A stretch of 64,000 nucleotides of DNA from Phoronis australis (taxonomy: Eukaryota; Animalia; Phoronida): assembly GCA_002633005.1 (NCBI GenBank), contig NMRA01000414.1, forward strand, positions 62,001-126,000, in the 5' to 3' direction. Under the pieces are notes generated by a model. That model saw only the letters and a program-made list of their open reading frames with translations. It was not told where the DNA came from and did no database searches. The position numbers were made by a program, and so were the translations under genes. Within the stretch, counting starts at the first letter, position 1. Every line of letters begins with the position of its first letter. Shown piece after piece: positions 1 through 64,000 of the stretch.

Positions 1-381
1 GCTTTGCATGCGTGCGCACTGAATGAACCCAAACAAGTTCAGGATATTGATTTTATTTGTCAATGGTTGAAAATTAGAGTATAAGATCAATATACACTGC
101 AAACTGTTCTTCAAAACCCACAGAAAATCGAACTTTTTGGTATACCAAGGATTTAGTATAAAATTCCAAGTCTCTTACCTCTTGCAGTATAGAGAAAAAT
201 TAGCTTTCTGAAAAAGTACAAATTTACTCGGCGCAAAAGAACGCGTGCAAGCGCGTGGAGTAGTAGAAAATCGCGTGCAAAAGTATTTAATATTTGATTG
301 TGTGATTTCCCAGTTGTATTGCCCAGTAGAAAAGAATTCTTATCTTTTGTGACGTAAAGAAATCGAAAAACACTCTTCTCG

Positions 382-413
382 ATGAGTGTCTCTAATCGAT
401 CAAAAATCAAACG
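382..413 (+). CDS. ADGB: Candidate alternative first exon V1 of androglobin (MSVSNRSKIKR)
   Basis: ATG at 382, open to CG|GTAAGT; 32 nt = phase 2, compatible with exon 28664. Confidence 0.5.
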
Positions 414-722
414 GTAAGTTCATATGGATTGTTTTTGTAAATGTAGCGCTCAATACAATGTTAGCGATTGATGACGTCGATACGTCTACTGATAGCTGTG
501 TGTCGATGGACCGCGGACCTTAATTTTTTGTGGATTGCCTATCCGAAGACACTTACCGCCTCAAGATGGCCTGAATTTGCTGACAAGGGACTAGGTTTCA
601 TTGAAAAACGATTTTTCGGACGTAAGGGTAGTATTTGACGAAGTAATCGTCGCGTAGACGTCAGTCGCTTACGATAGCGAAATCACTACCAGATTCTGTT
701 GTCGTTGTCGAGTAAGTGCGAT

Positions 723-826
723 ATGATGAAGGATACGACGAAAAAAGGTCGTCTAACTCCTTCACGAAGCAAAGGAAATTCTGACAGAGACACGCCCACG
801 TTTAAAACCGCTACATATGGAGTTAT
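723..826 (+). CDS. ADGB: Candidate alternative first exon V2 (MMKDTTKKGRLTPSRSKGNSDRDTPTFKTATYGVM)
   Basis: ATG at 723, open to AT|GTAAGT; 104 nt = phase 2; basic, Ser/Thr-rich. Confidence 0.55.
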
Positions 827-2415
827 GTAAGTAAAAAGTTGATTTATCCTCCAATCCAAAGCATCATTAGATTAGTCTAGCTGAGACGAGGGCCAGATCT
901 AAGCTCTTCCATGCCAAATCTATAGTCTGAATCCGCGTCAACTAACGCAAGTTCCTTGTGTTAAAGGTGCACCCCCCAGAGTTTGCAAATAGTGAGACAT
1001 TAGCAAAGTGATTAACCATATTAAACTGGACTCGTAATCCAACTTACCCCTAAGGCAATCGGATCCAACCGTGAATATGAATGGAGAGTGCACCTGGAAG
1101 TGATTTGAAATACCCGTGTCTGCCGAAAGAGCTGATCAGCTCTTTCAAAAGTGATTCATTTTGACGCCCCTAGTTTTTATTGTTTAATGCCATGGAATAT
1201 TTTGTTCTGAGTGAACTTCATATTTGTCATCTAGGAGCACGCTTGAGACATATTTATCTAGAATGCCTAATGGCTTATAGTCGTAGAAAGTGTGTTGAGA
1301 CGAGGAAATAGGAAAGTCGACATTTTTAAGATCAAAGTGACATAAACATGAATGTGCCGATAAAGGGACTATTGTAGTAGACAATCTGGGATCTATTTGT
1401 CGCCATTGACTAGGGAAGCCAGTTCTTAACTTTTTATTGATCTTTGACATCAATTCACAAAGGTTTGCTGTCGCTCAAAGTCAGGTCCAGGTTTGGATTT
1501 CTTCAGATCCAAAGCTACACTAAGTCTGAAGGTTCCTGGACCAGTGATCAAAATGTTTTACGTATTGGATAATGCCAAAATTTCAATGTCTTTTATTTGG
1601 TAGAATTAAAAAGTACGATGTTTCCTCACCATTGGACGGCAGAGAGATCGTGAAATCGGTTTATCAACGGGCCTCAGAATTTTTCTTGCCCTCATAGCCT
1701 TTCTGCCATCTAAACCAATTATGAGATCAGCTGCGATTATTATGAAACACAATATCTTGTAAACGTGGTGTCCAACCCTGTCAAAAATGATGACAGTTGG
1801 CCTTCTTTCACTAGTCATTGCAGTGAGCGGTGTGTTTGGAGTTGCATTTTTGGGTGATTTTTAATTCAAAACGTCATTTTAGTAATTACCTTTATGAACA
1901 TTATAGTTATTTGCTGCTTAAAATATCATACATAATTATTTGCATAATTAAATGAGGCTTAATATTTCTTAAATAAAATCTTACTAATCGGCACAGGTAA
2001 AATGCCGACTATTAATGCTCAGGAGATCGCTTGCTCAAACATTGCCCTGTCAGTCTCGACGGATCAGCTGGAGATTGTCGTTAACGAGTGACGTCACGAG
2101 ATATGGAGTGTTTATCAACAAAAGGAACAGCAGAGCTAAATGGCACATAACTGGTGGTAGTGAAAAGATTTGAAAAGAAAATTAGGCTATCATAACACGC
2201 GAAATGACTGATCCGTTTATTAAATAGGCACTTTTATTGTGTTATTATTTACAAAGAACTTGCTGTGTTGAATAAAGACATGCGTTTGAATAACAATCAT
2301 TTTCAGTGAGTCTATAGCGACCAAGAAAAAAATCGTACGAGACATGGCAGCGCTATGCTGCTTCGTTTTTTGGTAATTGACGTTGTTTTGAAGAAAGTTT
2401 GTCGTTAAGCTGAAT

Positions 2416-2513
2416 ATGAAAAAGGGTGCTAAGACTCTCGGTGTAGAATCCGCCACGCCTAGGGGTGAATCCGCGGGAGCCGGAGGTCGAAACAGCCCGG
2501 GAGATAGGAAGGG
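2416..2513 (+). CDS. ADGB: Candidate alternative first exon V3 (MKKGAKTLGVESATPRGESAGAGGRNSPGDRKG)
   Basis: ATG at 2416, open to GG|GTAAGC; 98 nt = phase 2; GC-rich island in AT-rich flanks. Confidence 0.6.
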
Positions 2514-4088
2514 GTAAGCCATCACTGTAAAAATGCTAGCCATAGTTAACTACATAGATTTTTAACGAGTAAATCTCCATTGCCCTTAACGTAAAATAGT
2601 CTTTCTAATGGATCCATCTACACTTTAGTAGTTATCGCAGATCTAGATCTGACAAATATTCATAATAAGTTTTATTTTCAACTTGTTGGTCTGACTTGTT
2701 GTATGTACATGTTCATGAATATAGAATTCGGTATAAAATAATCTGTTGTCCAGAACTTTCAATGTCACAGTCGGTATGTTTGCTTATTTTGATTCCACTG
2801 ATTGCTTTCGTGTCTCGCTGTCGTTGTCACCGTTGGTATAATTGGTATTGTGATGTTTGCAGTCAACATCGTCTGCACTAAATGAAGTTGAGAAACGGTG
2901 TTTACTGCAGTATTGCAACCTTGTTCACTCTTCAACTAGCCGAAGGTGCAGATTGACTGTGTTGTAAATTAGTAATTAACTACTCAGAAACAAAAACAAA
3001 AATGCTAAGGGTATCCGCTGTCCATCTGTTGTTGCGAAGTCTGCCACTAGGTGGTCTACTCTTTTGCATTATCTGTAGGCTATTCTTCCCCGGTCGTTAC
3101 TGGCCCTTCTTCATCAATTGTTCTGAAAGAGGTTGTCCTTCAAATGCTGATGGCTCGAAGTGCCGGTGGACGACTGAGACCCTTTTGCTGTAACAAATTA
3201 ATTGTCTTACAAAGGGAGCGTTACTAGGTAAAAATATGGTGGAATTGGTCGCACTTCTAGTGAAGCTCAAAGGAATGTGATAGATACAAGTGGAAATATA
3301 TTTCGAATAACTCAATTAACATAACAACTCATGCATAGGCAAAATTTGACTCACTAGTGTATTTAGGGCATCCACACTTTGAATACGGTTTTCGAACGTA
3401 TATGTATACTGCTTATGTGAATCTTAATGTGATTATTAACAGTATCGCCGCTTCTTTTGTATTGATGCTATGGTCAAATCTGATATATCACATTTTTTCG
3501 TTGAATCATCATTTCTTAAGCCGAAAGTTAACCTTTACTTGGGAATTCGAACGTGTGAAGATACCGGGTGCAGCAATAATCCCGTAATCCTTTGATTTTG
3601 ATGACCCGTAGTCTGCGGGTGTGCTCCACTCACAATAGTGATCAAATAGACTAATTTTAAAAAACCCATTCATATAACTTAAGGAAGGTGATGCAACAAT
3701 GCTCGTGTGAATATCAGGAACTTCCATTGAAGATGTACATTAATGTCCTTTTCACAATCGGAAGCCGGGGATTAGCTGACTGTTGAATGACTTGGCCTAA
3801 CAGTGATGGTCTCCTGACGACTCAAGCATCCTGCAGAGGACATACGTATTGTTTATCATTGTTATCACAAGATTTCGTTGGGTTCTAATGGCTCGGATGA
3901 TTAGGTAATTTTAATACGATGTAATATTCATGTAGTACAAGGACTCCTATAATGACAGACATTTCAATTTGTCAACAAAAGGTTAACGGCTGCGTGTTTT
4001 CTGGGAGTAACATATTATAGTCCTAGGTGTTTTGACGGTCGTTGTTCGTAGTGTGACTGAAAAAGTGTCCTATAAGGCGAAATGCAAA

Positions 4089-4153
4089 ATGTTTCGACGG
4101 AAATCTTTACAGATAGCCTCCATCGCTAGTTTATCGATGAATGATAAACGAAG
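4089..4153 (+). CDS. ADGB: Candidate alternative first exon V4 (MFRRKSLQIASIASLSMNDKRR)
   Basis: AAAATG start, open to AAG|GTAAGC; 65 nt = phase 2. Confidence 0.55.
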
Positions 4154-7084
4154 GTAAGCGACATTAGTGAAATCGATCTGTAGTGTTGGTGATCTTCTTT
4201 ACCCGTAAGTAGTGCTCCTGCGAATGTGATCAATGTCTGCTTGTTCCAAGTCCTTCCAACAAAAAGCGCTTCTATATATGTGAGCTTTTGGGTCATAAGA
4301 TGATCGTGTACAGGAAAAATGGAGGAAATCATTGTAAAATGTGTGAAACTTTTTAGTTACCATTGAGTTATGAAAATCAGCACTGTTGGCGAGTGTTAGT
4401 CGTTTTCGGTATACTCCGTGTTCAGAGCGCATTAAAGAACCTTTAAATCCACCTGTTGGCATAAAAAAGTACTTTGGTATAGGCTGTTTACAATCGTGGA
4501 CCCGATCTCAACTTGTTCGTTACCAATGATTTCTAGGCTTGTTAAGAACTGACAGGTCGCTGTTGCTTTAGACCACGCATAGCAAGTTTATGACCAGCCT
4601 GGTCCGTCTTCTGTACCGCGTGTGGTTTGAAGAGACATCGAACTGTCACTTCACCACAACCCGGCCACAGTCCGGCATGTATTGCACCTTCCAATGGCAT
4701 GACGCAATCGTACTGAGACGAGCGTAAAGTTCACATTGCTCACGTTTCTCCAGGAGCACGGAATCATTGAAGTTCCGATCTCAATGCGATGCCCACAAGA
4801 AGAGATCTAGAAAACCGAGCTTTTATTTCCGGCTAACCCGTTTGAATAAATGAAATTAAGCTGTTATGTTTAAGTATTTTGAAATCACGACTTTGTTCGT
4901 GATCTCTCGAGACGCCGGTCTTTATCTTTTACTTGAAGGTCGCACTATTTCGAACCCCGAAATATGTGTGATGCATTTCTCAGTAGTAGTATGGTGTTTT
5001 TCACCAAAAATATCCAATCTAACCAAACTGTAGTCATGTTGTCCTTTTTCGTCTGCTTTGTAACACCTTCGAAGCGAGTGATGCGCAACAGGTTTTTGTG
5101 TCGTAGCATAATATGAGTAGACCGTTTACACATCGAGGCACACTAATTTCTCGATTAGTATCATCATTAGTGAATTAAATTTATCAAATTCACCAGGGCG
5201 AAATATTTTAAGATGTTAAAAATCCTGTTGTGAAAATTTCCAACTGCCAACTGTCCAGTAGAGTTTTATTACAAAAAAGATTAATGTACAATATCTGGGC
5301 TTCAAAACTTCCGACATAGTTATCAATACATATGGATGATAACTTTTAAGGAGAGAGAGAGGGGGGNGAAAGGGAGAGGGGGAGGGAGAGAGGGGGAGTG
5401 AGAGATAATACGTCTATTAACTTCTATAACAATTAGTAAATTCAATAAAACAGCCGTATAGATATAAATATAAGCCGGTGGTGTCTACATGAATACACCA
5501 AGAGTTCCAGTGATACATACAGAGGATGACCATTATAAGTGTAAAAATAAATATTGATAAATAATGTATATAAATTTTGATGTATAGTACGAGTGTACGA
5601 TGACTTGCCAATAAATATCAAGAACAAGTGTTATACTTACTAACAAATATGAAGTACAAATAAAATAAATGTTTTAGAATAAGGCACGATTAAAACAAGT
5701 AATCCCTAAAAACAAACATTTAGCAACTATTCTGAATAAAGTCACATTTCTCTTGTTTTAAGTTTTCTATAAACTTTAAGCAGAAAGTTAATTTTATCAA
5801 ACACTTTTGGTTATTCTGACTAAATGTTGCTATCGTAAGAGAAATCTGCCGTGGAAGCGAGACCTAGACAGGAGAGGAGCGCGTGGTAAGTTTAGATCAC
5901 ACGTTGACCGATAGATGTAGCATGTGTAGTTACCGGCAAATGAATTTTTCCATCAGTACAGAAATTTGAAGAGAGATCTCATACATGAAGGTAATGAAAT
6001 ATTCTTTGGTTGTTTACACTGAGAAATACCAACACTGAGATCGCAGTAAGTCGATAAGAGGCTTTACAATCCGTTGTGCGACTTAATTCTCATCGAATTG
6101 CCATGTAAACTCGGGAATACGGTATAATAATCATCGTTATACAATACGGGATTTATTACAACAAGTGCGATACCAAATTGAATTGAGATTGGTTCTGTTC
6201 CTTTTATCAACCGTCTTTTCAACGTGTTTTCAGTTATGCAACATTCATATTTACTCGTAAGATTTCATAATACACATATCTGCACCTATCAGAGGGAAAG
6301 CAGATCGTTCGCTGCATATTGTACAAAAATGCTACTTCGTCGAGTGCTGCAGTTGGCTCGCTACACTGCACACGTTTGGTAAATTTTTTAATTAATTTCC
6401 ACCGAATTAAGGTTGTAGACCCACGGAATCTCCGAGGTTGTTACCGAGTGCAACTGAACTTGAACCAGTTTCTGAATTTGTTCAGTCCTTGAGAATCGGA
6501 CAACGGCTGTTTGCTGATGGTGAAAAATCACTTCGGACTTGATGATAGCCATATTTATCTTATCGAGAGGTATCGAGGGAGATAAAAGGCATACAGAGTT
6601 ACAATCATCGCCCAAAGCCGGCAAAGTGTAATCGGATTAAGGTGAAAAAAATACGAAAAGTATAGTACGTGTAAGACAACGTAACGTTAATCGTCGTTGG
6701 ATTAGTGTTAATCTCAGTTTGCTTAAAGCGAAAAACTCTGACCGTGTTGACACCTTTCCGTAAGTCCTTATTGAAAAATCTTTCGATGTCGCTGGTCTGT
6801 TATTGTTACGAACTCGATTTCCAGTTGTTTTGAGAGTAATAGCGACAATCGTGACTTTGAAACACAGGTGAGGCATGTTCTATTACGAGTCGCTCTCTCG
6901 TTGTAAGGTGTGATACCGCGTTCCAATGTGAAGCGTATTAGGACTTAAATGTTGACCACCTGTAGCTGCCTTTTGTGCCGATTTCAACGCAGGAGACTGC
7001 AAAAAGAAGCCAGGCGTATATTAGAAAACTGTTGTTACATAGCTACACAGTCGATTTCAGTACACGAGTGAGATTCGCTTTGCC

Positions 7085-7194
7085 ATGTCAAGCACCAGAA
7101 AACTGAACACCCTCAAAGTACCGGGGGCAGGGGCCACCGAGAGGCCCTCCTCTGCATCCTCCAACGGCTCTCGGCCGAGGTCTGCCCGCAGGCG
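7085..7194 (+). CDS. ADGB: Candidate alternative first exon V5 (MSSTRKLNTLKVPGAGATERPSSASSNGSRPRSARRR)
   Basis: GCCATG start, GC-rich, open to CG|GTAAGT; 110 nt = phase 2; two RPxSA motifs. Confidence 0.7.
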
Positions 7195-10100
7195 GTAAGT
7201 ACAGAGGAGGAAGGCCGTTCATTTGACCATATTTCTGAACGATACTTATGTCGAAAAGAGCATCGTTTTAATCTGTCTGTGAAAAACGAAAATAGTTTTA
7301 AGGAAAAGAGAGACAACGGAGCTAGATAAAACAGAGCCAAATAGTGGCGAAATGTCAAGTGGGAAATATATGGCAAAATATCCACGAAACGTAGATTAAA
7401 ATATCAAACTCTTTGCTGCAAACATGAATGTGTCTAAGTAATACATGCCCATGAATAATGTCAAGACGTGTTCTCACTGAAGTATGACATTTTTACGCAG
7501 TTGTTTGGATCCAAAGACTGGGAGAATAAAAACTTTATGAAAACTAGACTCCACAAAGTTCGTGGTATGTGCGGTGTTTTTGATTCACCATTCCATTGAA
7601 AAATGTAAAAGAACATGGTCAACTATTTTCCCCAATATTCTTGATGCCCGAATAGAAATTTAAGGCTATGCCAAGGTCTTTACTAAAATCCCTTTTTAAC
7701 CGGAGTTTCCCAGTTTTTCAAATATTTAGATCATGGAGATAAACAGCAGAAATTATTTTATCTTCAAATCTATCATTGTTTTTTACCTATTTATCAAACA
7801 TTGTTACTACAACATGTAGTAAGATGCGAATATAACTAATATGACTAATATTGCTAATATTACTAGACACAGCAATTTTTGTCAGCCGAACTTGCTTTTT
7901 GTGAGTTTCTGATAACAGGTGATCACATGAGCTAACCATTTTAGTGCCTGTGGCGAGCCAAGGCCATTTTAGGTAGATTCCAACGTTTATGGTTTTCGCT
8001 TATTCTGCAACCAATTGTGTTTGTTTCTTGAGTGAGTCATTGTTCCTAGTGAATGATTTCGTGAATTTATCTTGATTTTTTGTGAAAATGGATTATGCCG
8101 TTATCAATAAGGAATTCTTTGCAAAGACAGAGCTGAAAAGATTGGTCTTGTCAGCCAGGGAATTTCTGGTATGCAATACCTGGAGATTACTCACAGCTAC
8201 AGTTGTGTGTTTCTATAGTTTTCTGAACAGGTCATGAAGACGTGAAAACGCTCATCAAAATAGTGCATAGGCAAATTCGTATAATATCGGCTTCCCAATA
8301 ACAACCAATGCAATAGTTGCGAGTTCTGCAGAATTTTGCATCGCTTGTTTCAGAAGTTCTTTTAACAAAATAGATCCTGTCTTCAGATTGGCTGGCCGTT
8401 CACCGGTTGGGTCAACCGAGTGGGGTCATCGATCTCCATGTCGACTTCCGGTTGATAGACCAATCAAATGTCTTATTATAGTCGGTTGACTCGGCGGAAT
8501 CGGTGAAGAGTTTCAAGTGCAGCCAATGAGAGATCAAACATTTACGTTGGGACCAAATGGCGTCCCATGTACGTTTACTTACGATCAGGGAGTATTGTGA
8601 AACGATACAGCACAGCCTATGAACTAGTTCACCGAAGCATTTCGTAACCAATACGAACACGTTGCAAGAAGACTTACAGTGTTCTTGATATTCAATGATT
8701 ACACTTTTTTGTTTTAACACGTCTAACTAGAACGTAATGTGCCAAATCAAGGGCTTGCCCCATAAGAAAGTACTGTATTAGATTGGCTGATAATGGCTCA
8801 ATCATAATGGTTAATTAGGGACGAATCTAGAATTTTGAGTTAGGGAGGACCAGGGCAGAGTATTACCCAGGATTTTGCCCGTCAGACATTCGCACCCCCG
8901 AACTGACCAATGGAATCTGGGAGAATTTTAGGGGTCCATGGCCCTCTTGCCCCCTTCCCCCTAAATCCGCTATAAGCATCAAGAAATTAAATGACAAATA
9001 TTTAAACTGTAAAACAGCTGATTAAAGGGATACATCACTGTGGATGACTGAAATAATGCATGGCACGTGTTGTCATGACAGTAAGAATTTCCGAAAACAC
9101 GTGGTAGATGTATTTTGCCCTTAGTCTTGTCCAAAGATAGGCACGTAAACGAGAACCGAGAATTCTTTTTATTTTATTGTCATTTTTCAAATCACGAGTT
9201 AAGTGCCCGCGCAGTTAGAATTAACAAATCTTTCATGACTTGTGCTGTCTGTGCTTCGTCCACTTGTTCAGAGCACATTACAGTTTAACTAGTTAAAATA
9301 TGATCTGTTGTGATAATTGATATGATATTATACGATATTAAAGCCGCCTTGCGGACTTGTTGAGGTCGTAGCTAAATGAACAAAAACTTTATTTACATAT
9401 TAGAAACTACCACGCGCTGTCTCAACGGACAAAGGGTTGCTGGATTGCCATCGGCCTACTTAGAACAGAACTTGATACAAATCCCAAAATGTAGAATATA
9501 AATTCCCACGGGAAATATTACAAAATATTTCGTTCGTACAGTTGTCAACATTTGGGGATTTGAATGATTATTTTCGAGTCACATTGCTGGTGAAAGCTGC
9601 AACTTTCGGTACCAGGAGAGGTTCAGGTTTTGATTTTTTGACAAAAAATGCCTTCCAGATCTATAAGAATCTTTCGTTTTTGCAATTTAGTTATAAAAAA
9701 TAATGAATCTAGTGCCACTTACACTAGCTGGGAATGCTAATGTAGTTATGGCCGTAAATAAGTCAAACAACGCGGTGCATGAATGTTTCACAATTCGGTT
9801 TCAGTTCGAAAGTTGGTAAATTACCGAATAACCACGTAGTCAAACGCATGTAATAATAGCATGCGAAGTTAAACTTAATAGTTAATTTAGGCACATGTGC
9901 CTAATATATGAAAAGTACTCGAGGAAAATCAAAGACGCGTTTGGAGAATGTGAGTGAAGGTTTTAGATGTTGACACGGTTTTCAATTGCGAACTGGTTAG
10001 TAGAAAGGGACGACGAATGGTTTTAGAAAAGTTTGTAATACATTGACTTGCACAAGGGACACAGTTCTATACCAGTTAGTGAAGCTTATTCATATAAAGC

Positions 10101-11029
10101 CTTCGATCAAATTTCTGTTTGAAATAAAGCATAATTTCCGTAATTGTATTATTGGCACATGAGCCTAAATACCTGCATATTCTGCACAAATGTAAATTGT
10201 ATTTTAGGTACACTGTAGTATCCGGTAAAAATTATACCCCCAGAGACATTATCGGCGAGAAAAGTAATTAGCCTCAGCGCGGAATCGAGCTTGGAACGCG
10301 ATTGCGAGCTAACGCTATGCTGGCAGAGCTAAGCCCCTTAGATAAATGGCGGAGCACTTAATCGTACTTACAGGTAAAGTCAGCAGCCTTGATTTTAGCG
10401 AACGTCTGGTTGAAAACGAATTTTGCTGTTTTATAGCCCGAAGATAATCCTAAAACACGCTTTTCTGTCCATATTGTCCGTTTAAAGTAATCGTTTCATG
10501 TTTTTCAGTCTTTTCCCAAAACAAAAAAGTATTTATCAGGTTTCAGTTTCTTCAAGGTTTTTTTTTTGCTTCAAGTTGATAATATGATAATGTCGCATAT
10601 TATTTAATTTTATTGTGATGCGACACAGTGGTTTGACGCTGCAGTGAACTTTAGCGTGAGAAATTTGAATATTTCATGAGTAACTCTATCCGTAAAAACA
10701 ACCCAAGGCTAGGCGTCTAACGTTCGTCTTACTACATCCTATAGGAGGATTTAGGTTAACATATTCTTTTCATGTCGCAGCACCGAGAACGCGCATGAAT
10801 TTCAAAATTAGCTATGTGTTAGCCTTGCAGGTATCAATACGTCCTTGGTTTAACCTTTGCATTTGAACGAACTCTATCGCTTGCTGGCACTCGAGTGGGC
10901 AGACATTTGTTGCGGTTCTGGACGCATTTCTTTCGCGAGCTTGAAAACAAATCATGGTAATCACGGTTTGACTGCAGTCGACTTGGTTGTTGAAGTTTCA
11001 TTTCGGACCCCTGTTTCGGCAATCACAGA

Positions 11030-11112
11030 ATGCCAGGTCGACGCAGGGCTGGGCATCCCAAGCCCACTTGTAGAACTATACTCCAAGCTAGCTCTCTTGG
11101 CATGGTCAGTTG
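11030..11112 (+). CDS. ADGB: Candidate alternative first exon V6 (MPGRRRAGHPKPTCRTILQASSLGMVSW)
   Basis: ATG at 11030, open to TG|GTAAGT; 83 nt = phase 2. Confidence 0.45.
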
Positions 11113-12694
11113 GTAAGTCGGTCGGTTTGTCTTTTGACGGTTGCATTTTCTTGTCTCGAAAATTTACCTTCTGGCGTAAGGTGGCGCTTGAAGGCGCGTC
11201 GAACCTGCGTCCAGTTGAAATACTATGTCACGAGGAATACATTTTAAAAGGGAATGTCCAGTTGCAACGTCTTGAAAAAGCATCGTTACTGCAACTCGTA
11301 ACATTTTGTCATTTCGCTGTTGTCATTTCTCTGGATATGTGCCGTTTTTGGTTTCAACTTGAAGTCTTTGGCGGTAGAACGTTCCAGGCGTATTATTCTA
11401 CACGACTTCGGAATTGGCTTTTCATAATTCTATCTCGAATAAAACTTAAAGTAGCTTATTGGACACCATAACAAAAACGTGCTTGTTGTAGTTTGCATAT
11501 GGACACGTTGAGTCGCGCTCTGCCTTTAGAACAAAAACATTATATGCAATAGAGTCGGTAAAAGTCATAATGCTAAGAACAAATTTTCGTCTAGTGTTCA
11601 CTGGAACACAGAACAATAAGTTTGCTATGAATTTTTATTTCCATTTTCCTTCAGTGTTATTTCTAGGAAGGTATCCTTCAACTGTTTATGAATAAATCTC
11701 TAGTGGTCATAGCTAGTGTTTGATGATACTGAGAGTCGATTCATCCATTTGTCGTTAGTTGTTCTAAACTTGAGGAAATTCAACGCATTTCAGTTCTGGA
11801 TATTTCTACACAGAACGTCAAACTTTGCTTAAGACTAGACTCGAAAATTGACCAATCAAATCAACGACGTTACATTGGAAAATGACTCGAAGCGTCTCCC
11901 GCTATTCGTCAACTTTTAAGTCGAGTGTGGACATAAAGCTCGGTGGTCAGGTGCTTAGGTCTGTTGTTTAAATTTGGTTCTGTTATTTTTACAAAAAAAT
12001 GTGACAACTCTATGCCCGTTCATGTTTCGATTGAAGTATCTAAAGTTTGATTTCGCTGATCTAGTCGAATCAATATTTCCAAAACTAATTCCGTAAAGTG
12101 GTTAACTTCTCAGAGACACTCATACTCAGTGATGAAAATCACACGTTTTGATGGCTTTCTTCGAGTTCTTTTATCCTTGGACCTGTTTGTTGGAATTCGT
12201 GATGCAAGCAATAATTATCATAATTATTCTAAGATCTCGTTGACTTAAGAGTCTGTAATAGGATTACCTCCCCGCTAGTCAATCTTAGCAAACACTGGTT
12301 TGCTCCAATGTTGCTAAATTCGTCTATACTTGATATCATTAGGGGCTAGACTCTTCTCTAAAAGGAACTGTTGTGACAATTCTGTGTCGCATTTTCACTA
12401 AATCGCTGAAAATTAGATGCAGACAACTGAGACAAGACGTCATCGTTTATGCATTCCTTTGTGTGCGTTTCATGTGGACAGTTTGTGGATCGCCTTTTAC
12501 GCTTCCATTGCAACTGCCATCCGCCAGGGGCTATCATCGAAACTAACACATACAAGTCAGGCGTAAGCCTAATCGGCGTTCAACGCATCTAGTCCGACGT
12601 CAGCACTGGGGCAGTCAAGCAACGAGTCGTTTTTTTTTTTGGTATACATTTTATTTTTGGTGTTTGAGCACTTTTTACGAACGTTTACAAAAAC

Positions 12695-12876
12695 ATGACC
12701 ACACCGTATTCAGACACGTCTCAGTCGGCTCATGCCGTCACAAGCGCTGGAATGACGAGCCAAAAGCGGCCGCCGAAATCTTTCGCCAGGACGGCTTCAA
12801 GAAGTGTCGTCTTCCGAGACACGCCGAGTACCGACAGTCGTTCGTCAACACACAGTAACAAGTCTTTCGGAAAACG
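12695..12876 (+). CDS. ADGB: Candidate alternative first exon V7 (MTTPYSDTSQ...SNKSFGKR)
   Basis: AACATG start, 60 codons of Ser/Thr/Arg-rich ORF ending at CG|GTAAGT; 182 nt = phase 2. Confidence 0.65.
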
Positions 12877-15386
12877 GTAAGTGGTATGCGATAAGGAAGC
12901 CATGGCAACGCGTTCCCAGTAACGCCGAATATGTGTCTGTTGCGCCCCATTCATTGACACAACTGTATTGGAAACAATTTCTTTCTATGCAAAATATTCT
13001 TTTTGATTCCGTTAAGAATTCAAAACCCATTCGGCCGACCATTATGTCAATCAAAAATCGCAATCTTCAATCTCGAATAACTCAAGTTAGCGACAGTAAA
13101 TCTTCCCGTTGTGGTAATCAATAAACTCCATTTGGTCCATGGCTTTATCATGTATGATTAGGAACACTGACGCGCTACATTAAAAAAGAAAAACAAGCGT
13201 CCCCCAAAAAAACATGATCTACCGCGTGGCACGTGGCGGCTTTAAAGTGACATTATCGACGAGCAAAATGATTTTTAGATCAACTCCTGCGTCGTGGATT
13301 CGAATCTGGAACATTCGCTGTCGCTGTCTAAAATACTGTGATGGTGAAGCTCAACTTCTCTTGTGCAGTGGCGGAGAATTTTAAGCGTCGCATTCTTTTA
13401 GTTGATTTGAATGAATGTCTGCAGACAACGGCCAAAATTGGCAATTTGTAATGAAGTCACAAAAAACACGGCGGATTTCATGTTTTGTGCCTCTTATCTG
13501 ATCAAAGCTAATAACCCAGTTCAGAAAGTTTATCCCATCCAACGGTAATCCGTAGATGTCGCTGTAGTTCGTAAAAAGCTGACACCAACGTGATCTCGAT
13601 TCTGTCCGAAACAGAAATTCCATGCGCCATTTATATTGAAAGTTTCCACTGTTCAGTCATTAAGCGTTTATGAATTTGCTGGTGCTGCGACTTGCCTAAG
13701 GGTTGTGCAATCTCAAATGACTGCTCATTGATTATCGCACGCTTGAACGTCAAATAAGGGGCATCCACTATCTGTTCGTCCATTCTATTGATTTTTCAAT
13801 TACAACTTTCATTCAATTGCCATACCTGGAATCTGAGCAACGCGCTTTTGTGAGAAATTTCAAATGAATAAAGGGTCTGCTGTGTTGCTGAAGCCTCTCT
13901 TTGGACATTTTTTCCAAAAATACAAAAACCTCGTTTCTCTTATTTTTCAGTTTCATTCCGGAAGAAGGGTAAGGCGGTTACAGAGGCTGCACTTGACTGA
14001 CTTCGCCTGTTCCGACGATTCAACCGGCTAAGACATCGGATTGGTCTATAAACCGGATGTCGTCACCGAGGATCCAATCAGATGTCTCAGCCGGTTGACC
14101 TGGCGTAATCGGCGAAATCAATCAAGTGTACTCAAAGTCTGATGCTCTAGATATGACTTTAATTACCTATGTAGTTTCGCTGTTACTGTCATGTTTTGAT
14201 TTTACACAAATATAGCCTGGCATTAGGAGCAATAATTCGTAGTAGTTGTTCCTTTGAGAAAAATAAAGTATGGATTGCTTTTATTGCCCTTAGTAGCACA
14301 GTGCCATTCTGGTCGTGGTTACTATAGTGATCAACTGTAGGTGAGCGTTTGTTGAGTTTTATAGTTTTATTTGTCGATGGCGATATTTTTGATGTGCGAC
14401 TGAAGTGATGATCTCGGGGTAGGGGAAGGAAGACAGCCGCGGAGTTGTGTCGAGCTATCGTTGAGTCACGGTTGTAAGGCGACGCTTGTGGGGTATTACA
14501 AAGACCCTGACGACTGAGCTATTTTGTCTCCTTGGCGATTGCGAATGTCCGTGGATGTGACAGTTGTGCATATAGCTCCCATTGAAGCGTGTTGCTGATT
14601 TGCTGCTGGTCAAGATGACACGCGAGTGCCGATTACGTTAATCACCTTCGATTTCCTTAACTATACTGCGAACAATAATGAGACACAAAACGACAAATAC
14701 ATAGGCTTGGAGCGATTTTGGAAGCCTTAGTTAGTACCCGTTGTTGTACTCCGCAGGACATGTGAACGTTGTTTGGATGAAGGCAAGACATCGATCCAAA
14801 AAAAGTTCTAGCACTGCTGTGTAGTGAAAAACAAAAAATGCAGATGTTAGGCGTAACCAGAATCAAACAAAGGTAGAATTGTGCGTGATTGACTGACGAG
14901 AAGATTTTAAATGTCCGAATGTCCATGAAAGGGTTTGTCTGTCAACTCGTATCCTGGATAACATCGCGTTTACGTTATGCAACAAGAGCAATTTTACATC
15001 ACGCTATTCGTTCTTCATCAAGTTAACCTTGTCCTCCACCTACCTGGGGACCCATGTGTTGTCGACAACGTACAGAACATGTATTATTAAGTACCTGTAA
15101 TAGATTTCATTCGTATCAACTACATTCGGATCTGTTATTCGTCGTTGTTAACGTCCTCATCAATTGGTCCTCAAGGCAACTCTTGCAGCACTTCGCCTTT
15201 CTCGCCATAACAACAAATTGGACGAACTTGAAAATAGTCACTGGCGCATAGTGACAGATTGCCAAATGCTCCTGCGGCAAATTCGAAGTGTGCACTGACC
15301 GCATCGGATCGTTCCATTCATCCCAGCACGCTTTTAAAGCCTGTGTTAAAACTGAGCTGCGAGTCCGTCGCCTCATCGCCGTCAGT

Positions 15387-15574
15387 ATGAGCCGCAAAGC
15401 TAAGCGATTGGATTCATTTAAGGATGAGCTGGCGGACGTGGACCCCCCTATGATATCGTCCGGTGTTGACAACAGTTGGAAGAAAAAGAGTCGAATGTCA
15501 CGTTTAGCAAGCTCTTCCAGCAATTACGGATCACCGTCGCCGAGAAATCTAAAGGTTTTCCGCTTTGACTCCAG
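15387..15574 (+). CDS. ADGB: Candidate alternative first exon V8 (MSRKAKRLDSFKDEL...VFRFDSR)
   Basis: Protein-like basic/Ser-rich ORF; CAG|GTTTGA donor (weak) gives 188 nt = phase 2. Confidence 0.45.
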
Positions 15575-16359
15575 GTTTGACTCTTACATTTCCTGATTGA
15601 TGCTAGCAGTGAAGGGTATTTTATGGGCAACACTTTTGGAAACCCGATCGTGTTAAGCATTTAATGCATGTTTAGTGTCTCTGTTTAAACCGTTAATATT
15701 TTTAGTAGCCCAAAATATTCCACATCAGCGAGTGTATAGAGATGTAGATGGGTGCCGCCCCCCCCCGCNNNGCCCCCCCCCCCCCCCCAATCCAGCCATT
15801 TTATCGAGACAGTCGTTTTTAAGGCCATCGCGAACGCTTGTCTTTTAAACAACGTGGTAGCCTCCCCTTCGTAATATCATAGATCTGTCGTGGGTGAACG
15901 ATATGTAAATGTTGTCAATTCCACTGTTGATTTACGAAATACTCTGCTTACACCCTCGCAATGGAATTTTGAAATTCACGACAATGGCCTTTGATCGCAA
16001 CGTTTGCCTTTCACTGAGTACGAATGAGATAAAACATTTCAAAACAGAACTGTAAATAGATGAAACGTGTCGTGTATTGTTGGATTGTTTGTGCAAATTT
16101 CCGCTCAGTTGTATACTCTATTAGATTATGAAAAGGACAAAGTATAATGTATGAGATCTGGCGATTGTCCGGTGTCACTTGACGCAAAATCTATTCGTCA
16201 TTTGCATTCCACGTATCTCCTTGTGTTCAGTTTGCTACTCGTGCACAGTTCATTAAGAATCTTCGCTTTTGGATTTTTGTCCATTTAATAAAAGTATAAG
16301 CTATTTTATCACCCAATATAAACACTTCAAAACACCTTAGTACCCGTTTGCTAGTTTTC

Positions 16360-16487
16360 ATGACAGACGTGTATCGAAATATGGAATTCCAAGCCTGTCA
16401 GTTTTTAGCACGCTCGGCTGTTTCACTTACAGCTATGGAGCGCCTACAGGTGCATTTCTACGCGTTAAAATGTGCTCATTCAACGCG
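16360..16487 (+). CDS. ADGB: Candidate alternative first exon V9 (MTDVYRNMEFQ...CAHSTR)
   Basis: Three in-frame ATGs (16360, 16381, 16435) open to CG|GTAAGT; phase 2; composition less like the other candidates. Confidence 0.3.
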
Positions 16488-18756
16488 GTAAGTGGTTATT
16501 CTACGCGCAGAAATGGCCATGCACGTGCAGGTACTTTATTTCAGTATGAGCACTGAGTTTCGAAGATTGTTACAGATTTCTATAAAGTGAGGTACTGTTG
16601 ACTATGTCGAATAGCCGATTTCTATGCGTTAAAGAAGTACATATTAACACACGGTTTTCAGTTTAGAACCCTTTGACGTTTTACAGTTAGGCAACGCGTA
16701 AATTGAAGACACTCCTGATTTCTGAGCAAGTGAACATTCACGTTCACAAGATGGCGCCACTGCATGATTCCCAATAACGAGTTGCTTATTTAGACTCAGT
16801 AAATACAACTATTTGATCCTTTTATGAATTCGATTCATCTTCTGGTAGAAGCAATGGAATCCGTTACTGTTGCTATCTTGCTGACTTATTGTAGTTGGAC
16901 AGTTGACGTAAATAACGCAGTGATCAATGATCCCGCTAACCGAGTTAGAGAGTGGGACAAACTTGTTCACGGTTGGCGATGTCGGTTGAGAGGACAGATT
17001 CAGAGATAAGACAAAGGCAATAGCAACGAATAACATCGTGTAGAACATCACAATCGAAGGTTTAGCAGCGAAGCACAGCAATCTGCCACTGATTCTAACT
17101 AAAAGGCTAGGCAAGTGACGTGCAACACACATCCACAAAGAGAGTTAACATGCAGTTCTAGATTAAAATGAGTCACCCGAACGCGTTAACAGTTGGGATT
17201 CATTACGAAGCTCCATGGCCTGACACTTTTGTGATTGGCCGAGATGTTCATCACACTTCTCGACGAAGTCAGTATTTCTGATAATTCTTCGAAAAATGGG
17301 CTATCATTTCATACACTCCATTCTACAGTGGAAATCATGACATAATAGCTTCGCACAGTCATGTAAACATAAAAAATTGATGATTGTTTCCAAGCATTAA
17401 CACTGAGAACAAAAACATATACCATGATACGTTATATATGAATAGCTATACATAAAAGTGTAACCATTAGAATTTATTTTAACGTAGATTGTGAGATATT
17501 TAAGCTGATTACCACTTAAAAGTTTCTTATCTGAGATTGTTGGGTTTGCACCTCTGAAACTGCGATTATCGTCTCTTGTATTTTACGCGATGAGAATTTT
17601 TACATATCCGGTTGTACATTGCCATCCTGTCTAGGCGTACTGGCGTCAGGAGTCCGGCATCCGCTGTTGTATCTCCTTCATTTGTGTTGATACGAATGGC
17701 ATGAGGACGAGTTTTGGACACATACAACTGCCACTAGTGGCAATTTTACTTTTTATGTTTGCCAGAGTTTTGTCTGGTGTATTTTCATGAAATTTGGCAG
17801 TTAGTTTTCTATTGAGAAGACGACGATTTCATTTTTATTTTCGGACGGATTCAACGTATTCTGTGCCACTAAGAAGTCGTTTTTTATTTTTTTAGCATTT
17901 TCAAGTCCGTCGCCCGCCTCGGCTTTAACCGCCAAACCCCTTAAACGATCATTAAGGAACCAACAGATATGGTCTTGCTGAGATAACCACGGTTACATTG
18001 AATTTTGGGCGGGTCTAACAACTGTGCCCTCCGCCCAATGGTGATTTTGTCTTTTTGCGTCCACGGCTGAAACTCCTTATCTCCTTTTTGCGTCTCTGGC
18101 TGGGCCCTCCTGAACCACTTTGGGAACTTAGACAAGTGTATTCCTATTAATAATACGACAGGTGAACGAATCCTTGTACAATTTGATTTTTTACGTTTGC
18201 CAATGTACTTTGAAGTTCATGAAATTTGGCACACAGTTCGTGCAATTTAGCAAATAGTTCTCCATTATACACGGAGACGACGACGACTCCTTCCCATTTT
18301 CGGACCGCTTTGACGTATTTAGCGCCATATATTGGCCCACCTAGAAGCTGTTTGCTGTGCAGTCGTGGGCGCATTTCAATGCCCTGCTTGCTGTTTCGTA
18401 ATCTCATTGTAATGCCTTTGACCTATAGTGAAATGTCGAAAGCTGGATGTTTGTAAGGTGGCATTGACTCATTTTGAGCGTGACGGAAAATGGAAATTTT
18501 AATGAATTTGTACTGGAATTCCGGCTATCCTCATTTGCATTTTGTCTGTTCAAAGCTCGAGTTACAATATGAAACGCGACACTAATCGCTTATTTCCTAG
18601 TCAACCATATCAAATTTGATTTGCAAAATATTTTTTTTGTACGTGTATTAGTACATCTTTTTTATTATGACAATGGAGATTGTTTAATGACGTTCGTGTC
18701 ATTGACGTTTTTATTGATGAACATCATACAAATATATTGTGGGGCAATCAGTAGCC

Positions 18757-18851
18757 ATGGACTTGCGTCGACCGAAGACATCTTGCCAAACCGGCCGTAC
18801 GAACGCCCATCCCCATACGACTTTGCTATCAGCTAATCGACCTCAAAAAGA
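18757..18851 (+). CDS. ADGB: Candidate alternative first exon V10 (MDLRRPKTSCQTGRTNAHPHTTLLSANRPQKE)
   Basis: Strong Kozak GCCATGG; open to AAAAGA|GTGAGT, the same junction as the conserved exon 1; 95 nt = phase 2. Confidence 0.65.
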
Positions 18852-19785
18852 GTGAGTTCTGTGTAAATGCGTTCGAGAATTTTTCGTTTAGTTCTTCTTA
18901 TGATTGCGGGCTCATATACACAACACATCAGTAGTGAATAAGAAAAAAAATTCTTGTCACCATCTTCTAAAATATCAGCCTACATTTTAATCAAACTGTT
19001 ACTTTTAATTTTAGATGGGTACTATACGTGTTGGTTTGCCATCACCTACTGTACGAATGCTTCTTACATTCTCGCATAGTAAGAAACGAATTTTCTAAGC
19101 AATTTTAACAGGATGCAATGATATTCTAACGCCAATCATATAATTTTTGTTACTGAAAAGTAGCATTTGAAGTTTTAGAAACAAGAGTTATTATAAAACG
19201 GATTTTGTCTAGGATGACCCCTTTTGATAACATTTCGACAAATCATTGTTTCAAAATTATTTCTTATGTACGCTGTCAAATGATCTTATGTATGATATTT
19301 CTAAATGTCTGTTAAGAAATGTTTCTTTGCCGTGGCAAAACGTTCACGAATGCTTTATTTTTGACAACCATCTGTTTTACAGTCGGGGTACGCTAGGGTC
19401 ATCTGGCGTGTAAGCTAGCATGAATCTCTCGTCTTGAGCAACTAGAGGTGTGTCTTCGTGGTAATAAATTAATTCATATGTTACGGACTTTAATCCACTC
19501 GTAATTTGTAAGGAAATTGCGAATTAAATTCGTGTCTTTATCAACTGTTACCATATCGCGCAAGCCCTACTGGCAAACACAACGGATCACATGATAGCGG
19601 AGGTATTAGCAAGTCCTCTTGTGTCATCCTTAAAACTCGTCTGCTACCATGTTTCCGGGGGGAGCATTATTGTATCAAAATATGATCCTCGCATCTTTGT
19701 TTAACTTTTCACGTATTCAGCTTGCGGTTGTTTGTGTCGTTATTTGTTTTTGATTCAAACTTTCTAGTGTTAAATTGTATTTAAA

Positions 19786-19850
19786 ATGGCCCTTGGCCTG
19801 GTTAGAGGCGCGTTTCAAAGGAAAGCGCGTTTGCTCTGTCAACAGCGGGC
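19786..19850 (+). CDS. ADGB: Candidate alternative first exon V11 (MALGLVRGAFQRKARLLCQQRA)
   Basis: AAAATGG start, open to GC|GTAGGT; 65 nt = phase 2. Confidence 0.4.
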
Positions 19851-20671
19851 GTAGGTTTAGCGAGAGCTACTGTTGACAGCAAACACATTTGCATGCCTTC
19901 AGTGCAAATTCTAATTTAGTATTTATTTAACATTTCAACCTTTTATATCACACGACTATTCTCGACTTCTGAAAAGTGGGCTTAGGAGATCGAGCACTCG
20001 GGCCTAACTAACGTCAACCCCCAAGTGCTTATTCGGGAGGATTTTATGAAGTTCTTAACCTGGGGCCAGTTGGAAGTCTTATCACTCCGGCGTTTTATTA
20101 CTGCCTATCTTCAGTCGTGTTTTATTGTCCGATCAGAGGGTAAGACAATAACGCAATGCTGTGACCTAGCAAGGATTGAGCAGACGCGTCTCAGCGAATT
20201 CTGAAGGAGACAATAGTGCTGTTGGTGGTCATCAGAAAAGTCAACGATATTTTGATGACGCTCTTCGGCGAGTGAGATAAGAAACAATATGCTCAGATAA
20301 AATCGTTTTTTTGTACCTGTTCTTGTCACCGTCTAAGTTTTGGTTTTTTCTTGTTAAAAAACGAAAAGACGGAAATTGCTTGGTCATTTACGTGTATCGA
20401 CTTTATTTCGCGTTTGCTCGTTGTAATAGTCTTCGCGAAAGTAAACAATAGCGTTTCTTGTTCATCTGGACATGTGTACATATTGACTATCGATAAACAG
20501 TGTTCGATTTCCGTACTGCATCACTGTTTATCATTGAATATAACATGGTTGAGGAGTCTATAATCGCTTCAGAGGTCTCCCATTGTTTTGTGTATGTACA
20601 CCAATCCTTATCTACAGCAGTGTAACAGCGATCACCTGAATTTGATTTGGTTTAGCCCGTTTGACCGTGCT

Positions 20672-20685
20672 GTTGCCATGGTGAT
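20672..20685. promoter_or_regulatory. RFX X-box-like motif GTTGCCATGGTGAT
   Basis: Close to the X-box palindrome GTTGCCATGGCAAC; about 90 bp upstream of ATG 20775. Confidence 0.5.
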
Positions 20686-20774
20686 TGGATTGGTGTTTAA
20701 TGACCAGTGGAATTAGGAGCAGTTTTAACAATTGAGGGACTGTAACTTTTAATGAAGAGTGGATTCATTTGAAA

Positions 20775-21199
20775 ATGAGTCGCCGGGTATCAGGGCAGCC
20801 GTCAACTAGTTTGGCGGCGAAAAAGAACGACAACAGACGACGGACCTCAAGTAAAGACAGTTCACAGTTTGGGTTCATTCGCCTGCCGTCAGCGGCCGAG
20901 CCTCTTCCTATAAAGGAGGGAGACATTTACTACAAAACAACACGATGGTACCCGTCTGTTGTCGGCGAAGAAAACGAAGAGGTTTACATCTCAATAACTC
21001 GTGCGGATGGCGCCCCGGTAGCCCGCAGCTTCCCACGCTCGGCTGGCAAGGAGCACCGTGAGTCGGTCGAGCGCTCGGACTCTAGGCGCGGCTCGGTGAT
21101 GAGCGATAAGGCCCGGGATGAGGCGATATCTACTCCGTCCCCCGGGGATGATCACAGCAAACCGGAACACAGGCATGATAAGGACGACAGTAAGACAAG
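20775..21199 (+). CDS. ADGB: Candidate alternative first exon V12, long (MSRRVSGQPSTS...DKDDSKTR, 141 aa)
   Basis: GC-rich hydrophilic ORF becoming T-rich after AAG|GTTTGT; 425 nt = phase 2; a competing phase-1 GTAAGA donor lies at 21190. Confidence 0.6.
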
Positions 21200-21462
21200 G
21201 TTTGTGGGATGCTTACAGATTAATTGCCCCTGTTGGCTGGGTAGGGCTTATAAAGTCACTTTCAATCAGTTTAAAAGAGCTTTCGCATATCTTGTTTCTT
21301 CTTTTTCACGTTTTATATTCGTGGTTTTCAGTTTCTCTGCCATGTCATCACTGATCGGTCATTTCCTTTTGTGCAAGTTTTTGTCATCGACCTAGTACAT
21401 ACGTCCAGTTATAGGTGACCACGTACTCGGTTATTTTGTCAATTTGGTCGCAAGCGCGCATC

Positions 21463-21531
21463 TAGGCAATGACCATCGCCTCTGTTGGCCCGAACCAGGT
21501 TCGGGCCAACAGAGGCGATGGTCATTGCCTA
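21463..21531. mobile_element. 69-bp fully palindromic MITE with 9-bp target-site duplication
   Basis: TAGGCAATG...CGAACC A GGTTCG...CATTGCCTA perfect inverted repeat; GCGCGCATC on both flanks (21454-21462, 21532-21540). Confidence 0.8.
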
Positions 21532-22728
21532 GCGCGCATCCAGCCTAAAAAGTCTGGCTGCTCGAATTTTTTAGAATTTGGGCTTTTGCTGAGATTCACG
21601 GGGTACGTTTTAAGCTATGAATTGTGCATTCGACGAATTTTGGTAGTTCCTGCCTTTTTAGTTGATTTTTGTCTCGTTTTCTACGTTTTTCGGAGTCTTT
21701 GTTTCTCTGAAGCGGACCTTTTTGTCCACTTCGTCAAATGGGGGAGGGGGCTCGTTCGCGCCAACACCCCCCAAGCCCCCTTCGGTGCGCGCATGCAGAT
21801 CGTTATTATCATACTAACATGAAGTTAGGGAAATAAAACAAGTGGAAACTCCTATGATGCTAAATGTGTAGTAGTAGATTTCTCGCCAATTGCATGTGGT
21901 TGGTGGGTAATAGTATTAAGACCCTTCCCTTTGGAGAAAGCCGAGTCGGCCACTGAGGGGGACCGTCATTTTTTGAGATCCTGGCTTCCGGGGGGACATA
22001 CTTAGGCCAAAATAAAAAATGCGACCCATATTCATACCGAAGAGCTAGAATTTTGCCCCATCTCTTCACCTATGACATTAACCTATACCTCATCTGAAAA
22101 GGTCGCTTGTCAAAATGTATCCCTTATCCCGCTCACCGTCGCTAATTGGTGCCTTCGGACTAGTGGAATCACGAGAGACTGGAACCCGCATCACACCAAT
22201 ACTTTTATCAAGCAAAAGCAGTAACCTCCCAATTCGTTTTTATACTCATAATGGTTAAAAAGCCACCCAAGTTTATACCAGGAATTTGCCAGAAATGCAC
22301 AGGCACCTCGCCGGCCAGCTCGAGCCGGCACGTCCGCCGCTCATTCCCGGCCCACTACTGCCGGACTCCCCTCGTCAGTGCCTGAGGGACGGCATTGAGT
22401 GTTTCATTTAGATTATGTCGTTATGATATGAAAGAAATTTTCACCTAATTTACGTTATGCCATTTCGTAGTTAAAAAGCTAGCGATTTCACAATCGTCGC
22501 TTCAAAAGATTTGTGGTTACGACCAGTTATCGTCGGCTGGGCGCTTTCATTCTGGGCTTGAGTTCAGTGTTCAAATATGGAACAAGATGTGTGGTTTGCA
22601 CTATTTCACCTAGGTGGCGCAACCTATTCGAGTTCACGCTCTTCGGAGTCAAAGCATGGCAACGGAATGAGATGTTTCGCTTTGAATTTGACGTGTGTTG
22701 CGTTAAAAAATAGTATACTTAACTACAG

Positions 22729-22793
22729 ATGGCTTCCAGACAAGCTAAGAAGAAAGATTCGGGTAACCGCGTAAGCTCTGGAGGAGCAAAAGA
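22729..22793 (+). CDS. ADGB: ADGB conserved first coding exon (MASRQAKKKDSGNRVSSGGAKE)
   Basis: Resembles recalled human N-terminus MASKQTKKKE; GA|GTGAGT donor, phase 2. Confidence 0.85.
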
Positions 22794-25700
22794 GTGAGTG
22801 CTTGCTTCGTAAAACTTTGTTGACTCTTTGGTTGGATACAAGATGGCGGCCCTCGATGTTCTTTCAAAAGCAAAGTTTACTCAATCGTTCACTGGTTGTG
22901 TACTTAATCGACTAAAATAACAATGGTGTATTAGGACAACCTGTTATCCCATTTATACTTGAGATTCACCAATCCATCAGTCTTCGCTGATTCCGAAGTT
23001 GCATTGTCACAGACAACTGACTAGTGTTGACCAAACTTACAGAGTCACTTGTCGCGAACGGCTGCGGTCGCTGACTTTGTACCGTAACTAGCAATGCGTC
23101 TTTACGTGACAGCACAGTCCGTATCAACATAATAACAATGTTTTAAATAAAATAATTCCTCGTATATAAGCTTGGGATTCCGGTCGTGTGTTTTCGAGAC
23201 TGACATTTTGACGTAGGTGTAGGAAGTGTGTGCTGTGTGTCCAGTTCATTATTTTGAAATTCAGAAGTGAACACTGTCACTGATTTTTTTCTTTATCATT
23301 TTTAAATGAAGTATTTAGTAAATGCCTTCAACTCTTATTCAACTGTACTGTGCAAAATCTAAGTATTTGTTGAAGCCATGTCTATGTCTGTAGGTATGCC
23401 AGTATTTCAAATTAAGTAATTTCATCCAGGACAAATGTGTTACTTTCTATCAACACGTTTCCATGCCGAAAATTCTGTTATTTTGATGATAGTTTTCTTG
23501 TTGGTAAGACGAGTATAAGCATCCATGCTGAGGATGCAATGAACTTTAGTTCTTTAAATTAGATTTACAACTGAATGAAAAGACTCTTAGTTCGTTCTGC
23601 ACCTCCTCTGATTTCAGTGCTGAAACTTTCAATGTTGCTTTAATAGGCTATTTCCGAGTATTTTAAAGACCACTAAGTCCTTTAATATGTAATTATAGAC
23701 AGTCATCAGAGGCCTGTTTCATGAAAGCGACATAAGACTTTTGACAGAAATTTGGTCTTGTGCTGCCACTTCATCACAATTGCTAAAAAATGTCCCTAGC
23801 TTTGAGGAAAAGATGAGCGCGCCACAGTTTATAAATAAGATATAGAAATTGTCTCAGTAACCTGCAGTTATGTGTATACTCTCAGAGGTCTTGCACTTTA
23901 GCTCAAGTGATACTTATTTTTCATCCTAGTTGTGTGGAGCCTGCGACTACACGAAACAGGCCTATACAAAACTGTGAATGTTCAGTTCAAATCAGATGCA
24001 GCTTATTTAGATGTACGATGACGTTCTTATTTTTAAAATTGGGTCTGTAAGAGAAGGCATGAACAAGTCTGTCCTTTTCAAAATTACAGAGTTCCCATAT
24101 ATGTTAAACAGGCAGTGTTCTTTAAGTTCACTGACAAGATTGTTGATAAAGTTGGGAGTTGGGTACTGTGTTAATGTGCACTTAAGCTCACCCTGAAACT
24201 CTATTTAAGAATTTATCCTGGAGTTCAATTGAAGTTTCTCATGAATTATGAATGGCTGATTGTTTCCTTTCACTCTGTTGTTCACTGCTGTTGTGCTCGT
24301 CCAATGAGTAGTTCTGCAACGTCCATTGTTTCTTGGACAAAAAATGTTTTGTTGTGGAATTGTACAGGCAGTTGTTGTGTTATGCCGTCTGGTAAACCTT
24401 CCGCGTAAACTTTCTCTCAGAGCTGCCATTCTGAAATATTGACACAGTTTGATTGCAGGCAGAATCTCCATATTTGTTCTAGGCTGTCTCGAGCGAACCA
24501 ACCATTGTTGATATAATTTACGGCCTTACTTTTGCGCTATTCATTCCTACGGCCTCTGATAACGGGTTGGGCTTTTGGTGTTGATGCCAATTTGAATGGT
24601 TAGTTTTTCAATTCCTCCTGGAGTATGGCAGACTTGGTTAAACTTTTCTCGAGCTGTTGAGTTCAGATTTGTGGCCGAGCAATGACATCCCAACACAACA
24701 CCGCAAAGCACAGGTAAAAAGGGTACTCAGTAATTGTGATATATTTTTATTGTGACTGTTTTGAATAGGTACTGTGGATATGCTTACACGATTACATTCA
24801 ATGGGGTTAAACCTCATGAATGGGGCTACTGTATGTGCTGTGGTATACTACAGATTATTAGAAATAGAATACCGTTATGTTAATTATGTGGTACCAAATA
24901 TTGAGTGTTTTTATGACACTGCACTTGTTTCAATGTGCTGGTGAACTTTGAGCCGTTTATTTCAAGAAATTGTGTATCGCTTTGATGTATTGTTCAGTTG
25001 GCGTTTATGTGTCTCTCCGTTCAAAGCAGAATGGACTTGTCATTTATTCCATGAACATTATTGAAATTTGAACAGAATTTTGGCCATTCTCGTCATAGTT
25101 CAAGCAGGTAATTCACAATCGCTTTTTAACCTCAGGCATGAAAACCTGTTTGATGAACTAGAATCTTGGCTTTTTTAATTATGTAAAATTTGTATTAGAT
25201 TTTTAGACATTTTATTTCTCCTTCCAAGTTATTTTTAATCTTGTGCACAAAGCTATCACTGTGTTGTAATGTGCTCGTATTTTGGTATTTAATTGACATA
25301 TTACAAATTGGGTGATTTGTTTTTTTTTTTGGAACACATTTGTAAATTCACTGCACATGTATTAAAAACAGCTGTGTCCAGACAGGCAGATTTCATCTGC
25401 GGCAAAAACTTATTTACTAGCGGTACTGATAATGGTTTTTCAAATGAATTGTGGATGGTTGTCAGCTCACTTAAACATCCGCCGGCATCACTGCAAAGGT
25501 GGAGATTTGAAAACCTGGGTTGTGTTCCGTAGACGCAAGAATTTAGCGAGTAAAGCTTGTGTGATCTTGTGTTTTGCTTGTAATGGGTTTGCGATATCTC
25601 GTGAAGCCATGCATAATCTTGCATTTTTGCGAGTTTCTTGGGTCTACGCAACACAAGCCTGGTGTTTTAGGTGGCGTGATAGCACGACACATGCTTGAGG

Positions 25701-28700
25701 ATCTTTCATGCTATAAGTCTATATTCGATGCATTTGTAGCTCACATCAATTTTTTTGGTATTTGGTTATTGTTTATTCATCACACTCATACTAGAATCAT
25801 GCTGTAGAAGGCTGGTCCTTTCATCACACTCATACTAGAATCATGCTGTAGAAGGCTGGTCCTTTCATCACACTCATACTAGAATCATGCTGTAGAAGGC
25901 TGGTCCTTTCATCACACTCATAGTAGAATCATGCTGTAGAAGGCTGGTCCTTTCAATTACAGTGAGCTCAAATGTCAGTTCTGTTTTCCGTCCTATTGGT
26001 TAAAAGTTACCAAGTTTTACGTGATGTCGCCAGATGTTTGTGAGCCGACAACCATCCCATAATGCATTCGAGAAATGGCAGCATTACCGTAGATGAAGTT
26101 CCCCACCAATGCCAAGGCACAAAGTATAAGGAGAACGCCACTCTGCCCGTATCGCAAGAGTTATGTGCCTGTATGAGTAAAGCTAAGCATATTGCCGAGG
26201 TGATAATTCTTCTTTGATAGTGCTTTTTCAAGCCTCACCCCGGTGCACTTGTGCCGGAACAAATTTATAAAATGCAACTTGTTAATAACTCTGAACAGTG
26301 TCATTTTAAGTTTAATAGACACCGGACATCTGCACCTGATGATCTTGTTCTTTGGGCAAGTACCTCTATTGACAACTATTGAAACAAAAGTATTCTGTTA
26401 CTGTACATACCCTATAAACTTACAGATCAAGGTTTTGAGAGGAAATCTGCCCTGTCTGTTGTGGACTTGGTTAACAGTGACAGTACTTAGTACTATCTTT
26501 CATACTGGATTAAGCGCTGATTTTAACACATTTCAACATACTGTAAAAGAGAACATGTTTCATCAGTTCACCTCTAGCATCAAAGTTGTGCTAAACAGTC
26601 TCAGAATGATGATAATGACCATTTTGTAAATCTAATTCCAAATGTATCCGTATGAGAGGAAAGGTAATTCATTTGCCCTGTTATTGATTTTTCTAGAAAT
26701 ATTCAACTCTCTAACATCAATAGGAAACCGTGACTAGCCATTGTATGTTTGAAATTTAATGTTCATGTACTGTATTTGTATCAAATACACTTCTGATCTG
26801 TCATAGCCACAAGGTGTCTCTTACCAGTTGTCAATGGCGACAACAGTGTGTTTACACTGTCATCCAATCCCAGTCTTTTATCTGCACTTCAAGCTATTTG
26901 CTATAGATTGCCAGGAGGGCAGACACTGTCTAAGCTTGCTTTTGTATACTAGAAACTGACGTACAAAACATAGCCAAGACTAAGTGTATGCCAATACTCA
27001 GAACTGCATTTGTGCACTGGGGATTGCCTGTGAAAATGAAACATCTCTGTTGAATTAATACTTAGCTCGAATCTTGTCTTAGTATGATGGAGGAATAAAT
27101 GTGATTAAAATTGTATGTTCAATGTGCAGTGAGAAATGAACTGATAATTACTTATGATGCTTGACTCAAGTTCTGTGGAACATCTGACAGTAGGACAAAA
27201 TATGAATGTTCTTGTGAAAAGTTTTGCCGTTTTATTGAGCAGTGTGTGAATTGTCTCGGTGGGAAATTCATTGATTGATTGTTGATGGCTTCAAACGTTA
27301 GAGCCATCTCTTCTTGGTAATGTATCTATGTTTGGAATTTTGTCAGAACACTACCTTTGTGGTCATGTATTGAAAACAATATTTACTCTGATGTTATCTA
27401 ATCCCTCCACACTCTCTAGCAGTTAAGCCTTCAGTTCATGCCATTCATATTCAAATCACAATACATCACCGTGTTTGTTTTGCCTGTTAAAAGCTTTCGC
27501 TCCGTCAATAGCAGGATATTGTGTTCTATGAAAAAGAGCATTGGGTATGCTCACCTTTGCTTGCCCTAATAAGTTATGACAAGCTGGTCTCCAAGCAGTT
27601 AACAGTTGATAGGTGGCCATAAGTAGTAGTTAGCTGGCATGTAGCTATGTTTAACGACGCGCGATTGGTGATGTGACGGTTTGATTTGCAATGACTCGAC
27701 GCAGCTCAAGTGTGTTAAGTACAAACTTAGCAGTCGACAGAAGGGAGTCGGTGTAAGTTGAGAGTTTTGTTCCAGTGTCAAAATTGTTTTGCGTGGTAAT
27801 TCGTGTTGCTGTCATTCTTCTTCTCCAGCAAACTGTGATGTAACCATTGGTCAATACAATTGCAACACCTGGGTTTACTGTTTATCCAGACAGAGAGAGA
27901 AAAATTCATTTCCAAACCAATTGAAACAAGCTTCACGATGGGGTGGCTAGCAAAGGCTCACATCCCAAAGCCGATCACAAAACTGTTAGCCTTTTTTGTT
28001 TGCATTTGTCAGCTTTAGGAATTGTTCCATGACCAGATATGCACTGGGTGACAGACATGATTCAATTTTTTTTCTGATCTCCCCTCTTCTGGTCCCAACA
28101 GGTTGCATTTTCTCCAGTGCAGTGGTGCTTGATGTCTTTCACAAAATTTGCACTATGAACTGGTCACAGTTTTTTCGCAGGTAGTTGAATTACGTAACAC
28201 GACTCAGTAGTTTAATTATCACGTGTGTAGCGTCTGTACCATAGCTATATCCAAATGATCACTGGTGGGATTGATTGCTTTCATTGTACACATAATTTCA
28301 GCAAAATGTACTAATACTCAATGGAATATGGACTTAGAAGTATGAACATGACTTTGTAATCATACTAGTATGTGTATTAGCCAAGAAAGTGTGGGAACAG
28401 GTAATGTCCCCAACGTTTGGAAACAAATGGTGATGAAAAATTGGAAAGACAAGAATATTTTCGAGCATATGTCCCCAAACCGTAAAATCCAAATCTGCCA
28501 GTGCTTTTAATGCTTTGTTTCATCATCATGAAGGGCAACGTTGGTAACATGTTAGATCGCATGAGTATTTTGGTCAGGAATACCATTGTATAAGTCTCTC
28601 GGCTTATTCTGGCTGTGACCCGGTGTATTTTTGTCTGTTCTAAATGTCTTTCCTTTCTTTCAGGGCTGCCTCCATCGCTGGTGCCGGAAGACAGAAGTTA

Positions 28701-31700
28701 AACATATGGCCTGAATTCAACGACAATGATATCAATGCTGAGAAATGGGTAAGTTGTTGTTCCAGACCTCTGAAATGTGCACCTCAGCCTAATTAGATCC
28801 ACCCATTGCAAATACCCTCCTTTTAAACCCACTAGTAAAAACAGTTCACTGCTAATGCCATTTCATTGATCCGTCATTTTGTTCCTGTTTGCTCACCATT
28901 TCTTAGTAGAAATCCGAGTTCATGGTTTGAGAATGCAGACAAATTTTAGATGCCAGTTGCTGTAAGCATTTGTCCCCGTGGAAACCTTGACAAAAACGTT
29001 GAAACCTGCTCAGCACGTTTTGTTGTTCCTTTATTGCTTCACGAATGTTTTAGAGCAAAAGCAGCTCTGTCGCCGCGGTAAGTGCGTTGCAGCTAAAAAG
29101 GGCGAAAGGAAATGAACAACATAGCTTTGCATGTTTGACACCATGCTTCATCTAATGTTGCTTGCCCACCACTGCTGCAACACCCCTGTTTTGCGCAGTT
29201 TTGGTCATTGGGAAAGTGTAACTCCAGACTGAAACAGCCATCGCAATGGTTCAAAATATGCCCACAAACTTGTGAGTTGCTCTGCTCTCCTGCTGTGGGA
29301 AAAGCTACTGTGAAAGAAGTAATCACAAGGTTTTGATATGCAACACACATTCAATTGTTATTGTGAATTGACTACGCCATCTGGTGTTCAATCCCTAGAA
29401 CTAGTGTGAACTTCAGTGGTGCTACTGGTGAAGAGTTAGTGGGAAAGATAAGTAGAGTTGTGATGGAGTTGCTATACACCGGAGTTTCACAAATGGGAAA
29501 GCGACATTCTTGTAACTTAATATATATTGTGTAGTCTATCTGGAGGTTTTTGATTTTTGCAAAGGTATTCGGTTTTCATTAGCTTACCAAAATATTAACA
29601 ATTGCACACAACACTGGTGGTGTGAAAGCAAAACCAACATTAAATAGGGGATGAGAAATGTTACTTTGTAAAGACATTTTTACCAATTTGAAAAGCATTT
29701 TGAATCTTTTCCACAAAAATGACAGCAGCAAAAATAACAATTCCTCAAACCGTAAGTGTTTTGCAGTGAGCAAGTGATGAAAACATATCCCTCAGTCTGA
29801 GTGAGCTGTTTTCTCACTTTTGGGTTCTTTGAACTGTGCTCCATGCTCAGTTAGATAAACAGTGTTTGAAGGATTACAAACATTTTAAGTCTGGTCTGCA
29901 CGCCACCTGTTGGGCACATCACGTAACCTAATGAACACAAGTTCGAAAAGATTTCTGCCCCCAACCAAGACTAGAACCCAGAACCTTTTGCTAACCGTAC
30001 AGATGCTGTAGCCACTATGTAAATCTTGAAGGATTATTTAATTTTGGTTTTACAGAATTCACTAGATTCAAATGTGTTAAATTTATTAAAAACATTGTCA
30101 AAAGGGTAACATCTCTCTTTATCTATCAATGTAAATTTAGATCCTAAGTGAAATTTGTTGTCAATTTCCTTAGCATAAATGAAAGCTCAGAAAAGATATT
30201 CAAATTTGGCATGGTTTACTGTATTATTTAGCAATGCATGATAAAAATGAGCATTTATGGCAATGCAACGTGGGAAGATTAAGAAATATAAGCAGGAAAA
30301 TTACAATTTTGACTGTATACATTTTGTTCAAATAACAATTGTTGTTAAAATTTAAGTTGCATTTGAAATTAGCTCTTTGGCTGTATAGTATTAGGATCCT
30401 GAGGTAAAACTCTGTCATATAGTCATATTCCATGAACAAAGGCTAATTACAGCTCAAGAAAAAAAATGACGTTTCTAGGTTACACTATGAGTTCTTTGTC
30501 TTCTCGCAAAGTTGTCGGGCATAAAGCGTGCGCTTGAAGTTTCTTGTCGCGTGCACCCTTGACCTGTACTGGTAACAACAACCTCACGCATGAGTGATTA
30601 TGACATTGTTAATATCACCTTGACTGTCATTTGCACGCGGATCCGGATCAATAACCCTGTGTGTGTCTGTTATTAAAAGGGATCTGGTGCGGCTGTTAAG
30701 GTAACCGATCGCTGGCTCCGTGCCACCCTCTCTTGCTTCCTGTCCACTTTTCTCTCCTCTGCACAGTGCCTAAATTTAATTCACTGTCGTGGTATTGGTT
30801 AATTCAAGTTTCGTACCTACTCCGTACATTGCTTTTGTAGACACAGGTCACTCAAGATCTAGAGAGAAGCCTATTTTTTACTTTTCGTATACTTTTCATG
30901 CAAAGCACTGTCAGTTTTGTTCTGTTACTAGGCAACTTTCCTTAAATTAAATGTGCTTGCAATCTTATCTAGCAGCTTTTACTAAACGAGTCTTTCTGGG
31001 AAATTTAACCTTTTCTTTGAATGAAATGTATTCTTTAAAATGTCCATGTGTACATATCTAGTACAGGATGTGTCAAGTTTTATTGGGCAAAATTGCATTT
31101 CCATGTCATGTTAAGTTTGTTTATCAATATGTTTATTCAAGATGGTGAATGTTTTCTATAGTTTCATCGTTTGCCAAGAATCAATTTTTTCCTATCTAGT
31201 TAGTAATGATTTTTATAATGTATCCGTTCTTTAATTTCTGTTCATTCATTCTTAGGAGTTGCGCATGGTAGGTAGCCGATGGTGACACATTGTTAGGACT
31301 GATTATAATTTTATATTTATTGGCTTTCAGAGGCTGTTTTACGTTTCTTGATTGCACTTTTCTGTGTTTTTGGTTAGACGTGAATCAAGTGATGCGTGAT
31401 CGTGGACGATAATCGAGATGTTCGTTTAACTACATTTCGATTTGTTGAAAGTTTAACTTTAAATGCATGAAGAGCAATTTTTCCATTTGCACAATAAATG
31501 AATATCATATATCTTATGAATTTTTACTATGATTTGATGCTTGTTCCTGTATTCTTAAACATGTTTTTAATATTTTTTCTTGCACAGTTAAACAGTCGTA
31601 ATGTCAGCTTAGATAGACGTTGGTACCACGCTGCTAGTTACTATTGTTACCTTTTTTGCATGAGCGAAATGAACAGTCATAAAAGAAGCAAAGTTCATGA

Positions 31701-34700
31701 AATGGTTATCAACTTTGTTTACATACCCCTCTCAAGGGCCTTCATTCTAATGTCAACGCCTCAATGTTTTGGAGAGTGTAGGTTGGTGTCATTGGTTAAT
31801 TTCAATCCAAATTTGCGAGTTAATTTCGCAGTAAATAGATGGATTTAACAGCGCAGCATCAATGCTTCGATGCAGTGTGAAGGATTAACTTCGATGTTTT
31901 TGAAGTTACCAGCAGGTGTCACTGTCAGTAATGGCATTTGTTGTGGCAATGTGTGATAATATTTGTTTCGACTATTCACTGTTCTACCATTGTAAGCACA
32001 TCATTTCATTTCTATCCGACCATAAAAAATTACGCCTGCATGACATTTTTTAAAGCCAACTTTGAGTAATTTTGATGACCCATGATGACGCCTCGTACAC
32101 CATATTATTCATTATGCAGGATGCAGCTCACAAAGGCAAGAAAGAAGACAAAGGAAAGTCTCCAGTTGTAAGTTACGTTCCAAAAGACAAATTTCTTTGG
32201 CTACAAAATCACCATTATTACACTATACTTTTCTTGTCATCATCTTACAAAAAGTCGATCACTGGCCATTACTTAGTCTTATTTGTGTTTCCTTGATGCT
32301 TCTCAAATCCAATAAATTTTAATTCCTTAGTCAACAGCTTGGGATTAACTTGATGAATATTCTCCATGTCAGCTGGCCGCAATCTGTTACCTAGCGATCA
32401 CCTAACTGTTACCTAGCGATGGCTACAGCTCCATTGTTGTGTATATCTAGTGGAGTCCAGACTCATTAATTACTTGCTGATGATGCACGATTGCTTACCT
32501 TGATTGAATGACATATACAATGCTTTTGTGCCATCTTGGGAGTTCACCAACTGTGCGCCTAATTTATAACTCGTTACTGGTCTTCAAAACATTTGAAGCA
32601 GTAGAGCTTGAAGAGTGGTGAATGAATGAGAACTGAGGGATTTCAGTAATCCCAGTCACTCGTAAGACACATGCTGCAAGACGTCTGGGCTTATGCAATG
32701 GAAAGAGAGAACATTATTGGTGCTTATGTTCTATTGTCTCCCATAATGCAATACTCTGATTCAGTCGTGTAGTCTCAGTTAGTGGCAGCTGTTAAGCTTC
32801 TGAGCCCTAGTATGGTCACGAGATTACTCGCAAAACCCTTGCGAGATCTTACACTAGACGAGCTGGATCTTGCATTTCAGGAGCAAGTATTTCAGTTGTG
32901 TAATTTTGCCAAACTGCCAGGATACTCATTTTAATGAGTCATCGAACTGCGATCTCATTTAGGTGCAGCATTTCTTTGAAGACCCAGAAGGAAAGATAGA
33001 GTTGCCGCCTTGTCTCAAGGTCGACCATTGGAAAAGACCCCATGATTTTATATTTGATAAGGTAGGTGTTGCCATGATATTTTCGATTGGGAGTGCGATT
33101 TCAGTTAAGCAGTCCTGGAGCCCGTTCCAAGAAACTGACCTAAGTTCATTTTTTACTTAAGTCTAAGGTTAGTCCAATCTTCCAAGCTTTGAAACTTCCA
33201 TATCTGGTAAGTTAATCAAAATTAAGACAAAACTTGAGTAAAAAACTGAGTCAAACTTGAGATCTCTTTCTTGAAAAGGACTTGAATGAGTTATATTTAA
33301 GTTTTATCTTAAAATGTACTTACATTTAAGATTTCTCTTAGCTAAGTCAGTTTTCCTGGAACAGGCCCATGAGCTAAATTTTCAAGAAAGTGTGACTTTT
33401 CTGGCGAAATATCACTATTTAGATCCTTCTAATGCTAAGGCTGAAAAGGCTTACTTAGTTCATTTTGTTCTAATGCAGTGATGCTTTACTGTCTTTTAAT
33501 TGTTCACTTTTTCATAAATCAACATTCCCGCGACATCAACTCAAGTCTGGTGTGGGTTTTTTCCTCAGCTCAAACCAGCTTCGGCAGTCCAGTGGCACAA
33601 TTGTTTGTACTGGTGTCAATTTGATGAATTGGAGCCAGTGGTTGTCGCCTATGTTTTTATGATAGTAAGGAAGTGATTGTGAATTTACAAACCACTTTGT
33701 TAAAAATACAAGCTTGTGTGCATTTGTGGTTTAGAAAAAGTGATTGAAAACTTTGCTCAAAGTGATGGGGGCGTATGCTTTTTTCTGGTTAAGCAGTGAG
33801 GCACAGGTGTCTAAAGGAATTGGGAAGCGTACCAGGACCAAAATATGCCTTATGGTCTAATGAATAATTTAGATTTGAGTGATATGTACTGGATGTTGAG
33901 CCAAACGTGATTACTATTTGAACCATTATTTTGGTGTTTTTTCTCTTTTCCACAGCGTGTATTTCCCGCAGTCATTTTCATCCATGCCATCTTACCTCGA
34001 CTATTATGCAAACTTTTGCTGTTCCTCAATGAAGAAAAAGTTACTGCCTAAACAAATCATATGGTGTACAGTTGAACAATCCATATTTATCCAGCATCTC
34101 CGGGACATGATATTCGGTATAACCTCTCATTTCTCGGGATGTTTATCTTTACTGAGATCATATGATCACTGGCACTAAATTTGGTGGGATTCTTAACTTT
34201 TTCATTCCTTCTCATACAAAACAAAAACATGTGACTTAAAGTTCCTGCAGTATTTGACAGGGCCAAATCAAGAGTACAGACATTGTCCCATGTCTGTAAA
34301 TAAAGCATCAAAACAAGGGCTTAAACCAGATGTCGTCATCACGGAGTCTTGGGAATTCTGCTCTCTTGACCACAATGCATCACTTGAAACTCGACTTGAA
34401 TGTTATGTTCTTGCAAGGCACACCCTCAGTAAGAAACGTTATCATGATTTTGAGTAGTGCCTCTTGATTAGTTGACTTGTGTCCGCTTTTGTGTAACGTG
34501 CAGTAGTCCTGGACCTGGGGTCTGTTTCGTGAAAAGTTGACATAAGACTCAAGTAAGGAATTTGGACTTGCATTCCACACAACAATTTTTGAAAAATAAT
34601 TAAATCTCATTCTGGCGAAAGTCTCTGACAATACACACATAATTGCTACTTACTTAGATAATTTGTTTAAATTATTTAAGAATTTTATACACTAGGATGC

Positions 34701-37700
34701 TCTCATAATTACTTGGTCGAACCTTATTTCAGCAATTGTAAAGTCATACACCTAATTTCTGTCTTAAGTCTTAAAAAGTTGCTTTTCACGATACAGGCCC
34801 TCAGTATCTACTGCCTGCTTAGGAAGTATCTTGGACATGTATTTCTAATGCTCACCTGTGTTTTTCTGTGCAGACTCCCACCGTGGTGGACCAGGAGGCT
34901 GGTATGCACGTGTTTGACCTACTGCAGGCCAATGAGCACATAACACACAGTGAGGTATGATCCTTAGTTGGATTAGGAAAAGCATAGCCCTGATAATGTA
35001 ACTCTCATTTTGACAAAAACTAAGAATCAAAACAGTTTGAGTTTAATATTCAAACTCAAACTCAAATTTTTCTCCCATGAGAACTAATTAAGAGCAGACG
35101 GATGTTAATATTTTGTCATGAATGAACATGGATGACGTAGAGTTTAATAACATTTGAATGTCTAGTATTCGTTGTGCTCGTGCTCTGTGGAAGTTCAGAG
35201 AATATTTAGTAATAATGGTTAAGTTGCTTCTACTGTTGGTAAAAGAGTGGAATCTTATTGGACTGTTGGCTTGAATGAACTCAAGCATTCTGAATATCGT
35301 TTATAATATCCTTGAAGTCATGTTGAACATAAGAGTAATACCATGTGCGAATTCCCTTGCAGTTGATGCGTTGGATCGTCAGTGAGGTGTCCGCCTTGTG
35401 GCGTATGCACGAGACGAAGCCGACGGGCTCACAGCTGGATAACGCTGAGCTGGGCCTGGGCCCCGATGACATGCTACACACATGGAAACCTTGGGAACAC
35501 ATCTATGCTATTAACAAAGTGGGCAAGGGCCCGTATATACCCGCCTACAACTCCCACGGAAAATATGCTGTCCGTGTATGGTGGCTGGTAAGTTTGCAAC
35601 TTCATTCTAGCTTATTTCTTGATACCACAGCTGCAGTATTCGAAGATTTTGCTGTTTCAAAGAAGTTTGAAATTCACAGTTTTTTTTTAAGTCTGGTTTA
35701 CACGCCACCTGTTGGCCATACATTTCACGTGACCTAATTAACATGGGCCTGAAAAGATTTCTGCACCGACTGGGACTCGAACCCGAGACCTTCTGCTAAC
35801 TTTGCAGACACTCTAGTCCACTGAGCCATCAGGGCCACTGGTCGAACATAGAAATCCAACCAGACTTAGCAGTGGCATCCCGCCCATTAACTCGTTAGTG
35901 TATGTATATCTTGAATCAGTGTGGTTTGAGTTGTAGTAATTTGGCATTATGCTCTGTTCACCAGTTAGAGTATAGTTAGAATATAGTGCAGGTTGATGTT
36001 CAGTGTTTGACAAATCTCAAGTGAAAGCCGAATGAGTCTGAGTCTTGATAGGATTGTGACACAGTCGGTACTCCTGTAACTGGATTACCTCTTTTGTACA
36101 AGTTATCCCATCATAGCCGAATGCGCTGCTCGTCGAATTGGGTGCTTTCTATTCTTTACCTAGTTAATCCTCAATTTCATGGGAGAAAATAACTACAGTC
36201 TAACAATATTGTCAGATGACATTAGGGCGGTTTTACAAAATCCTGAACGAAAGGCTAGTAGTTTTTTGAAGAAATTTTGGTCGCTCACTTACCTGCCAAA
36301 TTGCGATTTATGCAATGGCCGCTAAACCATCGATCGTGAAGGTTTAATTGACTTGAATTCAAGATATGAGTCCAAAATGTCAGATGTTAGACTGGGTATG
36401 TACCAAGACTGGTTGGGTATAAATTTCAAGTAAACCCTTTACTGGTCATTGATAGTGTCTTTTCACCTGAAATCCTGAGTACTCTACCCTAGTGAATACC
36501 TGCCTCAACGTATGATGCCAAATATTAGAATGTCATCAATGTGAGTTCATCTTGCCCTGAAAATTTCGTAACAATCCAAATAACAATTTTAGAGCGTTTT
36601 AGTGACTGCAGCCTGTTATATAAATGTATCTTCAAAATTTATTTGGCACTGAGAAGTGTAGTTCTAACAAAAACTTGACAGTGAAAGAGCTAAGTTGATT
36701 TTCTTGTTTGAAATTATTGATCGCTATGCATTCACATTAAGCGTGTTATTAACACCGTTTGTTAGCGTCCCTTTGTTAGGAAAACTCAGTGCCTTCGCCA
36801 CCTATGGGCATACTAATGAACTAAACAGACTGGCAGTGCATATAAAACTCGGACCATTTGATCACTTCGACATCAACGTTATTCTTGCGTCTTGCAGGGT
36901 TGCTGGCGTAAAGTGATCGTGGATGACTTAATGCCATTTAATGAGGAGAATCAGATGCTTCTACCAGCTAGCACACTACAACATGAACTATGGCCAATGT
37001 TACTTACTAAGGCTCTGGTCAAAGTAGCATCACTGGAGTAAGTATTGTTACTGTTGGACAAAACTGTGACAGGTTGAACAGTTGAAGCGTCTGTGAGCCA
37101 GCCTTCCATCACAAAAACCAAGTTTTGATTTGGAATACTTCCTGGTATGAAATCGATCTGGTATTGTTAATTAGTCAAATTTGCAGTGATTTTAGGGCTT
37201 CAAAAGACACCAACAGTGTGTTATTGCTAGAGTCGAGTTTCTATAACGTGTCAGTTCTTTGCAAACCTAGAAATTGCTTTTAATCTGAGTAAGGAACAAG
37301 TTGAGACTAATTTCGTAGCGATAAGTGGTCTAAATTTAAAGTTCGCTTCTTTGGACGGAACCTGCAAGTTTGTAGCTGCCTTAAGGAAATTGTGGTTTAC
37401 TAAGCAGAGATGGAATATGGGTCGATGCTACTGCCCTCTTGCGGTTAAGTTAGCAACTTTATTTATTGTGCAGAATGTCAAAAGTATACTCGTAAAAGGC
37501 ATTCTCTTGTGCCTGTGTTCTGTCATGCCTTTTTCTGCGAACTAGAAGTATTTCCTTATGCCACTAGGTTGCACTTGAGATAACCAATCACAGTTGCTGT
37601 NCTGTGACAGGTTTAACAGTTGAAGCGTCTGTGAGCCACCCTTCCATCACAAAAACCAAGTTTTGATTTAGAATACTTCCTGGTATGAAATCGATCTGGT

Positions 37701-40700
37701 ATTGTTAATTAGTCAAATTTGCAGTGAATTTAGGGCTGCAAAAGACACCAACAGTGTGTTATTGCTTGAGTCGAGTCTCTATAACTTGACAGTTCTTTGC
37801 AAACCTAGAAACTGCTTTTAATCTGAGTAAGGAACAAGTTGAGAATAATTTTGTAGCGATAAGTGGTCTAAATTTAAAGTTCGCTTCTTTGGACGGAACC
37901 TGCAAGTTTGTAGCTGCCTTAAGGAAATTGTGGTTTACTAAACAGAGATGGAATATGGGTCGATGCTACTGCCCTCTTGCGGTTAAGTTAGCAACTTCAT
38001 TTTTTGTGCAGAATGTCAAAAGTATACTCGTAAAAGGCATTCTCTTATGCCTGTGTTCTGTCATGCCTTTTTCTGCGAACTAGAAGTATTTCCTTATGCC
38101 ACTAGGTTGCACTTGAGATAACCAATCACAGTTGCTGTGTGAATAGAATCTGTTTTAAATCTTTTTGAAGAATCTGCATAACATACGGTCTTCATTAGAT
38201 AGATAAATATGCACATAATATCAAAATTGTTTTGCTTTTGTCATTCCCTTGTAACCATCACACACTAGTTGTATGTGGAGCCTGTGTATTGATTTCCTCG
38301 TGTCTAAAGGTTCACGTGTCTTTTCAGTTACAATGGCGGCAACAGTAGCTGCGAGTTTGGCGACTTTAGTCCAATCCACTGCCTGACGGGCTGGCTACCT
38401 GAGACAATACCTCTGCAGTAAGTGCTTAGTCTTGTCCTTGACTCTGCCATAACACTACCCATTCAATGTTCATATGGCGTGTGTGCGTGTAGTATGAACA
38501 TCTCAGCTGTTGGGTTACTATGTAATTCTCTACTGTTGCTGGTGTATATTGTTAGTCATAAAATTTCAAATCGGCATAAACACCATGTATAGAATGGTTC
38601 TCTTCTGAAATAGAAATTCACTTGTTTGCCATACTATGTCCTGAAATTGATGGGAATTTTGCGGATTTGACCACCTTCACATCTTGCTTTATTTTGCTGA
38701 TGGGCTGTGTTCTATCTTAGATGAATGAACAATACAGTACACCCATATAGACTGCAGTGTAAAACACAAGTCTGAAACAAAAAACCAACTGATCATATGA
38801 GACCGGCGTTGTGTTCAATAAGGAAAGTGCTTTGAACCGCTTTCCGTGAGCACTTTGTATTGTTTATGAACAATCTGCTTTCCACCTTGGTTTTGTTGGC
38901 GATGCAGCTTGTGAAACGCTTGCCAAAAATGAGCACATGCTGTGTGAATGCTCTCTCATCGTTTCTGTCTCCCCCGTTTCATCTATCTCGTTATTTTCTT
39001 CTTTTTTGTCCTTGACTTGTCTATTAGCTTTTCTGTCTATTCTATTCGTCGTTCAGAATCCGATACTTTGAGATGTTGGAGCTGATTCAGAATATCCAGG
39101 ACGTCCAGCCTGTCCCATGTACAATCTCAACTGTGAACCCGTCTCATCCGCTGTACAGCACGAGCTCCAGAGAGCTACAACACCACCTGCTGAGCAATGC
39201 CAAAGGCAACAAAAACATCACATACATCGAAAAGTGTTGCCTTCCTCGCAGGCTCACTCGGTACTTTCCACCTTTAACCTCACTACACCTGCTGCTGTAT
39301 TTCAATATCTGTCGAATAGAAAAACTTTTGCCACTTCTCGCTTCTTTAATTATTGTCTTGACTTTTCCACTTCTCTGTGTAATTTAAGTTCTTGTGTTAA
39401 AGTTACTGTGCTCATACTAAAATTACATATAAAAACTTCCAGATATGGTCACGTGAATGAAATCTGGAATCTGCTGAAGCAAGTGGTTCCAGAGTTCAAG
39501 TTGCCGGAAGTTCCACCACCAGAGGCTGCTGGCGAGGTCCCAGAGACACCCGCTGAACCACAGAATGGGGTGAGTGTAACTGAGCAGATGGACAAGTGCA
39601 TTGTGGGAGATCATATCCCGTGTTGTCTGCCTTTCCTGTGATTGTGTCAAGTGTTTTTGATGAATTAAGTTTTATTGCTAATAGCAAAACTGTTTAAAAA
39701 TCTTACAGTCATAGTTGTGCATATATTAATTCTGTGTATTTGTAAATAAGAATGTGTTCAATTTCATAGTTATGTAGTTGACGTGTAAAGTACAAACACC
39801 ATAAGATGATCGAGTCGTTTTTCACGTAGGATCCAGATGATGTTCCCAGTATGAACATAAATTATGTTGTAAGTAAGGTAGATGTGTGGCCACGCGTTAA
39901 TACACATCGGCAGACGTAGACTACGTACACAGTTTCTTACAAACTTTTGTGAACAATTAGTTCTACACATCACTTTTTGGCACTCACTGCTCAAGAGTTC
40001 TTTCGCACAAATTAACCAGGTTTCACTTTTATCGCGACACCACTTAGATTTTGCACACGTTGGTATGATTATTATTATTATTATTATTATACTATTAGCA
40101 CAGATTAACACTGCTACGTTTTCTTGAACTTGTTCACAAAGTGTCCGCATGCTTTTCACAACTGTTACAGTGAGTGTTTTCACTAGCTTTTCCCTGTTTC
40201 TCCCACTGCTGTAGACAGAAAAGAAGAGTAATTCTAAGCGAGCAAATCGTAAAATGCTAAGCGCCACTGCCAGTGCTATGTTTTCAACAACACCTTTCGA
40301 GGCTCCCACCTCAAAATCTCAACTGAAAACCGCAAAGGTGACAACAGCCTTGTTAATTCCAGCTTAGGTTCATACTAACCATTATGCAACCCCCTCATGA
40401 TTTGTTCAGTTTAGTTCTTGTTGACGAGGAATTAAGGAAGGCAAACTCTGATCACGTGTATTATTAACACCAGATTAAACCCACGTTCCGTCAAGGAAGC
40501 ACACTTTTAATTAAGATCACTTGCCGCTATGAATTTGTTCTTTACTCCGATGAGAAGTGATTTCTGGGCTTACAAAGAGCTGTCAGTTTGTTTTTACTTA
40601 CGACGCTCTCAACACATGTGATAAGATGAGCTGCCATAACATGCCGTCTTATAGAGTATGGTCTTGAGCAATGACAGGCGTCTAGTTACTTCAAAGCTCT

Positions 40701-43700
40701 GGAATAACCTCTAATTTAACTAGGGAACAACTTGAAAAATTTTCATAGCCGTAAGTTATCAAAATTCAATGTTGTTTTTGTGATGGAAGACGAGTTTATA
40801 ACTGCTTTAAATTTATGTTGAAGTGTGTTAGGTGTATACCCATCGTATATAGTCTGTGCAAAGTTACATTGAGTGTACTTTTGGAGGCCGGAAAGTCTCC
40901 AACTTCAAACGAGTAAAAAAAGTTCTAGTCAGATTTCAAAACGTGTGAGCTCCACTCTGAAAATTGTAATGTGGAATACCAGACACGCTCACTTACTGTA
41001 ATTCAGAACTTGAAGTTACGTCCCCTGGCTGGTGTATTATGTTAATCATATCAATATAGGCTCGCCATTCAAGCATTATTTGCTCCTATGTGGTAGTGAC
41101 ATATCCATCCTTGTAAGCACACAATGGGACTTTTTGTTGCCTTTGTCTCACTTGTAAAACATTCACCATAATTGAAATTTGCTCTTAAACAAATTAAAGT
41201 TTGACTGCCTGTTTGTCAGAAACTACGCCTACTCAGTTACTCTTGTTACTGTGGTGTGTCATGTCACGCTTGTGCTTCTATCTGTGGTTGTGTTGTTACA
41301 TTATGCAAGAGAACGAATATGTTAATAATCAAGAGAAAGTCTGTGGTCTCCTTACTTAAAAGCAAGGCGAGCGACAAGGCACTTACGCAGGCTTACATAC
41401 GTGATTTCCCACCCTGAGACAGCAATTCCCAATCATGGACATTGAATATTTATCATTTGATGGTTTTTTCCTTCGCTTACTTAAAACGTTCGACAATACG
41501 CCGTGTTGAATGCGACTTCTGTGGCCCATCTCAAAGGCTGACAAATACTCGCACTTTACATGAAAATAATTTTGAAAATCAGTTATTCACTTAATGCTGA
41601 GGACCACAAACAGTCTCTAACCCCACGTATTTTCTCATGTCTAACAGTTTTGTTGTAATATAATGAAATGAAAGCTTTTCTAACTCCATGTTACCAATAT
41701 ACTTGCTTCTGCAAATCACATTTTTAACGTGAAAACAATTATAATAGGTCTCCGTCGTTGCACTCGGACATTCACTGACAATTTGATCACAGTTTGCAAT
41801 ATGATTAAAACCGATTGTAATTAAAGATGAGCTTTTGTTCGTAATAAATCTGGCTTAACTGAAATGCTTGCTCTCCAGACTGAACTAGTCTCATTTTTCC
41901 ATTTGCAGAGAGGATAATTATCCCTGTTCTGTTGCTAACCACAACCTTACTTTCTTGTTCTATAACCCCTCTGAATAAGCCTGAAAGTAGGAATTATCTC
42001 CCCTCCATTCACTGCAGGATGTCAAAGATGGAGATGGTAAGGAAGCTGCGGCGGCTCCCAAAGAGTCGAGAATCGACTTTGCTAAAAGCGACGGCAAGGA
42101 CGGCAAGAGCACGGCAGGGGGTGCCAAGGGCAAAGGCAAGGACGGAAAGGATGATAAGGGCAAGGACAAAGGCAAAGAAAAGGACAAAAACAGTGAGTAA
42201 AATTACCTACTCTATAGATTAAAAACACACCGTGCGAAAATTGTGACACGTGGGGAACGCAAAAATCGCCTTTGTCCCAAATTCCAGAATCAAGAAAATT
42301 CAACCTTTGCAGGTCGGAGTGTCCTTGTCCCAAATTCCTGAGACTGTCCCACGTTGTAGTATTTTTACTGCATTAACAACAGATATGAGTTGGGTGTGAG
42401 ACGTGTCAATTTTAATATAATTAACAGACACAGGTTATTGTTAGACACGTCATGTTCTGCAGGTGTGCATGCTGACTATTAATTTTTGTCTTTCAGAGGA
42501 GAAGTTGGCATCACCGGAGACGGAGCAAGTCGCTAGTAATCCTGAGATAGTAGTGTTTGCCAGTTACCAGGGTACACCCAAGTTACCTCTGCGCGTGTCA
42601 ATACTGGCTGAAATGGTAAGCAGCGCCATGCGCTCCAGTTGTATTCAACAATGGTATCTCCAAATATTTCAATTGTTAGTTTGAGTGAGTAGCTGAAAAT
42701 ACTTTCAGCAGTTGTGGCTGACTTTTTGGGTGTGAAAAGGGTGACTGTTAAACCCCGTTTCAGTGTTTTCACACAAAACACTTTTTCTGTCCTCAACTAC
42801 TGCGCAGTGATCACCTCTCTTGAGCGATAAAAGAATTACCTTGCTATCCCATTTCCGCTCTTTGTCGCAAACTTAATCCTGTGGTATGGAGTGCACGACC
42901 ATTCCCCTTTTCCCTGGCCCCCTCCCACCCCTAACCATCATTACAATCTTCTCTCATTCAACATTACTCGTCAACCTTAATAAGTCAAGCACAAGCAAGT
43001 ATTTCAGCCTGTGGCTGCATAACTATGTACCTTTAATTAACTTCATTGTCTTGTTTACTTGTCTGAAGCTTTTTCATGCTTGTCAATTTTGAAGATTTTG
43101 TCAGGAATTTTGAAGCTTGCTCCAAACTTTTGGGGGTTGACAAAGGTAACAGAGTATTATTTTCTTTCACAGATCTAATTGATCTGGTCGGAGTTGTAGG
43201 AGTTGACTATGCAATTTAGATTTATTTATTTTACTGTTTTTATTTTTTTTAGTTAGTAATTCGTATGTTGTTTATTGTTTGTCCTTCCTGACAGGCTGAT
43301 GCCAGTGAACGCCTTCGCCAAGCAGGCCTATCCCATCTGTTTCCCCACCCAGTGTGGATGACGCAGACAAGGTCATGCCCCCTGGAGCCGCCACCTCCCC
43401 CAGAAAAAATACCCGCGTGGAAACTCATCAGGCCTAAAAAGAAGAAGCAAATTCCTTCAGGCGAACCTAGAGGTAGGTTAAGTTTTAATCAGTTGGTCCA
43501 TGGCAAGGAACAGTGACATAATATTTTAGAAATTGCTTTATACTGTCCCACTATGTTGGTGGTTAATGATGTGTGCGACTTGCTGTCTACAACTTTGTTG
43601 ATTGATTTGGTGTTTTTCTGGCTCCTGGAAAACAAACCTCGTGTAATCTTCATGTGGACAAAAAGTCTTTTTGGGGGGAAACACTTAAACCGGAATGCTG

Positions 43701-46700
43701 TAACATATATCTGTTGATCCTATTTTAGTAAAAAAGAACAAGTTAGTATACACAAAAAGTTTGATGAGAAATTCAAATTTCCAAATGTTTGTAAACCTTG
43801 TTAACTTTTATCCTGAAGGAAATGTGGTATGTGTTGATTATTCCTAAATACGGTACACGTACACTGTATTGTTTATTGCGTCGTGTGACTTGTAAATATT
43901 CATGCTAGAGTGAAATGAAGTTATAGGAAAGAAAAATGAGAGTGTACTCTATTTCATTTTGTCATGCGTTGTGCTATAAGTACAAAATGCTAATGTACCT
44001 CGGCAGAAAAGTAGAGATTTTTATTCTGAACAGCCAATTAGCTTTTTAATTTTACGATGCGCTCCGAATGGAGGTCATTAGGTGCTTCTGTAGCTAGTTC
44101 TTGAGCATCGAATTTGATTTGTTTTGTTTTAAGTCATGTTGACCTAGTCACTGTACCAGGCTTTGGGAACTATTTTCAGTATCCACATAAGCAGTTTCAG
44201 AATTGTTTCAACTTGCTCAATTAGAAGCCGATAATTAATGCTTTTTCACATTTTTTCACCTTGACTCCAACTGTTTTATCATCTTGTAAGTACCGACAAA
44301 GTTAATATAGCTGTAGACTTAGCGCATGATTGTACATTTTTAGTTTAAAGTATAATTTTGCTTATCTTTCGTAAAATTTTAATCTGCTATCTTTCCATTT
44401 AATACACAAACCAACTTACCAAGCACCATTTCAGCGTAGTAATGAAATGCACTTCATAAGTTTTTGCACTCAACTTTTAGACTAGATAATGGCGCACCTG
44501 ACATGATATCTGATATTTGTTCCATTGCATGTACACTCGTCTTACAGTGGTTATTGTCAGCCTAAAACGTAAATGCTTCCAGCTTGCTTGTTATTGCACA
44601 ATTCGTTAAGACAAAAGTGGTGTTACGAGACAATACAAAATTTGTCCATGCTCTGTAACTGGCTAATTTGTTACTGCCATCTATTGTTTTGCAGCTGAAC
44701 CAGACCCTCCCAAGCCTATCCAGTGTGTGGAGATAACATCACCGTTTGTCAACTACAAAGTGTCACCTATACCAATACCCACAGACATGTATGTAGTATA
44801 ACTGTCCAACACTTTGTCATTATTATGGATTTGTTGTTTTCAGTGAGTGTTGACTGTTTTCAGTTTGATCAGCTCTGTTTGATTTTTGAACAATAGGACA
44901 CATAAGTAATGGTATCAGTTACATAATGTGTGTGTGTTCTTATTGCAAGTTTTTAAGTGATTAGATCAGGCAATTTCTCAACAATTTCAATTTGTTGTAA
45001 CATTTTTTTGTTCTAAGAAGTTTCAGTTATTCTATTCTTGGTATTAGACTTTGAAAAGTAGTTCAATCTCACGGTTTTGCTTCTCATTCGAATTTGTTGT
45101 AAACCCAAAGTGATCCAGATCACTGTCAGTCGTTGGAATGCTACTTTATGTGATATCAACTAGCCAATACAGGATTTTGTGACTCTCTACAATTTTTGAA
45201 GGAACTATCTACTGATTTGGTAATTTCAATCTGTAGTTGCGACATAACTAAATGTCAGATTCCATGTCCATGTAGACACCGTCCAAAGTCGTCCTTGGAG
45301 CGGGGTAGCACCCACAGTCGACCTGCCACCGCCGCCAACATTGAAGTGGTTGAAGAGACCGATGAGAATGCCCCTGAACCAGAGGTCACAGAAGAGGCCA
45401 AGCCCAGCACACCGCCACCTGCAGAGCCAGTCAAGGAGGAGGAGAGTCTAAAGGTGGAGGTAAGGGGTGGACAGGGTGGTAGTTGTGCATGCCATCTTTG
45501 GGTGTTGGAGTGCCGTCACGCCACTTTTGATTGATTTAAATGCTAAGTGTCCAAGCTAATGCACAAATCTCTCAGAAACATACAATGAGTTTTAGTTTCA
45601 TTCTTCAGCGGTGAATCTTTGAATCGCGTTAATCGAGTTGAATAGCTACAGTTCTTTGGCTTCTTACAAGATGCCATAAGATTTTCTGTCATAGCAAACA
45701 TTTCTTTATCTTAAATCATTTTTGGCAGCCAATGTATTCAATAGACTGTTTAAAAATTAATGTACATGTGGCGCATTTGGTACAAAATCAGGGGGCTTAC
45801 TTTTTGAGTGTTTGCTGTGGGCCATGGCTTGATGTGCCACTCATTACACTGTAAACATTTCACTTAATACATACCAGTTCAGTCAATGACTAAAGTTCCT
45901 TTATGTGATGAATAAAACCTTCAGTTGCTACCAACTGACTTCAAAATGTGTGTTGTTGTCAGGAGCTTAAGGCAGCCAAACCGGGAACTCCTCAGAAGGA
46001 CGGCAAGAAGAAAGGTTCTGCTGCCTCGTCCAAGAAGGAGAAGGACAAAGAAGAAACTCAGCCTCCCGCCAAAGTTGACAAGAAGTCTGCCAAGAATGAG
46101 AAGGATAAACTAGATGTAAAGTCAGCGGACCGTAAAAAGAGCATGACAGGGAAGGACAGAGCGGATTCCGTGAAGACCGTGTCTAAACCAGACATCAAAG
46201 ACAAGTGTAAGTACTGTTTTATGATGAGACCATTTTGGGTACTTTTAAAGGCTCCAAAGCTGTAGAGTTGCTCACGTTTCAATGTTTAGAAAACTATTGA
46301 GTTCTATTTGATGCGTTATAGCTCAAATGGTTTTACTACGAAAACCTTGTTTCTGTATTAATTGAAGATTGTAATTTCTGTTCATTAGCGGTAGCTGGTA
46401 AGGAAAGTGCTGTTGATGTTCCAACCATGGCGAACAGTGAAGAGGAGCTGGGCGAGGAAGAGCAGACGCCAGAAGAACAGGTGGAGATAACTCCTGCTAA
46501 ACCTGTCAATCTGTGGATGGACTGGGACATTTTCTGCAAATGTTTCAAGTGAGTAGGATTGGTTGCTGGACTGTGAACGTAGTGTGCAGACGTTTTCAAA
46601 ATGTAAACCAAATCTATTCTTGTCAAAAACTGGACAAATGTTTTTTTTATTATTGATTTAGTGCTATTTGTTCTGATTTCCTTACATGTATTTGATATCA

Positions 46701-49700
46701 GTTTGGCACAGCGCCTTCACTGAACATATTTCAACAAATTCTCTTTTTAGTTTACTACTACTACTGTACTTAAGCTAGATTAAAATTATTCTTTTACAAA
46801 AATTTTTTGGTTGAGATAGAGAGATAGATGTTTTTGGTACCAATAAATGTTGTCAAGCCCAAGAAACTGCTCGTTTACGTAGACCATGCATGATACAATA
46901 TTCATTGTCTCCTTCAGGAAGACTTATGATAGAAATTTCATGTTTCAAAAACTTGGCTTATGGACTCTCTATTTTTCACATTATATTATGGACAGTTAAT
47001 CGTGAAAGTGCCTTTTAGGGTTGTCAGAATAATAAGTTGGAGTTGATTACAACCTGTTACTTTTTGCTATTACATGCAATAATCAAATTTTGCTAACAAA
47101 TTTTTGGTATTCTTTGCAGTACGCTCATCATATACCACAAACCCAACACTTACCCAAACAGAACCCCACAGTCAGACCTTAAGGTGAGTGTTTACTATGC
47201 AAGTTGTTTGGGCCTCTCTGCATACCCTTCAGCTTCAGCTTTTGTGAATGTCTTGGGGAAAAGGACAAGCAATAGTTGAAAACACGACAGCATTTCTACC
47301 TATCTAAAGGAAAAACTTGGTGACTGACTTGAAACCATGATGAATCTCCAATTTACTTCCACTATTCTTTGTGGGACTAGTCCCTGGCCATTAATCTCTA
47401 GTACCTACTTGATCAAATAGCATGAGCTCAGTCTTAGCTCAGAGTGTCATAGGTAAGTTATTATGAAAATGACTGCAAATGAAAATTGCAACTGATTGTA
47501 AACTTGAACCTTGGTATGATAAATTTTTAATGAACATCTTCGTAAAGCAGTTTCACGAACTGTTTACCTGATACCACCATCTTAGCTACGACTGGGCGGG
47601 CAGACGACCATTGACAAGGTGAAGTGTCATCAAGTGATCGTAAGGAAAGTCGTACAGAGATCCGTAACTTTTTCACTAGGTTACACAGCTAGGATTTTCT
47701 ATGTTTCCGAAAATGTTTTTCTTATGACTGTGGTAACACTTGCTGTCAGACGGTCGTCTGTGTGGTGTTAATATGCTACTCTGTTTCCCTCAAGGCATGG
47801 GAGAGATTCATGGCACAGGTGGGTAGTTGGCGTGTGCTTGACTCATTAATGTTCTCATCTGTTGATTGCCAACTGCTTGCGTGAATAAATTATTCGACTA
47901 TGCCCGTGTGTATTTGCATGCACATTACTTTTAAATGTCAGTGAAGCATTGACACTATGTAATATGTCTCCGAAGTTACTAATATCACATGGCATTAGAC
48001 ATCCCATATTTGTGACCTGTTCAAGTTGAAAGTTCACGTCAGCATTTCACGACACTCTGGCACTTGTAGTTATCATGTCAATGACACTTCGCACATTTTC
48101 GGAATATTAAAAAACAGCTTGATAACCGCTGTCATTTCTTGAGTGCCAAATTTAAATTTTAGGCTTTGACTTATTTTAACTTGAGTTGCAAGTTATGCTT
48201 GTGAATAAAATGGTTAAATAAATGTTGTTTTTTTGAATAAGTGAGTTGGTATTTGACTTTGAGCTGGTCATTCATTTTTGTGTTATATTTTTCAAACTGC
48301 AATCTCTAGCGATGCGTAGAGGCAGACGTATTTTTTTTGAAAATTCATGTCGCATCACTTATTAACTCTTGTTAACCCTTGTATGCTGTATTGCCATTAG
48401 GCTTTTAAGTTTGCCAGGGGTGATGATCTGTGTTCTTAATTTTAACAGCTTTACTGAGTCTTTTTTCTTTGTTGACAATATGATTTGTGTGCTCAAATGT
48501 TTATGTGATTTCCCAAGTATTTACTCGGGCTATTTGACAGCTCACCTAGATTTCTTAGCAAGACATATCATCCTCAGGTGTTATGTCATGTAGACGTTGA
48601 AATATCAAAAGACCTGAATACCACCAAATATTCCTTTTGAAACCAGCATGTCTTGTTTTTGATTGTCTGGCAAATTCCACTTTCAAAACTGAGTTACGTA
48701 AAGTTAACATCTGGACTATCACTGACTTTGATATTGTTAATAGGATTTTGTGAAGTATATTGTACTTTGAGTCACAGTGACTAAATTCTAATCTAAGCAA
48801 AAGATGGCACCAACAGTCCATGTTTGTTTTGTTGCAGAATGTTGTCTCATCCAGCAAAGGGGACAAGAAGTCTGCTGCCAGTGGAGCTATGTCAGTGATG
48901 TACAGTGACCAGGCCCCGCACTACCTCTGTATCCTTTTTCACGTGTTTCATGTCGCTGAAGATTCTGAGTGAGTGGTTAGCTCTAAAGAGGTGTCAGGGA
49001 CTGAAGATTCTCAGTGGGTGGTTAGCTCTAAAGAGGTGGTCAGGGATGCTGTTAGGGTAAAGTGAAGCTGGACCATGCACAACTCTTTCATGTGGCTTGG
49101 GAATCAGAATGGGCATGCAGTTTTGATGCAAAGTTAGCAATCGGTGGTGTTCTCGCAGTAGAATAGAGCTGCAGCATATGAGACTTGTCTAAAAACTGAC
49201 AATGCGCGTGAATTTAACAATTGTTGGTTGTTGTCTATCATTACCCTAAAGATTATCACACACAATTTACTCTGAAAGTAAACATCTTTAGGAAACCGGA
49301 GGTGAACGGAAGCCCTATTCGTGCGTGCCACTGGACTTTTAAAATCGATGCCATTTAAAGAATTCTTTCCAGACACTGTGTTTTGTGTCAGCACTTCTCA
49401 TGTATTTACCTTAACTCCTATCTAGTCGTTGACAATTTGAAGCCAACTGAGATCGTCGTGTCATTCAGTTCGTTTTCTCGCTGGTTTGACCCGCCGCCTA
49501 TACCATCCAATCCTAAAGAGTCGCACACTAGTGTGAAGAGCAAAGATAAGGAGGATGTCTCGTTGAGCAATGTTAGCCAAAATGAGGGTAAGACTATGAC
49601 CTTTGTGGCAGAGTAAAGTAAAGCACTGACGTTTTTGTCTTCCTGAAACCACTATGAGGTCGTGATGCCGTAACATCAATTTTAAAGGCTCATTCAACAT

Positions 49701-52700
49701 CTAGCTTATTTATTTTGGTGCGAAGTTTCGGTCGGCCATTTCTCCGGCCATCTTCAGTTATTACAGCATTTTTAGGAGAATTGACTTGGTGGTGTAGTGG
49801 TACTGGACTGATAATCAAAAGTTCACAGGTTCAACCCCAGCTTCCGCTAAGAAAATACAAAAACTTGCTCGTCATTGACTACCGTGAGTGTAGCATACAC
49901 CCATGCTTTTTCTTCTAAGAATGATGTAACACCTGATGGTGGCTGATGAAACGACCGACCTAAAATTTGCTTGTACTTTGTTTGAAACTGATGGTTAATA
50001 TCAGATTAAGTATGTATACCTGTGAGTAGTGCTACCTTTTACAGCAAAACGCTAATCAGATTATCATCATACAGCACAACATGAAAGCCTTGCTTGATCA
50101 GTACACTTTACATTCCAGCTTTGTCTCCCACACGAGAACCTCCGCCTCCCCCAGTACAGTCAGGCCTCCTGGTGGCCGAGCCATACTCGTGGAAGAGTCT
50201 CATCACAGGACAGCCGATACTTCGGTTACGGTCAACGGCCACCAGAGCGGCAGTGCTGAGCCTACCTGAGGGGTGAGTCATTCTTGGCTTATGTTAGCTG
50301 ATCTTTAAGTTTCACGTGTGTCCAACTTGTAATGTTGTATAGTGATTTAGAATTTAAAAATGCCTGGCACCACTGTCTGCTGTTCATTCGGCTCATTGTA
50401 GTCTGTTTCTTCGTAATTAAATTTGACAAAATAAAAGTTGAAGCATGGCTCTTGTTTTTCTTTGTCAGAAAGATTGTGTTTAGTTAGTAGAAACGAGCAG
50501 ACTTTCATTGCTTGGAAGATGTGTGTGTTTATGTTAAGCACATAATAAACAAATTGAATTTGCATAAGAAAATAATACACTGTTTTCAGACGACATGTTC
50601 TGCGCTTTACTATGACTGCACCCTATGGCTACCATGTCCTGCTGTGCTCTACGGTCCCGTTTGTGTTTGGCATGGAAGAAGAGGTCATGAGTCACCTGAC
50701 CAAGGTAAACGGCACTTAGTGACGTACTCATTATTTTTATTGCATGTTGCCTGAGCATTGTGACAAATGAAGAACTTTTTTCTTATTCTGTCAATAGTGG
50801 TAGCCAGTTTTAAAATAGCGTAATAGTGTTGAGTTCCTGTTTCCTAGAAACCCATTCGTGTTTTCCGTTAAGGATGTCCTCAAATATGACTAAGGAAGCA
50901 GTGTTTCCGGGGGACTCAAGGTCACTTGAATAATACTGTACATGGCAAAAGTATTCAGAAAAAATGCATTTCCCTATCATGAGTGGGGTCATTCTAACTA
51001 CCCTGATGGTGACTTCTGCATGCACTCGGCCATCATGGCGCTCAGCTGTCATGACGGGAATTCGGGATGTCTGATTATTTTTAGCATGTCTTGTGCGAAC
51101 TAAGGCCATTTTGTGTTCAAAAGGGTTAAAATAATAGATGCACAGTTAATTTAGAAATCCGTACCGATAAATAATAATTCATAAAGAACAATTACCTTCA
51201 TAACCCAAAATTTTCAGTTACTAATTGGCCAGAGTTACTTTTGTCAGATCACGTGGAGACTGAATACTTCTTTTCTTTCACAGGAGAGCTGCCGGTTTGT
51301 GGACAACGCTACCCAAGTCATCCGCAAGATCGGAGACTGCATCAAGAACTTCAGTGACACGGCTCTATTCAAACAGTCATTTGAGGATCTCACAAACTGT
51401 CACTGTCCTTACCGTAGTGACAAACTTATGTCCAAGGTGTACCACTTTAAGGTAAGTTCTGGTGGAGGTTTTTGGTTTAGAAGGATTGGTTTTCTGACTA
51501 TTAGTTTGGCTTTCAGCATGTTTTACGTCTTGGAAGGTACCTGAGTGTAAGTCGATAGTGAGAGAAGGGTCTGAAAACAGGCTTTTGACAATAGGGACTG
51601 GATCACTCATCTGAGTCCAGTTTGTTGTTTTGGCCATTGCGTCAGTGTTTGCAAAACTAGGGCGATATTAGTAGTAATCTCCCCTTATCCAGCCATTCCA
51701 GGTGTTTCCGTGTCTCACCTAAAAAAATATGAGTACAGCCCTGGAAGTCGCTTTTGCATTATATTCAGGTTCTCATTCAATCCCTTGCATAAAATTTCAC
51801 TAAGACCAAGGTCAGAGGAGTAGGAGACACCCTTTTGCAATGTTGGAATGTCAGCCAGTGAAGCCAGGATTCAAACGCAGGTCTCCCAAATGGGAGTCCG
51901 GAGCTCAAACCACTGAGCCACATTGTGTTCAATTTTTACCTGTTCTCTTCCAGTTGTTCAATGACTCCCTCTATCATACGCTGAGGAAGGCTCTTGTGGG
52001 TGAACTGGCCACAGCTGAGATGGCTTTTGCCTGGCGCGCCCTCAACTTTGACGTGACCACACCCAACATACTGGCTCTTCAGACTGGCAGTAGACCGGGT
52101 ACATGTACGTTGGTGGAAGTGTTCAGTTGTGTTCACATTCTTTATTAAGCTGCACTGTCGCATTCGCTTTACTACATGGCCTCAAGTAATGACTTGCAAC
52201 AGTAACTATGGTAGTCACATGGGGACATCTGAAACTTTGAAGGGGCATTGGTAGCAAAATTTTATTTAAAATTTGAAGATAAGAAAAATAGCTGACTATT
52301 TGCTGCAACTGCCAGAATTCTTTCTATCAAACTCTTGTCTGCATTATTTGTAAGTCTGCGTGTTTGCCTGTGTCATTTTGCCTGTGCTTAATGTCCCACT
52401 GTTTGTCTTGTTTGACGTGTGTGTATTTGAATCCAATGTTTCTCCATATTATGTAATCTTGCACAATTTTAGATAATCTACATAATGGAGGTATATGACC
52501 GTGTGGACCCCTTCCCTCCCCCTTCAGTTTTCCCTGCACGAAGTGGCACCCTCTTTAATGATACCATTACCACCTTCCAGAGTCCTAAACATGTTTTCTA
52601 AGTAACTTGTTTGTTGAGAATGCAAGAACTGATTACCAAATGGGTTACGTCTTAGGTGAATAATTTCAAATCCTGATTTTCCTTATTCAATTTAGATAGT

Positions 52701-55700
52701 TTCCCTATTACCAGAAATAATGCCTCTTTGTTCGAATTAAAATTTGAAAGTGGTGTGTGTGCTAATGTAGAAAAATCATATCTAACTGTCCCTGTTTTAG
52801 TAGAAGTTGTATCAAGTCTTGAAAGCACAAAATACCCTGAATGTATCACATTCCCTCGCCATTGAGTAGAGTCGTCTTTGTGACGTTTCATATATTACTT
52901 TCTTTGAGTGTGTGATCGTAATGTTTATTGATCTATATTGTATTCGTCATTAAAATTTGTCATCCTTGAATAAGTCACATTACATTGTGCTACTTTACAT
53001 TTCTGTTGTGATAAACAACACTTCATTGGCTAAGTGTGTAACTATTAAGTTATGTTCACCTGTTCTGTGCATTTCATCTTGTACTGATAACTTGTTTTAT
53101 AGTTGATTTGACAACTGTAGTCCAATTACAGAAATTTTGCTTAATGTTAAGTCAGACATTGTGGTCCTTATTTTACCGAGACGTTTTTCTTTCCAGCTAC
53201 TGGTGCCACAAGTCACCGGGGCTCTGCCAAACCAGGAAAGGGCAAACGTGAGTCAGACTTTTCTGTAGGGTTCCCACATTGTCAATTTTTTGGCAACACA
53301 CATGCACACGCATCACGCGTGACACATTAGTTTAGCCGCATATTTTTTTTTGTTCATATGCCTTCAACCCAGCCATATTTCTACCTCACAGTTTAATGCC
53401 TTTTTGTTTTATTATGCTATAGATTGCACTCAACTTCACAAACACAGCTGTCTAGGGTGTTGACACGTAAACATGAAGTTTTATGGCTCACTAAATGAAT
53501 GTTCACAAAGCAGCACGAGAAAGACATGCTTGTGTTCCAAAAGTCACTCACTGGCTTGCGACTTTTGTACCTGGCAGCCAGTCACAATTTCAAAATTACT
53601 CCAGGAAGTTGTTTTGTGTGAGCATCTGTTTAAGCTAAGCCTACGATCATTTGTTGAAAGTTAACTGTTGACGTCACTCACTCACCTCACTTCTGATAAG
53701 TGTCCTTGTTTGTTGTACCTAGGCTCTGACCATCATCATGATAATCAAATGGGTAGGTCTTAAGGCATCGGCAGCTTTGTGGCGGCTCTGCATGCCCTCA
53801 TGTTGTTTTAACGACTACCGCATGCGGACAGTGTCTTGTGTGTTTCAACTTCTCTCCTTTGACTCCTGGTGTCTCCCTAAACCCGCGATGATATTGAATG
53901 ATCCACGCGTAGCGTCATTGACAAATTTTATTAATTTAAACAGACCCAGTCCTTTTTAGTTTGTCTCATAGTTAATAACACCATGAATAGACACAGACCA
54001 GACTTTCGTCAAAAAAGATGAGTTCGAAATGTCTATACGTCAGGCTGTCGTCTTAGAGCGCTTTGACTGTGTTGTGCAAGATGTTACAAACAGTATCCCC
54101 TTCATACATGCCCTAAACATTAACATAACGTTGACCCATCCTCTCGAGTCCCTGCTCATTTCAAAACGTCATGTATTTTCCAGAAGCAGGGAGTATTTGC
54201 AATGTTGTGTGTAACCGGGCTTGGGCACATGTTTAAGCAACACGCATTTTGTGGTAAAAGCATAAATCCTTCCCTTTGGTTGAGACATCAGTTTAATGGA
54301 AGTCGGCAACGATATCGGGTTAAATCCTTTGCAAATGACCGGCATTAAAGCCTGGCCCATTGGATCAGTGATTGAGTTTAACTTTGTATGCTTATCTATC
54401 TGACATCGTCTGCTACACGTTGCATGAATCATCGTCCCCTGCAGGGGGTTCTGTCGCAACGTGTTATTCGTTGATCCGGCTGTGTCTGCTTGCACTTGTT
54501 TAATGTAAAGCGCACTTTGTGTTGCACGAATATTTGTTGGCACTCTCTCATGCACAGGATTGTTGTTGTCTTGGCACAAGGTGTCACTACTTGTGTCCTC
54601 TTTTAGAGCATGGAATGATCTGGTGGAATGCTGTGTGTTGTGTGATCATTGTCGGTTTTGTGACGGCAAATGAATTTCCAGTTTGTTCCAAGGATCTTCA
54701 TTCTTTAATATGAAAATGGAATTCTTTTATATGAAAATTCCCTCGAGTTCTGTGAAGATGAAACATCCATGGGTACCGATTTTTTATAATAATTAATTCT
54801 TTGAAGTTGGAGTGCCTACACTTCAACTGTTATAGTGTGAGCATTTTATTGTCCAGATTTGATTCAAATTCAAACTTTTTCATTATTTACAAAGTGACAG
54901 ATTTGAATGTCAATAACGATTACTATTTTTTGAAGTGTTAGGTGCTAAACTTTTTAGAATGCTGAATGTAAAACATTTATTATAAATTTTTGATGGAATT
55001 TTAGAATAAATGATTGTTCTGTGGACAGAGTTGAGGTCATCGATTGCTTCTGACGGTCAAATCTTTTGGAATGGATAAGGCACGACACGATCTACTTAGT
55101 CACAGAACAGACTTATTTTCGTCAAATTCATAACATATACAATTTGTTTTGCTCTTAATCACAGAGGGCTGTGTTACAGTTGATATTTTCTAGAAACAAT
55201 GTAAATGTTGTGGTTTATATTTATATATATATAATAGCTTTGTGTTTATTTTTTGTATAGCTGAATGTGTTTATCTTATTATCGTGTCCTTTAACAATAC
55301 TGATGTTGTGTATTTAAAGGTGATGTCACTGACAAGACGCTTGAAAAATGGATTGACCGGTGAGTGGTGTGTTTGTACTCATGGGTTAATTGGGTCTTCA
55401 GTTAAAATAATTTATTGTCTTCATGACTCAACTGGATCACTGCTTTCTTATAACAACTCCCTGAGGCATGCTGGGAATTCAAAGGGGGGGGGGGTGGTAG
55501 GGAGTGAGTGCTCCTGCCAAAGGTTGGGGGACAGAGATGGATTTCTGCCTCACTAAGTTAATTACTATATGGAATTGTCTTAATGTTTCAGCGTTGATCT
55601 CTTATTGTAATTTAAGATTGATATTTCTTAGTGCTACACAAAACGATTTTGGGAACTCTGACTTGTGAGCAGAAAACTCTTTGACTTATGAGCAGAAAGC

Positions 55701-58700
55701 TTCTCTGAAGCATGTGAACTGCCGTGCACGGTGCACCCTATTTAGAAACCCGAGAAATGAACTGGTGACAAATTAAGCTCTTTTTGTTGACAGCGAAGGG
55801 TGTGTGGCCAAATCTTTGTGGTATTCAATAATTCCTCTGGTCAGTATTTGTGAATATCATAAACAAAATGCAGGTTGATGTTCAAAAAGTCTTTTTTGTT
55901 GTTATTTCTTCAGATTTCAGTGTTGGTTTGTTAGAAAATTGAAGGGGCCCATTCCTGAAAGGAAGAGGACCCTTTTGAAGAGTGGGTCGTCAGAAAAATG
56001 GCCAGTTCATTGCTGCCAGCTCGTCCTGAATATATTACTTAATGCATTTTAATCAATGTCTGCAAGGTCAACTCATGTCCACTAGCCGTTCATATATTTC
56101 TGTTTATCCGAACATTCACTAAGTATTTCATTATGGGACTAAAGATTTTTCTATATGTAGTCAGTTATTCTACTGAGGCTTTTTGTTACCAGAGAGCCAA
56201 CTCCTGAGGAGCATGTGGCCGCCGTCAAGATCCAGCGGAACTGGCGTCTACTATACGTCCGTCGTATTGTGGAGGCGCGCACGCCTGGGACGGACATCCA
56301 CAATAAAGTGGTGGAGACATTGCAGAAGGCGTGGGCAGTGCTAGAACCTCAAGCTGAGCAGCACGGTCTACAGCTGTTTAGGTGAGATGAAGGGGCAGGC
56401 AGCCTTGGGCTGGGCTTATGAGCTTGGGGCTGGCAAACAAGGTTCAGGTGACCTTCAGGTGACCTTTACGGTACAGTTAGCTGAAGTGGTTGGAAATTTC
56501 CGGAAAGTGTTTAATTTTCTTGGCCATCCGGTGTAGGAGTACTATGGTAAAAGTTCTCCAAAAAAGAAAGTGGGCTATGTTTACTGTCCCAAGTTCAATA
56601 ATTACAATCAACAAAATAGTGATCATTCGCCTCGATATTACAGACTAGGAGTCGCATCGGCCGTTTTCAGCAATTTTGTGAACTGTCAAGTGTGTTTAAT
56701 GACTTCTATTATAAGATGCAGTGTCCAATATCTAGAAATAGGATAGACGCCAAAACTGCTCATGTCCCATTCTTCAAAATCAAGAAAATTCAAATTTGGA
56801 TTGACTTTCGGTGTCCCAAAGTTGAGAGACTGTTCCAAACAGAAGAAGTGTTGCTGTATGTTTTAATTTTGATGAGGAGGCATAAAAGATGCCATACTTG
56901 AGGCTTGACAAAATTCGAATTGCCGTTAATATGAAATGTACGGCTCGTCTTGTAGAACACTATTCAAGCATGATCCGGAGCTGATGTCTAAATACCCTTT
57001 CCACAAGGATGAGTGGAACAAGATCTCGTACGCTGACTATTCAGGCTCATACCCTGACCAACCAGCTAATACCTGGTTCATAGTGTTCAGGTGAGAGGAT
57101 GTTATGTGGGTGCATTTTGCTTTATGTTGCAGTAATATTTTTGGTGTTAGTATTGCAAATCTTGCGTAACAATAAGTTGGTAGTGTTAACACACTTACAA
57201 GTGTTAAAGTAAACACAATGAAAAGTGAACACCACTTAGGACTCTACTTAATGATGTGAAATGTGTTGGAAGTGTTGTTGTTCAATTTTCAAGTTGAGTT
57301 TCAAGTAAAGTTAGGTTTTCACAAGCTCAGGTTTTGTTTCTATTTGAGTCGGATAATCTTGATTTGTTTTTTAGTAGAATTTGGTGTATTTTTTCGAAAA
57401 TGTTTGTTTCTAGAATGTGATGAATATGTCACTTAATGAGTCATGATTTGTACCCAGTCACAACTTTGCAATGGAGGTGTGGTTGTGTATTTCAGGGAGA
57501 TATTTTACGTTTCCGAAGAAATGTTGGCAGTCCCCAAGCTACTGAATGTACCGATTAACACTTGTCTTCTTCGTGTTGTGAACAATGATAATGGGGAGGA
57601 AATACCCAGGGTGTTCCAAAAGGTGGCGCCGTATGTCTACAAGAGAAACAAGAAAGGGTACACTTTTGTTGCTGAAGCTCGTACCACTGACACTGCCCTG
57701 CAAGGTGGGAAATGGAGAATGCGCCTGATTGGCTCACTCAGCCCCCTACCTGCACCAATCAGGACAGAGGTAACCAGCACTTTCCACCAACGGGAAATCA
57801 GAGACCACTATTTGCCCAATGAGAAGAATATCATCTTCAGGTAATGTGATACTACAGAAGAATATCATCTTCAGGTAATGTGATACTACAAAATTCTCAT
57901 AACAAGGACAATAAATGAGGAATTCTGCCTGTTGCTCTATTACTATTTCCATCAATGGAATATTTATATTGTTTTTTTTCGAGAATGTTTTTAAATTCAC
58001 CAACTATTGGTAGTTAGTCTATCACAAATTACCCATTCCTTCGTTTGCCCCGTGCAGGTACACAGTAAGAGTAACAGAGGACCACTTAGGTAGTATCCAG
58101 ATCAACACGTCCAAGTCAGACGTCTACATCCGTCTTTCCATCCTCGACCACGAGGAGGAGCTGCTGTCTACTGTGGGCAAAGGTCATGCGGTACTGTCCT
58201 CATTCATCTTCCAGAAAGACTACAATCCAGAGGAGGACAAACGAGCCAGCTCGCGCTCATGTAAGTAGTCCAGTGTGTTCCTACGGCAAAGTGGTGCCAG
58301 GCAGCGTTGGATATCTACTGACATTAAGTGGTGCCCTAACGAGAGGTGGTTTTGTACTGTTTCTGTGATGGGATGGGATTCTATTGCCTTTTCTGTTTAA
58401 CATTGTGAAATTTCTTAAAGCGGCTATGAACATGCTTTCCATACAAGAAGCGAACTTTAGATTTACACCTCTTACGGTTATGAACTTAGTCTCAACCTTG
58501 TGTTGTTCCTTATTCAGATGAGAAGCGACTTCTGGGTTTGCAGTTGTGAAATGACAGTTCGTTACTCCTTGAGACCATACTCGAGGCATAGCATGACAAG
58601 CCAAAGTTAGCGCCCGGTCGCAAGCACTAACCATTATTTTTTTGAAGCCACGAAATACCCACTATTTGATTAAGGAACAATTTGAGACCCAATTTCATAA

Positions 58701-61700
58701 GAGCAAGTGATCTAAATCAAAAGTTTTTTTTGTGATAGAATTTGGGTTTGGAACCGCTTCAACTATGTATTGGTCTGTAAGTCTTCATAGCCTTTAAGAC
58801 TTCTCACTTCATATGGTTTCAACTTATTTTGATATCATGTTTGTCAACTTATTGTTACCTGCCTCATGCTGTTAATTATTATCTTTGAATTGCAAGGTGC
58901 TTTTTCAATGTTTAATTTAAACCTGTTTCTAAAGTGGAAAAATGCTATTTCGCATATCTTCAATGATTGACATGACTATTGACTACCGTTTTGATGACTA
59001 GACTTTCCAAACAACGTCTCAAAGATGTTGGACGAATTGGGCATTTAAAAATCATGCAGTATTGAGTCTCTATGACTAGTCTCTAGTATGGTCTAATTTA
59101 TATGAATATTGGCATAGTTATCATGCCTTTAACCTACTCACCCTCCTTTACAGCCACGATTGGCACGAAAACTACTACAGGTAGATGGTTTGACTTGTTG
59201 CAGTTGTGTTGAACTTCGCTTTATGACGTGTTGGTGTCCAGACTAACGCTGCTTGTGCTGGTTTCATGTTATGATGGAAATAGTTAATATGTAAAGTTGA
59301 TAGATTTACTGGTCAAATTGTGTTGACCTAGTTAGACTGGCCACTATCAAACAGTTGAGCTCGTTATTTTCTTTAAACGGAACTTTTCATGCAGGCTTGA
59401 AAAAAATGTTCACCATTATGAGAAGTAAGTCGGAAGCACCATACAGAAGTTGCACTTATATTAGAGACTTTTTAATGAATTACTGGTGAATGCTCCATTA
59501 GAATCGCCTACCGTAGATTTAGAAGTATACCCTCAGAGCGTTCTTTTGTTGCATGCTGAAAACAGATAGAGTTAGATATTTGGTGTTGAAAACCATAGCT
59601 GTGTTTTATGTCATGTGACAGGTGCATACAAGAAATTACTGTTTACGCAATACCCATAGATCTCTGCAGTTTTAAGTGTTTAATATCAACGCTGTTTGTT
59701 AAGCTGACTTGAAAGAGTGGCTTTGGTTGTCTCAATCAATTTTCTGGTTAACTACGTCATTGGATAATCTGCGTTTGCTTGTTTGCTGCACTGAGCACTT
59801 TTGAGTTTGAGAGGCACAAGGACACTTTGGGGATTTGTTTCATGAAAATTGAAGTCAGACAGAAATTTGATCTTATGCTGCCATTTCGCAATTACTGAAT
59901 AAAGGTTTAACCAAGTAATTATTAGCACTTCATAACCTGGAAATAATTTATAAAAATTATCTCCCTCTGTAACTTGAAGTTATGGGTATATTCTCAGAGA
60001 CTGCATTATTTTTACTTAAGTGAGATTTAATTATTTTTCAGAAATAATTGTGTGGAGCATAAGATCAAATTTCTGACTTAAGTCTTTTAAGTGACTTAAA
60101 AGTAACTTTTCATGAAACAGGTCCCTGCACTTACGCGCGCAACAAGCTGTGTCTTGTAATAGAAATTGGGTATTTCATTGTAATTTTGTTGTCTTAGTTT
60201 TGGAAGCGAAATTTTTTTATGGCTGGCAGACTGCAATGTTTACCCTTGCATTACATCGAGATATATCGACCGTGGCTCTGAGACATCATTTGTTCTGCGT
60301 CTCATTGCCTATTGCTCGTTACTAATTGTCAAATCATTTCACTCTTCTTCAGCCATGCACGCCAAATCGAAGATGACGTCTAATGCACAGGCGGGGAAGA
60401 AAACTGCTCGCATTGGCTCTGCTAAAAGTCTTGAAGGGTCGCGACCTGCAAGTCACGTGTCAGGTGACTTGCCAATGGAGACTGAGGAGGAAGAGAGGGA
60501 TACAAGGGTAGGTACAGTGCTGGACAAAAGTAATCAGACAAAACACCTCTTATTTGGTCATGATTACTAATCCTGTATTGCAAAAATGACTGGGTGGCAA
60601 AATTCTAATTTCATGGTGGCTTTAAACCACTGTTTTGTTGACTCCCGTCAGTCCCCTGTATTCTCAGTCACAAAGGAAGACTAGTTTGGCTTGCACCTAG
60701 TCGTCATGATGGGGAATTTTGTCTGAGCACTTTTGGCTTGTACTGTTTGATTGTCATCAAGTTCTGTTTTTTCTGCAGTCTTGCTGCATTTGTAGGTGTT
60801 ATATTTTTCGGAAAATGCAATGAACAGTGAATGAAGTAAAACCCAGAAAGTGTCAAGAATCATATCAAAGTTATTGTAAGCTCTAAAAACAAGGTAGTTC
60901 ATCTCAAGTAAATTAAGAGAGATTTTATGGTGGAGATTACTAATTTGTGTTATTGTCTTTCATACGCTTATATTGCCTTGGATATCGGTATGAATGGCAA
61001 ACTTGTGTTTGTAATTATTGCTGCTTTTAACTACTACTATGATGTTTTTTTGAATTTCAGCCACACAAGTACATTATTCAAGCAACAGTGCTACGTAACA
61101 GCTGGCCTCTGTCGCAGACTGCCTGGGCATTTGTGCAAGATTTGAAGGAATTGGAGAAGAACGAACTGAAAAGTAAGACAATCATGAAGTCTGATTACAT
61201 GAATCCTTGCCTTTGATGGTTTTGAGGTGCTTGTATGAGGACCTGGTGTAAATGAAAAGATTCTACATTATTCAGATCTAGCATGAATGTGGATAGCAAT
61301 ACCCGGGCTTCAACGGCAGCTTTTATTTGACAATGAATCCATAGTAATGTACAAGTTATTGCAGTCGATGTTGGAATGTGTAGTTTGTTTACAGTTCTCA
61401 CTGTCAATGGCATGTGTTTGTGTGTTTTGGTTGTGTCCATAGGGGGCCCAGACACCTGGGTTCTTTTACTAAATCCGCCTGTGGTTTTGTCATTAGTTAA
61501 TTAGTATCTGATTGTAATTGTCTTCTCTGTGTAGTGTGTTTAGTAATGTGTGTCTAACTCTGAACTGCCTTTGTTATATTTATTTTTTCGTAAAACAGCA
61601 GTTTTGTTCACTCTGCTTAATATGTATTGTTTCTTAGTTTAATGTGGCCTGTGTCTAGTGGTTTGTTAGCATGTACCTGTGTGCAGTTCACCAGAAACAC

Positions 61701-63973
61701 TTTGAATTTGTTGTGTGTTTTCCTAACCGCACAAATGATTGAACAATATTCTGTAATTACCAACTGACTACAAGCTCAAGTCGGGACTGAAATGTAAAAA
61801 AGATGCGTTGCGGTAAAGGTCTTCAGTGCATTTGACAGAATGACGAGCAATAATCGTCGCGTTCTTTGTTCATGTTGTTTAAACACTACATCGTTTGTGG
61901 CTAAATGGTTGAAATGCCATGCCTTCTCATAGTTTGTTTCTGGTTTGGAGGGTGTCAGAGCTCGGTTTCACCATGTTCTTTTTTTTAAAAAAGATTGTTG
62001 GTTTCCTGTGTTAAAGGCATCACCGTGTAAAAGTATGATGTTCACAAAACTACTGTCATTTCGTGGCTGACAGTTTTCTCTTTATGCACGCACGGTATTT
62101 AAAAATTTGATTCTAGGGTAGGGAGGCAGCAATAACACCTGCAAATGTATAGAGAAAACAATTGGTGTTTGCAGAATCAATCTTAAGTAAGCAGTACCAT
62201 GTTCCTCTTGTTGGTTTGATTCATTATTTTGAATTTGAAATTACTCTAAACAACATACTTGAAAACTGTGGCAAGATGAATGCTAACAGATTCATAGTTT
62301 GTGAGAAATTCCCTAATAAACTGGAGAAAGCAGTAAACAAAGAGAACTCAGTCTTGTCAGCTGTGAAAAAAGCTCATGATGGGTTGTAATGGCACGGTCA
62401 GTTACGGAGAACATGTTTCATGGTGGAACAGAAAGTTGACACCCCCACTTGCTGTAAAACTCTTCATTTGCCAGAATGCCGTCTTGTGCCGTTGTCTGTG
62501 AGGTCAGTGGAATCTTTAGGTAGTCAGTGTTTAGTTGTTGTGCATAATGCGTTGTCCTCCTCATTTGTTTGTAGGAGACTACCGGCCCGAGAGCGCACAC
62601 TCCGTCAACATAGGTTGTTCTGTGTTCTGTTCCATTTTGCTCTCAGTTGTCGTTGCATAGTTTATGTCTACACACCAAAGCTTGCCATTTCAAAACTGCG
62701 TCATAACGTGCACAAACAAAACTTCAGCAACCGTTTTGCGTCCAGAGTGTTGCGTTATTTGCCGTTGCACAGGGTGACGCACGAGATTTATTATGATTTT
62801 GGCTTGTGGATTATGATGAACTGAATTTTGTCTACGAGTTTTTGTTGTGTGCAGTATTGAGATGGTGTGCAGTCTTTAAATCTCTTTTTATCCTTATTAG
62901 GCCTCGACTGCATGAATTGGAGTCATTGGCCTTACTGACTTCTGCTGCTTGTAATTTGAGCGTTAACTGCATGTATTCCGCTACACCTTGCCAACGTGGT
63001 CCTTGCACTTCACAGCACAACTAGTTACACACCCATTGACAGCATGCACGTCGAGCACTTAGAGATGATTAGGGGCAATGTGTTTGTCCCATTAATTTTG
63101 TATGAATTGAAAGGTTGATTATTACTCGAAGTCGCAATGCACATTTTTACTGATAAAAATTATACTAATACTTGGCAGAAATCTTATTCTGTTAAAGACC
63201 AATATATTTGTAAGACACGATGCAAACCAATTGTACATTAATTTGATTAGATGTCACATTTTTGTGATGCAAACCATGGTCCCATTATGTAGATCATAGA
63301 TTGATCTCTGGAGTTTGAATGAATTTTCTTTTTGTTTTTATTTGAAAATATGCTGTTGAATATCAACCGAAGCCAATTTATGAACCTATTGCCTAATCAT
63401 CTACTCAATATCAAGCCGTTTGTATGGCCGTAGTAGACTATGGCCGTAGTAGACCTATGTCCAGCAGATCTGCTAGGGGTTTGTATGTGTTTTAGCGTCT
63501 GTATAGAGTTGTACAGATTTTGCACATTGTCTCACCCGTGCGTAGTTGAAAACATAGTTATGTAGGTTTTAGTTAACTCTAGTACGACCATCGTCTCGTG
63601 CTAATGTAACGGTTAATGAGTGAATACTCGCTCCTTTTCAGTCGCCAATAAAGACCGCCCTCCATCCTCTAGTCAAGCAGCCAAGCTACAGGCGCAGGCT
63701 GCAAGTAAAAAGGGTGCCAAGAGCAAAGACAAGAAGGATCATAAGAAAGAGGGGTCAAGGCCACCTTCACAGGCATTCGACCTGAGTAAGCCGCACTGGA
63801 CATTGCGATTCGTCAGCGATGCCAACCAGAGTGAAGAGGTTGAAGTTCGTAAGGACACAGAGAGGGCTGATGAGATTCGAGCGATGAAGAGAGCTTGGGA
63901 GGATGCAGAGCCTGGGCGGGCAGCCAAGGCATTACAGTCGCGGCAAAAGTACCTCAATACCCACATGATTAAG
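22729..63973 (+). CDS. ADGB: Androglobin (calpain-like + circularly permuted globin + IQ motif), multi-exon, 3' end beyond window
   Basis: 34 GT-AG exons join in frame (4638 nt). Peptides MASRQAKKK, IWPEFNDNDINAEKW, HFFEDPEGKIELPP, LMRWIVSEV, GCWRKVIVDD, ELWPMLLTKAL, ESCRF..DLTNCHCP, IQRNWR and KDTERADEIRAMKRAWE match my recollection of human androglobin in order. Confidence 0.96.
22839..22850 (+). promoter_or_regulatory. YY1 consensus CAAGATGGCGGC
   Basis: Exact YY1 motif 45 bp into the intron after the conserved first exon, a typical promoter-proximal position. Confidence 0.5.
23710..23963. mobile_element. MITE with PIF/Harbinger-like terminal inverted repeats
   Basis: AGGCCTGTTTC...GAAACAGGCCT; internal similarity to 59830-60125. 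Confidence 0.6.
24682..24713 (+). CDS. ADGB: Candidate alternative first exon V13 (MTSQHNTAKHR)
   Basis: GCAATG start, open to CAG|GTAAAA; 32 nt = phase 2. Confidence 0.3.
25776..25955. repeat. 44-bp minisatellite, 4 copies
   Basis: TTCATCACACTCATACTAGAATCATGCTGTAGAAGGCTGGTCCT x4, one substitution in copy 4. Confidence 0.95.
28664..28748 (+). CDS. ADGB: ADGB first shared exon (AASIAGAGRQKLNIWPEFNDNDINAEKW)
   Basis: Strong pyrimidine tract + CAG; GTAAGT donor; phase 2 to 0. Confidence 0.92.
29883..30016 (-). mobile_element. Diverged copy of the SINE-like element at 35685
   Basis: Shared blocks CACGCCACCTGTTGG, GAAAAGATTTCTGC, GAACCC, TGCTAAC in the same order. Confidence 0.6.
30924..30936. 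promoter_or_regulatory. RFX X-box-like motif GTTACTAGGCAAC (intronic)
   Basis: Near-consensus 13-bp X-box. Confidence 0.4.
32120..32167 (+). CDS. ADGB: ADGB exon (DAAHKGKKEDKGKSPV)
   Basis: CAG acceptor, GTAAGT donor, phase 0-0. Confidence 0.9.
32963..33061 (+). CDS. ADGB: ADGB exon, start of calpain-like domain (VQHFFEDPEGKIELPP...WKRPHDFIFDK)
   Basis: FED and WKRP calpain N-terminal motifs; AG/GT boundaries. Confidence 0.93.
33118..33368. mobile_element. MITE with PIF/Harbinger-like terminal inverted repeats
   Basis: GAGCCCGTTCCAAGAAACTGAC...GTCAGTTTTCCTGGAACAGGCCC imperfect inverted repeats, CTTAAG-rich interior. Confidence 0.55.
34874..34954 (+). CDS. ADGB: ADGB exon (TPTVVDQEAGMHVFDLLQANEHITHSE)
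   Basis: CAG/GTATGA boundaries, phase 0-0. Confidence 0.92.
35363..35587 (+). CDS. ADGB: ADGB exon (LMRWIVSEV...YNSHGKYAVRVWWL)
   Basis: Calpain GKYxVR motif; CAG/GTAAGT. Confidence 0.95.
35685..35836 (-). mobile_element. tRNA-derived SINE-like element
   Basis: Minus strand shows A box TGGCTCAGTGG and B box GGTTCGAGTCC; a diverged copy lies at about 29883-30016. Confidence 0.65.
36898..37037 (+). CDS. ADGB: ADGB exon (GCWRKVIVDDLMP...ELWPMLLTKALVKVASL)
   Basis: Calpain GxWxxVxVDD and ELWxxLLxKA motifs; phase 0-2. Confidence 0.95.
37064..38138. repeat. 538-bp tandem duplication joined at an N
   Basis: 37064-37600 and 37602-38138 nearly identical; n at 37601. Confidence 0.92.
38328..38417 (+). 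CDS. ADGB: ADGB exon (YNGGNSSCEFGDFSPIHCLTGWLPETIPL)
   Basis: LTGW.PE calpain motif; phase 2-2. Confidence 0.93.
39443..39569 (+). CDS. ADGB: ADGB exon (YGHVNEIWNLLKQVVPEFKLP...)
   Basis: CAG/GTGAGT; phase 2-0. Confidence 0.9.
42018..42192 (+). CDS. ADGB: ADGB exon, Lys/Asp/Gly-rich linker
   Basis: CAG/GTGAGT; phase 0-1; KGKDGKDDKGKDK low complexity. Confidence 0.88.
42497..42615 (+). CDS. ADGB: ADGB exon (EKLASPETE...VSILAEM)
   Basis: CAG/GTAAGC; phase 1-0. Confidence 0.88.
43295..43472 (+). CDS. ADGB: ADGB exon (ADASERLRQAGLSHLFPHPVWMTQTRSCPL...WKLIRPKK)
   Basis: Androglobin-specific block; phase 0-1. Confidence 0.93.
44695..44788 (+). CDS. ADGB: ADGB exon (EPDPPKPIQCVEITSPFVNYKVSPIPIPTD)
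   Basis: CAG/GTATGT; phase 1-2. Confidence 0.9.
45276..45459 (+). CDS. ADGB: ADGB exon, acidic/Pro-rich linker
   Basis: TAG/GTAAGG; phase 2-0. Confidence 0.87.
45963..46206 (+). CDS. ADGB: ADGB exon, Lys-rich linker (ELKAAKPGTPQK...DIKDK)
   Basis: CAG/GTAAGT; phase 0-1. Confidence 0.88.
46389..46548 (+). CDS. ADGB: ADGB exon ending calpain-like domain (LWMDWDIFCKCF)
   Basis: Calpain WMxxxDF-type motif; phase 1-2; an in-frame acceptor at 46395 is also possible. Confidence 0.88.
47120..47183 (+). CDS. ADGB: ADGB exon (TLIIYHKPNTYPNRTPQSDLK)
   Basis: CAG/GTGAGT; phase 2-0. Confidence 0.9.
48838..48928 (+). CDS. ADGB: ADGB exon (NVVSSSKGDKK...APHYL)
   Basis: CAG acceptor; ends at U12-type donor GTATCCTTT; phase 0-1. 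Confidence 0.87.
48929..49425 (+). other. U12-type (minor spliceosome) GT-AG intron
   Basis: 5' GTATCCTTT and branch site CCTTAAC (49409-49415) about 10 nt before TAG, with no long pyrimidine tract; splicing restores HYLFVDNLKP. Confidence 0.88.
48956..49047. repeat. 45-bp tandem repeat, 2 copies
   Basis: CTGAAGATTCT..GTGGTTAGCTCTAAAGAGGTG..TCAGGGA twice. Confidence 0.85.
49426..49587 (+). CDS. ADGB: ADGB exon (VDNLKPTEIVVSFSSFSRWFD...)
   Basis: Phase 1-1; GTAAGA donor. Confidence 0.9.
50119..50272 (+). CDS. ADGB: ADGB exon (GLLVAEPYSWKSLITGQPILRL...LSLPEG)
   Basis: CAG/GTGAGT; phase 1-2. Confidence 0.92.
50590..50704 (+). CDS. ADGB: ADGB exon (RHVLRFTMTAPYGYHVLLCSTVPFVFGMEEEVMSHLTK)
   Basis: CAG/GTAAAC; phase 2-0. 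Confidence 0.92.
51284..51451 (+). CDS. ADGB: ADGB exon, globin E-F helices with proximal His (codon 51401-51403)
   Basis: ESCRFVDNATQVIRKIGDCIKNFSD...DLTNCHCPY; CAG/GTAAGT. Confidence 0.93.
51860..51921 (-). mobile_element. tRNA-derived SINE-like head
   Basis: Minus strand GTGGCTCAGTGGTT...GTTTGAATCCTGGC (A box and degenerate B box). Confidence 0.45.
51954..52104 (+). CDS. ADGB: ADGB exon, globin G-H helices (LFNDSLYHTLRKAL...EMAFAWRALNFD)
   Basis: H-helix AW motif; donor GTACGT at 52105 (alternative GT at 52099, same phase). Confidence 0.9.
53197..53247 (+). CDS. ADGB: ADGB short exon (TGATSHRGSAKPGKGK)
   Basis: TTTCCAG/GTGAGT; phase 1-1. Confidence 0.82.
53723..53752 (+). CDS. ADGB: Candidate ADGB microexon (SDHHHDNQM)
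   Basis: CCTAG/GTAGGT; 30 nt, symmetric phase 1-1, open. Confidence 0.55.
55320..55359 (+). CDS. ADGB: ADGB short exon (DVTDKTLEKWIDR)
   Basis: AAG/GTGAGT; supplies the required phase 1 to 2 change. Confidence 0.8.
56193..56381 (+). CDS. ADGB: ADGB exon, IQ motif (AAVKIQRNWRLLYVR) and globin A-B helices
   Basis: IQxxWR calmodulin-binding motif followed by LQKAWAVL; phase 2-2. Confidence 0.94.
56956..57090 (+). CDS. ADGB: ADGB exon (TLFKHDPELMSKYPFHKDEW...WFIVFR)
   Basis: Globin B/C-like LFKxxPE; TAG/GTGAGA; phase 2-2. Confidence 0.92.
57496..57840 (+). CDS. ADGB: ADGB exon (EIFYVSEEM...NKKGYTFVAEA...NIIFR)
   Basis: 345 nt open; CAG/GTAATG; phase 2-2. Confidence 0.94.
57822..57889. repeat. 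34-bp tandem duplication spanning an exon/intron boundary
   Basis: AGAAGAATATCATCTTCAGGTAATGTGATACTAC x2. Confidence 0.93.
58058..58260 (+). CDS. ADGB: ADGB exon (YTVRVTEDHLGSIQINTSKSDVYIRLSILD...)
   Basis: CAG/GTAAGT; phase 2-1. Confidence 0.93.
59154..59180 (+). CDS. ADGB: Candidate ADGB microexon (TIGTKTTT)
   Basis: CCCTCCTTTACAG acceptor, CAG|GTAGAT donor; 27 nt, phase 1-1. Confidence 0.55.
59830..60125. mobile_element. MITE with PIF/Harbinger-like terminal inverted repeats
   Basis: GGGATTTGTTTCATGAAAA...TTTTCATGAAACAGGTCCC; a related end lies at about 34517-34611. Confidence 0.65.
60353..60507 (+). CDS. ADGB: ADGB exon (MHAKSKMTS...EEERDTR)
   Basis: CAG/GTAGGT; phase 1-0. Confidence 0.87.
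61061..61172 (+). CDS. ADGB: ADGB exon (PHKYIIQATVLRNSWPLSQTAW...)
   Basis: Conserved HKYIIQ..SWPL block; phase 0-1. Confidence 0.92.
63642..63973 (+). CDS. ADGB: ADGB exon (...PHWTLRFVSD...KDTERADEIRAMKRAWEDAEPGRA...)
   Basis: Highly conserved androglobin C-terminal block; CAG/GTGAGT. Confidence 0.95.
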
Positions 63974-64000
63974 GTGAGTGTAATTATCGAGTTTTGGCGT

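What the first reader, a model, noticed from the sequence alone, without database searches (positions are those of the whole stretch)
382..28748. Array of about 14 phase-matched alternative first exons feeding one androglobin body
Seen: 14 ATG-to-donor segments over 25 kb (382, 723, 2416, 4089, 7085, 11030, 12695, 15387, 16360, 18757, 19786, 20775, 22729, 24682), each of length 3n+2. Ten have GTAAG/GTGAG donors. All are in frame with the first shared exon at 28664, and one is the conserved MASRQAKKK exon. Most are GC-richer islands encoding Lys/Arg/Ser-rich peptides of 10-141 aa with no mutual similarity. No other + strand gene body is visible that could accept them. Known: variable first exons spliced to constant exons occur in clustered protocadherins, UGT1A and plectin; I know of no such report for androglobin. 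Inference: a multi-promoter system making many N-terminal ADGB isoforms, perhaps by ciliated cell type or spermatogenic stage. Caveat: I chose ATGs after noticing the phase pattern, so some short candidates may be chance. The array may extend upstream of the window.
Basis: partly seen in the sequence, partly recalled or inferred. Interest (0 to 1): 0.9.

Follow-up and report, generated by a model that had tools for sequence, protein, structure and literature searches.

The report
Androglobin with many alternative first exons
In this invertebrate, the single gene for androglobin, a protein of beating cilia and sperm tails, splices at least three different front-end exons (likely about ten) onto one shared body; annotated proteins of molluscs, amphioxus and corals show the same layout but sampled vertebrates almost never do, and it would let different ciliated cells carry differently regulated versions of one protein.

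Summary
The array is real, but 14 is probably too many. All 14 segments exist and end in phase 2, and strong donors show a phase-2 excess (10 of 20 against 2 and 2). RNA reads join three exons directly to exon 2 at 28664 (18851: 21 reads, 21199: 5, 22793: 4). A fourth (12876, 55 reads) goes first to an unnoticed 18-nt frame-keeping micro-exon. Five candidates showed no junction; five upstream ones have no RNA test. Exon 20775 is homologous to an alternative N-terminus of molluscs and Lingula. In 18 of 21 invertebrate groups with several sampled proteins, 2-10 unrelated N-termini join at this point; 96 of 99 vertebrate proteins carry the canonical one. Other species' alternative tails are basic and hold 31 RRxS/T sites against 6.7 expected, suggesting PKA-tuned isoforms (untested). 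The layout is plectin-like, not protocadherin-like. It already sits in automated annotations, but I found no paper on it. The scan had not noted it for androglobin; it noted similar arrays in other genes.

The parts
28664..28748 (+). Shared exon 2 of androglobin (first constant exon), phase-2 acceptor
   Evidence: tblastn to Owenia and oyster ADGB; three RNA junctions end here; alternative N-termini of other species join at the homologous residue
22729..22793 (+). Canonical first coding exon, conserved from corals to mammals
   Evidence: Junction 22793->28664 in 4 reads of X2; best match to hemichordate canonical N-terminus, score 77 against null max 46
20775..21199 (+). Long alternative first exon (141 aa), conserved in molluscs and Lingula; four RRxS/T sites; predicted mostly disordered with a small three-strand core
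   Evidence: Junction to 28664 in 4+1 reads; score 126 against null max 72 to Lingula; alignment of 8; 20 of 20 profile hits carry androglobin or calpain Pfam domains; model pLDDT 55
18757..18851 (+). Alternative first exon (31 aa), RNA-supported, no homologue found
   Evidence: Junction 18851->28664 in 11+10 reads, 11 and 7 start places; no match above null
12695..12876 (+). Alternative first exon (60 aa), the most-read junction in the laid stretch; spliced to a micro-exon
   Evidence: Junction 12876->13951 GT..AG in 35+20 reads
13951..13968 (+). 18-nt micro-exon that keeps phase 2; onward splice to 28664 inferred, not listed
   Evidence: Acceptor used in RNA, longest overhang in X2 is exactly 18 nt; GTAAG donor follows and the joined frame is open into exon 2; exon-2 depth about 78 and 56 against 15 direct junction reads per run
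382..413 (+). Candidate first exon (10 aa), no RNA test
   Evidence: Donor 9.7 bits, phase 2; too short for a composition call
723..826 (+). Candidate first exon (34 aa), no RNA test, likely real
   Evidence: Donor 8.3 bits; composition +7.5 bits like annotated alternative tails
2416..2513 (+). Candidate first exon (32 aa), no RNA test, likely real
   Evidence: Donor 10.0 bits; composition +17.9; weak likeness to the canonical mollusc exon, p=0.045 uncorrected for 14 tests
4089..4153 (+). Candidate first exon (21 aa), no RNA test
   Evidence: Donor 10.4 bits; one RRxS site; composition neutral
7085..7194 (+). Candidate first exon (36 aa), no RNA test, likely real
   Evidence: Donor 10.5 bits; GC 0.65; composition +17.0
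11030..11112 (+). Candidate first exon (27 aa); silent on the sense strand in the runs laid, covered by antisense RNA
   Evidence: Donor 8.9 bits; sense depth 0-0.07, no junction
15387..15574 (+). Candidate first exon (62 aa), weak donor, doubtful
   Evidence: Donor 1.9 bits; composition +9.7; low sense depth nearby, no junction
16360..16487 (+). Candidate with strong donor but background-like peptide, doubtful as coded
   Evidence: Donor 10.5 bits; composition -14.1; no junction
19786..19850 (+). Candidate (21 aa), doubtful
   Evidence: Donor 6.2 bits; composition -3.6; no junction
24682..24713 (+). Candidate (10 aa), probably chance
   Evidence: Donor 5.9 bits; in the CpG-poor zone, local o/e 0.68; no junction
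27691..27752 (+).
   Evidence: Donor 9.5 bits, phase 2; local CpG o/e 0.9; no junction
1..23200 (.). CpG-undepleted domain holding 13 of the 14 candidates; inferred unmethylated promoter zone
   Evidence: CpG o/e 1.08 against 0.51-0.57 downstream; change point at 23200, about 400 nt after the canonical donor
10852..13519 (-). Antisense RNA overlapping the 12695 exon and its upstream region (limits are depth-bin edges)
   Evidence: Opposite-strand depth 1.7-15 in X1 and X2, 0-0.26 in X3; no junction listed on that strand there
20672..20685 (.). RFX X-box-like site 103 nt upstream of the long exon's ATG; similar cores at 12901 and 22655
   Evidence: Motif scan, consensus recalled and chosen after viewing the sequence
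32120..63973 (+). Androglobin body exons (calpain-like part to C-terminal region; gene runs off the window)
   Evidence: tblastn, splice sites, open frame over the first eight exons, Pfam Androglobin_IV E=1e-32

Best explanation
This androglobin gene splices several unrelated coding exons, spread over at least 23 kb, onto one shared exon 2, and each is likely a first exon with its own promoter, so one gene likely makes about ten proteins that differ only in a short, basic, probably disordered N-terminal tail. Shown: three direct junctions, one junction to a micro-exon, the phase-2 excess, and deep conservation of two of the exons. Inferred: separate promoters in an unmethylated zone, some likely driven by RFX; promoter choice would set which tail a ciliated cell type or sperm stage uses. 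Inferred function (about 45% by itself): the tails would add or remove PKA sites and positive charge at the front of a subunit of the central-pair C1b projection, tuning how that cilium's beat answers to cAMP without duplicating the gene.
For: RNA junctions GT..AG 18851->28664 (11+10 reads), 21199->28664 (4+1), 22793->28664 (0+4), 12876->13951 (35+20); no junction listed between the other variable exons or into their 5' sides. Phase-2 excess. No pyrimidine-tract acceptor within 60 nt upstream of any of 15 ATGs. Long exon shared with 8 mollusc groups and Lingula. 18 of 21 invertebrate groups with two or more sampled proteins show 2-10 distinct N-termini joined at the same place; junction residues fit one shared third base in 17 of 17 groups (p=0.011) and 34 of 74 are Arg against 12% background, as phase-2 donors predict. 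Only 1 of 287 invertebrate proteins, a Solemya 'hypothetical protein', looks like a chain onto the canonical exon. RRxS/T 31 against 6.7+-2.5 in 50 alternative tails, while RR-S/T and RRxxS/T spacings are not enriched; enriched in four of five clade groups, not in the canonical exon or in 34 R/K/S-rich body windows. CpG step at 23200. ADGB as a C1b subunit: PMC8175508, PMC12979858 (passages); RFX/FOXJ1 control: PMC7949040, PMC13331133.
Against: No start-site evidence: table 6 lists none. Five of nine tested candidates had no junction, though only about 18% of each run was read and only two runs express the gene. The junction 13968->28664 was not listed. A composition score did not separate mechanically chosen phase-2 ORFs from controls (7 of 21 against 5 of 24 above 3 bits, p=0.19). 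In the window itself RRxS/T occurs in only 2 of 14 peptides (5 against 1.6, p=0.019) and the wider [RK][RK]xS/T is not enriched (p=0.24); the RNA-supported 12695 and 18757 tails have no such site. Twelve of 14 window peptides have no convincing homologue. Owenia (4 proteins), Glandiceps (6) and Symsagittifera (12) show a single N-terminus. The X-box association is post hoc and weak (3 of 3 cores, p=0.027; strict consensus 0 hits). Other species' isoforms are automated models, not validated proteins.
Confidence: 0.82

Rival explanations
1. A small real set (canonical exon, long conserved exon, two or three more) sits in a wide unmethylated zone; most other exons are short-lived by-products of leaky promoters that survive only if they happen to be in frame, and their tails are neutral.
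For: 12 of 14 window peptides lack convincing homologues; 39 of the other species' N-termini are singletons; phase-2 excess is about 8, not 14; five tested candidates silent; CpG-rich DNA alone raises Arg and Ser in any frame (7.4% and 9.5%).
Against: Non-canonical junctions outnumber the canonical one; the precise RRxS/T spacing is enriched about fourfold in other species' tails but not in all-frame translations of the zone (35 against 26, p=0.07); several tails are kept across bivalve genera.
Confidence: 0.3
2. The point of the array is the promoters, not the tails: each gives expression in another ciliated cell type, and the peptides only need to be soluble and in frame.
For: Tails are low-complexity and unrelated; X-box-like sites lie beside three of four RNA-supported exons; Adgb is expressed in many cell types of anthozoans (PMC13331133 Discussion).
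Against: A promoter-only need could be met by non-coding first exons; the long exon keeps a structured core across molluscs and a brachiopod; PKA-type motifs are enriched.
Confidence: 0.35
3. The upstream candidates (382-7194, and perhaps 12695 with its micro-exon) belong to another transcript or a non-coding RNA, not to androglobin.
For: No RNA test for the five upstream exons; onward junction of the micro-exon not listed; antisense RNA shows other transcription in the zone.
Against: They carry much of the phase-2 excess; the micro-exon is a multiple of three with a good donor; exon-2 depth is four to five times what the direct junctions explain; no Pfam family in 11 ORFs tested between 14.2 and 28.7 kb.
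Confidence: 0.12
4. Chance pattern produced by picking ATGs after seeing the phase.
Against: Mechanical counts show the excess; RNA junctions; homology. It can explain a few members only.
Confidence: 0.02

Closest known systems
Plectin (PLEC) alternative first exons (PMC8468861, passages read)
   Same: About a dozen first exons splice into one exon 2 and give short, different N-termini on one large structural protein.
   Different: Plectin tails have proven isoform-specific roles; here function is untested. Here the gene is a ciliary globin-calpain chimera, and the layout appears from corals to amphioxus but not in sampled vertebrates.
Automated RefSeq/GenBank androglobin isoforms of molluscs, Lineus, Lingula, Ptychodera, Branchiostoma and corals
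   Same: Same gene, same junction, same phase; the long exon and the canonical exon are homologous.
   Different: These are numbered 'isoform X' models; I found no paper that describes or interprets them. The window has more candidates than any sampled genus, with sampling capped at 15 listed members per cluster.
Clustered protocadherins (PMC7811963, passages read); UGT1A recalled, not read
   Same: Variable exons upstream of constant exons; an antisense RNA runs through an active variable exon's upstream region here, as described for Pcdh-alpha.
   Different: There the variable exons are duplicated paralogues encoding whole domains with conserved promoter elements; here exons and flanks are unrelated and encode short tails. 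No evidence of stochastic choice here.
Mammalian ADGB (PMC7949040 passages; PMC13696810 passages)
   Same: Same body and canonical first exon; RFX/FOXJ1 control; the short N-terminal region undergoes calcium-dependent processing, so it may be regulatory.
   Different: The passages read describe one promoter at one first exon; 96 of 99 sampled vertebrate proteins have the canonical N-terminus.
PKA catalytic subunit with sperm-specific exon 1 in mammals and mussel (PMC13425070, passages read)
   Same: Alternative exon 1 gives a cell-type-specific N-terminal tail on a flagellar regulatory protein in a mollusc.
   Different: Few variants rather than an array; a different protein.

Membership tests
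Androglobin (ADGB) | Calpain-like N-terminal part, globin and IQ region, androglobin-specific domains in order | tested here: met
   Colinear tblastn cover of Owenia ADGB residues 1-1546; PF22069 E=1.3e-32; hits named androglobin at up to 80% identity
Androglobin (ADGB) | Heme binding by the permuted globin; C1b localisation | not testable with these tools
   Taken from PMC8175508 and PMC7475203 (passages) for other species
Plectin-type multiple coding first exons | Three or more different coding exons spliced directly to one common exon 2 | tested here: met
   Three direct junctions in raw RNA reads
Plectin-type multiple coding first exons | Mutually exclusive use, all in frame | tested here: met
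   No junction listed between variable exons apart from the micro-exon; all phase 2; 1 possible chain in 287 proteins of other species
Plectin-type multiple coding first exons | Each exon has its own promoter and start site | tested here: inconclusive
   No start pile-ups listed; indirect support from CpG zone, no upstream acceptors, X-box-like sites
Plectin-type multiple coding first exons | Tissue-specific use and isoform-specific function | not testable with these tools
   Two expressing runs of unknown tissue; canonical junction listed in X2 only, on small counts
Protocadherin/UGT1A variable-constant clusters | Variable exons are paralogous duplicates | tested here: not met
   No DNA or peptide similarity among cassettes
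Protocadherin/UGT1A variable-constant clusters | Each variable exon encodes a whole folded domain | tested here: not met
   10-141 aa low-complexity peptides; longest has no Pfam hit and pLDDT 55
Protocadherin/UGT1A variable-constant clusters | Antisense-coupled, stochastic promoter choice | tested here: inconclusive
   One antisense RNA over the most-used exon, present in the same two runs as the sense RNA; single case, no single-cell or methylation data

The most novel reading that the evidence does not exclude
An array of first exons at the androglobin locus dates from before the coral-bilaterian split, turns over its members quickly while keeping phase 2 and PKA-site content, and works as a cell-type code for ciliary beat: each ciliated cell type picks a promoter, perhaps helped by antisense transcription as in protocadherins, and so fits its central-pair C1b projection with a different phospho-regulated tail. 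Vertebrates lost the array and kept the default exon.
Probability: 0.25. Interest if true: 0.85.

Novelty: new member of a known kind. Interest (0 to 1): 0.62.

Why it matters
The newest survey calls androglobin a rigid single-copy ciliary gene that tolerates neither duplication nor loss, and notes an unexplained wider spread of expression in anthozoans (PMC13331133, Discussion). An array of first exons is a way to diversify such a gene without changing its dose. Invertebrates use many kinds of motile cilia (gill, feeding bands, larval bands, sperm; general knowledge), and how one axoneme parts list gives different beats is open. Each isoform has a unique 5' exon, so the idea can be tested at once by junction counting, in situ probes and phosphoproteomics in oyster, mussel, amphioxus or coral, where annotated isoforms already exist.

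Tried and rejected
No whole genome is held for this window, so sequence upstream of base 1 and congeners could not be checked. The run search listed no indexed RNA holder; three raw RNA runs came by species label. X3 had no exon-2 coverage; X4 contigs gave no androglobin junction. The five upstream candidates got no read-level test. Read depth at 8851-9517, 17.5-18.9 kb and 20.9-22.2 kb is largely partial, 90-95% matches with loose ends (dispersed repeats) and was not used. Duplication origin of the exons: rejected. The AG right before the ATG at 22729 as an acceptor: no pyrimidine tract and no junction into it. Another protein-coding gene between 14.2 and 28.7 kb: 0 Pfam hits in 11 ORFs; ORFs further upstream were not scanned. 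Composition classifier on mechanically chosen ORFs: not significant. FOXJ1-like, CCAAT and TATA motifs: no enrichment near candidates. ESM Atlas for the long exon: best score 0.78, uninformative. PDB by sequence: only FAP42, nothing on the N-terminus. Tree: window falls in a supported lophotrochozoan clade (97/96), unresolved among annelid, brachiopod, nemertean and mollusc branches. Some tails of other species look like basic amphipathic calmodulin-binding helices by eye; not tested. No complex prediction was run. Papers not held: Zhang, Haws and Wu 2004 and Hoogewijs 2012. No supplements were read; those of the androglobin papers could mention isoforms.

Full report
1. The gene. The + strand from 22729 on encodes androglobin: tblastn with Owenia ADGB gives colinear exons from residue 1 to 1546, one body exon hits PF22069 at E=1.3e-32, and the first eight exons join in an open frame. 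A tree of 23 rows places the window in a supported lophotrochozoan clade (97/96) without resolving the phylum.

2. The observation. All 14 segments exist, are 3n+2 long and are in frame with exon 28664-28748. GTRAG donors in + 1-28663 with an open ATG at least 30 nt upstream split 9/8/22 of 56 by phase; three control regions were flat or low in phase 2 (14/13/14 of 79; 7/5/1 of 35; 10/9/11 of 60), and GTAAGT donors split 0/0/7 of 12. With a matrix from 22 body donors the split was 2/2/10 of 20 (p=0.001 against the other phases, p=0.013 against 13 of 63 controls), an excess of about 8; stricter thresholds gave 1/2/7 of 14 and 0/0/3 of 5. A real exon can have a weak donor: 21199 scores 4.2 bits yet is used in RNA. 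The cassettes are not duplicates of each other.

3. RNA. Three raw RNA runs under the same species label and one contig set were laid on 8851-28850, about 18% of each raw run. Listed GT..AG junctions: 18851->28664 (X1 11, X2 10), 21199->28664 (4, 1), 22793->28664 (0, 4) and 12876->13951 (35, 20). All these reads have the first mate on the minus strand, which fixes the library orientation. X3 has no depth on exon 2. Position 13951 starts an 18-nt micro-exon followed by GTAAG; it keeps phase 2 and the joined frame is open into exon 2. Its onward junction was not listed, so that link is inferred: the longest overhang in X2 is exactly 18 nt, sense depth beyond it is low, and exon-2 depth (roughly 78 and 56) is far above the 15 direct junction reads per run (a rough budget). 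No junction of three or more reads was listed for 11112, 15574, 16487, 19850 or 24713. The five candidates upstream of 8851 have no read-level test. No start-site pile-up was listed, so 'first exon' is inferred from the lack of junctions into these exons and the lack of acceptors upstream of their ATGs.

4. Other species. A search with a body exon returned 87 proteins, many being numbered isoforms. I listed members of 20 invertebrate clusters, at most 15 each out of up to 100, and cut each protein at the start of exon 2. 287 proteins gave 105 distinct N-termini; fragments without the exon-2 motif and one protein without a cut point were left out. After clustering, with one chained family split by hand, distinct N-terminal families per group were Branchiostoma 10, Crassostrea 9, Haliotis 6, Ostrea 6, Mytilus 5, Ptychodera 5, scallops 4, Biomphalaria 4, Pomacea 4, Babylonia 4, Lineus 3, Montipora 3, Oculina and kin 3, and 2 in Mya, Lingula, Physella, Littorina and Saccostrea. 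Owenia, Glandiceps and Symsagittifera gave one each, and 12 groups had a single protein. Seven RefSeq isoforms of B. belcheri have seven different N-termini. Junction residues fit one shared third base in all 17 groups tested (p=0.011) and 34 of 74 are Arg, the mark of phase-2 donors. The window's 141-aa exon matches Lingula (score 126, null max 72) and aligns with six molluscs around a conserved core and an RRGS motif; a profile of it found 20 proteins, all androglobin or its calpain-domain fragment. Twelve window peptides have no convincing homologue. Of 128 listed members of 10 vertebrate clusters, 99 had the exon-2 motif and 96 of these the canonical N-terminus; 29 fragments or truncated forms were not counted. 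The vertebrate representatives came from a query that included a canonical N-terminus, which biases that list but not the cluster members. Because only two exons align across phyla, it is the layout that is shared; independent gains in a long first intron are not excluded.

5. Promoter zone. CpG o/e is 1.08 over 1-23200 and 0.51-0.57 after it, with the change point about 400 nt past the canonical donor, and TpG+CpA rises downstream. I read this as an unmethylated promoter zone followed by a methylated gene body (general knowledge of invertebrate methylation; not measured). An X-box core occurs three times in 1-25000, beside three of the four RNA-supported exons (p=0.027, post hoc, consensus recalled). 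An antisense RNA covers about 10.9-13.5 kb in X1 and X2 but not X3.

6. What the tails may do. They are basic and low in hydrophobic residues, in other species (net charge +10.9 per 100) as in the window (+12.0). In 50 alternative families of other species RRxS/T, the PKA consensus (recalled), occurs 31 times against 6.7+-2.5 in shuffles, neighbouring spacings are not enriched, and the excess holds in bivalves, gastropods, nemerteans plus brachiopod, and deuterostome invertebrates but not in three short coral tails, the canonical exon or charged body windows. In the window the signal is weaker: five sites in two peptides. ADGB is a C1b central-apparatus subunit in Tetrahymena and mammals (PMC8175508 and PMC12979858, passages), and its short N-terminal region is processed in a calcium-dependent way (PMC13696810, passages). 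I therefore propose cell-type-specific, cAMP-responsive tails; this step is inference, about 45%.

7. Known or new. The layout matches plectin (twelve first exons into exon 2; PMC8468861, passages) and fails two defining tests for protocadherin/UGT1A clusters. Searches for androglobin with 'alternative first exon', 'alternative promoter' and 'alternative splicing' plus 'mollusc' found 0 papers; searches listed none on this by title or abstract start. The 2026 survey PMC13331133 (term search, abstract and Discussion read) has one 'isoform' mention and none of first exon, promoter or splicing; PMC7949040 (passages) treats one human promoter. PMC12399478, PMC7475203, PMC7811963 and PMC13425070 were seen as passages only. 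Hoogewijs 2012 and Zhang 2004 were not held, most subscription papers are outside the library, and no supplements were read. The isoforms are present in automated annotation, so the data are public but, as far as these searches reach, uninterpreted. Earlier scan notes hold no androglobin array but report first-exon arrays in other lophotrochozoan genes, which suggests the layout is not rare there; I did not check them.

8. Verdict. Real array, four members with RNA support (one through an inferred link), likely 8-11 in all; new member of a known kind; interest 0.62.

Noticed in passing
window 10852-13519, minus strand: Antisense RNA over the most-used variable exon, present in the two runs that express androglobin and absent in the one that does not; no minus-strand ORF of 90 aa lies within it.
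   Followed up: partly
window 13951-13968: 18-nt micro-exon used by the 12695 exon, followed within 20 nt by an imperfect inverted repeat at 13990-14128.
   Followed up: partly
window 27691-27752: A further phase-2 candidate between the canonical exon and exon 2, with a strong donor, a small CpG-rich patch and two RRxS sites; no junction listed.
   Followed up: partly
window 23200: Sharp step in CpG content, from 4.4 to 2.2 per 100 nt, just after the canonical first exon.
   Followed up: partly
window 21462-21532: Near-perfect 71-nt palindrome inside a dispersed, transcribed repeat; possibly a MITE-like element.
   Followed up: no
window 25776-25955: Tandem repeat of about 44 nt in four copies.
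   Followed up: no
window 37231-38083 and 58281-58661: Duplicated intronic stretch giving near-identical ORFs at 37231-37545 and 37790-38083, with a related minus-strand stretch near 58.3-58.6 kb; my local self-comparison did not cover it.
   Followed up: no
P0004, P0008, P0019, P0058, P0074, P0113: Several alternative tails of molluscs, Lineus and amphioxus contain basic amphipathic stretches that by eye resemble calmodulin-binding helices; not tested.
   Followed up: no
invertebrate ADGB clusters: Isoforms sharing one N-terminus still differ by up to about 200 aa, so the body is also heavily alternatively spliced in invertebrates (up to isoform X50 in Mytilus).
   Followed up: no
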